A stretch of DNA of 64,000 nucleotides from Squalus acanthias (lineage: Eukaryota), in contig CM059431.1 of assembly GCA_030390025.1 (NCBI GenBank), positions 132,868,001 through 132,932,000 on the forward strand. Direction: 5' to 3'. This document shows, piece by piece, positions 1 through 64,000 of the stretch. The number at the start of each line of letters is the position of its first letter. The stretch's first letter is position 1. Made by a program: the position numbers and the translations under genes. The notes beneath the pieces were generated by a model. The model had not been told where the DNA came from. It saw nothing but the letters and a program-made list of their open reading frames with translations, and did not search any database.

Positions 1-726
1 GGTTTTGCTGTCAAAATAGCAGTGAGTTTAAAGGTGCTCACCATTATTAATGTGTAAATTGTTCAGCAACTTGTGGCGAGCAAGAGATACCCCATGAATT
101 TCAAATCGCCACAAATTGTGCCGATCTGCCGTTAGCCTCGCATAAACGGCAGCTCGCCCGCAACCTCCCCATGAGTTTCATGAAGTTGCTGCATTTGCAC
201 ATGAATTGCCAATTAAACTCGCTGTAGAAAGTTAGGGCTGCTACTTAACAGTGTAATTACCTTTTTAATCAGGAGATTTATATTCCTGCAATTCCAATAA
301 GCTTCTCTGGGCCAGAAAGGGGACAATTTATGAGTGGAATCTCATTCCTACAGGTAGTAAATTGTTGTCAGACATTTTTAAAGTTTAAAATTTTATATTT
401 TTAAAATTTTTTCTTACTTTTCCTTTCTGTCTCTTTTTCTCTCTCTCTTAATCCAATCTTTCTTTCCCTCTCTGTACTTGATTTGGCATTGAATTCACCC
501 ACTCTAATTCACCCTATTTCTTTCTCGGTCATTCCTCTGTTTCTTTCTCAATCCTTCAATCTCATTCATTAAGGAGATAGACTGTTGGTCCCATCATTCA
601 CCAAGATCCCAGATGCCCTGTTGCCATTATCCTCTTGCACTTCCAGCACTACAGGGAAAAAAAACTTCAGCAGAAAGCTGAGAGAAAGTCTAACTAACGA
701 TGCCCCGCTCCAGAAAAATCTGGACC
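1..726. mobile_element. Non-autonomous DNA transposon fragment, probably Harbinger-type MITE (family H), left end outside window
   Basis: Ends ...GAAAAATCTGGACC|AAT like the other Harbinger-type ends here. Internal blocks (CCCAGATGCCCTG, TTAAGGAGAT, CT-rich tract) recur in reverse at 23166-23835. Confidence 0.5.
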
Positions 727-1754
727 AATAACTGGAAATCATTTAGTCCTTCTGCAAAATGTTCCGAAAATGAATTTAACAGAATCAAAATGTCGCTTTC
801 TTTTCCTTCAAGAGCCATTATTGGATACCATGAAAATCAGCTTGCAGCATTTAAACTTTGTTTTCTCTCCTTCTCTTTTGTCAGCATTACCTCTTATCAG
901 CAAGTTCCTTTCAAGCAAATCCTGAGCAACTTTTACACGCCTGAATGCCTTCCAGAATTAACGAAGAGTCGACACCATTGTTTAATTTTTTTTAGTGTTT
1001 ATTGAGATGACAAATGTCATTGCTAGGGAACAGAAAACTTTTTTCCACTTTTGGTATCTTGAGTCAGCATCAAGCTCCTACAGGTCAGATATTGCATTAA
1101 TTGAATGCAAAGCAAGGCTCCTGCAATTCTTCTCCAGCAGTAGGCTTTCCCTCCAGTTGTAGAACAACAATCCCACTGCACCAGTCTGATATTTTAGATT
1201 TCCCACACCAATTTTATGTTAACTTGTGATGAATTGTAGCTAGCTTGGGTATCAAGGGGGTGCTTGGATTCGTACTGTACAATGTCCTTTCATTCTGGAA
1301 CTTGAACTGAATCGAGCTTGAGCTGCTAGGATGAACTTAGACAAGTCCTAAATTAAATAAGTTTGGGTATATCAACCTAGTTTCCAATGGCCAAAGATAC
1401 ATATTACAAGACTACCCAGAAATGTGTAATAATTGCCATTCACTCAGCGATCTCAAAAGGATAGCTGGTGTGGGAAAAAGAATAGTGCAGTAAGAGGTGC
1501 TCTTCTGAGGTTGACAGTAATGCACGTTGCTAGGGCCATGTACAGCTTTACTCTGCATCTAACCAATACTGCACCTAACTTGGATCGCTCAACGCTATCA
1601 CAGTGCAAAAAATGGAAAAGTATTTAATTCCCCAGTGCTGACATCATTCCTTTTGCTGAGCCAAAATAAATGACAAAACCTACAAATTAACATGCACACA
1701 ACACGGTTAGAACTACAACACAACTGCATCCAAGCAAACATCCTCTAAAAAGAG

Positions 1755-1876
1755 AAAATTGCAAATGCTGGAAATCCAACATAAATAGAGAACATGTGAG
1801 AAATACACAACAGCTCTGTCGGTGTGTACAGAGAAAAGACAATTTAAATTTCAGGTATAGACCCTTCATCAGAATT
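1755..1876 (-). repeat. Diverged copy of the hammerhead-bearing short repeat
   Basis: Minus strand 1876-1841 reads AATT-CTGATGA-A-GGGT-CTAT-ACCT-GAAA-TT-TA-AATT; the downstream part resembles the family body (TTTCCAGCATTTGCA). Confidence 0.55.
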
Positions 1877-2378
1877 CCAAATTATTATTATTTACCGAAA
1901 CCATATATTCTACTCACTAATATTTCAATCATTGTGAACTGTACACTTACACCATATTACATGTACACCCAATGCCAATTATTTTTGTTATCATAGTTGT
2001 CACTTATATCATAGAGGACTGAATTATAGTTTTTTTTTTTGGTCCTACAGACTGTTGTATAGTGAGTAATGAGCCTTAATCTTCTCATACTGGTTGCAGC
2101 ATAGGATGGGCTATTAGAGTTACTCAGTTTCGGCAGCTACTCTATGATTTTGCAGGTTTCTCACTTTCTACTCAACTTGCATCGGCATTTGTGAGAAACA
2201 ACAGCAAATAGAGCAGCACATCATCATGGCCTATCCATTGTCGTGTTCTCCCAGTTGTTAGTAGGGATGTTACATGCTTTCAGGTTTTTCTTCAAGGTGG
2301 TCATTGAACCACTTCTACCCGTCACAAGAAAACATGTCATTTTTCAAATCATAGTAGAACATTTTCTTCGGAGGCCTA

Positions 2379-3709
2379 GGGCTCAATTTTCCAAGCCCCG
2401 AGGAGGCGGGTTTGGAGGCGGGAGTGGTGGGAAAATTGCAGATTCGGGGGGCATATACCCATCCCGCCTCCAACCCGCCTCCATGCCAATGTCCCAGGAG
2501 GCGGGTACCCGACCTGTGCTGGGAGCTGCCTCCCCGAGGCGGGAAGGGGATAGAAACATAGAAACATAGAAGATAGGAGCAGGAGTAGGCCATTCGGCCC
2601 CTCGAGCCTGCTCTGCCATTCGATGAGATCATGGCTGATCATCCAAACTCAGTATCCTGTCCCTGCTTTCTCCCCATATCCCTTGATACCTTTAGCCTTA
2701 AGAAATATATCTAACTCCTTCTTGAATATATTTACTGACTTGGCCTCAACTGCCTTCTGTGGTAGAGAATTCCACAGGTTCACCACTCTCTGGGTGAAGA
2801 AATTCCTCCTCATCTCTGTCCTAAATAGCTTGCCCCTTATCTTTAGACTGTGACCTCTTGTTCTGGACTCACCCGCCATCGGGAACATCCTTCCTGCATC
2901 CAGTCTGTCTAGCCCTGTTAGAATTTTATAAGTTTCAATGAGATCTCCTCTCATTCTTCTAAACTCTAGCGAGTATAAGCCCAATCGACCCAATCTCTCC
3001 TCGTACGTCATTCCTGCCATCCCAGGTATCAGTCTGGATTAGTGCCAATTAACTGCCTGTTAACAGGTAGTTAACAGGCAGTTTTTTGGCTAATCCCTAT
3101 TTTTAGCCCTGAACTGTGGGCTGCCCGACGGCTCCAAACCACGCCAAGTTAGCAAGGCGGACTGTCGGTCTGCAGGGCTTGGAGGGGTCGAGATGTCTGG
3201 TGTACAGGTGAGTGATGGGTGCATGAGTGCAGAGGTAAGTGTGTTTGGTGTGTGTAAAGTGTTTTAATAAGTTTTACTTACCTTTACTTTCTCCTCCAGG
3301 CTTCCTCCCTTCAGTTCTCGGGAGTCCCTCAGCTCACCGGCACAGAAAGCAGAATGTCCACTGAGCTGTCAAAAGCTGCAGCCTCTGCTTTCTGGTCTGG
3401 AAAGCTCTCTAACTGAGTCTGAGTAGAAGGACTCAAGTTAGAAGACAGATTGTCAGTGTTTGACAGCTTCACAGAGCTGTCAAACGCTGATATTTCATCT
3501 GTCAAAAGCTCTTGACAGATGAAATGTCAATCGCTGACGTCACCAGTATCCAGGTGTCCCTTAATTGGCCTGCTGAGCCCGCTGGGCGGGCTTAACAAGG
3601 TCAATCAAGGGAAAGTAGCGTGGGTTGGCCACAAATCGATGGAGGCGGGACTACAACCCAAAAAATGGGAGTCCCGCCTCCATCACGTCCCCATTGACAA
3701 AATCCAGCC
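2379..3709. mobile_element. Harbinger-type non-autonomous element (family A), interrupted by a CR1
   Basis: Ends GGGCTCAATTTT...AAAATCCAGCC. Colinear in reverse with 55907-56730, and terminal GGAGGCGGG blocks are shared with the coding Harbingers. TSD unresolved. Confidence 0.75.
2550..3036 (-). mobile_element. CR1 (HER1-like) LINE, 5'-truncated 3' end
   Basis: ORF 2649..3020 is a CR1 ORF2 C-terminus (LYSLEFRRMRGDLIETYKI...RNFFTQRVVNLWNSLP), followed by the GGGCCGAATGGCCT hairpin and an (ATGTTTCT)n tail. Confidence 0.95.
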
Positions 3710-3731
3710 TATTGTCTGACTTGCAAACAAT

Positions 3732-4475
3732 GGCCCAAAAATTAGTGCCGCTACACGAGAGTACGCACTGTGTACTCTCGCGTATTCTGTCTCCAATTGC
3801 CGGTTTTCTGCATGCACTGCGCATGCGCTGAAAACCGGCACTTGGTGAATTCAAAAGGGGGCGGTTCCTAGGTGAACCGCGTGCGCGCTACAGGCTGCGC
3901 GCACGCAGTGCACTTAGTGCTTTGGACGCGCAGGTAAGCATGGAAGATTTTAGACATAAAGAAAGGAGGTGTAGGACCCTCTTTTAACAAGGTAAGTACT
4001 TAATTAAGTATTATTTTGAATTTTTTTTAACAGGTATATCTTTTTTAGAGACTTTAAAGACAGGTAAGTTTATTTTTATAACTTTTTAAAAGATTTTAAA
4101 TTTTTTCAAAAATTTAATTTTTTGTTTAAAATGGTTAATTTATTTAACTATACTTATTTTATTAATGTGATGGTTTTTTTTTTTTATTTAATTGAGGTTT
4201 AGCTGTTCTTTTGGGTGGGTATAGTATTCATAGCTTTCACAGCCGTGCTGTGAAAGCTATGAATGAAAGATGGTGTGCTGCCATTGGCTCTAACTGAGTC
4301 ACGTGATCCCACAGCTCGCACGAATTAACTGCGCCTGTGGGATACGAAAGCCCTGCACAGCTGCTGTCCAGAACATCAAGTTTGTGCGAGCTCGGACTGA
4401 AAAAGCCAGCGCGCAGTGAGAGATCGCGGGAAGGCCTTACCCTCGCACGAAGGCTCACTCACGAATTTTTGGGCC
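3732..4475. mobile_element. Harbinger-type MITE (family B)
   Basis: 16-bp TIR GGCCCAAAAATT(A/C)GTG, AAT TSD on both sides, sister copy at 42034-42797. Confidence 0.9.
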
Positions 4476-4487
4476 AATATGACTGAT

Positions 4488-5030
4488 TAATAAGATAAGA
4501 ACATAAAAAATAGGAGCAAGAGTAGGCAATTTGGCCCCTCGAGTCTGCTCTGCCATTCAATAAGATCATGGTTGATCTTCTACCTGAACTCCACCTTCCT
4601 GCAATATCCCTTGATTCCCTTACTATCCAAAAATCTATCGATCTCTGTCTTGAATATACTCAACGACTGAGTACCCACAGCCCTCTGGGGTAGAGAATTA
4701 CAAAGATTCACAACTCTTTGATTGAAGAAATTCCTCCTCATCCCAGTCCTAAATGGCTGACCCCTTATTCTGAGACTTTGACCCCTAGTTCTAGACTCCC
4801 CAGCCAGAGGAAACATCCTCCCAAAATCTACCCTGTCAAGTCCTATAAGAACGTTATATGTTTCAATGAGATCACCTCTCATTCTTCTAAATTCTAGGGA
4901 ATATAGGCCGAGTCTCCTGAAACTCTCCTCATAGGAAAATCCCCCATCCCAGGAATCAGTCTAGTGAACCTTTGTTGCACTCCCTCTAAGACAAGTATAT
5001 CCTTCCTTAGGTAAGTAGACCAAAACTGTT
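4488..5030 (-). mobile_element. CR1 LINE 3' fragment
   Basis: ORF 4580..4882 is a CR1 ORF2 C-terminus; 3' hairpin and tail lie at 4490-4545. Confidence 0.93.
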
Positions 5031-6245
5031 ATTGCTATTTACACCTCCTCTAGACCCATCTTTTGTTTCTTTACTTGTCCCATTACCATCACCTTTTGCT
5101 TTGCACCATCATCCCTTTTGTCATTCACTCTCTTCTGCCTTCCCCTTTGTTCTTTCCTCCTTTCCCCCCTTTCCCTGCCTCTGCACTTGCTTAAAACCTA
5201 TTATATCTTTAGCTTTTTCCAGTTCTGATGAAAGGTCATTGACCTGAAACTTTGGCCGCGAATTTAATGGAGGAGGCGGGATGGTGGTGGGAGAGCTGGT
5301 TTCCTGGATCCGGTCCCGCTCCCATCTGCAGCCGCTCTGTAGAGGCGATATTCCCTTGATTGGCCTTGTTAAGCCTGCCCTGCGGGCTTCCCGGCCAATT
5401 AACAGGAAGCGGATCTGATGACGTCATTTGATGACGCGTCATCAGCCAGTTTCCTTAAAGGGACCACGTCCACATGGAGTTTGACAGTTGTTCTGTCAGT
5501 GTTTGACAGCATTGAGGTGAACACTTGTACCCAGGCTTTCCAATGACTCCATCCATATGCTTATGGAGGGAGTCACAGCATGCAGGGAGGTTCTCTTCCC
5601 TTCCAAGGGTGGAAGAGACCTCCCCAGGACACCAACTTACCTTGCACCTCCACCCAACCCTCTCTATCTACTTTACCACTTCCCCATCTCACAAGCCACC
5701 CCTCACATTCACCCTCAAAAACTTGTAAGCGAAAGAAATCTCTATACGTATTAAAAATGCAGTAACCAACATTTTCTGTGCTCTGAAACTCACCATCTGC
5801 AACATGGCATCCCTACACCACTTCTGCTGCTGTCAGCTTTTCACAAACATCAGAGCAGACTCAAAACACACCAGGTTGAGCTGGCATGTTCCCCGAACAG
5901 CGAGTAACCCGTGGGGGAGAACGTAAAATTAGAAGTAAGCCTAAAAATAGTCTTAAATTGGCTCTTAACAAGCCATTTAACAATCTGAATTGTATCCCCC
6001 ACCGCTTGGTGTCGGGTCAGTTCTCCGCTGACAGACCCGACACCTGGGAGACTCGCGTGGAGGCGGGTTGATCAGTCTTTGCTATTTTGACAGCGGACCC
6101 GCCTCCAAACCCGCCCCGAGGACTATTAAATTTGCGGCCTTTAACTCTGTTTCTCTCTCCACAGATGTTGCCTGACCAGCTGAGTATTTCCAACATTTTC
6201 TGTTTTTATTTCAGATTTCCAGCATCTACAGTATTTTGCTTTTGT
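5031..6245 (+). repeat. Longest copy of the hammerhead-bearing repeat (5031-5253 + 6140-6245), split by a Harbinger MITE
   Basis: Pyrimidine-rich leader, then AGTT-CTGATGA-A-AGGTC-ATT-GACCT-GAAA-CTTT [insert] AACTCTG and the family body ...TTTCCAGCATCTACAGTATTTTGC. Confidence 0.8.
5254..6139 (+). mobile_element. Harbinger deletion derivative (C) with a Myb/SANT exon-1 remnant
   Basis: 15-bp TIR GGCCGC(G/A)AATTTAAT, TTT TSD; MLMEGVTACREVLFPS matches exon 1 of the elements at 38131 and 26388. Confidence 0.9.
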
Positions 6246-9200
6246 GTAAGGGGGTAATAGATCTAGTTTTTCTTCCAGATTTTAGTTTACTAATTTGGAT
6301 GTGGACCATTCTGAGAACTGAAAACGGGAAGATAATGAACCACTTTGTAGGAGTCCTGAAGCCCAACATTAACCTGCCTTTTCTCTTTACAGGTGCTGAT
6401 GAACTTGCTCTGTACTTCCAGCATCTTTTTGTTTGTTTTTGGATTTCAGCTTTCCATCATCTGTAATTATTCTCAATTCCTTACCAGTGTACTTTAAGAT
6501 TTACACCACATACCTGCTTTTGTTTAAAGAGACTGGCATGTTAATGATTTTGTCAAGATTTAATTTTTTTAAACTATCTCAAAGGAATTTTATTTTTAAA
6601 AGGTTTTTCGGTAAACTTTCTTCTATGTTTACTAAACATTGTGATAGAGAGGCAAGTCACATTATAACACCTCATTCCAACACAAAAATATTATCCAGCT
6701 GCTATTGTGCAAAATCACCATGATTAAACGAAATATTGTGTAACTGTTCTTTCTCCCAGGTATAAGGATAATTCTCTTTCACTGCCTCTAACAGCAAGTC
6801 TGCGCCTTTCCTGCCCCATCAATATAAATGAAAAATTGCCTAGGTACAATTGTGCTATTTCCTTGATTTTAATATTTTATTCTCTGCAAAAGTTTGAATT
6901 ATAATATACCGGTTTCAAACTTCTACAAGTTCCCAAAATCAGTGACGCAAATTTATATAGTAAATTGCAATATAAGTGAACGTGCTCCACCTGTTAGCCC
7001 AAAAAGCAACGACTTTACATATACCCCTGCAAATCTCAACGTCAGCATTCAAGCGCCCGTATTCATTAGTATGATTGACACACTTGCACATTGCATTTGC
7101 TCACAATCATGCCCTTTTGTGACTATGAAATTTAGATCAAATCAGTGGGTGTGATAAGACAATTCAACTCTGGTATCTGCTGTCGCTTTTTTGAGCAAAC
7201 TTTCTGAGAATCTTTTCATTGAGTTTAATAGAGTTAGCTTCTACTTCCCTGTCTCCATGGTAGTAAATGCTATTTTCCCTCCACTAAAACATGGATGGTT
7301 AAATTATATTTTGATGGAAGATTGGTTACCACTAGGGAATGCTGGACTTCCAATACGTATTAGGTTGTTTCATCACTAGAGCATGACAGTAAAAAAATAA
7401 TAGCTAGGGTTGCTTTAGTAAACATCCTGAGCGGGAGCTTTTCTGTCTTTCAAAAAAGTTCCCTCACTCTCTCATTCATTTGCATAACTCGAACTCCACC
7501 TTTTCTCATTCAATCCAGCAAAGCATATCTATTCAGAAGGCATTTAGTCCATTTCTTTCTCGGCCGGTAAACCTATTCATCAATTGTTCTGCCTTGTAGA
7601 TTGCATTCTAATGCTAATCTAGCGTGTTAAATATCTTTTTGTTCTCCTTTCACCGTTTTGTTATTCAGTTTATCCAGTTTTGGTCACCCATTTATTTATT
7701 TATGCGCCTGCTTCTATTCAGTGGCTCATGTATTTTTTATTATGTTGTTTCACTGTCATGCAGTGTCAACTTAGTCTATTCAATAAGGGCTACTTGAAGG
7801 GCTAGCGGGACAAAGCGTGTACACATTGCACTGCTATTCATTCTGGCCAGCTGGATCGGCTGAAAAAAAACCTTGTGAAAAGAATCCCCACACAAAAGAC
7901 AAGAATAACTGCACAATGCTAACAGTTTTCCAAATACCACTGATTGGTTTCCACACAATGAGGCAAAAGCCGCCGGTTTTTCTTTCTCCACTTCAACAAA
8001 CAACACTCTCACAAAACCTCCCAACCCAGGGTTTTGTTCGGGCACAAAACCTCCTCGACTGGATAAACGCGCCAAACGAAAGTTCTTTTCAGATCCGTTT
8101 TCTACGTCTGCTGTAGAAAAGAAAGAAAGGGAGAGAGTGAAAGAACGGGAAAACGAGGGAAATAAACGGTGAATTAATATCGGCCTTTATACTCTTGCTG
8201 ACCTCTGCACTTTTGTTTAGAAAAGGGATAGCAGCAATGAGACAGTTATTTTGGTATTCACCATATTCAGTAAAACAGGTTGTTTCCATGTCTGACATAT
8301 GTAAAAGCAACAATATTCATATTAAACCAAACTGATTGGGTTTGCTCGGCTTATTACTTCTGTCCCTCGCCTTTAAATCAAAACAAACAAAATAAAGTCA
8401 GAACAACAGGCTGTAGTTTTGCGGGTGCAGTCTCCAGTTATTGTGGTTGATGGAGATGGATGCTGCCTTCGGATGACTTTACACACACACAGACACACAG
8501 ATTCGCCGCAGACTCGATACTCCATCAACTGCTGGCAAATTGCTCCCGGGCGCGTCCAAACTTTGCAGTGCGGGAGCATTCGCGTAAACTCGTTCCCAGA
8601 TTCGCTTAATGCGATGCAGTATTTTTAAACACTCGTGTCAGACAAAATGTGAGTCAAAAAAGAAACATGAACTGTGAAACTTTCCAAAAGTAATTGGGGC
8701 TTTACTCATCTCGACTTTCTTCCAAGCACCCCTCCCGCCCCCATCAGTTGATGTCCTAGCTTAATTTCGGATTCAAGGGTTAGTGGCTTCTTTCCCTGTA
8801 AATATTGCTAATATGGGAATTCCTGGTGAAAAGATTGTTGCTAGTTCTCAGGTCTGTACATATTTTTTGTTAGTTGTTGGAGACATATTTCAAATAGGTA
8901 ACTTCCTTTGCAGGAATTGCTGTTGTGCACGATAGGGTTTTGAGGCGAATGATCCTCTCTCCCACACGTTATTAGCGCATTCTCATACTGTATACAGTTG
9001 CCACTCACAGATAGCTTAAAGCGAGTCCCTCTCTTCCCTCCCCCTTTTCGGGAGTCTTATTGCCACCATGAAAGAGGAAGTTCCGTGCGGCGAAGTGCTT
9101 GTGTATGACAACTGCAAAGTGGCGCGGAATTGATAGGTTTAATTAACCATGTCGGAGATAATTACTCTGGACACAGAAATTAGTTCGCTATGATCGCCCA

Positions 9201-9706
9201 ACTCCATATTAAACAGGTCAAGGGTCATTTCATTTCATTCCATGACAGTTGATGACAAGTGTTAATACGAGAAAGAGAAACAAGAAAAATGTCTAACGTT
9301 TTTGATAGATACAAATTATTATTAAAACGCATTGTGCAAAATTAGAAGGGTATATCCTAAATACCTTTATTTGAAATGTATTTGTAAATCAAATGCCAAT
9401 GTCTTTAATTATAAAATAAGTATGAATCATAATGAACGAGACATGTACTTGGAGTTCATTCTCAAGCCAGGGACTACAATACATTTTCTTAAGAGAATAG
9501 TTTCCAAATAAACGAAAAATGCAGCTTATAAAAATGTACGGAATTTAGCTACAGTACTAATAAGGCGACGTCAGGTTGTTTGAATCCGAATAAGATATAA
9601 ATAAGGCACAAGTAGAAACAATTGCCCTTATTTTCGATGGAACTGGTACTTCTAAAATTAAACGGCGACCTTATTATCTTCTTCGATTTGCTTTTCCAAA
9701 TATTTC

Positions 9707-9883
9707 GCCCCGCCTTAATTTTTTGTCAAATATTGACAAACTATCCGAGAGACCTATTTGAATTCCTGTCTCCTCGAACCTAATGAATTCCAGAGATGGC
9801 CAATGCCATGTGTGTCTCCTGACGGAGGGGAGCAAAGTGCAGGAAATAAAGTGCTGACTGCAAAAAAGTGCCAGTATAAAAAG
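9707..9883 (+). promoter_or_regulatory. Candidate Pol II promoter (GC box, CCAAT, TATA)
   Basis: GCCCCGCCT 9707-9715, CCAAT 9800-9804 and TATAAAAAG 9875-9883 in canonical order within non-repeat DNA; motif evidence only. Confidence 0.3.
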
Positions 9884-12769
9884 TGGGTGGTGTGGCTGTG
9901 GACTGTTTGTTATGTAATTGCAGATTAAAAATCCAACTATGGAATGTGATGGTTAGTAAAAGTCAGGGTATCAGACCCGTTCACACCATAGTGCAGTGCA
10001 CGGGCTCAGGAGAGCGGCGCTGTAAAATGTATATTGTATCCCGAGGGAGGGGAAGGTTTGAAAGGTGATTTTAATTTCGAGGAGGCTGAATATGACTGCC
10101 CATGTCTTATGGCGCTTACAACTTGCGAATGTGGCTATTGAATGTTGTGATGATGGAGGCGGAAAGGTGGGAGCCCCGCACCCCGAAACGCACGCTGTGC
10201 CATTACTGTAAAATACCGCCCGCCGCAGCACCGTCCTCAAGCAGCCCAGCCTCAAACCAAACAGGCGAAAGAGCACCAACTCACTGCGCCTGCTCACCGA
10301 CACCCTGTGGGCTGGAGGCACACAACCGCGCCCCCCCCCCCCCCCCCCACCCCACCGGCACCACCACACCTGAAAGGACAGCGTCACTCACACAGATGCA
10401 TTAATTGAAGGCTTCCAATATTTTCATCTCTCTTTGACACACACACATCACAAACAAATACGGCCACACATTAAAACACGAAACTCAAAAAGTTAGAGGT
10501 ACTGTAATGCAAGTCTTGTAACGTTGGTTTCTATGATAATCCCTTTGTGTATTTTCTAAAATTACAGACTTATATATTACTTATAAAACTGACAAGCGAG
10601 AAAATAGATAGCGATTATCATAAATCAACTGGTTGAAGGTACAACGCAACCTGGCACTAGGCAACATTAGATAGTTAACATGTGCTGTGGGAGTGGTGCT
10701 GCGGCTCCATACAATGGATGGATTGTCAGATAATACAGAGACTGTACGGAGACGCTTTGAATACAAACTAAAATAAGAAAAGTAAAAGCCTAATCTTCTC
10801 AAGATGCAAGCCAGTCTTTAATGTCCATCGCAAAGACAGATCGCAGAAATAGACTGTCAAAATAACATGCAAAATAGCCACCTATCCTACAGCATCAGTA
10901 CTTGCTAGTAAATTATTTTAACAGATTGAACAACTGAAATCAATTTCTGTGAAATACCGGACGCTAGGTATCTGGAGCGCTAACAATATGCAAGCTAGTA
11001 TTTATACTCACTGTGAGAATTTAAGCAATGGAGTTGATCAAAAGGAGTCAGTTTCCTTTAAGATTCGCATTTTCTGACAATGGTGTATTGAGAAGCGTCA
11101 CTGTGAATAGCTGATGGGCCTTTATGCTTTATTCTGCCCTTTGCAAACAAATTGTATCCGTTTTATTTCAGTATTTTAAAATATATAATCCCGCTAATCT
11201 ACAATATTCCAAACATTTGTTCAATACCATAGTCTAATTCCATATGTAGAGTAATGTACACATTCTTTATATATTGCTGCGAATGTTCCATTTATTTAAG
11301 CACACCTTATGTGTTGTTGACATACTTTGTGCGTTTTCTGCATGTTTACAGTCGCCAAATGACTAAACACAGTTCTTGTTTGTACATGTTATCTAAATTA
11401 CAGTTACTTAAGCATGTTTGAGAACTCAATTTTGCATCGTATTCAGAATGACCTTTTCTTTGTCAGGAAATATGATCATCGGCACAGTTTTTAAATCTCC
11501 ACTACGTGGAATTCTGCATTATATATCTGATAATATATGCACAGCACGATTGTCATGGGTGGTCTTAAATTGTAAATAATAACAATATTTCATGGCAAAA
11601 GGGCGGCTTACGTGTTGGTGCCAGAAATAATACGAAGGAGACACTTGTAAACCTGGCTGGCCAAGTTACTCTTTAAAATGTGGTGAAATGTTTCAGCAAC
11701 CGATTTTTACAACTTGCTCATATCTGAAATGAACTGGGAAGGTAAGCGTTACCCTCCTCGGGTATGCCCTACACTTTTCAGCAAAGTGTAACAATTCTCT
11801 TTAAGGTTCCTAATTGGATTAGGACGTCCCCAGTGTTGGACTGGACACCATAATTCATGTTCTATGCCAAAAGTATTTTTACCTTCGGTTGGTACCGTCA
11901 GTTACTTCATCCTTAAGTACACAATTATAGGCGAGACGCAGTCACATTTCTTCGGTTTGTTAGGAAAGATATATTAGTGCTGAATGTGGCGGGTTCATTT
12001 CATATCAAATTCCCGAGAGTTTAATAAACACAAAATAAAACGTAATTGTTTCTAGCAGTGAAAATTCAGTGTGGAATGTTGAAATCATTTGCAAGTAATG
12101 AAAGATATTTTTGTTTTGTAAAGAAGGAAAGGTTGACAATGATTAAAGTTTGATACAGAAACCTTTTGAAACATTTTTATTCTGAATGCGTGTTCCAGCA
12201 AAAGGATGTTTTTAGATCTTATCGAATTAATACAGTTGCACGTACCCATCCTACAGCCTGTGCACTTCGCGGTTGGCATAAACACTCTTCTCTTGTAGGC
12301 TACTTCCGCATTCAGCACGAGTTACTCACCTTCAACATTAACTGTTTTATTATTAATATCAACATTTTCCATATTTATAAAAACATCTGTCAAATCAGAT
12401 CACTCACGATCTCTTCATAAGCTACCTTTTAGTACAGAAACTGCACCTGAAATATTTAAAATCCACCCGATATTATTTTTTTAAGTCGGCCTGTAATCGT
12501 TATAGTTAATCTCCGATTCCTGCATGACTGGGACTGTTTTGTTAAATAATAGCTTCCGATAACACTTATCAGTTTGGGATCAGCTACTCTGATAACAACA
12601 AGGCAGTTAACAATTAAATTAGGAGTCAACAATTTGTAGAACAATAAAACAAAGTCAAATATTACTGGGATTGTGTCAACCCAGCCTTAAAAATAAAAGA
12701 AATATAACCATTAAAATAATTATGTATATATACATATTAAAAAGAGTCTTGTCGATGTGCTTGACCTGC

Positions 12770-12850
12770 TCGCGATTGGATAAACATTTAATTAACAACG
12801 CCTTAGTGATTATGTGAGGTTGCGTGCGAAAGACTGCGCATGTCCCGGAG
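12770..12850 (+). promoter_or_regulatory. Candidate proximal promoter of sox21
   Basis: Inverted CCAAT (CGATTGG, ~12773-12779) and TGCGCATG (~12835) at the start of the CpG-richer stretch running into the CDS. Confidence 0.3.
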
Positions 12851-13212
12851 TCTACCTGCTTTGAAGTTAGGTTCACATGGTCTCCTGCGATCGGCAGACT
12901 TTCCTCACTCCGAACTAACTCGATCCTCCGCTAAGGAGCCGTCCAGGTTTAACAGACAACTGAAGACCTACTCGGGAACGCTGAGAGTAAGTCTGTATAC
13001 TTACCGCACCGAGTTCACTTCAAGCAACCGATACCAGACTGCACACACCTGGCGCGGGCATCTGCCGTTCCTTAAAATCGATCTGCTTAGATTTTAAAAG
13101 GAATTGTTATGACTTCGATCTGTTGACAAGGGACGAAAACACTCCAGTGATCAAAAAGTTTGCGCTGAAGTTTGGGAAGTGGAAGCACTTGCTTGTGATT
13201 TTAGTTGTCACG

Positions 13213-13938
13213 ATGTCTAAGCCTGCGGATCACGTTAAGCGCCCCATGAACGCTTTCATGGTCTGGTCCAGGGCGCAGAGGAGGAAGATGGCTCAGGAAA
13301 ACCCCAAAATGCACAACTCCGAAATCAGCAAGAGGCTGGGAGCCGAGTGGAAACTTTTAACAGAATCTGAAAAGAGACCTTTCATCGACGAGGCCAAACG
13401 GCTCAGAGCACTGCATATGAAGGAGCACCCGGATTACAAGTACCGACCCAGGCGCAAGCCCAAAACCTTGCTGAAGAAAGACAAGTTCGCTTTCCCCATG
13501 CCTTACCTGGCGGATCAAGACGGGCTCAAATCGGCCGCCCTGTCCGCCAGCGTCCTGCCAGATTCCTTGCTCACCTCGACGGAGAAAGCCAGGCTTTTTT
13601 TCCCGCATGCTACAGCCAACCCGTACTCGCTCTTCGAGGCGAGCCATCTGGGCTCCAAAATGACCGAGATCTCGCCGACCTCCCTGGCTTCCTTGCAATA
13701 CGCCTCTCCGCTGGCTTACCAAAGCGGGGCGAGCGCTGCAGCGGCGGCCGCTGCCGCTGCGTTCGGCGGGGCTCACACTCACACGCACCCGTCGCCCGGC
13801 AATCCAGGCTATATGCTGCCGTGCAACTGCACTGCCTGGCCGGCTTCAGGACTGCAGCCTCCCCTTGCCTACATCCTCCTCCCGGGTATGAGCAAACCTA
13901 CACTAGAACCCTACCCTGCCTATGCAGCTGCATTATGA
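13213..13938 (+). CDS. sox21: SRY-box transcription factor SOX-21 (SoxB2 group, HMG box), single coding exon, 241 aa
   Basis: ATG at 13213 ([43 protein letters not shown]). Residues [29 protein letters not shown] and the C-terminus [31 protein letters not shown]...YAAAL match SOX21 rather than SOX14. Confidence 0.97.
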
Positions 13939-15089
13939 CAGGAGGCAAAAAGTTTCATTTGATTTGAAAGCAAGACGCCACATGTGTGGTTTTAAAGGAA
14001 AAGAAAAAAAACGAAACAGAAACTAGTGATTCAGCAGAGGTACTTTTCCAACTGTTGTGTTACGCGATCACTTGGAATGAACAGCTTCCCAGATAAATTG
14101 TTCTCAAATTATATGACAGAAACTTTTTGGGGGACGGGGATCGACTGTAATTGTTTGTAAAGGAAAACAAACCACCAATTCTAACCGATTGTTAAAACCT
14201 ATGTGTGTGTGTATATATATATCCAACCATGGACTCGGATGAGCCAGAGACAACTGCTCCATTTCTGCAGTCACATCACGACACGACGAAAAGTCAAAGG
14301 AAGTACTGTAAATGTGTAAAAATAATCGCAGTGGCCGGATTCCTGAATGTTGCACATAAATATATACAGCTCTTGAAGTAAACTACTATCCGTTTTGTTC
14401 ATTGGCATTGTACTCGGCAGAACCTAAACTTAAGACTTTCAATCAAATTGTAAATGTGTAAAAAAACCACTATTGCTCTGTCCATAGCTGTTCATATACC
14501 GTGAAACACGTGAACGATGACCTGAACAAACTGTACAGGCAACAAGAAGAACAAGAAAAGACTGTACATTTGTAAATGTTGGAGCTTTTAATCTACGGCT
14601 TGCTACCCGGTGTTGGCATCATTCAACTACCCAAATGATTGAAGCTGTAGAGCTGTACCCATCCGAACTACTACACGCATTGTTGCAGATTACGTAAAAG
14701 AAAGCTTAAACAGGATTGTAAATCTGTATATTTCGATGTTTGCTGTTGCATGATTAGTGCTCATTTTGTATTATTTTCCCTCACACGAGCCGGTCTTGGT
14801 CTCGCATACTTGACTTCTTGGGTTTAATGTAAACTTACCTGAGAACATAACCTATCTCCAGAACAACAAACAAAAAGAACAGTCGGAGGCACTGGTTCAG
14901 TGTGAAGCAGTCACTATTTGGACTGGCTGATATTTGTATTTATTGCTTAGTTAGACATAATTATTTTTGCATTTTACCCCCTCGGATACTGGACTATTTT
15001 CAGTCCTGTCGAGTAATGTTTGCACATCAAAAAGGTAATATCCGACCTCAGCGGTCAATATAATGTAACGATCAAACAAAAAAAGTGCA

Positions 15090-15095
15090 AATAAA
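15090..15095 (+). terminator. Candidate polyadenylation signal of sox21
   Basis: AATAAA ~1.15 kb after the stop, downstream of a TGTA-rich UTR-like tract. Confidence 0.4.
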
Positions 15096-15205
15096 TAGAA
15101 ATATACATAAAATACCACGTGCACTATAGTTACTAGAATAGCCACTACAGTTGTTAAAAGTTCTTCACGGTAGTACTGTGTGGGCCACACCAGAATGACC
15201 TCTGA

Positions 15206-15223
15206 CACTGCCATCTAGTGCTA
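15206..15223 (-). promoter_or_regulatory. Candidate CTCF site
   Basis: Minus strand TAGCACTAGATGGCAGTG, close to the CTCF core CCASYAGRKGGCRS. Confidence 0.55.
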
Positions 15224-15380
15224 CTCCTGTTATTGTTATTAGTATTAGTATTATTGGAGGAACAAAGCAACTTCCCAGTCATAACAATTGCTGAATCTGT
15301 TTTATTTTTCTCGGATTGAAAACGGCACATAACATTGACGATTGGTAGTTAAAGTCTTTGAAAATCCTTGACAAATATAA

Positions 15381-15480
15381 AATAAATAAAAACAGAAAAT
15401 GCTGGAAATACTCAGCAGGTCAGGCAGCATCTGTAGAGAGAAACAGAGTTAACGTTTCAGGTCGGTGACCTTTCATCAGA
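15381..15480 (-). mobile_element. Hammerhead-bearing short retroposed repeat, 10-bp TSD
   Basis: TSD ACAAATATAA (15371-15380, 15481-15490); minus strand starts T-CTGATGA-A-AGGTC-ACC-GACCT-GAAA-CG-TT-AACTCTG. Confidence 0.85.
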
Positions 15481-16564
15481 ACAAATATAATCTATATTAA
15501 CAGAATGTGATCTTTAGCAACACACAATATCCAGACGTCGGCAATATTTCTTTTTAAACATGAAAGTGTTAGTTAATATCTGTGAATCCTTTGGTGCAGA
15601 GTCTAGCATTTTGATTTATCTTGTTGCTGATTTTCAAAACAGCAATAACACCATTGCCGTAAACTTAATTTTTTATGTTTTTTAAAAACATCCATATGAT
15701 TTCAATATACCTGTTATGTTGTTTGCTGTTGTGTATTTCAAGTGTTGCGTGGTTCCAGCATGTTATTATTTCATAAAATGTTGGCGTTTCTGTAACATAA
15801 AAAACTTTTTTAAAGTATGCGTTTTGACGAATCTTTATGAAGTTTTAAAAAGTGTGGTATTTTTGTTTTTAATTTAATAGTAGACGCTGAACATTCTTGT
15901 AAATTTTAGGGTCTGATTACTACCCTGTTCATTTGTTGAACACAGCGTTTTAATAAAGAAGAAAACACAGAAAATCTAATTCTTGTTGTATTGCTAACGC
16001 GATTTGTATCTGAATTGCCCTTACGTACTTTGTCCAGGTGAAGTGTAAGGTATCCTCCAAAGGGTGTCTTTGTTCGTGCTTTGAATAGAATTACTCGGAA
16101 ATCTAAATCAACCCATTGTTACATAGAGCAGAAACCTGATTTATCACATTTTATAGTGAATAGGAAAGAAGATAAAACCACTTCGTTGTCTTTTAAAAAA
16201 CATTCACGGTTCGTAAAGGGTAGCCCAGCTGAATACAATGCTGCTGTTCAAGAGAACAGATAGTTCATTGATTCGAGTAACATTTAAAAGCTGAATTTGC
16301 CTATCGAGTCGATCTGTTGGTGCAGTTTCACTAGTTAAATCCTTGTAATTCTTCCGTCTGCCCGAGGGGTACTTCTCATTTACACCTTTGTGTTTTTCCT
16401 TTACTTTACGACTCTATTCACGAGTTTATCCGTGATTGTGAAGAGGCGAGAGAGGGACAGAGATTCCCTTTCACTCAAAGCACCCTTTTATTACTTCTGT
16501 ACAGTAAGGAAGTTAGAAACCTTTAGCACCACACTTCTAAGGAATGTTCTTTAATATACATGTA

Positions 16565-16680
16565 AAGAAACTGCAAATGTTGGGAAACTAAAATATTAAA
16601 AAGAACACTGGGAATGTTTTGCTGGGAATACACAACAGGTTCGTCGATATCCGAAACGAGAAAGGACAGGTTAACGCGCT
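16565..16680 (-). repeat. Old, degraded relative of the hammerhead-bearing repeat (core lost)
   Basis: CTGCAAATGTTGGGAA...GCTGGGAATACACAACAGGT...CAGGTTAACG resembles the family body. Confidence 0.4.
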
Positions 16681-19600
16681 TACTTTTGAGAATACGTAAA
16701 ATACATCAAATCAATATTTTTTTATTAGTTCATTGAGTGTATAATTCTAAAACGCGAGTATATCACTATATTTGTGACGCACCGTTACTAGTAGAGGAAT
16801 AGGTACAATCCCGGATGCATCTAACATCACTGTTGTCTAAGTGATACACTGTTTTATCAGCAATGGATGGTGTGCTGGTCAGCTTGTGTATGCGGGAGGA
16901 TCATACCTCAAAGCAGCTATTACTAAGGCCAAATATGATAATGAAAAAAAGATTAAATAATCATTCATAGTACCACATTTTAATTTCAAACAAAAAGCTA
17001 CGTGACTTGAAGAGAACAATTAATTTCAGTTGAAAAAATTTCAAATGAATGTTTCATAAAGCTCTGCGCTAGTAATGAAAATCTATTTCTCATCCTTTTG
17101 TATTGAATATAATGTAGGTCTCCTTTTTATTAAGGAGGTAAGTAATCATGGAACCCTTGTGATTGGAAGATACATTTCAATTAATTCTGCCACAATCGTC
17201 TAATCTTTTCTTCATCAAAAGCTATTATGGTGTTAAAATTAACAATTATGCAACCAATGTCTGTCTGAATCCACAAGGGGACGTCGAAAAAGCTTCAGAT
17301 AACACGACACGTATAAATCATTCATGAGAACAATTCATGTAAGAAAAGTTATCTGTGTTTTGAATGACATTGGAAGAACTAAATGGAACTCGTTCTGTGA
17401 AGGGACATTTTAACTTCATTGTCTACCTTGGTCTTTTCTCTTTTATTTCAGTGTAATATACATTTTCAAAATTAATTAAGCATTAACAGCAAGATAAATG
17501 CTTCTCTTTTATTCAGAGAAACAGTCGCCTCATTGGTGAAAGCTTATTTCACTTGAACAGCACCATTACAATGGCCGTTGCCAGATAAGGTGAAGGATTC
17601 TTCTTTAAACTAGAAATAAACGTTTTGACAGATGGCTGGATGATTACAAAAAAATAAACCCAAAAGCCTGTAACCTGGATTTTCGTCCACTCTCGTTATA
17701 ACCCCCACAGTTTATCCCTTTGGAGTATTTTCTGTTACATGGAATAGGTGTAGTTAAAAGCACCAAAATACGTACATGACGTTTCGTAGCTTCAAACGTT
17801 GACCCATTTTATCAACATACATTTTCGTTTATGTAAAACGTTTGCCACGTGCAACACCTTTATTTACATATCCCTTTAAATGGTTGAAGATTACAAATTT
17901 AATCAACTTACCTCATAAAAGAGCAGGAGTTGTTTCATATAGATTTTGATTACCATCGAATATATTTTCCAAATATATTTCTATTCCTGTTTCCATATTT
18001 GATATGTTGGTCTGGAAATAGAAAATGTTATCAGCGTTTTATTGTAATAATGTTCTGAAACATCTATATATCTAGCCGAAACAAAAACAGAAAAATGTTG
18101 GAAATACATCTCAGGTCAGGTGAATCAGCATCAGTAAAAACAAAATACTCTAAATCAGAACCCGTTCTCAGTAAGGCTACCCCCCACACCCGACACTTTA
18201 ACGTGTCTTTTCACTTCATTGACCTGATGCATCTGATGTCCTACTTTTGTTTGAGTTTCAGTATTTATAGTTTTTTTCTATCTATATATCCATCCAAACA
18301 AAATAATATAAACTGGATCTATAATTTCTCTACAAGCAACTTCAAAATAAGCCTCTGTAAACGTCCAATAATTATCTCACAAATACTTCTTAACATCCTT
18401 CTGTCACTATCCTCTTTGCTTTCAATTATCAGTTTATTACATAAATCCACAAAACAGCTGAACCTCAAAAAGTGAATAAGAATGAAAGAAGTGCAGCATA
18501 CTAAAATAAACAGATGCTAACTGCTTTCATAACATTTGATCACATATTCCATACACAAATCTAAACTGGTAAAACTAAAATAAAATTACATACATTACAC
18601 TTTTTAAATATGTTACAAGTAATAATGATAAGATGGTAGTGATTTCAAAGTCAGGTCTCATCTTAGCATTCAGATAATGGGTATAAACTCAGCTCTGAAC
18701 CTATGGTTAAAATGCTAGCAGGATCCCTTCATTCAGCCTTGTAATCACTCCCTGCAATCCAGTTTATGTGTATTACTCACTGGATATTGATATATCCTGG
18801 TAAAATAGAATTTTGGAGACCACACACATTATGGTATGATTATCCTGCTTTATAGTGGTTGGATTGGACGTCTGATTTACTTTAAATCTCAGTGATAAAT
18901 GGCAGTGAATCATTTCCAATGTAAATGAAAGCATCTTTGGAGGTTGGTTTTATATCGGTGTGCATTTGGACACATGACAGTGTAACATGATTTTGGATTT
19001 GTGATCAAATAGTTCCATTTTCCAAGCATGGAATCTTTTCCTGCATTACTTCCATATTGTTTGCTGCATCCACCTGTTACCTGTTTCAATTTAATGATTG
19101 CTATTACATTTTCCTGTCGAGTTTATGTGTACTCATAAAAATGCACAAAAATTACAACCATGCTGGCTTCTGTTAAGAATCAGAAATGTAAACAGGGCAG
19201 CTGCACTTAGTTCAACCACATGGATTCAAACAGTGAGCCTTGGTGTGACACGCAATCTCAATATAACCATGCCATTACTTTCTAGCAACATTTCCACTTT
19301 ATGTTACAAAATCTGAAACTGCTTGGCAAATCTCAATCACGATAATAGGTAAAGTCAGCATCAATATGAAAAAAATAGTCGTGGTAATGTAAGATGAAAA
19401 CTTCAGTGACAAAACTCAAGTCTTATACAATCCCTGTGGGGATTTCAAGTTAACTGTAGAATGTTGTCACAGAGAGTGGATTTTGCATCATATTTGTGCT
19501 AGCTAGAGATCATTTACAATATTACCCTTGTTATCCATTAAGGGCAGCATGCCAGATATGTAACTCTAACATGGTTTTAGTGTTTTCCTATTGTGATTAA

Positions 19601-19799
19601 AATCAATTTTTTTTGAACTTTGTAAAAATGAAACATTTGCTTTTTTCATAGATATTTCTGTAAAATATCCCTGTGCTCAGACTGAAACTTAAAGCAGTTA
19701 ATATTTTTGTTGCACATCAGTTAAATATATATATTGCTACTATTAAATTATCAATAGCTCCCTTGATAGGTTTACTAAGTGCCTGAACCATACAATTCA

Positions 19800-20180
19800 G
19801 GAAGCTCCTAGATTTAATCCTCAATCTGTGGTGAGTTAGCTAATCTCCGTTGGGCTGGAGGTAGGCCTCAGTACCTTGGGTTAGATGGTTTCCACTCCTG
19901 ATTGCTGTTGAGGGTCTCCTGCTGGAAGTACACATGTAGATGTCAGATGAGGACAGGATCAGGCTCAGCTGTAATGCCCCCACCGCCTCCCCGCCTGCCC
20001 GCCCCTCCCCCCCCCCCCGCCCCCACCCCCGTACTGCAGTTGTATAAGATACAAACATTCACTGTCAATGTTCACACAGGAAAAAGACCGCTTAGGCAAG
20101 GTGCTGGAGGGTAAGTGACATCTGTGGATCCATATACCCCATTAAGGAGTCAACATTTTCAGCAAAGGAGGAAGAGAGGG
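19800..20180 (+). repeat. Old SINE-like repeat
   Basis: Shares GAGGACAGGAT....CTCAGCTGT.ATGCCCC with 44155-44520; degenerate B-box-like head. Confidence 0.45.
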
Positions 20181-21176
20181 AGAAAATTGATGAGAAAGCA
20201 GTCAGTATTTTTCTTTACAAATTGCCTTACTTAGGTTAGACACTATACTCAGAATTGATTCAGATCCCACCGGTGTAAGCTATAAACTCTTAGCACTATG
20301 ACACACATCTGTATAGTTTTTAATGTTTTCAACAAGGTTATTTAATTACCTGTACTTTCAAATTATGGGATGTTGGCTTACTGTCCCTTATATTCCTGCA
20401 GTAAAAAGCTAAAGGATTTTTGTTACTCTTGTAGGTATCTTTTGTTAGGATTTCATAGGGAGCCAATATCCAATGGGAAACCATTAAACCTTTGTCTGGT
20501 TAAACCGGGCATGTTTGTCCCCATGAATTTAATGAAACTAGTAATATATTTGCACATTGCACCCATCTTTCAAAGTTATGATGTAATCATATGTTGTTTT
20601 CAATCTGTCCCTTGAAATAGAAGTCAATGGAGTCTGTTTCACTTAAGTGAAAATGAGTTATATGGATAATCTCCTATCCACCTTAATTGGATAGTTTCTC
20701 AAGAGAAATAAATCCTCCTCTTGGTTCACTGCTTGTTCGTCTTACATGTATATATGGGTCCTTTCATTACATTTTATAGTTTGTAGCTTTGTAGTCCGTA
20801 GAGTGCCCTGTAAAAGCTGATGTTAATTTTTCATTTTTCTACAACAGTGTAGCCTGGGGATCAGGAACCTTTTCAATGATGAGTGCTGGATTAATAACTT
20901 TTCGTTTCTGAATCAGCGTTCCAGCAAACCAGCATGTCAGCAGCCAAAATTTGAACTAAATTTCATATGAAAAATATGGAACAATGCCAGTGAATACATT
21001 ATTCCCATTTTATCCCCAAAAAATCACTTAACGATGTATTTATTTACATTTTGATGAATTTTCCAGATTCATAAAAGTGAGGAAATATTTTTCTATTTTG
21101 GGCTTTCAGTGTCACCATCAAACACTCTTAAATCAAATATTGCATGCGCACCTACAGCATAAAGATTCTTTAAAAA

Positions 21177-21866
21177 GGGCTCGATATTGCTTAGCACCCC
21201 GTTTGGGGAGTTAACTTTTCAGGGAGTGCAAAAGAGGGAAGTGGAGCACTAAATCAAGCGCTACCACTTCCCTTAGAGCACTAAAGGGAGTGAGGGGGTG
21301 GTATCGGCAGAGCGCTGAGCAATGTTTGGGGCAGCGCTGCCGTCTTTACAGGCTCCTTCCCTCCCTTAAAGGGAAGGGCCAATGCTGTGTTGAATGAGTC
21401 TTCAGGCTGTGTCTGTTGGGCAATGGCACCTGCGCAATGAGCATAGCAGCCCCAAGCCCACTAAGAGAGTGCAGGGTTGAGCAATCACGGGGGCAAAAGA
21501 AAGCAGGAGGCACCAGAATGAGGACATAAATACATTTTGCCCTACCTGACCACCACTGCCTTTAAATAGCGCTCCCCAAGTGGCCAGCCTAGGTGACAAC
21601 GCCGCCTGTAGCTGCTGTTGTTGACGCCCGGCGATGCTGCAGGGGGTGGGAGCGAATATCACTTCCAAGGCGCTGCGCACCGGATGACGTCATGAACTTC
21701 GGGGCGCAAGAGAGCGAGGCGGTAAGTCTTAGCGTCAGCGCAAATCCATCAGGGAAGCTCGCGGGCATCGGTGAATTCACCGTGCCCGGTCGGTAACCCC
21801 TTAGCGCCCCGTTACCGTCCCCCGCAGGCGCTATTGGGAGACACAAACCAGTGGAATTTCTCCCCC
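21177..21866. mobile_element. GC-rich MITE-like element, probably Harbinger-type
   Basis: Abrupt GC-rich block in AT-rich DNA with ends GGGCTCGATATT...AATTTCTCCCC and the GATGACGTCA and CCTTAAAGGG motifs seen in the other Harbingers. No clean TSD. Confidence 0.5.
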
Positions 21867-22009
21867 ATCTTTGCCTTAACATGGAATTGAAATTGTGTTT
21901 TGTGAATGAAAGAAGTACTACTTTTTTTCAAAGACAGCTGTGTTTGTACTGAACCTGCAGTTAGCAGACAAATTGGTGACGTGGATCTAAGTTGTGCATA
22001 CTTTCTCAA

Positions 22010-23165
22010 GATCACAAGATAATTACGGATGAGGAAGGCCATTTAATTCATTCAGCCATCAGAAACAATTTGATGTTACAATGTCCTTCGCCCCCTCCCC
22101 CCCCCACCCCCGCCACCCTTGTACCATCCAATTATTTCTTAAATTGTTCCAAAGTTCGTGCCTTCACTACTCTATCTGGATGTTTATTCCACACATTAAT
22201 CACTTTTTGTGTGAAGAATTTTGTGTTATCAGTCTTTTGTTCACCTTTTACTAGTTTGAATCTGAGTCCCCTAGTTCTACTCTCACATTTTAACTTAAAG
22301 TAATATTTTGGGTTAACCTTTTCTATACCTTTACAATTTTATATATCTCTATAAGATCACCTCTTAGATGTCTTATTTGTCAGCTGAAAAGCATAACTTT
22401 CTTCATGACCCTGAACCCTGTCACCATGGATCAGCCTTGTGGCTCTTTGCGGTATCTCCAGCACTTGAATATCTCTTTTGTGTCTTGGTGGCCAGGCTGG
22501 ATGCAGCATTCAAGGTGCAGTCTGACCAGAACACTATAAAGTTTGATAGCAAAATACTGCGGAGGCTGGAAATCCAAAATAACAACAGAAAATGCTGGAA
22601 AAACTCAGCAGGCCAGGCAGCATCCATGGAGAGAGAAACAGAGTTAACGTTTCAGATCGAAGACCTTTCGTCAGATAAAGTTTGATCACTATCTCATCTG
22701 ACTTAAATTCTACTGTTTTGGCTGTGTAGTTCAACATTCTATTGGCATTATTGATTGTTACACTGCATTGGTTAGACATGTTTAGCTTTGAGTCTGCTAA
22801 GACTCTTACATCTCTTTCAACTTCATTCGTAGCTATTTCAACACCAATCATGGAGAACTCATGTCATCTATTTTTCCTTCCCATGTGTAGCACTTTGCAC
22901 TTGACTGCATTAAATGTTATTTGTCATTTGTTCTGCCCACTTTCATATCTTGTTCAATTCATTCTGTAATTTATGAGCTGCCTCCCCTGATTTCACTGCC
23001 TCTCCTATTTGGTATCATCTGGAAATTTGCCCACTTTGCATGGAGTTTCTGAGTCTCGGTCATTTATTTAAATTAGAAACAGCAGCAGTCCCAGCACTGA
23101 GCCTGGAGGCACCCCACTGAGTACTTCCCCCCACTCTGACATAACTACTCTAATGAGTGCTCACT
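22010..23165 (-). mobile_element. Old, degraded CR1 LINE
   Basis: Remnants ERDVRVLADSKLNMSNQC..ANRMLNY and SGVPPGSVLG on the minus strand; 3' hairpin near 22035. Confidence 0.8.
22548..22674 (-). mobile_element. Hammerhead-bearing short retroposed repeat, 12-bp TSD
   Basis: TSD ATAAAGTTTGAT (22536-22547, 22675-22686); minus strand starts CTGACGA-A-AGGTC-TTC-GATCT-GAAA-CG-TT-AACTCTG. Confidence 0.88.
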
Positions 23166-23835
23166 GGGCCAGAATTTACTGTAATCAGCGAATGAATGAC
23201 GTCCGCCCTTTATTAGACTTTCCCTTGCCCGTTAAATTTCCATGAGCTTTTGCATGGCAAGTTGCTGCAAGTGGGAGATGAAAATGACACAGCGCTCTCT
23301 ACAGGGCATCTGGGACTTGTGTGAACAGGCCAAGCAACTGTGCATCTCCTTAACCAAACAGATTGCAGAATCGTTAATGAACAGCACAGATTCTGAACCA
23401 GGATGTGTAGAATAATGAATTCAATGTCAAATCAGGTACAGAAAACAACATAAAGAGAGGGAAAGTGAGATTGGCTTAAGAGAGAGAGAGCGCAAAAAGA
23501 GACAGAAAGAAAAAGTAAAAAAGAAAAAATGTAATTAAAAAGGAAATCTCCAACAACAATTAAGAGCTGAAGGAATGAGAGTCCACACTTGTAACAGTTA
23601 ATTGTTAGTCCCAGAGAGGTTGTTTGGCAGTAATTAAGACTTATCACGCTGTTAAAAAAGGTACTTAGACTGACATTGACAAGCCCTAACTTTCTGTGGC
23701 GAGTTTAGTCCATATCTACGATGTAAGTACACGAACTTCACGCAGCTCAATACATTTGAATCGAGAGCCAGACGGTGAGATGCCATTTTCGCGCAGTTAA
23801 CGGACAGCAACTTCCGGATTTTTGCGTTTAACTGG
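23166..23835. mobile_element. Harbinger-type MITE (family H), right end truncated by CR1
   Basis: Starts GGGCCAGAATTT; reverse similarity to 1-726 and 42850-43130. Confidence 0.55.
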
Positions 23836-23915
23836 GACTCAACAAAATTAACATAAGCAAAATAACAGCAATGAAGAAAATAATGGCACTAAAGAGTGAC
23901 AAATCCCCAGGACCA

Positions 23916-25672
23916 AATGACACAAAACTTGGAAGTATAGTGAACAGTGAGGAGGATAGTGATAGACTTCACGAGGGCATAGACAGGCTGGTGGAATGGG
24001 CGGACACGTGGCAGATGAAATTTAACGCAGAAAAGTGCAAAGTGATACATTTTGGTAGGAAGAACGAAGAGAGGCAATATAAACTAAAGGGTACAGTTCT
24101 AAAGGGGGTGCATGAACAGAGAGACCTGGGGGTATATGTGCACAAATAGTTGAAGGTGGCAGGGCAGGTTGAGAAAGCGGTTAAAAAAGCATACGGGATC
24201 CTGGGCTTCATAAATAGAGGCATAGAGTACAAAGGCAAGGAAGTTATGATGAACCTTTCTAAAACACTGGTTTGGCCTCAGCTGGAGTACTGTGTCCAAT
24301 TCTGGGCACCGCACTTTAGGAAGGATGTGAAGGCCTTAGAGAGGGTGCAGAAAAGATTTACGAGAATGGTTCCAGGGATGAGGGACTTCAGTTATGTGGA
24401 TAGACTGGAGAAGCTTGCAGAATGGGCATATAATTGGCAAATGAAATTCAACACAGATAAATGTGAGGTATTACATTTTGGTAGGAAGAATAGGGAGGTC
24501 ACTTATTACTTGAAGGATGCAAGTCTGGGTGGGGTAGAGGGGCAAAGGGATCTCGGAGAACAAATACACAAATCACTAAAAGTAGCGACACAGGTTAACA
24601 AGGCCATAAAAAAAGCAAATGAGGCACTATGGTTTATTTCTAGAGGGATAGAATTGAAAAGTAGTGAAGTTATGCTAAATTTGTATTGAACCTTGGTTAG
24701 ACCACACTTGGAGTACTGCGTACAATTCTGGTCGTCATATTATAAAAAGGATATGGAGGCACTGGAGAGGGTGCAGAGAAGATTTACAAGGATGATACCA
24801 GAAATGCGAGGGTGAACATATCAGGAAAGGATGAACAGGCTAGGGTCTCTTTTCGCCTGAAAAGAGAAGGCTGAGGGATGACCTAATAGAGGTCTTTAAA
24901 ATCATGAAAGGTTTTAATAGAGTAGATGCAGAGAGAGTATTTCCACTTGTGGGGAAGAGCAAAACTAGAGGCCATCAATATAAGATAGTCACCAAGAAAT
25001 CCAATAGGGAATTCAGAAGAAACTTCTTTACCCAGAGAGTGGTGAGAATGTGGAACTCACTACCACAGGGAGTAGTTGAGGCAAATAGTATAGATGCATT
25101 TAATGGGAGGCTAGATAAGCATATGAGGGAGAAGGGAATAGAGCGTTATGCTGATAGAGTTAGATGAGGAAAGACGGGAGGAGGCTCGAGTGGAGCATAA
25201 ATGCCGGCATGGACTAGCTTGGGCCGAATGGCCTGTTTCTGTGCCGTATATCCTATGTAATCCTATGTAAAGCTGAGGTTGTTCTCCTTAGAGCAGAGAA
25301 GATTGAGAGAAGATTTGATAGAGGTGTTCAAAGTCATGAGGAGTCTAGACAGAGTAGATAGAAAGAAACTGTTCCCATTGGCGGAAGGGTAGAGAACCAG
25401 AGGACACAGATTTAAGGTGATTGGCAGAAGAACCAAAGGCGACATGAGGAAAAACTTTTTTATGCAGCGAGTGGTTATGATCTGGAATGCACTGCCTGAA
25501 AGGGTGGTGGAGGCAGATTCAATCGTGGCTTTCAAAAGGGAATTGGATAAGGACCTGAAGGAAAAAAATTTGCAGAGTTCTGGGGAAAGGGTGGGGGAGT
25601 GGGACGAGCTGAAGTGATCTAGAATGGGCCGAATGGCCTTCTTCTGTGCTGTAACCATTCTATGATTCTATG
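23916..25672 (+). mobile_element. CR1 LINE Y (23916-24415 + 25270-25672), inserted in CR1 X and interrupted by CR1 Z
   Basis: DTKLG...VDRLEKL resumes at 25270 and ends in an (ATTCTATG)n tail. Confidence 0.9.
24416..25269 (+). mobile_element. CR1 LINE Z, nested in Y
   Basis: Restarts at AEWAYNWQMKFN and ends with a (CCTATGTAAT)2 tail; AAGCT is duplicated at 24411-24415 and 25270-25274. Confidence 0.9.
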
Positions 25673-25673
25673 A

Positions 25674-26387
25674 TCAGATGTTTTCCATCCCAGGGTTTTA
25701 AAGGAAGTAGGTGAGCACATTGCAGATGCCCTAACTATAATCCTCCAAAGTTCTCTCGATTCAGGAACTGTTCCTTTAGATTGGAAAATTGCACATGTCA
25801 CTCCTGCTATTTAACAAAGGTGAGAGAGGGAAACCAGGGAATTATAGACTATTTAGCCTAACATCTGTTGTTGTGAAATTACTAGAGTCAATAGTTAAAG
25901 ATTGGGTGACTGAACGCCTTGAAAACTTTCAGCTGATCAGAGAGAGCCAGCATGGATCTGTGAAAGGTAGGTCATGCCTGACGGACCTGATTGAATATTT
26001 TGAGGAGGTGACTAAAGCAGTGGACAGGGGAATGTCGATGGATGTTATTTATATGGACTTCCAGAAGCCATTTGATAAAGTCCCTCATAAGAGATTGTTA
26101 ACTGAGGTTGAAGCCCATGGAATTGAAGGCAAATTATTGACCTGGTTAGGAAATTGGCAGAGTAGCAGAGAGTAGGGATAATGGGCAGTAACTCTAGTTG
26201 GCAGGATTTGACGAGCGGTGTCCCGCAGGGATCTGTGTTGGGGCCTCAACTATTCACTGTATTTATTAAGGACTTAGATGATGGGATAGAGAGCCACATA
26301 TCCAAATTTGCCAATGACACAAAGATAGGCGGCATTGTAGGCAGTGTAGATGAAAGCATAAAATTACAAAGAGACATTGATAGATTG
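25674..26387 (+). mobile_element. CR1 LINE X, RT region (other pieces at 23850-23915 and 30045-30127)
   Basis: LKSDKSPGP (23890) continues as D.FHPRVLKE (25676); SGVPQGSVLGP...FANDTK...DIDRL continues as SEWAKLWQMDFNVGKC after the Harbinger. Confidence 0.92.
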
Positions 26388-26920
26388 ATTTTGCTGGTGC
26401 TCAGAGGGTGGGTTTGGAGGTGGGTCAGTAGTGAAAATCTAAATGATTGGCAGCGGGTTGCGAACCCGCCGCCATCCCGCCTCCACGCAACTTTGCAAAG
26501 TGTCGGGTCTACGAGTCCCGATCAGACCCGACACCAAGCGGCGGGAGAGGCACTTAAGGCAGTTAACAGCTTGTTAACTGCCTGGATAATCCCATTTTTA
26601 CAGGCTCTTCCCATTTTACTACATTTTCAGCGTGTTGCATGTCGTGCGACAAACACGCCAGCTGATTGTGCCGGATTCAGCAACTACCTGAATTCTTGAC
26701 AGCTGCACCTGCAGCATAAATGTGGACCTGTAACATGGCTGACTTTCAGGTGCCAAAACTTTCTGTTTTGAGGTTTTGGAACACAATTTGCAGGTCTATT
26801 GAGCTTGTAAGTGTTTAAGCTGAGATCCAAATGCACTGTGGCCTCCTTGGAAAAACCCTCTCCCCACATTGACTGAGCACTTATAACATCTATTCCTCAA
26901 CTGAGATATATAGCAGCAGA

Positions 26921-27705
26921 ACGGGAACCATTTATACCCTCTCATCCTGGTCCTCAGAATCAGAGGAAGAGCAGCCACGGCAGCAGCAGAACCGGGCACA
27001 ACAGCAGCAGCAACAACAGGAGCGGCAACCTTCTCCTCAGTCACCTGATGCTGCACAAGGCAGAGGGCATCAGCGCAGGCCTGCACCTCGCCGCAGGAGA
27101 TACCCCCAACACAGGGTTTACAGGCCGAGGATGACCTTCCTCAACATGACTGAGCAGCAGTGCCAAAGGAGGCTGAGACTTCCGCAAGAGGTAGTCGCTG
27201 ACATCTGCGCAATGCTGCACCAACACCTGGAGCCCAGAGGAGCGGGTGGACACTCCTTACCAGTGGCTGTCAAAGTCACCACTGCACTCAACTTCTTTGC
27301 TTCAGGGTCCTTCCAGGGATCAGCAGCAGACATCAGCGGCATCTCCCAGTCGGCCGCACACACGCTGAGGAGCACTACAATGTGAGCCACATTTCCACCA
27401 GAAGCATCATAGAGCAAACTTACTCAAAATGCGATTCAGATGCCTCAACAGATCTGGTGGAGCCCTACAGTACTCACCAGCCAGGGTCTCCAGAATTATC
27501 GTGGTCTGTTGTGCAATGCACAACATCGCACAGCAGCGTGGCTTACCGCTGCCTGAGGAACAAGTGGCTCAGCGCACAGCCTCACAGGATGAGGAGGATG
27601 CAGATGAAGAAGACCTTGTGGAGGCGCATTTGCCAGTTCCACCAGCACGGGAACACATTGCTGGTCGTGAGGCAAGGGATGCACTAATCTATGCCAGATG
27701 GTTGG
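26921..27705 (+). pseudogene. Harbinger (HARBI1-like) DDE transposase, core-deleted
   Basis: Start mutated to ACG (26921, in frame with ORF 27131). Q-rich N-terminus and HTH ([20 protein letters not shown]), then a jump at ~27360 to [18 protein letters not shown] / MRFRCLNRSGGALQYSPARVSRIIVVCCAMHN; two frameshifts. Confidence 0.9.
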
Positions 27706-27964
27706 CACATGGAAATGAGTGTCTGGCTGATCTTCTTAACAAAACATACAGCATCCGTACAATAAAACGAGGCTTCCTATCACTCTCAGCACCATCATTA
27801 CAGATGAAAGGTGCCCTGACCCCTCACTGTGACACTTCCATTTCTGAGCACACATAGGCCAACTCTTTGAAGCTTGGCCATCGCATCTCTTTATTAAACT
27901 TGAAATAATGATGACAATCTTCACTTTGTTTTATATCAAAACACCCGAGTGACTACCCTTGTGA

Positions 27965-29773
27965 CTATTTGTGTGTTAACTTTCTCTTACGTGTGCTTCT
28001 ACGTGGTGCTTCCCCTGTGGCTTCAGCAGATGTTGAGGCACCTTGCTCACTTCCATGCTGCACCTGCTTTGGCGGGCGTCCTCTGGTTTTGGGAGCCTGG
28101 GAGGGCTCAGCAACAATCTGCTCCTCCCGTAACTGTGCAGGGGCTGAGACGGCCATCTCTGACTGAGGGCTCCGCAGTGGCATGGGAGTGTGAGCGCTTG
28201 GAGAGGAGCCCACACTTCCTTGTTGTCGACCACCAACATCCCTCTCAAGGGTCACCCGCTGGAGAGCACCTTGCTGCACATCAGTGGGGCCATGAGGACC
28301 CGTCTCTGTACTGACAGTCCTCATAACGGGGACGTCCATGTACCTCTGGTTCCTCTCCTCAATAGATGCCCATCTATCCTCCATAGCAGACCATCTATTT
28401 AGAAGAGACACCATGTTCATTTGCGTCTGGCGATTTATGTCCTCCATGGAGGTTGCCATCCTTTCCATGGTGGCACCTATATTCGCCATTGAGTGCACCA
28501 CGGCATTGCTCATGTTTGAGATGGACTCCTCCATTCTCTGCACACTCACAGTTACAGTGGTTGCAATCCCTGTCAGAGACTCCTGCACTTGTTCCTGAAT
28601 TTCCAGCACCGCTCTCTTTCTGGATGGCCCCAGAGGCACAGCGTCCACATGCAGCTGAGCAGTGCTAGGAGCATCCCGCGCCCTCCGATGAGGACTCTCC
28701 ACTGCTGTCCCTGTCTCCACCATCTGCTGATGCTCACTTGTGAGCTGTGATACACCAGGTGAGAACACTAATCTATCTTGCGAATGACCCGCCGAGGTGC
28801 GCATCTCTGCGCTGGTGCTGAGTGAGCTCAATTCTGATGATGCTGCACCCTCGGAGGTTGCAGCTTCCTCTGAGGAGTCTTCTGGCTCTTCCTCCTGGAC
28901 AGTAGGGAAGGGGGCTCTCGATGGTCCTGTGGGGGAGTAAAGGCATGAGTTAGACATGTGATATTAACGTAGCAGACACATCCCATTGTGCAGATGATCA
29001 GAACTCAATCTGTATGAACATCAGATGCCATATCAGTCACTCATGCAATCTAACTGAGAGGGTTGCAAATCTATTCTGTCACCAGCTTGCTCTACTGTGC
29101 CCGTCTCTCCGTCCCCCACTTCCAGCTCCTCAGCACCTCCGACAATGCCGAGAGCAGCCTCCTCAGTGGTGGTTAAGTGGGCTCTCTTTTCCTGCAATGA
29201 GGGAGACAAGTGGAGTTTGAGCGAGAATGTTGGAGTGAGTGTAGAGAATCCATAGCATAGATGCTTAGAGGGAGACAAAGATGGAGTGAGGTGCCAATAC
29301 CAAGGTCCCTCCCTGTGCGTTGTTAGTTGTTGCCATTGCATAACAGTGATAGCGAGTGTGAGGGATGCCTAGTAGAATAGTGGAGTGATTCTGCACATAG
29401 AGAGAGAGGGATGGTTAAGGGTGCAAGGGATGTAAGGGTAAAGTGGGATGTGCAGGAGTAGGTTGACAATGCAGGGTGCTGGTGATGAGAGGAGATGGGG
29501 AGCAGATTGAAGTAAGTGTGATGTTATACTCACTTTTGCTGAGCGGAGCAGGTCATTGAATCTTTTCCTGCACTGAACCCAGGTGCGTGAACACAAAGAC
29601 CTGGCACTCACCTCCTCAGCAATTTGCAGCCAGACTGCTTTGGTTTGCTGTGGAGGCTTCCTCTGTCCATTTGAGGGGAACAGTACCTCTTTGTGCCCTC
29701 TTACTCCCTCCACAAGAGCATGGAGGGAGTCATCATCAAATTGTGGAGAGGCCTTTGATCGTGACCCACTCAT
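27965..29773 (-). CDS. Harbinger Myb/SANT-like (trihelix) DNA-binding protein, 3 exons, predicted 436 aa
   Basis: Exon 1 29773-29534 (80 codons, F....L..LVEGV...W.QIAEEV...RTWVQCRKRFNDL, donor GTGAGT). Exon 2 29191-29083 (acceptor TTGCAG, donor GTGACA). Exon 3 28926-27965 (acceptor CCACAG). Intron phases 0 and 1 join in frame with no stops. Confidence 0.75.
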
Positions 29774-30127
29774 CTCTCTATCTGCCACACTGAAAAGCAT
29801 CAGAAAGTGAAGGAGAAACCACAAGGCTGCATGGGCCCCTTAAATGCAGCTGAATGGAAGACGTCAGCAGAGGTGAGCAGCAGACCCAAACCCACTGATT
29901 GGGCCGGGCAACGCGCATGACGGGCTTAATAAGCCCAGTTAAGGCAAAATACTTAATGCAGAGCGGATTAAACCGGCAGCGGGACCGGAACCCGCTGACA
30001 AGCCAACCCGACTCCAACCCGCCTCCACTCGGCAAATCGCGGCCTAAGTGAATGGGCAAAACTGTGGCAAATGGATTTCAATGTAGGCAAATGTGAGGTC
30101 ATCCACTTTGGACCTAAAAAGGATAGG

Positions 30128-30600
30128 CACAACCACATTAGTATGCTTCAAATCTACTGGCACCTCCCCAGTGTCCATTGATTCCCTCATGAATATTGTC
30201 ACTGCTTGACAAATCTCCTCCCTAGTCTCTCCCAGCACTCGGGGATAAATACCACCTACCTCTGGGGAATTTTTTGTATTGAGCCCAATTAGCCTGTCTC
30301 GTACATCCACCTCATTTATAACAAAGTCATTAATTTTAGTTGGTATATCTTTTTTGGGGAGGACATGTTGCTCATGTCTTCCTTTGTGAATACTTGGAGG
30401 AAGTAATGATTCAGAATATTTACTATTTTATGTTCATTCTCAGTTTTGAGCCTATTGGCACCTTTTATGGTTTTCACTTCTCTGACTGCCCTCCTGCTGT
30501 TGTGGTATTTAATTTTTTCTCTTATTCGTATCTTCAGCTGCTTTGCCTTTTTCCTGGTTTCTCCTTGCCCTCTGATCATCCTTTTATCGTGTTTCTGTAT
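30128..30600 (-). mobile_element. Old CR1 ORF2 fragment
   Basis: ILNHYFLQVFTKED and SPEVGGIYPRVLGETREEIC remnants. Confidence 0.75.
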
Positions 30601-30611
30601 TTTCTTATATA

Positions 30612-30731
30612 CAGGGCTACGGGGAAAGGGCGGGGGTGTGGGACTAGCTGAAGTGCTCTTGCAGAGAGCCGGCACGGGCTCGATGGGCTGAATGGCCTCC
30701 TTCTGTGCTGTAATCATCCTATGATTCTATT
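30612..30731 (+). mobile_element. Very short CR1 3' end
   Basis: CAGGGCTACGGGGAAAG...GGGCTGAATGGCCT...CTATGATTCTAT, the same subfamily end as 25570-25672. Confidence 0.85.
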
Positions 30732-31272
30732 CATCCCAGTTAGCAGCAGGTTCATTAATGTTACCTCTTATTTGACATGAAACACCAAAAAAGGAGACAA
30801 ATCTAAACTCCCACAAAATACTGAGAAGAAACCTTAATTAGTTTTTCACAGCTACTTCACAATGTCAACAACTCTTTGAGTTGAAATATCCATTACTATC
30901 ATATGCATACCACCACAAATGTACTTATGTGTCATGTATGAGTTGTCCATCCTGGTGTAACCAATGTAAATATTTTTCAGTGGCAGTCTTCCTAAGTTGC
31001 TTTATTATTGCAGCTGCATTAAATAAATAATCCTTCCAAATAAAACAGTATTTATACTACAAGATACAGAATCAACTCATCCAAAAGTATATATTGATGG
31101 CTGTATAAATTTGACAAAAAGCTCTACTTAAATGTGTTCACATAAGAATAATCAGATGAATCCACTTTGTTTGTATGCAGATGTACTATATTCTTCTGCT
31201 AGTATCTCCATCTAACTTACTACTGAAGAGGCCTCTCACACCCAGAGACCAGATTTCCAATGGAGTCCTACA

Positions 31273-33460
31273 ACATAGAGGCATAGAAGATAGGAGCAGG
31301 AGTAGGCCATTCGGCCCCTCGAGCCTGCTCCGCCATTTAATGAGATCATGGCTGATCATCCAAATTCAGTACCCTGTCCTTGCTTTCTCCCCATATCCCT
31401 TGATCGCTTTAGCCTTAAGAAATATATCTATCTCCTTCTTGAATATATTTAATGAATTGGCCTCAACTGCCTTCTGTGGTAGAGAATTCCACAGGTTCAC
31501 CACTCTCTGGGTGAAGAAATTCCTCCTCATCTCAGTCCTAAATGGCTTACCCCTTATCCTTAGACTGTGACCTCTGGTTCTGGACTCCCCCGCCATCAGG
31601 AACATCCTTCCTGCATCTAGTCTGTCTAGTCCTGTTAGAATTTTATAAGTTTCAATGAGATCCCCTATCATTCTTCTAAACTCTAGCGAATATAAGCCTA
31701 ATCGACCCAATCTCTCTTCATACGTCATTCCTGCCATCTGGTAAATCTTTGCTGCACTCCCTCCATGGCAAGAACATCCTTCCTCAGATAAGGCGACTAA
31801 AACTGCACACAATACTCAAGGTGTGGTCTCACCAAGGCCTTGTACAACTGCAGCAAGGCATCCTTACTCCTGTACTCGAATCCTCTCGCTATTAAGGCCA
31901 ACATACCATTTGCCTTCTTAACAGCCTGCTGCACCTGCATGCTTGCCTTCAGCGACTGGTGCACAAGGACTCCCAGATCTCGTTGCACTTCCCCTTTTCC
32001 CAATCTATTGCCGCTCAGATAATAATCTGTCTTCCTGTTTTTGCCACCAAAGTGGATAACCTCGCATTTATCCACATTATACAGGAAACTCTTTATTAAC
32101 CGGCACCGACGGGACTGGCGTGGTGCCGGTTAATCAAATAGTCCGGATAACGGAGAGTTATATCTCCCAACGTACGAGAGCCCCGTACACACTGACATGC
32201 GCCTGCATTCGGAGCTCCGTCTCACCGGGGACCGCCAGCTGACCATCTGTCGTGTCTGCTGCCTACCCGGGCTGCACAATCCCCTCCCAATCTACATGCT
32301 CCGATACAAGGCAAACGCCTCGGGGTCTTTTTTAAAGTTATTTTTAAAGGAGAGATGAAGGAAAACCCCGGTTACCTACTCAAGAATTTTGCCGGTTAAG
32401 AGAGATTTCCGGTTATTTGGGTGCCGGTTAAAAGAGAGTTTCCTGTACTGCATCTGCCATGCATCTGCCCAATCACCCAACCTGTCCAAATCATACTGGA
32501 GTTTCTCTGCATCCTCCTCACAGCACACATGCCCACCCAGCTTTGTGTCGTCTGCAAACTTAGAGATATTACATCTAGTTCCCACGTCTAGATCATTAAT
32601 ATATATTGTGAATAGCTGGGTTCCTAGCACCGATCCCTGCGGTACCCCACTAGTCACTGCCAGCCACTCGGAAAAAGACCCGTTTATTCCAACTCTTTGC
32701 TTCCTGTCTGCCAACCAGTTCTCTATTCAGATCAGTACCTTACCCCCAATCCCATGTGCTTTAACTTTGCACGCTAATCTCTTATGCGGGACCTTATCGA
32801 AAGCCTTCTGAAAGTCCAAATACACCACATCCACTGGTTCTCCCTTATCTATTCTACCAGTTACATCCTCAAAAAACTCCAGTAGATTAGTCAGGCATGA
32901 TTTACCTTTTGTAAATCCATGTTGACTTTGTCCGATCCTGTCACTGTTTTCCAAGTGCTCTGCTATTACATCTTTTATAATGGACTCTAGCATTTTGCCC
33001 ACTACCGATGTCAGGCTTTCCGGTCTATAATTCCCCGATTTTTCTTTACCACCTTTTTTCAATGGTGGGGTTACATTAGCTACCCTCCAATCCATGGGAA
33101 CTGTTCCAGAGTCTATAGAATTTTGAAAGATGACCAGCAATGCATCTACTATTTCTAGGGCCACTTCCTTAAGTACCCTAGGATGTAGATTATCAGGCCC
33201 TGGGGATTTATCGGCCTTCAATCCCGTCAATTTCCCTAACACCATTTCCCTACAAATACTGATTTCATTCAATTCCTCCCTCTCATTAGACCCTATGTTC
33301 CCCGACATCTCTGGGAGTTTATTTGTGTCCTCCTTTGTGAAGACAGAACCAAAGTATGTATTGGTCTGCCATTTCTTTGTTCCCCATTATAAATTCACCT
33401 GATTCTGACTGCAAGGGACCTACGCTTGACTTCACCAATCTTTTTCTCTTCACATATCTT
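31273..33460 (-). mobile_element. CR1 LINE (ORF2 RT to 3' tail), interrupted by a Tc1/mariner MITE
   Basis: ORFs 32727..33308, 32376..32714, 31797..32075 and 31366..31812 carry YLDFQKAFDKVPH, GVPQGSVLG and FADDTK. Confidence 0.95.
32082..32445. mobile_element. Tc1/mariner (Tigger/pogo-like) MITE, 364 bp
   Basis: 26-bp TIR CAGGAAACTCT(T/C)T(A/T)TTAACCGGCACC, TA TSD; removal restores the CR1 frame WQMQY|NVDKC. Confidence 0.92.
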
Positions 33461-34674
33461 TTACAAGTGCCATATTACATATCTGTTTATCACAGGCTGC
33501 TGTTAATCCAGCTTTGAGAAGCTGTAAAACATGTTGTAAGCCACTTTTTAAAGTTAGACTGACATTAAATGTTAAAAATAATTAGCTGGTGGCATTTTTC
33601 TTACAGTAACATAACTTGCAAGCTAATTTCACAAAGATTCCTTCAAGTAATACCTACTATAAATAAAAGCCATGGTGATTATAGTTTAAGTGGGGAACTA
33701 TTCTTTACTGAATTGCTTAGTTTTACAACTAGTTGAAACTAGTCACTATCATGAGGATTTTTGTGACACGTTGAAATCACACTAGATTTGTCTTGGCTCA
33801 TTGTAAATTGCTAACACCCATGTTACAGGTAGCAATGTTTGGAAAATCTGGCTCCAGGCAAATCTTCAAGTTCATAACATAGAAGCAAAGCAGAATAGCT
33901 TTAGAAGCATTCGTCTTTTTTTTGAGACAGCCATGGAAGATTGCCTAAATGGTACACATTGTCATTGTAACACACATTCCTCTTTGTAGTTTTTAGGAAT
34001 ATCATTTTACTTCTAAAACAAGTTAACTTAATTGACAACAATGACTAGCCTTTCAGCATCATACTGTCCCCAGGCTTGAACTCCTTTGCAGTATTGTCCT
34101 CTGTAGACTCAGTGTCGGCAAAGTGACAATCAAAAAAAAACGTTCTGTTCTCAATTTTCTGTCATATTGGTAATAAATCCATATTTTAAACCCATGTCCT
34201 GATAAAGCAATTATGACACTCTTCAGCTGCCAGGCAGAGAATAATGGGTACCAGGGAGTGATTACAAAGCAGTAATCTAATCAAGGATTTAAAATGATGC
34301 TATAAACTGCTGGAACAAATTAATCTACAGATGGTTCCTGCCAAATTCCATCTATCTATGTAGAGATATATATATATTATATAACTTCTCAAAGAGGACC
34401 ACTTTATAGCTTTTATGTGTATATTTATCTCAGTTCATTAATTTTAGTGAAAAAATAGATATGAGCAGAATCATGTTCCTCACTTTATAACAACATTTAC
34501 AAAAGGAGGAAAATATATTCCTCAGCTCCTAAATGCATTAATGTTAACTTTCTTATAATATTAGCTTAGTTGTGATATAGCCCATTACTTGGGAATGGGG
34601 CTTTTGCAAGATCATTATCCTGCCATTATATAATGCATTTAGCATAAACTAAAATTAAAAAGTCCTTCACAGAT

Positions 34675-37110
34675 GGTATGTTGCCTCCCTGGTGCCAGGG
34701 TCAAGGATGTCACTGAACGGCATTCTGAAGGGGGAGGGTGAATAGTCAGAGGTCGTGGTTCACATTGGTACCAACGACATGGCTAGAAAGAGGGATGAGG
34801 TCCTGCAACAAGAATTTAGGGAGCTAGGTAGCAGATTAAAAAGCAGGACCTCAAAGGTTGTAATCTCTGGATTACTCCCGGTGCCATGTGCTAGTGAGTA
34901 TAGGAATAGGAGGATAGAGCAGATGAATGCGTGGCTGAAGAGTTGGTGCAGGAGGGAGGGCTTTAGTTTCCTGGATCACTGGGTCTGCTTCTGGGGAAGG
35001 TGGGACCTGTACAAGTCGGACGGGTTGCACCTGAACCGGAATGGGACCAACATCCTTGCGGGGAGGTTTGCTAGTACTGTTGGGGGGGGTTTAAACTAAC
35101 TTGGCAGGGTGATGGGATACGGAGTGGAGCTATAGTAGGGGGTGATGCACTGCCAAATATAGAGGAAAAAACAAGTCAGCCTGGAAGGCAGAGCAAATAT
35201 GTAACGGCACAAGGGAGTATGGCAAGGCTGGATGGCATTTATTTTAATGCAAGGAGTCTTGCGAGTAAGGCAGATGAATTGAAGGTGTTGATGAACACAT
35301 GGGAGTATGATATTGTTGCTATCACAGAGACATGGTTGAGGGAGGGGCAGGACTGGCAGCTCGATATTCCGGGGTATAGAATCTTCAGGCGAGACAGAGG
35401 GGGGTGTAAAAGAGGAGGGGGTGTCGCAATATTAATCAAGGAGTCAATTACTGCTGTAAGGAGGGATGATATCTTCGCAGGTTCCTCTAATGAGGCCACA
35501 TGGGTAGAACTTAAAAACAAAAAGGGGGCAAGCACTTTGCTGGGAGTGTACTATAGGCCCCCAAACAGTCAGGGAGAGATAGAGGAACAGATATGTAGGC
35601 AAATCTCAGAGAAGTGTAGAAATAATAGAGTAATAATAGTAGGGGATTTCAACTTCCCCAATATTAACTGGGATAGTCAGAGTGTGAAAGGCTTAGAGGG
35701 TGCGGAATTCTTAAAGTGCATCCAGGAGAGCTTTTTGAGCCAACATGTAGAAAGTCCTACAAGAGAGGGGGTGGTACTGGACCTAATTCTAGGGAATGTA
35801 GCCGGGCAAGTGGCAGAAGTGTTAGTAGGAGAGGATTTTGGTGACAGTGACCATAATTCGGTGAGATTTAAGGTAGTCATGGAAAAGGACAAAGATGGAC
35901 CGGAAATAAAGGTTCTAAATTGGGGGAAGGCCGATTTTAATATGATAAGGCAGGATCTGGCCAAAGTGGACTGGGATCAGCTACTTGTAGGAAAATCCAC
36001 ATCAGAGCAGTGGGAGTCTTTCAGAAAGAAAATAGAGAGAGTACAACGGCAACATTTTCCCGTAAAGGTCAAGGGTGGGACCAACAAGTCCAGGGAACCC
36101 TGGATGTCAAGGAATATACGAGAATGGATTAGGAAAAAAAGGGAGGCTTTTGGCAGATACAAAGGACTAAAAACAGTGGAATCCCTAGAGGAGTATAGAA
36201 AGTGCAGGGGGGTACTTAAAAAAGAAATTAGGAGAGTGAAGCGGGTCATGAAATAACACTGGCGGGCAAAATAAAGGGAAATCCCAAGGTGTTTTATAAG
36301 TATATTAAGGGCAAGAGGATAACCAGGGAAAGAGTAGGGCCCATTAGGGACCAAAGTGGCAATCTGTGTGTAGAGCCAGAAGATGTAGGTGGGGTTTTAA
36401 ATGAATATTTTGCATCTGTGTTCACTATGGAGAAGGACGATGTAGGCATAGAAATCAGGCAGGGGGATTGTGATATACTTGAACAAATTAGTATTGAAAG
36501 GGAGGAGGTACTAACGGTTTTAGTGGGCTTAAAAGTGGATAAATCCCCAGGCCCAGACGAGATGTATCCCAGGCTGCTGTGTGAGGCAAGGGAGGAGATT
36601 GCAGGGGCTCTGACACAAATTTTCAGAACCTCTCTGGCCACAGGGGAGGTGCCAGAAGACTGGAGAACAGCTAACGTAGTACCATTATTCAAGAAGGGTA
36701 GTAGGGATAAACCAGGGAATTACAGGCCAGTGAGTCTAACATCAGTGGTAGGGAAATTATTGGAAAAAATTCTGAGGGACAGAATTAGTCTCCACTTGGA
36801 GAGGCAAGGATCAATCAAGGATAGTCAGCATGGCTTTGTCAGGGGGAGATCATGTCTGACCAATTTGATTGAATTTTTCGAGGGGGTGACTAGGTGTGTG
36901 GATGAGGGTAGTGCAGTTGATGTGGTCTACATGGACTTCAGTAAGGCTTTTGACAAAGTCCCGCATGGGAGACTGGTCAAGAAGGTAAGAGCCCATGGGA
37001 TCCAGGGCAACTTGACACATTGGATCCAAAATTGGCTTAGTGGCAGGAGGCAGAGGGTGATGGTCGAAGGTTGTTTTTGTGACTGGAAGCCTGTGTCCAG
37101 TAGTGTACCA
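34675..37110 (+). mobile_element. CR1 LINE with ORF1 SGNH-esterase end, APE endonuclease and partial RT; 3'-truncated
   Basis: ORF1 HIGTND...DGLHLN (34755..35099); ORF2 YFNARSL, ITETWL, GGGVA, YRPP, GDFN, SDHN (35219..36256); frameshift, then RT up to PVSS.VP. Confidence 0.95.
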
Positions 37111-37769
37111 GCATGCGCTGGAAACCGGAACTTCCGTTCCCTTGAAGGAAGGGGCTCACAGGTCAAACGCGTGCGCTGGAGAGGCAGCGCGTAGACCTGG
37201 AACTTCCGCTTTTTTTACAGGTTTCTCCGTGCGGGTAAGTCCCTGGCAGCTGCGCGTGGACAAAGCAGGCGCAAGGCCTGCTTTTAACAAGGTAAGAGGT
37301 GAATTAAGTAAAATTGAAACAATTTTTCCACAGATTTATCATTTTTAAATACTTTAAAGAAAGGTAAGTTTATTTTTAGCCCCGTTAAAAACTTTAATTA
37401 ATTTTTGTTTAAAATAGTTAATTTATGTAATTTATAGTTATTTTAAAAATGTGATTTAAATTAAAAAATGTATTTGAAGTTTTACTTAGGTTTTGGGGCC
37501 GATCTCTGTTCATAGATTTGACAGGTATTCCTGTCAAATCTATGAATGGAGATTCTCTGCTCCGATTGGCTCCTCATGGCCCACGTGATCCCAGGGGACG
37601 GTGCGAACTAGCTTCGCCGCTGTGATACGCGAGCCCTGCACACCGGCAGCTGGAGGAGGCCCAGGATCGGAATCCCACGCGGGCCCACAGCACGACGGCA
37701 GGCGCGCTATGTAAGTGCAGGTCGGGGGCTTGCGCCCACGGGAAGCATCCGACCCTGAATTTCTGGGCC
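37111..37769. mobile_element. Harbinger-type MITE related to family B, left end missing
   Basis: Ends GAATTTCTGGGCC|AAT; shares GCATGCGCTG.AAACCGG, TTTTAACAAGGTAAG and CACGTGATCCCA with 3732-4475. Confidence 0.8.
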
Positions 37770-37779
37770 AATATTATTT

Positions 37780-40700
37780 ACAACAAATATACATTCCTTT
37801 AAGGCACAAAAACCCCACAGGAAAAGTGGTCCAACCGTGGCTAACAAGAGAAGTTAAAGATAGTATTAGATCAAAGGAAGAGGCTTATAATGCTGCCAAA
37901 AAGAGTCGTAAGCCTGAGGATTGAGAGGATTTTAGAATTCAGCAAAGGATGAACAAGAAGTTGATAAAGAGAGAGAAAATAGAATATGAGAGTAAACTAG
38001 CAAGAGACATAAAAATAGGTATGTAAAAAGGAAAAGATTAGCAAAAGTAAATGAGGGTCCCTTCCAGGCTGAGACAGGAGAAGTTATAATGGGGAATAAG
38101 GAAATGGCAGAGAAATTAAACAAATACTTTGGCCGCGATTTCACCAGCGGAGGCGGGATCGTGGCGGGAGAGCTGGTTGGTGGGTGCCGGTCCCGCTCCC
38201 GGCTGCAGCTGCTCTGTGAAAAGAATTTTCCGTTAATAGGGCTTAAGCCCTATTAAAAGGAAGTGGGTCTGATGATGTCATTTGATGACACGTCATCAGC
38301 TGGTTTCCTTAAAGGGACCATGGCCGCATTCATTTTGACAGTTGTCCTGTCAGTGTTCTGAAGCATTGAGGTGCTACAAACACTGACAAGCACTGCACAA
38401 AGGTGCAGGGCTGCACCCAGGCTCTCGCATGACTCCCTCCATATGCTTATGGAGGGAGTCACAGCAGGCAGGGAGGTTCTTTTCCTTCCCATGGGCAGAA
38501 GAGACCTTCCCCAGGACACCAACGCAGCCTGGTTGCACATTGTACAGGAGGGCAAAAGCAGAGATGTCGTCGGGAGGACCAGGCTGCAGTGGCGCAAACC
38601 TTTCAATGATCTCAGTAGATCACGAAACGTTACTGCAAAGCCACACTCAACCTCATCCTGCTGTGCCACTCATCACATCCCCATAACTCTGCCTTCCCTA
38701 CCCTACTCCTGCACATCCTTACTCACACCAACTTACCTTGCACCTCCACCCATCCCTCTCTATCAACGTTATCACTTCCCCATCTCACTAGCCACCCCTC
38801 ACACTCACCCTCATCCTAGTGCAATCATACCAACTAACAACACACAAGGGGTGGCACTTGGGTGTTTTATGCAATGTTCATGTAAAATTTCTGTTAATGT
38901 TTGTCAAACATTGAAATCTTTATTTTCAACACTTTGCCTTGTTGTACAGATCTGTGATCACCTTTAGAAGTGTCTTAGTGAGTTCCAGTGAATGGTGACA
39001 CATAACGGTATCCCCCGCAATGGTGATGAGTGTGAAAGGAATGGCTTGGGCATTGTAGGAATGCTTTATGGTGCTGGAGTGGGATCGTGTTAACCTGGCG
39101 CATCATGTGGCAGCCAGGGTGTATAGTATCAAGTGAAGTAAATCTGGCCATGGTGATGCCATCACTGGCCTCCCTGGCAGCAATGTGGTCGGGTGCTGAT
39201 GCCCTGTGTCCTGTGCAGCATCAGGTGATTGCGGAGAAGGTTGGTATTGTTGTTGGTGATGTTGGTGTGCCTGGTGATGCTGGTGTTGGGGCTGGTCATG
39301 GAGGGATTCAGAGGACCAAGGTGAGATATTCTCAAGGGCACCGATGTTGCTGGAATAGATGGCAGCTGAAGTTGAGATGACAGCAGCGATCTGTCAATGG
39401 TGAGAGAGCTTGCTGCAAGGAGGTGACAGTGTATAGAGAGTTTACTCCAAACACTTCCAAACTGCATACAGCTCAAAAGTGTCTTCCAAGGCCTGAAGGC
39501 TCAATCTTCTAACATTGGAAAGTGACCAGCTGTGAAATGATAGCTTTCATACCACTTTTGCAGCTGTCACCTATTCACAGCAATGGGGAGATATAGAGAA
39601 CCCGACTTACTTACCTGGTGTGATCTCCGAACGACGTGAAGCCCGTTAAAAATGTGAGAAAATAGAAAAAGGCTGGCAAAATAGTGGTTAACAAGCATTT
39701 AACAAGCAGTTAACTATCTTAAATGCCTCCCCCGCCGCTTGGTATTGGGTCTGTTCTGAAATCGCAGACTCGACACTTTGGAAATTTACGTGGAGGTGGG
39801 TTCATTGCGGGTTACCAACACACTGTCAATCATTTCGATTTTGACAGCGTATCCGCCTCCAAACCCGCACTCTGAGCGCTGGCAAAATTCAGCCCTTTGT
39901 GTCTGTCTTCACGGAAGAAGGCACAAAAAAGCTCCCAGAAATAGTGGAGAACCAAGGGTCTAGTGAGAATGAGGAACTGAAAGAAATTAGTATTAGTAAA
40001 AAAATAGTACTGGAGAAATTAATGGGACTGAAAGTCGATAAATCCCTGGGGCCTGATGGCCTACATCCTAGGTTTTAAAAGAGGTGGCTATAGAGATAGT
40101 GGATGTATTGGTTGTCATTTTACAAAATTCCATAGATTCTAGAACGGTTCCCGTGGATAGGAATGTAGCAAATGTAACCCTACTATTTAATAAAGGAGGG
40201 AGAGAGAAAATGGGGAACTACAGACCAGTTAGCCTGAAATCAGTAGTAGGGAAAATGCTAGAATCTATTATTAAGGACGTGGTAACAGGGCACTTAGAAA
40301 ATAATAATAGGATTGGGCAGAGTCAACACAGATTTATGAAAGGGAAATCGTGTTTGAAGAATCTGTTAGAGTTTTTTGAGGTTGTAACTAGCCGAATAGA
40401 TAAGGGGGAACCAGTGGATGCGGTGTATTTGGATTTTCAGAAGGCATTCGATAAGGTGCCACACAAGAGGTTATTAAACAAAATTAGGACTCATGGGATT
40501 GGGGGTGATATACTAGCATGGATTGAGGATTGGTTAACGGACAGAAAACAGAGAGTAGGAGTAAACAGGTCATTTTCAGGTTGGCAGGCTGTAACTAGTG
40601 GGGTACCGCAAGGATCAGTGCTTGGGCCTCAGCTATTCACAATCTACATCAACAATTTTGATGAGGTGACCAAATGTAATATATCCAAGTTTGCTGATGA

Positions 40701-41599
40701 TACAAAGCTAGGTGGGAATGTAAATTGTGAGGAGGATGCAAAGAGGCTTCAAGGGGATATAGACAGCCTAAGTGAGTGGGCAAGAACATGGCAAATAGAA
40801 TATAATGTGGAGAAATGTGAAGTTATCCACTTTCGTAGGAAAAATAGAAAAGCAGAGTATTTTTTAAATGGTGAGAGATTGGGAAATGTTGGTGTTCAGA
40901 GGGACATGGGTGTCCTTGTACACGAATCACTGAAAGTTAACATGCAGGTATAGCAAGCAATTAGGAAAGCAAATGGTATGTTGGCCTTTATTACAAGAGG
41001 ATTTGAGAATAAGAGTAAAGGCATCTTACTGCAATTGTATAGGGCCCTGGTGAGACCACACCTGGAGTATTGTGTACAGTTTTGGTCTCTTACCTAAGGA
41101 AGGATTTGCCATAGAGGGAGTGCAACGAAGGTTCACCAGACTGATTCCTGGGATGGGGGGATTGTCCTATGAGAGGAGATTGAGTAAACTAGGCCTATAT
41201 TCTCTAGAGTTTAGAAGAATGAGAGGTGATCTCATTGAAACATACAAAATTATTACAGGGCTTGACAGTGTAGATGCAGGGTGTCTAGAACCAGGGGTCA
41301 CAGTCTCAAAATAGTGGGTCAACCATTTAGGACTGAGATGAGGAGAAATTTCTTCACTCGGAGGGTGGTGAATCTTTGGAATTCTCTACCCAGAGGGCTG
41401 TGGAGGCTCAGTCGTTGAATATATTCAAGACAGAGATCGATAGATTTTTGAATATTAATGTAATCAAAGGATATGGGGATAGTGCAGAAAGTGGAGATGA
41501 GGTAGAAGATCAGCCATGAACTTATTGAATTGCGGAACAGGCTCGAAGGGCCAAATGGCCTACTCCAGCTCCTATTTCTTATGTTCTTATGTTCTTATG
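37780..41599 (+). mobile_element. CR1 LINE ORF2 to 3' tail, interrupted by Harbinger D
   Basis: ORF 40084..40953 RT motifs, NKYF|VSVFT split across the insertion, (ATGTTCTT)n tail. Confidence 0.95.
38131..39895 (+). mobile_element. Harbinger deletion derivative (D)
   Basis: TTT TSD; ends GGCCGCGATTT...AAAATTCAGCCC; Myb exon 1 at ~38375-38627 (+) and fused transposase N/C termini at ~39140-39345 (-). Confidence 0.92.
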
Positions 41600-41885
41600 G
41601 AAGGAGGGACTGCCAGAATGTGAGGCCTAGGTGGCTGAAGGCATGGCCAGCAAAGGTGGGGTGAATAGAGGGGGGATGCACAAGAGGCCAAAATCAGGGG
41701 AATGGAAAGTTCGGGGGGATGGATGTAGCACTGGAGGAGGTTACATAGATAGGGAGGAGGTGAAGCCATAGAGAGATTTAAGCACAATGATGAGGCATTG
41801 GGGGTTCAGGACCCAATGGAGATTGGTGCAGACAGGAGTGATAGTTAAGCGGGACTTGGTGCAAATGAGTTTCAGTTTAGATGTA
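41600..41885 (-). mobile_element. L2 LINE 3' fragment
   Basis: Reverse similarity to 52554-52968 (LHW...PPYLCNLLQ). Confidence 0.7.
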
Positions 41886-42033
41886 GGAAGTAACAACGGA
41901 AGAAAAAATGGAAAGACACATGGTCATTGTCCAATGAAACTGCTTACCCCTAAGAACTATTTACAGTTTACTCTATTATATACCCTACCCAATCCACTCC
42001 AACTCCTGAGGGAGACAATGAGCCACAAATAAT

Positions 42034-42797
42034 GGCCCGAAAATTAGACCTAATACGCGAGAGTACGCACTGTGTACTCTCGCGTTTTAGGTCTCCAATT
42101 GCCGGTTTCCTGCATGCACTGCGCATGCGCGGGAAACCGGCACTTCGTGAATTCAAAAGGGGGCGGTTCCTAAGTGAACCGTGTGCGCACTACAGGCTGC
42201 GCGCACGCAGTGCACTTAGTTATTTTTGCAGCTTTGAACGCGCAGGTAAGTGTTGAAGATTTTACACATAAAGAAAGCAGGCGTAGGACCCCCTTTTAAC
42301 AAGGCAAGTAGTTAATTAAGTGTTATTTTAAATTTTTTTCAACAGGTTTATCTTTTTTAGAGACTTTAAAGAAAGGTAAGTTTATTTTTATAACTTATAA
42401 AAAGATTTTAAATTTTTTCAAAAATTTAATTTTTGGTTTAAAGTGGTTAATTTATTTAACTATACTTATTTTATTAATGTGATGGCTTTTTTAAAAATTT
42501 AATTGAGGTTTAGCTGTTCTTTTGGGGGGGTTTAGTATTCATAGCTTTGACAGCTCTTGCCGTCAAAACTATGAATGAATGATGGTGTGCTGCCATTGGC
42601 TCTAACTGAATCACGTGATCCCAGAGCTCGCACGAACTAATTGCGTCTCTGGGACACGCAAGCACTGCACGGCTGCATGTGGGACTGGCCTTGAAACTAA
42701 AGTTCGTGTGGGCCCGGAGGAAAAAGGTAGGCGCGGAGTGAGATATCGCGGGGAAGCCTTACCCCCGCGTGAACACTCACTGTTTAATTTCTGGGCC
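42034..42797. mobile_element. Harbinger-type MITE (family B)
   Basis: Ends GGCCCGAAAATT...AATTTCTGGGCC, AAT TSD, highly similar to 3732-4475 in the same orientation. Confidence 0.9.
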
Positions 42798-42849
42798 AAT
42801 ACCTCTTTGAGATACCATCTTTAAGATATTTTCTTTCCTTCTTTCTGTT

Positions 42850-43630
42850 TTGATCTCCCCATGATGTACTACATTAGAACTGTGAAACTGACAGGAACTT
42901 CTGGCATCTGCATATGCGCAGTTAAATGCGGAAATCCAGAAGTTGCTGTCAGTCATTCCCGCTCCTCCACAGGGCCGCTGTTGAACTCCTTGCAGCCGGC
43001 AATCAATGGAAATCACTGAACTGACAAGACCTTCAGCTTTTCCGCTCTAATGTCACTGTAAAAAAAATGAAGAAGCTAAGTCTTGTTCAATGAGGTGTAA
43101 CTGGGTTTTTAACGGTGTACTGAGCAATGTTCCCTTTAATTTTTTGAGGTGAGCAGCCCCTTTAAGGGGCTGCGCAGCCATTCAAAATACCACGCATGCG
43201 TAGTTTATCCCATTTAAAAAGAAAAAAAGAAAGACTTGCATTTATATAGCGCCTTTCACGGCCACCAGATGTCCCAAAGTGCTTTACAGCCAATTAAGTA
43301 CTTTTTTTTAAGTGTAGTGACTGTTGTAATGTAGGAAAATCTGGTTAGCCAGCTTGATGACATCACAGTTGCTGGACGCTAGAGATCCCCGAGACTTGCC
43401 GCCAGAATCAAATTAACATCAGGAGAGGTGAAATCCACACCACGGAGATCGCTAGATCTTTACAGGCAGCTTTCTTCGAGATCAGCAGCGAGCACCATCA
43501 CTTCGCCGCTGACCGCAAAATCCGGGTCAATATGTTTTGGTGGTGTTGGTTGAGTGAGGAATGTTGACCAAGATACTGGGACAGATCCCTGCTCTGCTTC
43601 AAAAAATGTCATGGGATGATGTGTGATCTC
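42850..43630. repeat. Patchwork of family-H MITE pieces (42850-43130, 43345-43528) and a minus-strand Deu-SINE (43220-43340, 43530-43630)
   Basis: Reverse matches to 23700-23835 and to 45900-46488; the MITE piece ends GCAAAATCCGGGTC|AAT. Confidence 0.55.
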
Positions 43631-44154
43631 CTCCCAGTATCATAAATGTCTCTAAAACTGATCATTAGGACATATGTAAGGTAGCCCGAGAGTGATTCTC
43701 CCTCTTTGTCCCCTTTCTTTGGCAAGGGACCAGGTCTTTGTTTTTCTGTCTCTCCATGACTGCATGGCTCAGGTAGCTTTTTTCTCTTTATTCTTTTCAA
43801 CTTATTTTCATTTCTTGTTTTCTTGCCTTTTATTGTCTCCAGTTTTATTCTTCTTTTCCCCAAGATTAAAAAGTAATGAACATTTTATCCAATTTTCCCC
43901 CTTTATTAGCTATTTGACTACATACCTTGACCTCTGGTTGAGAAGGTAGGAGATGGGTGATTGTGGATGTTTCATTGGGCTTCTAAAAGTCGTTGGACGG
44001 GGCCAGTAAGATCTAACTTCTGGGTGAATCTTTGCTAATTTTCCAACCAAATTTATGTCAGCTGAAATTGTGATTTGAACAGGTCTCCACTCCATGGTGC
44101 AGTGAATTAACACCTTGCACTATGGGACCTTTCTTTTTAAAATATTTCACTAGC

Positions 44155-44520
44155 CACCTCGATAACTTAGTGGTAAGTATGTAACATGTTGTAACATTGA
44201 GCCATTCAGCCCAGGAAGGTCATTAGTTTGAGTCCTTAGTCTGTGCTGAGTTTTCAGTGGAAACAGTACAATTATCCTTAGTGTCGTCAGGTTAGATAAA
44301 TCAGACAAAGTACCAACTCTTGCTGGTACATGTGTCGACAATGATTGAGGACAGGATTGTACTCAGCTGTGATGCCCCTCTCCCAACATAGTCTATTAGT
44401 CTACTAACAGTCATTAGTCTAGACTTAAAATGTGAAGAATGGTCACATGGGCAAGTTAATGGAGGGCTGTCAGTATCCATGAAACTACCTTGCCATACTT
44501 TAAACAGAAATAGGGTTACG
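44155..44520 (+). repeat. Old tRNA-head SINE-like repeat
   Basis: Degenerate A box (TAACTTAGTGG) and B box; body shared with 19800-20180 and head with 53803-53990. Confidence 0.45.
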
Positions 44521-44689
44521 GAAGAAAACTGGGAACCAATATTTTATTGACTGACAAGCATAAGCAAACAACATGAAAAAAATTCTTACATTGAATTAAA
44601 TCTGATGCAAATTTGAAAGTGGCTGAAATTGCTTGACTGTTCTGGCGATTTCCACCGCAACTCTGGTGGGGATCTAGCGGAGTGACTGC

Positions 44690-45430
44690 AAACTATCTTG
44701 TATTTATAGCCTCTAGTTTTGGATTCTCCTACAAGTGGACCATGTTCTCTACATCTACCCTGTCCAACCTATTGGTAATTTTAAAGACCTCTACCAGGTC
44801 TCCTCTAAGTCTTACGATAGCAAAATACTGCAGATGCTGGAAATCCGAAATAACAACAGAAAACGCTGGAAAAACTCAGCAGGCCAGGCAGCATCCGTAG
44901 AGAGAGAAAGAGAGTTGACGTTTCCTCTAAGTCTTCTCTTTTCTACCGATAGCTATAATCTCTCAGTTCTGGGACCATCCTTGTAAATCTTTTTTCACTT
45001 TCTCCACTACTTCTATGTCCTTTTTATAGAATGGAGACCAAAACTGTGCACAGTACTCTAAGTGTGGCCTGACCAGGGTCCTGTACAAGTTTAACATAAC
45101 TTCACTATTTTTGAATTCTATACCCCTAGATATAAATCCCAGTGCTTTGGTAGCATTTTTAATTGCTTTGCTGAACTGCAGATGTTGCTTTCAATGATTT
45201 GTTCACCTGTATCCCTAGATCCCTTTGCTCTTCTACCCCATTCAGTTTCTTATTTTCTAAGGTGTAGGTGATGTTGCTGTTTTTCCTACCAAAGTGCATC
45301 ACCTCACATTTATCTATGTTAAAGTTCATTTGCTACTTAACTGCCCAGTCTGCAAGTTTTCTAATGTCTTCTTGTATTATGTTGCATTCTTCTCCATGTT
45401 AGCTATACCCCCCAGTTTGGTACTATCTAT
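44690..45430 (-). mobile_element. Old CR1 LINE fragment
   Basis: DSTKLGGIAN and [15 protein letters not shown] remnants on the minus strand. Confidence 0.8.
44814..44922 (-). mobile_element. Hammerhead-family short retroposed repeat, 13-bp TSD, starts at the GAAA box
   Basis: TSD TCCTCTAAGTCTT (44801-44813, 44923-44935); minus strand begins (GA)AACGTCAACTCTC. Confidence 0.88.
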
Positions 45431-45899
45431 AGGTGTAGGTAGTTCTTGCACCCACCCCTTCAGTACTGACATCACTGAAAGAGGCGGTGGGATAACACCA
45501 TCCACTGGAATTCCCTCCAGTACAGCTCCATTGCCCCCAACTTTATACATGCCGAGTCTACATTCTGGTGGAAATGACGGCCCACAACATTTTGAAAGGC
45601 CAGATCCCTTCGCTCCGTGATCCTTTTCTAAATGGGCCACTTTTCTACAAATATTAAAAATCTTCCTCAAGCATTGCTGCTAATTCCTGCCTCCACCCCA
45701 CCTAGTGCACACCACAGCTGCGCTGTGAATGGTTTCATCACTTACCTGATTCATGCAAATGCTTTGCTCCCAGCAATTCAAGCAGGGTAGAGGGCACATC
45801 GTTAGTGAGCTGAAGTCCTACTCCTCCATGGTTACAGCAGTGGAGCAGGATGCTTGGATCCTTGGGGACCAAAGTTCTGATTTTTATTATTCTGATTCC

Positions 45900-46488
45900 G
45901 TCTTTTAGATGACATTAAACCGAGGCCACGTCTTCCCTCACAGGTGGACGTAAAAGATCCCATGGCATTATTTCGAAGAAGGGCAAGGAGTTCTCCTCAG
46001 TGTCCTGGCCAATATTTATCCTTCAACCAACATAACTATGACAGATTATCTGGTCAATACAACAACAACAACTTGCATTTAACAATAGTAAAACATCCCA
46101 AAGCACTTCCCAGGTGTGTTATCCAACAACATTTGACACCGAGCCACATAAGGAGATATTAGGACAGGTGGCCAAAAGCTTGGTCAAAGAGGTAGGTTTT
46201 AAGGAGCGTCTTAAGAGGGAGAGAGAGGTAGCGAGTTGGAGAGGTTTAGGGAGGGAATCCAGAGTTTAGTGGTGAACAAGACTTGGTGCGAGTTAGGATA
46301 TGGGCTGCAGGGTTTTGGATGAGTTCAATTTGATGTTTGTGGGTCCTAGCCTATGAATTGGCTGCTGTGTTTGCGACATTACCACGATGACTACACTTCA
46401 AAAGTACTTCATTGGCTGTAAAGTGCTTTGGAATGTCCTGAGGTCGTAAAAGACGCTTTATAAATGCAAGTCTTTCTTTCTTTTTTTC
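45900..46488 (+). mobile_element. Deu-domain SINE (SacSINE1-like) with a minus-strand L2 3' end inserted at ~46058-46332
   Basis: TTAAACCGAGG...AAAGATCCCATGGCA...GTGTCCTGGCCAA resembles the Deu domain; L2-like tail TATAAATGCAAGTCTTTCTTT; inner piece is the reverse of 52790-52968. Confidence 0.7.
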
Positions 46489-47250
46489 ATGTTTGAGAGC
46501 TTTCTTCACTTGCCAACTCCCAAAATAAGCAGTAAGGTAATGTTGATGGGGTGTCATATGGCAGTTGTATTCTGAAAGGGCTGTATTCTGCCCAGCAAGC
46601 TTGTGCTACTCCTCTGTAGGTCTTAAGTTTTGATACAGTTCTACTGTACTTGAGGCATATTTAAGAGTACAGATGCATATAAAATGATAAACTCCTATGC
46701 CCATATTTACAAATTTGGAAACTGCCTATGAAGATTCTGCACTGGCACCACTGTCAGGAGGGTGTAGTTACAGCGTGATAACTTTATAGAGGTACCTTCC
46801 ATTAAAAATGTGGATATAGTAATTTACAATGAAAATAAGGGCAAGGCCATGGGAGATGCACAAGTATATATAATGCACAAATGGTGTGAATTACAGAGAA
46901 AAACGTGACATTTTAGGAGACACATATCACAAGCAGAACTGATGTGTTTAATAGAGCTGGACTGCAGATCTCTGAGTTCTATACTTGTTATGGTTATTTT
47001 CATTGGTTTGATAGGCTGTCAATACTATACTGAATGGAAAATATATTTCCTTATTTCTGCAATAGGACAAATTAAATAATACAGTAACTGAAGCAGTAGC
47101 AATATCATTACAAACCTCTGAGTAATGTGGAATGTGAACAGAAACTAAGGAAATTAATAGAGTTTTTTTTTTAAAGAACTTATTATATGGAAACAATTTA
47201 ATCTTTTTTCAAATGCATTTAATTGTTTTAAAATATGCAACAAATAACAA

Positions 47251-47373
47251 AAAGGTCATCGACCGGAAACGTTAACTCTGTTTCTCTCTTCACAGATGCT
47301 GTGACCTGCTGAGTATCTCCAGCATTTTCTGTTTTTATTTCAGATTTCCAGCATCTGCAGTACTTTCTTTTTT
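47251..47373 (+). repeat. Hammerhead-family short repeat, truncated inside the CUGAUGA box
   Basis: AAAGGTCATCGACCGGAAACGTTAACTCTG followed by the family body. Confidence 0.8.
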
Positions 47374-47769
47374 CAATTAGAGTGGGTTGTTCTTGGCATT
47401 TTGCACTGTCCACTTTAAACTTGGGCATGATTGTACCTCCACATTGTACCAATGGCAGCCTGAATCAACTCAACTGAAGGCATTTACACTGCGGAACTGA
47501 GAAAGTGCTAATTATCTCACTACTGAGAGTTGGAGTTCAGATTTCTAATTTTTTTTAAATTCGCTTATGGGATGTGGGTGTCGCTGGCAAGGCCAGCATT
47601 TATTGCCCATCCCTAGTTGCCCTTGAGAAGGTGGTGGTGAGCCATCTTCTTGAGCCGCTGCAGTCCGTGTGGTGAAGATTCTCCCACAGTGCTGTTAGGG
47701 AGGGAGTTCCAGATTTTGACCCAGCGACAATATAGGATCGGCGATATATTTCTAAGTCAGGATGGTGTG

Positions 47770-49015
47770 GATGTAACTGGGAAAATAGATAAGGGAGAAC
47801 CAGTAGATGTGGTGTATTTGGACTTTCAAAAGGCTTTTGATAAGGTCCCGCATAAGAGATTAGCGTGTAAAGTTAAGGCACATGGGATTGGGGGCAAGGT
47901 ATTGACTTGGATAGAGAACTGGTTGGCGGACAGAAAGCAAAGAGTAGGAATTAATGGGTCTTTTTCCGAGTGGCAAGCAGTGACTAGTGAGGTACCGCAG
48001 GGATCGGTCCTTGGACCCCAGCTATTCACAATATACATTAATGATCTAGATAAGGGAACTAAATGTAATATCTCCAAGTTTGCAGATGACACAAAGCTGG
48101 GTGGGAGTGTGTGCTGCGAGGAGGATACCGAGAAACTCCAGGATGATTTGAACAGGTTGGGTGAGTGGGCAGAAGCGTGGCAGATGCAATATAACGTGGA
48201 TAAATGTGAGGTTATCCACTTTGGTGTCAAAAACAGAAAGGCAGACTATTATCTGAATGGCAATAGATTGGGAGAAGGGAAAGTGCAACGAGACCTGGGT
48301 GTCCTTGTGCACCAGTCGCTGAAGGTAAGCATGCAGGTGTAGCAGGCGGTGAAGAAGGCAAATGGTATGTTGGCCTTCATAGCGAAAGGGTTTGAGTATA
48401 GGAACAGGGATGTCCTGCTGCAGTTGTACAGGGCCTTTGTGAGACCACACCTTGAGTACTGTATGCAGTTTTGGTCGCCTTATCTGAGGAAGGATGTTCT
48501 TGCCATGGAAGGAGTTCAGCGAAGATTCACAAGGCTGATACCTGGGATGGCAGGAATGACATATGAGGAGAGATTGGGTCGATTGGGCTTATACTCGCTG
48601 GAGTATAGAAGAATGAGAGGGGATCTCATCGAAACATAAAATTTTGACAGGTCTGGACAAACTAGATGCAGGAAGAATGTTCCCGATGGTCGGAGAGTCC
48701 AGAACCAGGGATCATAATCTAAGGATAAGGGGTAAGCCATTTAGGACAGAAATTAGGAAGAATTTCTTCACCCAGAGAGTGGTGAACCTGTGGAATTCTC
48801 TACCACAGAAGGTAGTTGAGGCCAAGTCATTAAATATATTCAAGAATGAGTTAGATATATTTCTTAAAGCTAAAGGTATCAATTGATATGGGGAGAAGGC
48901 AGGTACAGGGTACTGAGTTTGGATGATCAGCCATGATCTCATCGAATGGTGGAGCAGGCTCGAGGGGCCGAATGGCCTACTCCTGCTCCTATCTTCTATG
49001 TTTCTATGTTTCTAT
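47770..49015 (+). mobile_element. Young CR1 LINE, 5'-truncated
   Basis: RT motifs, (ATGTTTCT)n tail, GTGTG duplicated at 47765-47769 and 49016-49020. Confidence 0.95.
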
Positions 49016-50169
49016 GTGTGTGACTTGGAGGGGAACTTGGAGGTGGTGGTGTTCCCATGTGCCTACTGCCCTTGTCCTTCTAGGTGGAAGAGGTCGCGGG
49101 TTTGGGAGGTGATGCCGAAGAAGACTTGGTGAGTTGCTGCAGTGCATCTTGTAGATGGTACACACTGTAGCCACGGTACGCCGGTGGTGGAGGGAGTGAA
49201 TGTTTAAGGTGGTGGATGGGGTGCCAATCAAATGGGCTGATTTGTCCTGGATGGTGTCGAGCTTCTTGAGTGTTGTTGCAGCTGCGTTCATTCAGGCAAG
49301 TGGAGAGTATTCCATCACATTCCTTACTTGTGCCTTGTAGATGGTGGAAAGGCTTTGGGGAGTCAGGAGGTGAGACACTCGCCACAGAATACCTAGCATC
49401 TGACCGGCTCTTGTTGCCACAGTATTGATGTGGCTGGTCCAGTTAAGTTTTTGTTCAATGGTGACCCCCCAGGATGTTGATGGTGGGGAATTCGGCGATG
49501 GTAATGCCATTGAATGTCAAGGGGAGGTGGTTAGACTCTCGTTTGTTGGAGATAGTCATTGCCCGGCACTTCTGTGGCGCGAATGTTACCTGCCACTTAT
49601 CAGCCCAAGCCAGAACGTCATCCAGGTCTTGTTGCATGCGGACATGCACTGCTTCATTATCTGAGGAGTTGTGAATGGCTCTGAATACTGTGCAGTCATC
49701 AGCGAACATCCCCATTTCTGACCTTATGTTGGAGGGAAGGTCATTGATGAAGCAGCTGAAGATGGTTGGGCCTAGGACACTGCCCTGAGGAACTCCTGCA
49801 GCGATGTCCTGGGGCTGTGATGATTGACCATCAATCACCACAACCATCTTCCTTTGTGCTAGGTATGACACCAGCCAGTGGAGCGTTTTCCCCCTGATTC
49901 CCATTGACTTCAGTTTTACTAGGGCTCCTTGATGCCACACTTGGTCAAATGCTGCCTTGATGTCAAGGGCAGTCACTCTCACCTCACCTCTGGAATTCAG
50001 CTCCTTTGTCCATGTTTGGACCAAGGTTGTAATGAGGTCTGGAGCCGAGTGGTCTTGGCGGAACCCAAACTGGGCATCAGTGAGCAGGTTATTGGTGAGT
50101 AAATGTCGTTTGATAGCACTGTCAATGACACCTTCCATTACTTTGCTGATGATTGAGAGTAGACTGATG

Positions 50170-50351
50170 ATGCTTTGTTCTCTATCTATATATGCTTTGG
50201 CGATTCTGTATCTAATTTACTTCACCTGAGGAAGGAGCAATCGATAGCTCCGAAAGCTTGTGATTTCAAATAAAACTGTTGGACTATAACCTGGTGTTGT
50301 GCGACCTCTCAATTTTGTCCACCCCAGTCCAACACCGGCATCTCCGCATCA
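50170..50351 (+). mobile_element. Penelope-like terminal fragment (~180 bp)
   Basis: Near-identical reverse complement of 60821-61002; interrupts the host LINE RT at NYRP|ISLL. Confidence 0.88.
50222..50263 (+). ncRNA. Minimal type-I hammerhead ribozyme motif
   Basis: TCAC-CTGAGGA-A-GGAGC-AATCGATA-GCTCC-GAAA-GC-TT-GTGA: stem I TCAC/GTGA, stem II GGAGC/GCTCC, palindromic AAGCTT in place of stem III. Confidence 0.8.
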
Positions 50352-51198
50352 GGGGCGGTAATTGGCAGGGTTGGATTTGTCCTGCTTTTTGTGGACAGGA
50401 CATACCTGGGCAGTTTTCCACATTGTCGGATAGATGCCAGTGTTGTCGCTGTACTGGAACAGCTTGGCTAGAGGCGCGGCTAGTTCTAGAGCACAAGCCT
50501 TTAGCACAATAGCTGGGATGTTGTCGGGGCCCATAGCCTTTGCTGTATTCAGTGAGCGCAGCCATTTCTTGATATCACGTGGAGTGAATCGAATTGGCTG
50601 AAGACTGCTTCTGTGATGGTGGCGACCTCAGGAGTAGGCCGATAAGGATCATCCACTCAGCACTTCTGGCTGAAGATGGTTGCAAACGCTTCAGCCTTGT
50701 CTTTTGCACTCACGTGCTGGGCTTCACCATCATTGAGGATGGGGATATTCGTGGAGCCTCCTCCTCCTGTTAGTTGTTTAATGGTCAACCACCATTCACG
50801 ACTGGATGTGACAGGACTGCAGAGCTTTGATCTGATCTGTTAATTGTGGGATCTCTTCGCCCTATCTATAGCATGCTGCTTCTGCTTTTTAGCATGCGTG
50901 TTGCAGCTTCCCCAGGTTGGCACCTCATTTTTAGGTATGCCTGGTGCTGCTCCCGGCATGCTCTTCTACACTCCTTATTGAACCAGGGTTGGTCCCCTGG
51001 CTTGATGGTAATGTTAGAGTGAGGGATATGCCGGGCCATGAGGTTACAGATTGTGGTGGAATACAATTCTGCTGCTGCTGATGGCCCACAGCGCCTCATG
51101 GATGCCCAGTTTTGAGCTGCCAAATCTGTTCTGAATCTATCCCATTTAGCACGGTGGTAGTGCCACACAACACGATGGAGGGTGTCCTCAGTGTGAAG

Positions 51199-51284
51199 AC
51201 GACAACACCCAGCTCTACCTCACCACCACTTCTTTTGACCCCTCCACATTGCTTGTCCGACATCCAATATTGGATGAGCAGAAA
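51199..51284 (+). mobile_element. L2 RT fragment
   Basis: DNTQLYL (DDTQLY) and CLSDIQYWMSRN. Confidence 0.6.
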
Positions 51285-52553
51285 TGATGTAGCTTCTACA
51301 GCTTTTTGGGGCAGCATATTCCATGGACCTACCACCCTCTGAGTGAAGTAGTTCCTTCTCATCTCAGTTTTGAAAGAGCAGCCCCTTATTCTAAGACTAT
51401 GCCCCCCTAGTTCTAGTTTCACCCATCATCGGGAACATCCTCCCCGCATCCACCCGATCCAACCCCTTCACAATCTTATATGTTTCAATAAGATCGCCTC
51501 TCATTCTTCTGAACTCCAATGAGTAGAGTCCCAATCTACCCAACTTCTCCTCATATGTCCATCCCCATATCCCCAGGATTAACCGAGTGAACCTTCTTTG
51601 TACAGACTCGAGAGCAAGTATGTCTTTTCTTAAGAAATAACAACAGAAAACGCTAGAAAAACTCAGCAGGCCAGGCAGCATCCGTGGAGAGAGAAAGAGA
51701 GTTAACGTTTCAGGTCGATGACCTTTCAACCAGAGTCTTTTCTTAAGTATGGACACCAAAACTGTATGCAGTATTCCAGGTGCGGTCTCACCAATACCTT
51801 GTACAACTGAAGCAAAACCTCCCTATTTTTATATTCTATCCCCCTAGCAATGAAAGCCAACATTCCATTGGCCTTCTTAATCACTTGCTGCACCTGCATA
51901 CTAACCTTTTGAGTTTCGTGCACCAGGACCCCCAGATCCCTTTGTACTTCAGTACTTTCCAGTTTCTTGCCATTAAGATAATAACTTGCTCTACTATTTT
52001 TCCTGCCAAAGTGCATAACCTCACACTTTCCAGTATTGTATTCCATCTGCCAAATCTCTGCCCACTTACTTAGCCTGTCTATGTCCCCTTGCAGATTTTT
52101 TATGTCCTCCTCACTCACTACTTTCCCTCTCATCTTAGTATCATCTGCAAACTTTGATATGTTACACTCGGTCCCCTCCTCCAAATCGTTAATATAGATT
52201 GTAAAGAGTTGGGGACCCAGCACTGACCCCTGCGGAACACCACTAGTTACTGATTGCCAGTCTGAGAATGAACCATTTATCCCAACTCTCTGCCTTCTGT
52301 TAGATAGCCAATCCTCTATCCATGCCAGAATATTACCCCCAATCCCGTGATTTTTTATCTTAAGCAATAATCTTTTGTGTGGCACCTTGTCAAATGCCTT
52401 TTGGAAGTCTAAATACACCACATCCACTGGTTCCCCTTTATCCACCCTGTATGTTACTTCCTCAAAGAACTCCAGCAAATTTGTCAAACATGACTTCCCC
52501 TTCATAAAACCATGCTGACTTTGTCCTATTAAATTATGATTATCCAAATGTCC
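51285..52553 (-). mobile_element. CR1 LINE ORF2 fragment
   Basis: ORF 51726..52547 RT motifs, continuing in 51397..51634. Confidence 0.95.
51635..51734 (-). mobile_element. Hammerhead-family short retroposed repeat, 13-bp TSD
   Basis: TSD GTCTTTTCTTAAG (51622-51634, 51735-51747); minus strand starts T-CTGGTTGA (mutated core)-A-AGGTC-ATC-GACCT-GAAA-CG-TT-AACTC. Confidence 0.88.
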
Positions 52554-52968
52554 CTGTGCTCGCTAACCTACATTGGTTCCTGATCCAGCAACACCTCAAA
52601 CTTAAAATTCTTATCCTTGTGTTCAACTCCCTCCATAGCCTCACTCCTCCCTATCTCTGTAATCTCCTCCAGCCCTACAATCCTCCAAGATCTCTGCACT
52701 CCTCCAATTATGGCTTCTTGTGTATCCCTGATTTCCATAGGTGGCCGTGCTTTCAGCTGTCTCGGCCCCAAGCACTGGAATTTCCTCCCTAAACATCTCC
52801 GCCTCCCTACTTCTCTTTCCTCCTTTAAGACGCTCCTTAAAACCTACCTACCTGTTCTAATATCTCCTTATGTGGCTCGGTGTCAAATTTTGTTTGGTAA
52901 CGCTCCTGTGAAGCGCCTTGGAATGTTTCACTACGTTAAAGGCACTATATAAATACAAGTTGTTGTTG
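52554..52968 (+). mobile_element. L2 LINE 3' end
   Basis: VLANLHW...LKILILVFNSLHSLTPPYL and GGRAFS...WNFLP..LR...SLSSFKTLLKTYL; tail TATATAAATACAAG(TTG)n. Confidence 0.85.
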
Positions 52969-53802
52969 AGTTTGCTCAGAAATGGCTCAGATTGACAGGT
53001 CTCTACACGCAATCTCTGTTTAGTTTTGACCTTCAAAAAGAGCAAACTATTTTTTAATCAGACAGTAAGCTTATACAGCCATGCTGAATCAAGCACCGTG
53101 TACAAGAGCATTAGTTGAATGGATACTTGAGTTCACGCACTGGAGCGCTGCTGAAGGACTGGCTGTTAATAGAAAAAGCACTGTACTGACAAGCAGCATC
53201 ACTTATTTGTCTGCAAACAAAACCCATCATTTTGAATTGTTGACATTTTAAATATAGTTCTAATAAATCTAATTAGGCAATAATGAACAAGCAGGAGTGT
53301 AATAGGTTGTAATTTAGGTTAGGTAAATTGACTGAAAGATGAGGTCACTAGCCAAGTCCTTAAGTAAAGCTGTGTATGTTCAATTGCAACCCTATATTAA
53401 TGATGCCATTCATTCACTCTTTAAAGAATTTATTTCATATTTTAAGTATTTTTAAACCAAATACTGTGTTACTATATAACCTCCCTCTGCTTGAGGCTGA
53501 CTGATTGAATATATCACCCTCCATTGAGCTTAACTGTCCTTCAATCCAAACAATACCCAGCAATCATTACATTTTAGTATTCAATTGCGTTCTGATTGAA
53601 TTAATGATGTATGGCACGTCCCCTGAACCCGTGATTTGATTTTATCCGACAGTGGCATATTCTAATGTTCAGCAAGTAGAATTGGTCCATTTTTTTGTTC
53701 ACTATCGCTAGTAATCAGTGTCTAATCATATTGTTCAATATTTTTAATATTTATTTTTCTCCTTACAGGTGAGTTTTATCATCAGTTAAAAAAAACTGCT
53801 AT

Positions 53803-53990
53803 GGCCCTGATGGCTCAATTGGTAAATGCACTCCACAATGTGCAGCTGGGCATACAGACCAGGAAGATCCAGGTTTGATCCATTGTCCATGTCGGTGTAA
53901 CTGATATCAGCTGAGGTGGCACTAGGACAGTGGAACTGTAACTCAACATGAGTCATTGCCTTCAGGAGAGGATAGGAGAAAATTGGGGGA
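53803..53990 (+). repeat. tRNA-head SINE fragment
   Basis: A box TGGCTCAATTGG and B box GGTTTGATCC; no cloverleaf. Confidence 0.5.
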
Positions 53991-55906
53991 AAATGAGTGG
54001 ACAAGAAAAGAATAAAAACAAATACACAGATTAACAACACAAACAAATTTTATTTTATTTGCTTTTAAATTTTCCTGCAAAGTGTTAAGATTTATTTGTG
54101 ATGGTAAATTTATCCATTTAGCCTGTGGGCAAATTTTGAGGTTTCCTCTCTGCTGGTTGTCATTATTGACTGTCTGGGTAGATATCATAACAACAAAGTC
54201 ATTCATGTGATATGTTTTGGGATACTTCTGAGACATGGTAAGGTGCTATATAAGTCCTTTTAAATTAAAAAAAATTATAGATATTTTTGTGTTCATGTTG
54301 GTGTTACTTTAGCTTTAAGTTGCTTCTCCTGACCACCTGGTTGAGATCAGGAATCCATTTCTTCAATCATGTGCATGAACCTGTCCTTGTCTCTCTAGTA
54401 ACAGCATGCCCCATACTTGCATCCTATCATTAAATTTATCCATTTCCAGAGGTGTGAATAAAAGTCACATATTTTATGTTTTTTAAATACAGCAATAGAA
54501 CATAATCTATTCCATAGCTCGCTATATTAATCTGTAATTGGATACAGCACTAGAAATAGCCAGTTTTATTTTTTCCAGTATTTTGAAGATCGCATTTTAT
54601 CAAGAAAAGTATTTGTTTTTCTTGGTATGGGAATGAGTCATTCCTGAGTGTCCAAAATCTACAGATTTTCAATTACGGTATGGTGCTTTTTTAAATTCAG
54701 TCTGTGAAGTGAGAGGTGAGCTTTCTGCCTGTCTTTCCCTGAGTCCTCAGACATGGTTGGCCAGCTGCACCTCCTCCAATTTGTACTATTCAGGCTTTGT
54801 GGTACTATGGAATCCCTAGAATCATTTGGTGCTCTGCTTGCCACCATCTCACCCACCTCTGTGGTGCTCAGGTCCAACCCGGCAAGGCCTCCTCCTCAAG
54901 TTGCCTTAGCCCCCTGAACTTATTCAGGTGTGAGGAGCCTTACACCTTGTGCAATTTAATCAGGAACCTCTGCAGCTGTCTGCTCTGGACCAATGAGGTT
55001 GGCTCTGTGCTGTGCCGCCCTGATCTCCTCTACTCTGAGCTACCTGACTATAATCTCCACAGTATTTACATCATCACCTGTTAAACGTTCAAACGGTATG
55101 AACGAATATCATGACCTCTGTATAAGCAGATTTTCTAGCCAAACTCTGGCTACAAGTACTTCTTTGGTCATCCACAGTACCTGAATACGGGCAACTTTAC
55201 CCTCCATTTAATGATAATCCTTCACCGGACCATCATATACTATCGTGAAAGAGCTGCCAGTGTCTTCCAACTCCCTTACAGGCACCCCATTCAGCATGGT
55301 TGGGTGAAGGTAAAGAATCAACTTATTTACATCAGCAGGTGCTGCATGCCCTACCTTATGAGCTGTTTAGTCTCTCGGCTTGTGTCACAGAATTTATATA
55401 AGAGCCCGTTGTGATTTGAGCTGGATAACCACTGCATTGAACAGGTCCTTCCTTTGTTTCTTAAATTTCTACCTGTGCACTTCAGACATTAATTCATAAG
55501 GTCCGAGAATAGAACGCTTTACAATATAATTTATACAGATATACAATTGGCAGGATTGATACGACAGAATGTTACAAGTGTCCTTTTGCTTCTGAGATGG
55601 CTGGCCCAATTATTTTTGCTGTACTTATGAAAACTGGCTAAGAATTCAAACGTCCAATTAAAATATCAGACACATCTTTAAATTTGAAGTAAGATTTGAT
55701 TTATAAAATGCTGGGGCCCAAGTTCTGCAACCCCATTTACTGGACTCACTACTGATGCGTGTTTCTATGCCAGTTCATGAGCATGAGGACAATCTTTCTC
55801 TTTCTGGTTGGCCTCAAATTTACATTATTCCTTTTCTTCCTGTAATCTGCATTCGTCTTATTCTCGCTGTTCTTGTTTATGTCAGTCAGACTCAAATTGA
55901 AACTCT

Positions 55907-56730
55907 GGGGGTGATTTTGCCAATGGAGGCAGGACTGCTGCTTGTCGGGTTTTAGTCCCACCTCCATCAACTTGTGGCCAACCCACGCTATTTCCCCTTG
56001 ATTGACCTTGTTAAGCCCGCCCTGTGGGCTTAGCAAGCCAATTAAGGGGAAGCCGATTACAGAGAACGTCAGCGTATGACGTTTCATCTGTCAAAAATTT
56101 TTGACAGATGAATTGTCATTGATTGACAGCTTTGAGAAGCTGTCAAACACTGACATTCTCTGTTGTTTGGTGAGTTCTTGTACTCAAGGCTCACCAAACC
56201 TCTTTTCTGAGCAGAAAGCAGATGGCTGTTGCATCGGAAAATGCAGCAGCCATTCTGTCATCTCTGCCGTGGAGATGCCGGAGCCTCTGCATCCCCAACG
56301 ATTGGAGCCTGCAGGAAGAAACAAAGGTAAGGAAACTTTTTCGAACACTTTTCACTGACCTCACATACTTACCTCTCCACATTTGCACCCATCACTCACC
56401 TCCACAGCACACTTTTAGACCTCTCCGACCCCCGCAGACCCACTGCTTGCCTCGCTGACCCTGGCGGGGTTTCCCGACGTCAGGAAGCTCGCACCTCTGA
56501 TGGAAAAATGGGGATAATCCTCTTAACTGCCTGTTAACTACCTGTTAACAGGCAGTTAAGTGACTGTAATTCCCTTCCCACCTCCAGGAGACGGGACCCC
56601 GGCGCGGGTCGGGTACCCGCCTCCTGGGAAGATGGCACGGAGGTGGGTTGGGGGCAGGATGGGTACCCGTCCCCAGATTCTGCCATTTTCCCGGCAGTCC
56701 CGCCTCCCCAGGGCTGGGAAAAGCGCCCCC
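55907..56730. mobile_element. Harbinger-type non-autonomous element (family A), 824 bp
   Basis: TIR GGGGG(T/C)G(A/C)TTTT, TCT TSD, reverse-colinear with 2379-3709. Confidence 0.85.
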
Positions 56731-57788
56731 TCTCTCTTCTTCTCTTTCTCTTCGCTCTCTAGCCTCACTCACTGAAGTTCAATTTCTTTAGACTTGGATA
56801 TTTTTTTTAATGTTACTGTTTCTGTTCAGTTTACTTTTAAATTTTAAGGTGGTGAAATTCGAAAAGGCCCAAAAACGGGTGTGGACACCGTGATGCGAGA
56901 TATGCCTGCGCCCGTTCAGAAAACGCAGGCAGCTCGTCAATTTAGTGCTGCCTGCTAATTTACATGACAGGCTGTGCGGTCAGCAGGGGGCCCAAATTCG
57001 CATCGCTGGAGCGAGGCTGCCTTTACTTAAAGCTAGCTTATTCTTTTTCAAGGCAGTCACTAGCCCTTAAAGCTGAACTGACTTCTGAAAAAAAAATAAT
57101 TCAGGACTAGGCAGTCTGCAACTCTGAAAGCTGAATTGCCTTCTGGAAAAGAAATACAAATCCTTCAGAACAACGCAGTCTGCAGCTCTTAAAGCAAACT
57201 GCCTTCTGCAGATAAAAAATGCTAAAAGTGCTTCAGCACTAACACGAATGGCTCAACAGGCCAGGGAAGGGGCACTCAGGGTCTCAGATGCAGCACTTGA
57301 ACTTTGTGCAGGGGTTCCAGAGAGGTCCTGTACCCACAGGGGGCCAGGAGGCCCTCCAGAAAGAAGGATGTGGGACCAGATCGCCGAGGCCATCACTGCC
57401 AGCAGTGTCACCCCCAGGACCTGGCTCCAGTGCCCAAAGAAGATTCATGACCTCAGACGAGTGGTCAAGGTCAGTGAATGCAACTTCAAAAGTTATCTTC
57501 TACCAACTGCACCACTAGCTTCACAAACTGCTCAATGCATGACCCCCGCCCCCAATCACTCACCTACCAACAAACTTTCCCAAAAACGAGGCACACCTCA
57601 CATTCCGAGCTTCACTTCACCCCCTTGGAGGAGACGGTGCTGGCCATTCTTGGCAGGGGCATGGCTGAGTCCTTGGCCAGCGGCAGGGCTGAAAGAATAC
57701 AAGATGCTGGTATCCTCATATGTTATCCTCCTTCTCACATCCTACTTCCCCCTCACCCCACAATATTTTCTGATGTACAAGCTGCACA

Positions 57789-58065
57789 TGGTGATTGGCA
57801 AAAGAACCAAAGGCAACATGAGTAAAAACTTACTTACGCAGCGAACGGTTCGGATCTGGAATGCACTGCCTGAAAGGGTGGTGGAGACAGACTTAATCGT
57901 GGCTTTCAAAAGGGAATTGGATAAGTACCTGAGGGAAAAAAATTTGCAGGGCTATGGGGAATGGGCGGGGGAGTGGGACTAGCTGAAGTGCTCTTGCAGA
58001 GAGCATGTACGGGCTCGATGGGCTGAATGGCCTCCTTCTGCACTGTAACCATTCTATGATTCTAT
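57789..58065 (+). mobile_element. CR1 3' end; the rest of its tail lies at 62240-62257
   Basis: VIGKRTKG..KNLLTQRTVRIWNALP; (ATTCTATG)n on both sides of element F. Confidence 0.92.
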
Positions 58066-60908
58066 GGCCAGAATTTTCTGTACCTGGGTGGGTTGGGTGC
58101 GGATTGTTGGCATGGCGGGTCGCGACCCCATTGCTGCTTCCATCCTGCTGCAGAAAACAACTTTACGATAATGGGGCCTATTAAACCAGCCCTGCGCGTT
58201 ACCCGGCCCAATGAAATGGTGCGGGTCTGATGACATTACCCATGACGCGTTTTCAGCCAGGATATTTAAAGGGGCCATGGCCACATTGCATTTGAAGGTT
58301 CATCTAGGAGTGTGCAAGCAGCACACTGGAGGTTTTCATTGCTCCAAACAGTTGGAGAGATGACTGCACAGAGGCAGAGGGCTGCACCCAGGTTCTCCCA
58401 TGACGCCCTTCATATGTCAGAGCATGCAGAGAGGTCCTCTTCCCTTCTAATGGGCGGAAGAGATCTCCCCAGAGACAAGAAGAGCCTGGCTCCAAATTGC
58501 AGAGGAGGTCAACAGCAGGGATGTGTTCAGGAGGACCTGGGTGCAGTGCCAGAAACGTTTCAATGATCTCATTAAATCTGGAAAGGTGAGTACAAAGCCA
58601 CACTCAACTTCATCCTGCTGTGCCTCTCATCACATCCCCATCACTCTGCCTTCCCAACCCTACTCCTGCACATCGTTACTCACACCAACATACCTTGCAC
58701 GTCCACCCATCCCTCTCTCTCTATCTATATTATCACATCCCCATCTGACTAACCACCCCTCACACTCACACTCATCCTAACACAATCATACCAACTAACA
58801 ACACGCAAGGAGCCCACTTTGGCATTGCTACCCCACTCCATCATAGTCACCCTCTAAAGATGTAACCCATCCATTCCTTACACTCATTCCATCACTCTCA
58901 CTCAAACTTCTCTTCTTTCCCTCCTTGCAGGAAAAGAGAGCCCACAACAACAGGGAGAGGGAGAGAACTGGAGGTGAGCCTCCATCATTTGTGACCCTCA
59001 CTACAGCAGAGGAGGCTGCGTTTGAAGCCTCAGGAGTGGCCGAGCAGCTGGAGGTGGGAGTCGGAGAGGGGGAACATCTCAGCAACCTGGTGACAGAATT
59101 AAATATCATACAGCAACATCAGTCACTCATATGGGGAGTCAACAGCCACTGAATGGTCATCATGTGCATAACGGTATGTGCATCAATTCTTCATATGGTG
59201 TATCTAAATCATCTCTTTACACTCCCACAGGTCCATCAAGAGCCCCACCCACTGTCCAGGAGGAAGAGTAAGATGACTCCTCAGAGGAGCCTCCAGCCTC
59301 TGAGGGCGCACCGTCACCAGACATAAGCGCACCCAGCACCAGCGCAGTTACGCACACCTCGGTGGGTCCAACGTGAGATAGAGTAGTGTTGTCACCTGGT
59401 GTCTCACAAGTCACAAGTGAGCAAGAGTAGATGGCGGAGACAGCGACAGCAGTGGAGACTCCTCGCCGGTGGGCGCAGGACGCTCCCAGCTCTGCTCAGC
59501 TGCATGCAGACGCTGAGACTCGGGGGCCATCCAGAAAGAGGGCGATCCTGGAGGTGCAGCAAGAAGTGGAGGAGGTTTTGACAGGGTTTTGCGACGTGCG
59601 ATGTCTGCAAATGTGCAGAGAATGGAGGAGTCCATCTCCAACATGAGCACCACTGTGTCTCAGGCGATGGCGACTATAGGTTTTCCCAGGATGGCCACCT
59701 GTATGGAGCAGCTAATGTGCCACTCACAGGAGCACATGGCCTCTATGGAGAATAGATGGCAGAGGCTCATAGACCTCCTCTCTAGGAGGGATGTCAATGT
59801 AGATGTGGGTCCTCATGGCCCCACTGCTGTGCAGCAAGGTGCCCTCCAGCTCCTTGCTAGCAGGGAAGTGTGGGTGGCCCATGAGAGGGATGACGGTGAG
59901 AGGGGAGATGGAAGTGTGGGCTCCTCTCAAAGCACTTACACTGCTCCTTCGTTGTCACCCCCTCAGTCAGAGCCCCAGATGGCTCCTCAGATCGCGATGG
60001 CCGAGTCTGCCCCTGCACAGTCGCAGGAGGAACAGACTTTGGTGGGGTCATCACAGGCTCCAGAACCCAGAGGACATCCACCAACAATGTCTAAGCAGTC
60101 GCAGCAGTGAAGTGAGCAGGCTGCCTCTACCTCTGCTGACTCCATAGGGGTAGCACCTCATAGAAGCACACGGAAGAGAAAGATGACACACAAGTATATT
60201 CACAAGGGTAGCCACTTGGGTGTTTTAGTCAATGTTAATGGCAAGTTTCCATTAATGTACTGTCAACCATTAAAATCTTTATTTTCACCACTTTCCCATC
60301 TTGGACACATTTGTGTGCACCTTTGGAAGTGGCTTAGTGAGTTGCAGTGAATGGTGAGACATAACGGTACCTCCCGCAATGGTGAATGGATTGGTCATTG
60401 TGGGGATGGTTTATGGTGTTGCTGTGGGGTGGTGCCAACCTGCCACAGCATGTGGGAGCCATATGGGCATACAGCATAAAGTTAAGTAAATCTGGCCATG
60501 ATGAGGCCATCTCTGGCCTCCCAGGCAGCAATGTGCTCGGGTCCTGATGCTCTCTGTCCTGTGCAGCATCAGGTGATTGCGGAGAAGTTTGGTGTTGTTG
60601 TTGGTGCTGCTGGTGTGCCTGGTGCTGCTGGTGTTGGGGCTCATCGTGGTCATATTCTGAGGACCAAGGTGAGACAGTATAAACGGCACCCATGCTGATA
60701 GAATAGATGGCAGGTCAATGGTGAGAGAGTTCTTCCAATGAGGTGACACTGGATGGAGACTTTGCTGGAAACACTTGCAGCCTGCAGAAAGTTAAATCTG
60801 CACTGGCAATATAGTCAGCATGATGCGGAGATGCCGGTGTTGGACTGGGGTGGACAAAATTGAGAGGTCGCACAACACCAGGTTATAGTCCAACAGTTTT
60901 ATTTGAAA

Positions 60909-60950
60909 TCACAAGCTTTCGGAGCTATCGATTGCTCCTTCCTCAGGTGA
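60909..60950 (-). ncRNA. Minimal type-I hammerhead ribozyme motif in the Penelope 3' end
   Basis: Exact reverse complement of 50222-50263, on the same strand as the GIY-YIG ORF. Confidence 0.8.
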
Positions 60951-61280
60951 AGCAAATTAGATACAGAATCGCCAAAGCATATATAGATAGAAAACAAAGC
61001 ATGTGTACCTTACAATTGCAGACCACTAAATTAAATCATCCTGACTATCTGCCGAGGTGTGATAAAGTTAATTAAGTCAGCCAGGAAGGTACCACATCAA
61101 AGACATAGCAAGATACAACTGAGACAATGAGGTGTAGTCGCAGGGGTTCTAACGTGTCAAAAGCTGCCGTCTGTATGTAAAACGAAAAGCTTTAAAATTT
61201 TTACTTTTTTACTGGGAAAATTTTTACTTTTTTACTGGGAATCACATCTGTGAACAAGCTAACGACGACTCGAGTCCGGA

Positions 61281-61556
61281 TCACGTCATGTATCGTGACA
61301 TAAACCCAAGATCCCGATTGAGACCGTCTTCATGAGTGCGGAACTTGGCTATCAGTTTCTGCTCGATGATTTTGCGTTGTCGTGTGTTTCTAAGGTTGCC
61401 TTGGAGAACGCTTACCCGCAGATCCGAGGCTGAATGTCCTTGACTGCTGAAGTGTTCCCCGACTGGGAGGTAACAATCCTGCCTGGCGATTGTTGCGCGG
61501 TGCTCATTCATACGTTGTCTCAGTGTCTGCATGGTCTCGCCGATGTACCATGCCAT
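61281..61556 (-). pseudogene. 5'-truncated Penelope GIY-YIG endonuclease domain
   Basis: YIGET.QTLRQRMNEHR...PVGEHF...H...DL...EQKLIAKFRT...GLN, typical of Penelope/Poseidon endonucleases. Confidence 0.9.
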
Positions 61557-64000
61557 GGGTAAGCGTTCTCCAAGGCAACCTTAGAAACACACGACAACGC
61601 AAAATCATCGAGCAGAAACTGATAGCCAAGTTCCGCACTCATGAAGACGGTCTCAATCGGGATCTTGGGTTTATGTCACGATACATGACGTGATCCGGAC
61701 TCGAGTCGTCGTTAGCTTGTTCACAGATGTGATTCCCAGTAAAAAAGTAAAAATTTTCCCAGTAAAAAAGTAAAAATTTTAAAGCTTTTCGTTTTACATA
61801 CAGACGGCAGCTTTTGACACGTTAGAACCCCTGTGATTACACCTCTCAATGTAGTCAGCAACAGCTTCTGCCTGAGGAAAGTGATCAGCTGTGAGGTCGG
61901 AGCTTTTATAATACATTTGATGCTGTCAAGTAATCAGCTGGAGCAATGGCCACTCAACTCCTGCCTCAGGTTGACAAATGTGTTCCCGAGCTGCATGAAT
62001 CCCGTGGCTATGCAGGGAAATTTGAAATGTAGGGGAAAAAAGGCTGTTAAGTGTCTGGCAACAAGCTTATAATGATTTGAATTAGGTTGCCCACCCCAGC
62101 CGGTTGGGACAAATGCGTCCGAGGGAAAGGCACGTGGGGGTGGAATGACGGCGGGTTCCTAACCCGCTCCGACTTTTTTCAAATTTCTCACCCTATCCGC
62201 CTCTGATTGTGCCCGCACGGACCCCAGAAAATTCCGGCCAATGATTCTATGATTCTAAGCATGCACCTCTTGCTTTCCTGCCCTCCCCTCACCACAACCC
62301 TACCCTTGTACCTTCCTCATTTTAGACACCCAAGATATCCAGCCTGCCCAGCCAGTGGTTGACTAAGAAGAGGGAGAGGAGAACGAAGAAGAAGAAGAAG
62401 AAACACCATCACTCGGCTTCACACCCCCAGTCACCAATTCCTCGAGGTCGCCCTGCAAGGCCATCTGCAGTGCCCTCCCACTGAAAGTCAGCAGCCTTCC
62501 ACCAGCCATGCTGCAGCCACTGGGGTAGACAAAGGCAGAAGCAAGGCAGTCACTAAGGGAATGCACAAGGGTGATGAGTTGATTTCTTGATGTCCTATTG
62601 AATGCATATATGGATAAAGTTGGATTGCAAAGTTTGCTTAGTGGTGCTTTTTATTTCAGCATTGTGGCCAAGAAGATGCTGTGATGGTCAGTAACAGAGG
62701 TGTGGGACAAATGTTGTAAGGGGAATTGGGGTTGTAGTCACTGGTACCACAGGCGGATGATTTGATCCCAGATATCCTGGCCAGAAAGGGGCTGTCTGGG
62801 TTGCCTCCTTCCTTCCGCTTCCTCCTCTTCTGCTTCCTCCTCTTCTGCTTCTTCCTCTTCCCTCTGCAAGCAGCTTGTCCCCTCTGCTGCCTCTGCTTCA
62901 GCTCCATGTGATGTTGCAGCCTAAGGGGGACTGCAACTCGAGCCCCCAGGACACAGTGTAACAGTGGGGCCCCCTTGTGATATGAACTTGATGTGGTGTC
63001 ATTTAAATGTGCCCCCCACATGCACATCTCCAATCTTGTGGAAAGCAGACCATGAAAACACTTCGTGAGATAAGCTAGTTATGCAGTTTTATTTATAGAC
63101 AACAAGTGAACATTCAGAGGAACAGTTATGATCGGATTTACTTAGTTCAATCAGTGCAACATATCCTTGTGTAATAATGCAAAACAATGAACACGCTATG
63201 CTTCCCTACATCAGTTTGCTGTCTTGCATGACTCTCTTGCATCCTAATCTTCTGATTCTGGGTGAATACACGTGCTGTTTTAAAAAATACTTAAATGTAA
63301 CTCTTTTTCCAAATACTTTCTGTGGATAATTTGTTTTCAAAAGTCCTGAAACATGACAGCAAGGAAGTGCAACAAAGAACAAAGAACAAAAAAGATGTAA
63401 AAAAACACAACATAGCATAGATGCATAATTAAATGCTGGGTGTAATAGGGTGAAAGAGTAAAAGAAATGTAGAATAATGTAACAATGGGAATTTCTGGAT
63501 GTGCTGAAGGCTGTAATGTGATCTATTGTTTGTATTTTTTCTAGTGTGAGGTATCATCTTTATGAGCTGTGAAAATATCAACAGTAAAATGTTACAGAAT
63601 AAAATGTTACGCAGATTTCTCTAGTTTACCCAGGGCTCTGCACAAGGTGCGTGTTTGACGGTTCTGCAACATTTCACAAATCTTTTAAATGCTGAAAATG
63701 AGATATATGTCTAAGGTATTGAAAAAAGAGTCAGCGCTGTACCACATTTGTCAGGGTCAAATCTCAGATGATTAATCTCTTTTCTAATATCTGTATGAGA
63801 GATAAATGGGTGCCATATTTATGAGAAATTGTCCCTAGCTTCAAGAAACAACACATTAAGCTTTCTTTTTGTTAAAAGAGGCAAAAATACTGTTGTCAAA
63901 GGCAGTATCTTTAATATGTTTATGCTGGTAAAAAGATTAACTACCTTAACAATAATTTACATATCCCTAACTGCTTGATCTTCTACCCCCATGTTTTGAC

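What the first reader, a model, noticed from the sequence alone, without database searches (positions are those of the whole stretch)
15371..51747. Dispersed ~100-130 bp hammerhead-ribozyme retroposon with 10-13 bp TSDs (retrozyme-like family)
Seen: at least seven copies (1755-1876, 5031-6245, 15381-15480, 22548-22674, 44814-44922, 47251-47373, 51635-51734) share all or part of CTGA(T/C)GA-A-AGGTC-NNN-GACCT-GAAA-CG-TT-AACT. Stem II stays paired while its loop varies (ATT/ACC/TTC/ATC; one G.U). Four copies have clean TSDs of 10, 12, 13 and 13 bp. There is no tRNA head, LINE tail or ORF. Known: minimal type-I hammerheads with a palindrome replacing stem III are typical of Penelope-like elements and metazoan retrozymes. 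Inference: a non-autonomous, ribozyme-bearing element mobilised by a Penelope-type RT/endonuclease. I cannot tell from here whether it is already catalogued.
Basis: partly seen in the sequence, partly recalled or inferred. Interest (0 to 1): 0.85.

Follow-up and report, generated by a model that had tools for sequence, protein, structure and literature searches.

The report
Truncated Penelope retroelement ends with hammerhead
The scattered 100-130 bp repeats are broken-off end pieces of a very abundant Penelope-like jumping gene that carries a minimal hammerhead ribozyme motif, an arrangement already described in fishes and other animals, so this is an ordinary case and not a new ribozyme-bearing mini-element.

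Summary
All seven copies, the CTGAYGA...GAAA motif with a paired stem II and varying loop, and the four TSDs (10, 12, 13, 13 bp) are there.

The repeats are Penelope-related and carry a minimal hammerhead (min-HHR), but they are not a separate non-autonomous family. In the window's own 3.7 Gb genome the same sequence runs upstream into a 3'UTR and an RT + GIY-YIG ORF. A full unit is about 3.5 kb with the motif at both ends.

A 22-mer of the repeat occurs 75,813 times. In 97 sampled copies, 3' ends fall in two classes about 30 nt apart, the Penelope 'tail'. Head-to-head inverted partners are common, and there are no short tandem arrays. Short and long copies share subfamily markers.

Three Penelope families in the window keep the min-HHR pairing with different letters, which supports the ribozyme motif. 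Rfam finds nothing.

One extra: 34 of 97 copies have their 5' end within 28 nt of the motif's start, and I cannot explain this.

This scan reached the same verdict on other shark and ray DNA.

The parts
22548..22674 (-). Short PLE end copy. It starts at C of CTGACGA (22674), has the min-HHR core, stem II with a TTC loop and one G.U, and a 3' end with tail. The predicted cleavage site GTT|AAC lies between 22646 and 22645. TSD ATCAAACTTTAT at 22675-22686 and 22536-22547.
   Evidence: 96% identical to both ends of the L034 unit
15381..15480 (-). Short PLE end copy. It starts one base before CTGATGA, has an ACC loop and a 3' end of the short class (no tail). Predicted cleavage between 15451 and 15450. 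TSD TTATATTTGT at 15481-15490 and 15371-15380.
51635..51734 (-). Short PLE end copy. The first core box is damaged (TCTGGTTGA), the loop is ATC, and the 3' end is of the short class. TSD CTTAAGAAAAGAC at 51735-51747 and 51622-51634.
44814..44924 (-). More deeply 5'-truncated copy. It starts inside GAAACGTC, lacks box 1 and stem II, has GTC at the cleavage triplet and a 3' end with tail. TSD AAGACTTAGAGGA.
47251..47373 (+). Short copy starting at about +8, so it lacks CTGAYGA. It has stem II and GGAAA, and a 3' end with tail. I saw no clear TSD.
5138..6245 (+). Longer 5'-truncated copy with at least 87 nt of 3'UTR before CTGATGA at 5225. It is split after GAAAC by an 894-bp TIR element (5247-6140) and resumes at 6141.
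1755..1876 (-). Old copy of a related family ('family 3'): CTGATGA-A-GGGT-CTAT-ACCT-GAAA, with stem I AAUU/AAUU.
60822..61580 (-). 3' part of a second PLE family. It has the GIY-YIG ORF end (61281-61580), a 3'UTR, and a min-HHR CTGAGGA-A-GGAGC-AATCGATA-GCTCC-GAAAGCTT at 60917-60946. Part of it forms a head-to-head inverted pair (arms 61129-61417 and 61557-61845).
50170..50351 (+). 5'-truncated end copy of the second PLE family. Its min-HHR (50226-50255) is identical to the one at 60917-60946.

Best explanation
The repeats are dead-on-arrival, 5'-truncated insertions of the terminal module of an autonomous, endonuclease-bearing Penelope-like element (PLE). [quoted passage not shown] A roughly 450-nt 3'UTR follows, then a block that starts with a minimal type-I hammerhead: CUGAYGA, one unpaired A, a 5-bp stem II, GAAA, the palindrome ACGU in place of helix III, and the cleavage triplet GUU or GUC. 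In full-length insertions the same block also precedes the ORF, giving the pseudo-LTR (pLTR) layout, and the reading frame runs through it.

Shown here: the anatomy, the copy number, the two 3'-end classes, the inverted partners and the TSDs.

Inferred from published work on the Anolis PLE: the element's protein nicks AT-rich DNA and starts reverse transcription inside the RNA at either of two sites about 30 nt apart, which gives the 'tail'. It often primes on both target strands, which gives head-to-head arms, and synthesis usually stops early.

The hammerhead itself is probably a weak, dimer- or protein-dependent ribozyme. Its cleavage is not needed for insertion.
For: Link to an autonomous element:
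- 19 of 30 genome copies continue upstream of CTGAYGA into shared sequence, and 10 share 640-708 nt with L004.
- That shared sequence ends an ORF reading ...FRYIDDC...CNLVYCIRCSRCGLLYIGETKRRLGDRFAEH....
- P0001 (660 aa) matches Pfam RVT_1 at E 4.6e-6 and GIY-YIG at E 3.7e-4.
- P0001 carries the DKG motif and a CX4CxxC linker, both named as PLE or Neptune/Nematis marks in PMC8557442 (passages).
- It has 1175 homologues at E<=1e-10. The nearest named ones are uncharacterised shark and ray proteins at 66-74% identity.
- L034 holds a unit with the motif at both ends, 3535 bp apart, and a frame open for 570 codons from before the motif into RT.
- All 40 scored matches to the motif-to-ORF junction cover it fully at 96-100% identity. 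19 of the 20 fetched have an upstream pLTR, about 30 to over 220 nt long.

Abundance and insertion signature:
- The 22-mer has 75,813 exact hits, against 0 for the reversed control.
- Among 97 sampled copies, 3' ends lie at +105 or before in 43, at +121 or beyond in 49, and between in 5.
- 23 of the 97 arms abut an inverted partner.
- Among 100 listed sites there are 8 head-to-head pairs under 450 bp, 1 tail-to-tail pair, and no same-strand pair under 1 kb.
- Exact TSDs of 10-14 bp flank 6 of the short sampled copies.
- Both main subfamilies contain short and long copies.
- All of this matches the published PLE signature: truncation, pLTR, inverted 5' copy and 30-40 bp tail (PMC8557442 passages), and internal RT initiation at two sites with both strands extended (PMC11167929 main text).

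Ribozyme motif:
- It fits the min-HHR description in PMC4209133.
- Three PLE families in the window keep 31 of 33 pair cells (93.9%, against 70.6% when shuffled, 0 of 500 shuffles as high). 8 of 11 pairs change on both sides.
Against: - Both Pfam matches fall below the curated cut-offs (26.9 against 29.6 bits; 21.2 against 22.6).
- No source names the homologues as Penelope, and I built no RT tree.
- Rfam hammerhead models give no hit, even at E<=10.
- Within the main family there is no covariation beyond wobble: 97.2% paired against 96.9% when shuffled.
- The hammerhead fold of a monomer (-6.5 kcal/mol) is no better than the MFE (-7.8) or shuffles (-7.5 +/- 2.3).
- The pair 10.1-11.1 is A-U or G.U in the main family, not the G-C typical of min-HHRs.
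- The three-family covariation rests on 3 distinct sequences, and I drew the structure from them.
- Only one full unit (L034, with frameshifts) was read end to end.
- The pile-up of 5' ends at the motif (21 of 33 solo ends within 28 of 181 positions, p = 5e-10) is not predicted by simple random truncation.
Confidence: 0.9

Rival explanations
1. One reading: the ~100-130 bp units are a self-standing non-autonomous family (retrozyme- or SINE-like). They would be transcribed and retrotransposed in trans by a Penelope RT, with the hammerhead processing their RNA.
For: There is a real size class. 21 solo copies of 86-150 bp start within 14 nt of CTGAYGA, and 3 of the 6 main-family window copies do so. 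Animal retrozymes are reported to derive from PLE pLTRs and to leave solo monomers (bioRxiv 10.64898/2026.07.22.740005, abstract and passages).
Against: The short copies start at scattered positions from -14 to +9, not at one defined end. Most lack the 5' strand of stem I and any upstream promoter region. They share subfamily markers with long copies. No same-strand pair under 1 kb occurs among 100 sites. The sequence is simply the end of the autonomous unit.
Confidence: 0.05
2. The hammerhead-like motif in this family is not a working ribozyme. The ~135-nt block would be conserved because it is the RT-binding and initiation region and the start of the ORF, and the resemblance to a hammerhead would be inherited baggage.
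For: Between three subfamily groups the motif region varies in 1 of about 36 columns. The following 64 nt vary in only 7, so the motif is not more conserved than its 3' neighbourhood. The fold shows no energy signal, and Rfam gives no hit. Pair 10.1-11.1 is A-U. At most 3 of 97 copies begin near the predicted cleavage product (+27, +30, +32). In the Anolis PLE, hammerhead mutants insert normally and no RNA-seq reads end at the cut site (PMC11167929).
Against: The same architecture is kept with different letters in three PLE families of this window. Between-subfamily changes fall at positions a hammerhead tolerates: N7 T/C, loop II, H17 T/C, and A-U to G.U at 10.1-11.1. The Anolis motif does cleave when the protein is present (PMC11167929).
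Confidence: 0.25
3. The short class does not come from early RT stops. It would come from RNAs whose 5' end lies at the motif (an internal promoter, or 5'-3' trimming halted by the bound protein), copied to their end from the nearby initiation sites.
For: 5' ends cluster within 28 nt. In vitro, the Anolis protein needs only RNA from about +20 to +172 of the ORF and copies to the RNA's 5' end (PMC11167929).
Against: Only 1 of 20 fetched full-length junction copies (L098) begins at the motif. Counting L034 as well, 3 of 21 (L034, L108, L109) begin 26-32 nt before it, and 11 of the 20 carry more than 220 nt of upstream pLTR. The ends are spread over about 25 nt. No RNA data could be laid.
Confidence: 0.3

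Closest known systems
Minimal hammerheads (min-HHR) in the pLTRs of metazoan Penelope-like elements (Cervera & de la Pena 2014, PMC4209133; text read)
   Same: CUGANGA and GAAA boxes; an unpaired nucleotide between A9 and 10.1; helix I of 4 bp; no helix III but a palindromic 15.2-16.2; location in the PLE terminal repeat; thousands of solo truncated copies, some as nearby pairs on opposite strands.
   Different: Helix II here is 5 bp (the paper reports 7-8 bp in Schistosoma). Pair 10.1-11.1 is A-U or G.U in the main family, not G-C. The copy number is far higher: over 75,000 22-mer hits against 4,000-9,000 motifs reported for coelacanth and Xenopus.
PAc, a Poseidon-type PLE of Anolis carolinensis (Frangieh et al. 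2024, PMC11167929; main text read)
   Same: The hammerhead sits at the pLTR-ORF junction with the ORF frame running through it. There are two 3' end classes about 30 nt apart downstream of the motif, corresponding to the two internal RT start sites (the 'tail'). Target sites are AT-rich. Head-to-head arms fit priming on both strands.
   Different: The ORF here has the CX2-5CxxC linker, which the Penelope/Poseidon clade lacks (PMC8557442). No biochemistry exists for this element. The pile-up of 5' ends at the motif is not described in the text I read.
Neptune/Nematis clades of EN+ PLEs (Arkhipova 2006, as summarised in Craig et al. 2021, PMC8557442; passages)
   Same: RT followed by a C-terminal GIY-YIG; the DKG motif; a CX2-5CxxC linker (CTRRRCNTC); cysteines and histidines inside the GIY-YIG core; 5' truncation, pLTR, an inverted 5' copy and a 30-40 bp tail.
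   Different: Clade placement was not tested by phylogeny.
Animal non-LTR retrozymes (Cervera & de la Pena 2020, PMC7229834, search listing only; Li, Clavereau & Pollet 2026 preprint, abstract and passages)
   Same: A type-I hammerhead related to the PLE pLTR; solo monomers exist.
   Different: Retrozymes are non-coding units in tandem arrays that give circular RNA. Here I saw no tandem short units, and the sequence is the end of the coding element itself.

Membership tests
Endonuclease-bearing Penelope-like element (EN+ PLE) | Single ORF with RT followed by a C-terminal GIY-YIG endonuclease | tested here: met
   The 660-aa open frame P0001 has YIDD and then LVYCIRCSRCGLLYIGET. Pfam gives RVT_1 at E 4.6e-6 and GIY-YIG at E 3.7e-4, both just under the curated cut-offs.
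Endonuclease-bearing Penelope-like element (EN+ PLE) | DKG motif, and a CX2-5CxxC linker (Neptune/Nematis type) | tested here: met
   PADKGG and CTRRRCNTC are read in P0001. The motif definitions come from PMC8557442 passages.
Endonuclease-bearing Penelope-like element (EN+ PLE) | Pseudo-LTR from partial tandem insertion | tested here: met
   L034 has the terminal block at both ends, 3535 bp apart. 19 of 20 fetched junction copies have an upstream pLTR, about 30 to over 220 nt long.
Endonuclease-bearing Penelope-like element (EN+ PLE) | Optional 30-40 bp tail; adjacent inverted 5'-truncated copy; strong 5' truncation | tested here: met
   Among 97 copies, 3' ends split 43 (short), 5 (between) and 49 (with tail), and 23 arms have an adjacent inverted partner. 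There are 8 head-to-head pairs against 1 tail-to-tail pair under 450 bp.
Endonuclease-bearing Penelope-like element (EN+ PLE) | RT groups with PLE/TERT RTs in a phylogeny | not tested
   No tree was built. The homologues carry no family names.
min-HHR of metazoan PLEs | CUGANGA and GAAA boxes around a stem II, with an extra nucleotide after A9 | tested here: met
   This holds in all three families.
min-HHR of metazoan PLEs | Conserved G10.1-C11.1 pair | tested here: not met
   In the main family it is A-U in 37 of 52 copies and G.U in 15 of 52. Family 2 does have G-C.
min-HHR of metazoan PLEs | Palindromic 15.2-16.2 in place of helix III; short helix I | tested here: met
   ACGU in family 1 and AGCU in family 2. 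Helix I is 4 bp and fully compensated between families. Family 3 has a U.U at 15.2-16.2.
min-HHR of metazoan PLEs | Self-cleavage after H17 | not testable with these tools
   This needs transcription assays. At most 3 of 97 copies begin near +30.
Rfam hammerhead families | Score at or above the gathering threshold | tested here: not met
   0 hits in the window. No hammerhead hit at E<=10 in 5000-6300 or in 5 loci. The loci end at +30, so the 3' strand of stem I was cut off.
Non-LTR retrozyme | Short non-coding unit in head-to-tail tandem arrays | tested here: not met
   No same-strand neighbours under 1 kb among 100 listed sites, and none in the window.
Non-LTR retrozyme | Lineage distinct from the autonomous element | tested here: not met
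   Short and long copies share subfamily markers. The main-family window copies are 85-96% identical to the unit's ends.
Non-LTR retrozyme | Circular RNA of unit length | not testable with these tools
   No RNA reads could be laid.

The most novel reading that the evidence does not exclude
The hammerhead region may mark a preferred end point of Penelope cDNA. 34 of 97 sampled copies end or join within 28 nt of its start, which gives a discrete class of roughly 90-150 bp 'stump' insertions. If the folded or protein-bound hammerhead, or an RNA 5' end set there, acts as a strong stop for the element's RT, that would give the long-unexplained PLE hammerhead a role other than self-cleavage.
Probability: 0.25. 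Interest if true: 0.5.

Novelty: new member of a known kind. Interest (0 to 1): 0.2.

Why it matters
It matters little for new biology. The case shows once more that 'retrozyme-like mini-elements' seen by eye in cartilaginous-fish DNA are truncated ends of a hugely successful Penelope-like element.

It is useful for annotation. One 22-mer of this family alone occurs over 75,000 times in a 3.7 Gb genome.

The clean bimodal 3' ends and the frequent head-to-head arms are genomic footprints of the two internal RT start sites and the two-strand priming seen in vitro for the Anolis element. The 5'-end pile-up at the hammerhead is a cheap, testable lead on what the motif does.

Tried and rejected
- Rfam: gathering threshold on the window gave 0 hits. 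At E<=10, window 5000-6300 gave 4 unrelated weak hits and five loci gave 0 hits.
- Within-family covariation: none on 52 copies.
- Thermodynamic signal: none for the monomer fold. The cofold result was an uninformative self-duplex.
- Idea that the short copies start at a transcription start in the motif: not supported by the full-length copies (1 of 20 fetched junction copies starts there).
- Idea that hammerhead-cleaved RNA is the usual template: rejected, since at most 3 of 97 copies start near +30.
- Names of protein homologues: uninformative, all 'uncharacterized'.
- Sequencing runs: no RNA holder listed, and all 19 runs are kept as contigs.
- Paper search for Penelope-like + truncated + hammerhead + shark: returned the known PLE papers plus hammerhead-shark noise. 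The listing showed no paper on shark PLE hammerheads.
- Dfam and Repbase: could not be searched.
- Supplements of the cited papers: not opened. They may hold cartilaginous-fish examples.
Full report
**Observation.** A pattern search gives 4 matches against 0 in 100 shuffles. BLASTN of one copy against the window, together with an alignment, recovers all seven listed loci. A covariance model built later from genome copies finds the same loci and nothing else below E 0.01. The loop variants (ATT, ACC, TTC, ATC), the single G.U and the four TSDs (10, 12, 13, 13 bp) can be read directly from the sequence. The copy at 5138-6245 is split after GAAAC by an 894-bp insertion.

**What the repeat belongs to.** The window lies in a 3.7 Gb assembly. 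A search of that genome with the 127-bp copy gave 1508 candidates, of which 40 were scored and 30 returned as loci.
- In 19 of these 30 loci the homology continues upstream of CTGAYGA.
- In 5 an inverted partial copy abuts the 5' end.
- In 6 the copy starts at the motif next to unrelated DNA.

Ten loci share 640-708 nt of upstream sequence with L004. That sequence is the end of an ORF with YIDD and a GIY-YIG core. One locus (L031) has a 660-aa open frame, P0001. P0001 gives Pfam RVT_1 at E 4.6e-6 and GIY-YIG at E 3.7e-4, both slightly under the curated cut-offs. It shows the DKG motif and a CX4CxxC linker, which Craig et al. 2021 name as marks of PLEs and of the Neptune/Nematis clades (PMC8557442, passages). 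It has 1175 homologues at E<=1e-10. The nearest named ones are uncharacterised shark and ray proteins at 66-74% identity.

Locus L034 holds a whole unit. The motif block occurs twice, 3535 bp apart, and a frame stays open for 570 codons from before the upstream block into the RT before frameshifts. This is one copy only. A search with the motif-to-ORF junction gave 3122 candidates, and all 40 scored covered it fully at 96-100% identity. Of the 20 whose upstream 220 nt I fetched:
- 11 carry more than 220 nt of upstream pLTR;
- 8 carry between about 30 and 205 nt;
- 1 starts at the motif (read by eye).

**Copy number and insertion signature.** A 22-mer from the block has 75,813 exact hits in the genome, and its reversed control has none. 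I fetched the DNA around the first sites listed on contig C1 (80 regions, 97 copies). I then mapped each copy's ends against long copies. The 3' ends are bimodal: 43 at or before +105, 49 at or beyond +121, and 5 between, counting C of CTGAYGA as +1. In the window, 15381 and 51635 are of the short class and 22548, 44814, 47251 and 6245 have the extension. This is the 30-40 bp 'tail' of PLEs. Frangieh et al. 2024 traced it to two internal RT start sites (PMC11167929, main text).

Twenty-three of the 97 arms abut an inverted partner. Among the 100 listed sites there are 8 head-to-head pairs closer than 450 bp, 1 tail-to-tail pair, and no same-strand pair closer than 1 kb. Head-to-head arms with the 3' ends outward are what priming on both target strands would leave. 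This is inference; the in vitro basis is. Exact TSDs of 10-14 bp flank 6 short sampled copies. Ten TSDs taken together are about 69% A+T by my own count.

**Are the short copies a family of their own?** Both main subfamily groups contain short and long copies. For the marker set ACG/G/TTC there are 10 short, 3 middle and 18 long. For ACA/A/TTC there are 6, 9 and 5 (on the first 70 copies). Short copies mostly lack the 5' strand of stem I and everything upstream. I therefore read them as by-products of each active subfamily, not as a replicating lineage. Animal retrozymes are themselves thought to derive from PLE pLTRs (preprint 10.64898/2026.07.22.740005, abstract and passages).

**Is the motif a hammerhead?** It fits the minimal hammerhead that Cervera and de la Pena described in PLE terminal repeats: both boxes, an unpaired base after A9, a 4-bp helix I, and no helix III but a palindrome (ACGU) at 15.1-16.1 (PMC4209133). 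The exception is that 10.1-11.1 is A-U or G.U rather than G-C.

Evidence inside the family is weak:
- there is no covariation;
- there is no folding-energy signal;
- Rfam gives no hit;
- between three subfamily groups the motif is not better conserved than the 64 nt after it, though it is much better conserved than the 3'UTR before it.

The window also holds the 3' part of a second PLE family, with a GIY-YIG ORF end at 61281-61580 and a motif at 60917-60946, plus a truncated twin at 50226-50255. That motif reads CUGAGGA-A-GGAGC-loop-GCUCC-GAAA-GCUU with stem I UCAC/GUGA. Aligned with the main family and with the old copy at 1755-1876, 31 of 33 pair cells are standard pairs (70.6% when shuffled, 0 of 500 as high; 21-40% when slid). 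Eight of the 11 pairs change on both sides. This rests on three distinct sequences and on a structure I drew from them. It still supports a conserved RNA architecture across PLE families.

**An unexplained extra.** The 5' ends are not spread evenly.
- 21 solo copies and 13 arms with partners end between -14 and +13.
- 11 end between +14 and +50.
- 4 end between -100 and -15.
- 7 end between -130 and -101.
- 41 end further up.

Among solo copies ending in -130..+50, 21 of 33 fall in 28 of 181 positions (binomial p = 5e-10). Their ends are scattered over about 25 nt and do not sit at one base. At most 3 copies begin near the predicted cleavage product at +30. Full-length copies do not begin at the motif (1 of the 20 fetched junction copies), so a fixed transcription start there is not supported. 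The possibilities are an RT stop at the protein-bound or folded hammerhead region, or RNA trimmed to that border. I could not separate them.

**Verdict.** This is an ordinary, very abundant Penelope-like element with the published kind of minimal hammerhead, seen mostly as truncated ends. I could not check whether this particular family is in Dfam or Repbase. Notes from this scan report the same conclusion on other shark and ray DNA. I reached my reading before I looked them up.

Noticed in passing
window 5247-6140: An 894-bp element with about 15-bp terminal inverted repeats (GGCCGCGAATTTAAT / ATTAAATTTGCGGCC, one mismatch) is inserted in the PLE copy right after GAAAC. Its two halves (1-471 and 471-894) match thousands of candidates in the genome (9542 in the first look). 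In other loci the halves lie about 600-700 bp apart, so this looks like an internally deleted DNA-transposon derivative.
   Followed up: partly
window 61129-61417 and 61557-61845: 289-nt inverted arms, 99% complementary and 139 nt apart, belong to the second PLE family (GIY-YIG ORF end on both strands). They form a head-to-head pair like those of the main family. The right arm stops before reaching its hammerhead.
   Followed up: partly
sampled genome loci L037, L046, L080, L084, L086, L087, L127: A second, smaller cluster of 5' ends lies about 101-130 nt before the hammerhead (7 of 97 copies), in the part of the 3'UTR with a short duplicated tctcttaatg motif.
   Followed up: no
window 22500-22547, 22675-22730 and 51735-51790; locus L026 upstream flank: Two window copies (22548 and 51635) sit inside the same conserved stretch of another repeat's ORF (...YK.LVRP.LEYC.QFW.P...), about 60 nt apart in that ORF. 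The same ORF type flanks L026. This could be chance nesting in a very abundant LINE-like element, or a target preference.
   Followed up: no
locus L034 (one full unit); all main-family copies: The ATG inside CTGATGA, and a second ATG 48 nt further on (just before the 22-mer), are in frame with the RT ORF. Subfamilies with CTGACGA lack the first ATG. The true start codon is therefore open.
   Followed up: no
genome places C17:56071272 and C17:56074490; C7:87644175(-) and C7:87646916(+): Two full-length junctions lie 3218 bp apart on the same strand, which suggests a true tandem. Another two lie head-to-head 2.7 kb apart. Only coordinates were seen, plus 251 nt at each of the two C17 junctions; the body of these copies was not fetched.
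   Followed up: no

What the first reader, a model, noticed from the sequence alone, without database searches (positions are those of the whole stretch)
15381..51734. Independent insertions start at the same point, the beginning of the ribozyme core
Seen: copies at 15480, 22674 and 51734 have different TSDs yet all begin (T)CTG of the CUGANGA box. Two others begin within the core (47251 just before stem II, 44922 at GAAA), while 3' ends vary. All span the predicted cleavage site rather than starting at it. Inference: the template was uncleaved or re-ligated/circular RNA and reverse transcription stops at the folded core. Such copies lose most or all of the 5' strand of stem I and would be catalytically weak or dead. 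One or two bases of microhomology blur the exact ends.
Basis: partly seen in the sequence, partly recalled or inferred. Interest (0 to 1): 0.7.

Follow-up and report, generated by a model that had tools for sequence, protein, structure and literature searches.

The report
Penelope stubs end at likely promoter
These short repeats are clipped ends of a very common Penelope-type jumping gene in a shark-like genome; about a quarter of sampled copies begin within a few bases of the front of its hammerhead ribozyme motif and few begin at the predicted cut site, likely because the copying enzyme runs off the start of an uncut RNA that begins there rather than stalling on the folded ribozyme.

Summary
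The repeats are 5'-truncated copies of a Neptune-type Penelope-like retroelement whose pseudo-LTR carries a minimal hammerhead (C of CUGA = +1, predicted cut after +29). The clustering is real but is a zone, not a point. In 111 arms sampled without 5'-end bias, 29 start at -7..+4, 16-fold over background; the cut site (2 ends) and the fold's 3' edge (5 ends) are at background. The mode is -3/-4. About 72% of arms spanning the cut site keep the stem I 5' strand. An intact template is supported. A stall at the folded core is not: reverse transcriptase arrives from the 3' side and has unwound the motif by +1. The zone coincides with an initiator-like CCAGTTC and an AT-rich box about 31 nt upstream, so run-off at the RNA's start after internal priming at +98 or +131 is most likely (0.6). 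A cap signature was inconclusive, and no RNA data showed a start. The scan noted this hotspot before, in this genome and at least eight others. I did not find it in print.

The parts
15384..15482 (-). Short Penelope-like copy, element positions -3..+98; 10-bp TSD overlapping the start by 2 nt (TSD-defined start T-1 at 15480)
22545..22675 (-). Short copy, -1..+130; 12-bp TSD; hammerhead core from 22674, predicted cut between 22646 and 22645
51633..51734 (-). Short copy ending at +100; 13-bp TSD; start ambiguous (-1 with a damaged CUGANGA box, or +5 with 6 extra bases)
47251..47372 (+). Short copy, +7..+130; no adjacent TSD found
44813..44924 (-). Short copy, +22..+133; 13-bp TSD overlapping the start by 2 nt; inserted in another repeat
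5031..5253 (+). 5' part (about -214..+29) of a longer copy with the full stem I strand, initiator-like motif and AT-rich box; counter-example to the fixed start
6141..6245 (+). 3' part (+28..+132) of the same copy, separated by a later ~890-bp insert with inverted-repeat ends
1747..1874 (-). Old diverged relative (72% identity), about -2..+126

Best explanation
The short repeats are 5'-truncated insertions of a Neptune-type Penelope-like retroelement whose left ends pile up just in front of the hammerhead motif, likely because the element's RNA starts there (about A-4) and reverse transcription, likely primed internally at +131 or +98 of that uncut RNA, runs off its 5' end after 100-135 bases. 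Shown: element identity, the zone of ends, the two 3' end sites, TSDs with a mode of 14 bp, frequent head-to-head two-arm insertions, and no excess of ends at the cut site or the fold's 3' edge. Inferred: a promoter (AT-rich box near -31 from A-4, initiator-like CCAGTTC) sets the RNA start. The cDNA end then joins the target through 1-4 nt of microhomology, which smears the ends from about -7 to +4. When both target strands prime, two short cDNAs join head to head through the motif's own inverted repeats, which gives the extra ends at +5..+17. Copies that run further upstream would come from the downstream pseudo-LTR or read-through RNA, or from a template jump.
For: Hazard 16-fold in -7..+4; background at +26..+33 and +18..+36. 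The excess also holds in simple, non-inverted copies: 6 of 22 at risk in set A. Genome-wide survival of the +20..+44 anchor (56,713 matches), corrected for mutation: about 0.91 at +5, 0.83 at +1, 0.72 at -4, 0.63 at -8, 0.54 at -25. 2,991 matches break at -3, and 6 of 9 inspected were true ends; 1,055 + 735 break at -4 with G or A before it. In contigs of a large run from a coded organism, the best-supported 5' loose ends inside the motif lie at A-4 (168) and G-3 (209). The initiator pattern YYANWYY (recalled consensus) with A at -4 fits 36 of 38 distinct long references. An AT-rich TTAAA/TTTTA box starts at -28..-36 in 29 of 38 by regex, and the rest show a similar box by eye. The ORF is open from +1/+4 through the tail into the protein, so the mRNA must start upstream of it. 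In the anole element RT initiates internally near the ORF start, on both target strands, from uncleaved RNA (PMC11167929, parts 1-2). Rotifer pLTRs carry a putative TATA box and Inr (PMC3846280, passages). Short copies match several different long subfamilies at 89-100%, and their flanks are unrelated (1 chance cross-hit among 20).
Against: No RNA start was observed: only contigs were available, the RNA status of the runs is a guess, and the depth step at -2 is as large in the presumed DNA runs (6-11x) as in the presumed RNA runs (6-11x). The cap test was inconclusive. G before A-4 exceeds A (1,055 vs 735, against TSD composition G 0.20, A 0.34), but of 20 such loci only 3 had a clean untemplated G and 2 had it inside a longer insert; 7 were target-templated, 5 came from the inverted arm, 2 were unclear and 1 was a point mutation. 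No matched A-class sample was read. The peak is broad (+4..-7) with a shoulder to -17. None of the 3 copies that continue into the ORF starts at -4 (-331, -180, +79). In D. virilis Penelope the start lies 46 bp before a 75-bp intron whose end maps to helix I (PMC2377424 passages; PMC4209133), so there the RNA does not start at the ribozyme.
Confidence: 0.6

Rival explanations
1. The zone is made at the joining step, not by the RNA's end: the self-complementary CAG-TT-CTG, stem I and stem II sequences let cDNA ends fold back or anneal to a second cDNA or to the target, so junctions are captured there.
For: 22 of 50 young insertions are head-to-head, and 11 of the 12 set A ends at +5..+17 belong to them; many junctions overlap at these inverted repeats. 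11 of 14 simple hot-zone copies with a TSD of 8 bp or more overlap it by 1-4 nt. Self-priming was proposed for rotifer PLE palindromes (PMC3846280, passages).
Against: Simple copies with ordinary TSDs and no inverted arm show the -7..+4 excess too (6 of 22 at risk), and a target cannot supply complementarity at one element position only. Predicted cDNA hairpins are weak (about -5 kcal/mol over the modelled stretch) and do not change at -4.
Confidence: 0.15
2. Reverse transcriptase stalls on the folded ribozyme or on a protein bound to it, on uncut or re-ligated RNA that extends further upstream.
For: Ends are confined to the 5' half of the motif. The monomer is predicted to form a long hairpin from -5 to +36 (-11.7 kcal/mol, against -6.5 for the hammerhead stems). 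The anole ribozyme is protein-assisted (PMC11167929).
Against: A structure blocks RT at its 3' edge, and +18..+36 has 5 ends in 1,883 nt, the background rate. By +1 both helices are already unwound, and the region upstream of -5 is predicted to be mostly unpaired.
Confidence: 0.12
3. The pyrimidine tract plus CAG at -5..-3 is the 3' splice site of a pseudo-LTR intron, and splicing factors bound there, or a spliced junction at -2, end the cDNA.
For: The sequence reads as an acceptor. In D. virilis Penelope the intron's end maps to the 5' end of helix I (PMC4209133). -2 lies inside most homology-to-TSD intervals.
Against: No upstream element sequence is joined to the short copies (0 hits among 20 flanks). 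Some copies hold G-3 or more that the target did not supply (L192, L295). No GT..AG joint ending at -2 was among the joints shown (174 and 8 more not shown). G-3 is the least conserved base of -5..-1 (49 of 54, against 53-54), as the free N of an initiator allows but an acceptor does not; this is weak.
Confidence: 0.1
4. The short copies descend from one non-autonomous master element that itself began at the core.
For: Shared start zone and length of 100-135 bp. One separately amplified inverted composite was found in the random sample (6 arms, dropped).
Against: Short copies carry the diagnostic variants of several long subfamilies, their starts differ by several bases, and their TSDs and flanks are independent.
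Confidence: 0.03

Closest known systems
EN+ Penelope-like elements, Neptune type (PMC8557442, passages; PMC3846280, passages)
   Same: C-terminal GIY-YIG endonuclease, CX2-5CxxC linker, heavy 5' truncation, partial tandem pseudo-LTR, adjacent inverted 5'-truncated copy, 30-40 bp tail, TSDs, hammerhead in the pLTR.
   Different: The passages I read describe 5' truncation as variable and give no preferred end point; here about a quarter of sampled arms end in an 11-nt zone at the front of the hammerhead.
Poseidon element PAc of Anolis carolinensis (PMC11167929, parts 1-2 of 4)
   Same: ORF starts within the hammerhead; two RT start sites bracket the tail (here about +98 and +131); both target strands can be primed; uncleaved RNA is the template.
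   Different: Different clade; the parts read do not map the transcription start or genomic 5' ends, and propose a multi-copy mRNA.
Minimal hammerheads of metazoan PLE pLTRs (PMC4209133, parts 1-2 of 4)
   Same: Type I, 4-bp helix I, palindromic minimal helix III, massive dispersed single copies regarded as truncated PLEs.
   Different: That paper proposes self-cleavage and circularisation of the template; the insertion ends here show no trace of a cleaved template.
D. virilis Penelope promoter (PMC2377424, passages)
   Same: Pol II promoter with Inr inside the pLTR drives the downstream ORF.
   Different: There the start is 46 bp before a 75-bp intron that ends at helix I; here the inferred start is at helix I itself and no intron was seen.
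Minus-strand strong-stop DNA of LTR retroelements (recalled, no call)
   Same: Works like it if the inference holds: priming near the RNA 5' end and run-off at the cap.
   Different: Target-primed rather than tRNA-primed, inserted directly into the genome; no strand transfer was shown.

Membership tests
EN+ Penelope-like element | Single ORF with RT and C-terminal GIY-YIG endonuclease | tested here: met
   Pfam PF01541 GIY-YIG E=1.2e-4 on L203:241-1125. A YIDD motif lies in the upstream frame, but that 221-aa piece had no Pfam hit and no intact full-length ORF was fetched.
EN+ Penelope-like element | Pseudo-LTR from a partial tandem ahead of the ORF | tested here: met
   L209 has 331 nt of 3' UTR, the hammerhead and tail, then the ORF N-terminus in frame.
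EN+ Penelope-like element | Adjacent inverted 5'-truncated copy and 30-40 bp tail | tested here: met
   22 of 50 young insertions are head-to-head; 15 of 21 measured inverted arms end at +94..+104, against +131 for the forward arm.
EN+ Penelope-like element | Hammerhead motif in the pLTR | tested here: met
   CUGANGA, 5-bp stem II, GAAA, AACGUU palindrome, 4-bp stem I, conserved in 54 long copies. Rfam gathering scan of the window found nothing.
Neptune clade | CX2-5CxxC linker between RT and EN | tested here: met
   CKRRRCNTC just before the GIY-YIG domain; motif as given in PMC8557442 passages.
Neptune clade | RT phylogeny groups with Neptune | not tested
   No tree built.
Active hammerhead ribozyme | Self-cleavage after GUU(+29) | not testable with these tools
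   Monomer predicted to prefer a non-catalytic hairpin; insertion ends show no cleaved template.
Pol II TATA/Inr core promoter | Capped transcripts starting at the Inr A | tested here: inconclusive
   Motifs and spacing fit. Cap-G test weak. Contig data cannot show starts.
Non-LTR retrozyme | Tandem hammerhead-bearing monomers | tested here: not met
   Window copies are solo insertions kilobases apart; definition from bioRxiv 10.64898/2026.07.22.740005, part 1 of 5.

The most novel reading that the evidence does not exclude
The short copies are stranded 'strong-stop' products of Penelope replication. The transcript is capped at the first base of the hammerhead, the enzyme primes at +98 or +131 near the RNA's 5' end and runs off the cap, and it normally jumps to the matching sequence at the RNA's 3' end (possibly set by ribozyme cleavage at +29), which would regenerate the pseudo-LTR much as retroviruses rebuild LTRs.
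Probability: 0.2. Interest if true: 0.8.

Novelty: new variant of a known kind. Interest (0 to 1): 0.45.

Why it matters
How Penelope-like elements regenerate their pseudo-LTRs and what their hammerhead does are open questions (stated as such in PMC2377424 and PMC8557442 passages). Thousands of genomic ends act as a record of the template: it was uncut, and it likely began at the ribozyme's first helix. That turns the questions into one cheap test, mapping capped 5' ends, and predicts a short run-off cDNA in vitro. The individual window copies are ordinary dead insertions.

Tried and rejected
Rfam scan of the window: no hit. The first genome search was biased, because the query began at the copy's own 5' junction; it was used only to find long copies. 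A 65-nt tail query returned nothing because common words are skipped. RNA evidence: all listed runs were contigs; no start or end table, no acceptor joint among those shown, and the depth step is also in presumed DNA runs, so none of it counts for or against transcription. Cap signature: inconclusive. Strand-transfer test by four-gamete incompatibility in 54 long copies: across the hammerhead 59 of 432 pairs, upstream-upstream 206 of 1,128, downstream-downstream 0 of 36; no specific break. A spliced exon ahead of short copies: none among 20 flanks. My early label 'Poseidon' was dropped for Neptune after the linker motif. The apparent start of the 6141 piece near the cut site is an artefact of a later insertion. 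No intact full-length element was fetched, so the RT domain and the fraction of full-length copies starting at -4 remain open. Supplements of PMC11167929 (Fig. S2 end maps) and PMC4209133 were not read and may bear on novelty; Arkhipova 2006 and 2017 and Lunse 2017 were not seen (names recalled).

Full report
What the repeat is. The window lies at G000:C7:132868001-132932000 in a 3.7-Gb genome; 'shark-like' is my recalled impression of the repeats, echoed by earlier scan notes, and comes from no naming call. Longer relatives of the ~130-bp repeat continue upstream through a 3' UTR of about 300 nt into an ORF end. That ORF carries a CKRRRCNTC linker and a GIY-YIG domain (Pfam PF01541 E=1.2e-4), which marks a Neptune-type Penelope-like element. 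Three sampled copies continue downstream into the ORF start, and the frame is open from the CUGA box through the tail. The hammerhead is a minimal type I motif: stem I AGUU(-4..-1) with AACU(+30..+33), CUGANGA from +1, a 5-bp stem II at +9..+21, GAAA at +22, a palindromic AACGUU and a predicted cut after +29. Rfam found nothing at gathering level.

The window copies. Of the three named copies two are confirmed (15480: homology from -3, TSD-defined -1; 22674: -1 and +1). The third (51734) has a TSD followed by TCTG but a broken box, so it is ambiguous. 44922 is confirmed at GAAA. 47251 starts at +7 without an adjacent TSD. The 3' ends are not free: they lie near +98 or +131.

Unbiased sampling. 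Set A: the first 50 of 4,105 exact matches to a 42-nt tail pattern, all on contig 1, anchored only at the 3' end. Set B: 160 evenly spaced 10-kb stretches on 11 contigs gave 95 anchor clusters. I dropped 28 that were short or under 88% identical and 6 arms of a separately amplified composite, leaving 61 arms. Set C (30 loci anchored at +20) served for references and calibration only. 5' ends were mapped against 42 long copies. In set A, 0 of 44 at risk ended at +18..+33, 12 of 44 at +5..+17 (11 of them head-to-head arms) and 11 of 32 at +4..-7; among simple copies, 6 of 22 ended at +4..-7. In set B, 18 of 50 ended at +4..-7. Pooled: 29 ends in 772 nt at risk against 37 in 16,112 (16-fold, P 3e-25, zone chosen after the fact); cut site 2 in 797; 3' edge of the fold 5 in 1,883. 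TSD length peaks at 14 bp (27 of 67 TSDs of 10 bp or more, some events counted twice). 22 of 50 young insertions are head-to-head.

Genome-wide counts. Of 56,713 exact matches to a +20..+44 anchor, 48,371 keep +5..+8, 43,891 keep +1..+4, 36,623 keep -4..-1, 33,495 keep -8..-5 (some double counts) and 28,073 keep a probe near -25. Dividing by the match rate in 47 long copies (42-44 of 47) gives about 0.91, 0.83, 0.72, 0.63 and 0.54 (each uncertain by a few points). The loss is steepest from +1 to -8. Homology breaks at -3 in 2,991 matches (6 of 9 inspected were true ends, 3 were point mutations), and at -4 in 1,055 with G and 735 with A in front (T not counted). So the mode is -3/-4, with 1-4 nt of microhomology moving TSD-defined starts to -3..+3.

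Mechanism. The template was intact at the cut site. A stall on the fold predicts ends at its 3' edge, which are absent, and the region upstream of -5 is predicted to be largely unpaired. The zone coincides with an initiator-like CCAGTTC (A at -4; 36 of 38 long references) and an AT-rich box about 31 nt upstream kept across divergent subfamilies (both consensus patterns recalled). In the anole Poseidon element, RT starts internally about 111-118 nt into the ORF, on both strands, from uncleaved RNA. Priming at +98 or +131 on an RNA that starts at -4 would give these 100-135 bp pieces, and two such cDNAs joined at the motif's inverted repeats would give the palindromes. I noted this reading before looking at earlier scan notes, which report the same in at least eight genomes and in this one. 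Those notes are not evidence; they gave me the TATA, cap and Neptune leads.

Results against. No RNA start was seen. The cap test gave only 3 clean untemplated G in 20 loci. The peak is broad. None of 3 ORF-bearing copies starts at -4. The same bases read as a splice acceptor, and in D. virilis the intron ends at helix I with the start further upstream. No chimera signal supports a template jump.

Literature. Read: PMC11167929 parts 1-2 of 4; PMC4209133 parts 1-2 of 4; bioRxiv 10.64898/2026.07.22.740005 part 1 of 5; passages of PMC2377424, PMC8557442 and PMC3846280. Truncation, inverted copies, tail, pLTR promoter and minimal hammerheads are all described. A preferred 5' end at the hammerhead's front was not found in these or in the listings; subscription papers and supplements were not seen.

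Verdict. A real, strong hotspot in a known kind of element. Run-off at a transcription start is the best explanation (0.6) and is directly testable. Interest 0.45.

Noticed in passing
window 5254-6140: About 890-bp insert with imperfect terminal inverted repeats, DNA-transposon-like, landed at the hammerhead's palindromic cut-site region and split a Penelope copy.
   Followed up: partly
L037, L043, L068, L074 (arms B3/4, B9/10, B20/21, B25/27): A head-to-head Penelope palindrome with the same junction (about +15/+50) and shared flanks of up to 970 nt, apparently captured and amplified inside another repeat.
   Followed up: partly
L191, L192, L196, L219, L234, L242: A young subfamily with CCGA in place of CUGA in the catalytic box and a stem II one base shorter is still multiplying, which suggests that ribozyme activity is not needed for mobility.
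   Followed up: no
L209:1412-1945: The ORF frame opens inside the hammerhead: ATG at +4 in one subfamily, ACG at that place in others, with a second in-frame ATG near +52.
   Followed up: partly
L209:1411-1542 and 1407-1508, run X9: Contig joints go back from the two tail ends (+131, +97) to about -1 and -5: short tandem or looped copies of the run-off unit.
   Followed up: no
window 61129-61845: A 289-bp inverted repeat, 99% complementary, with a 139-nt spacer; not matched by the Penelope references.
   Followed up: no
window 50170-50351 and 60821-61002: A 182-bp inverted pair at 99% identity 10 kb apart, a very young repeat.
   Followed up: no
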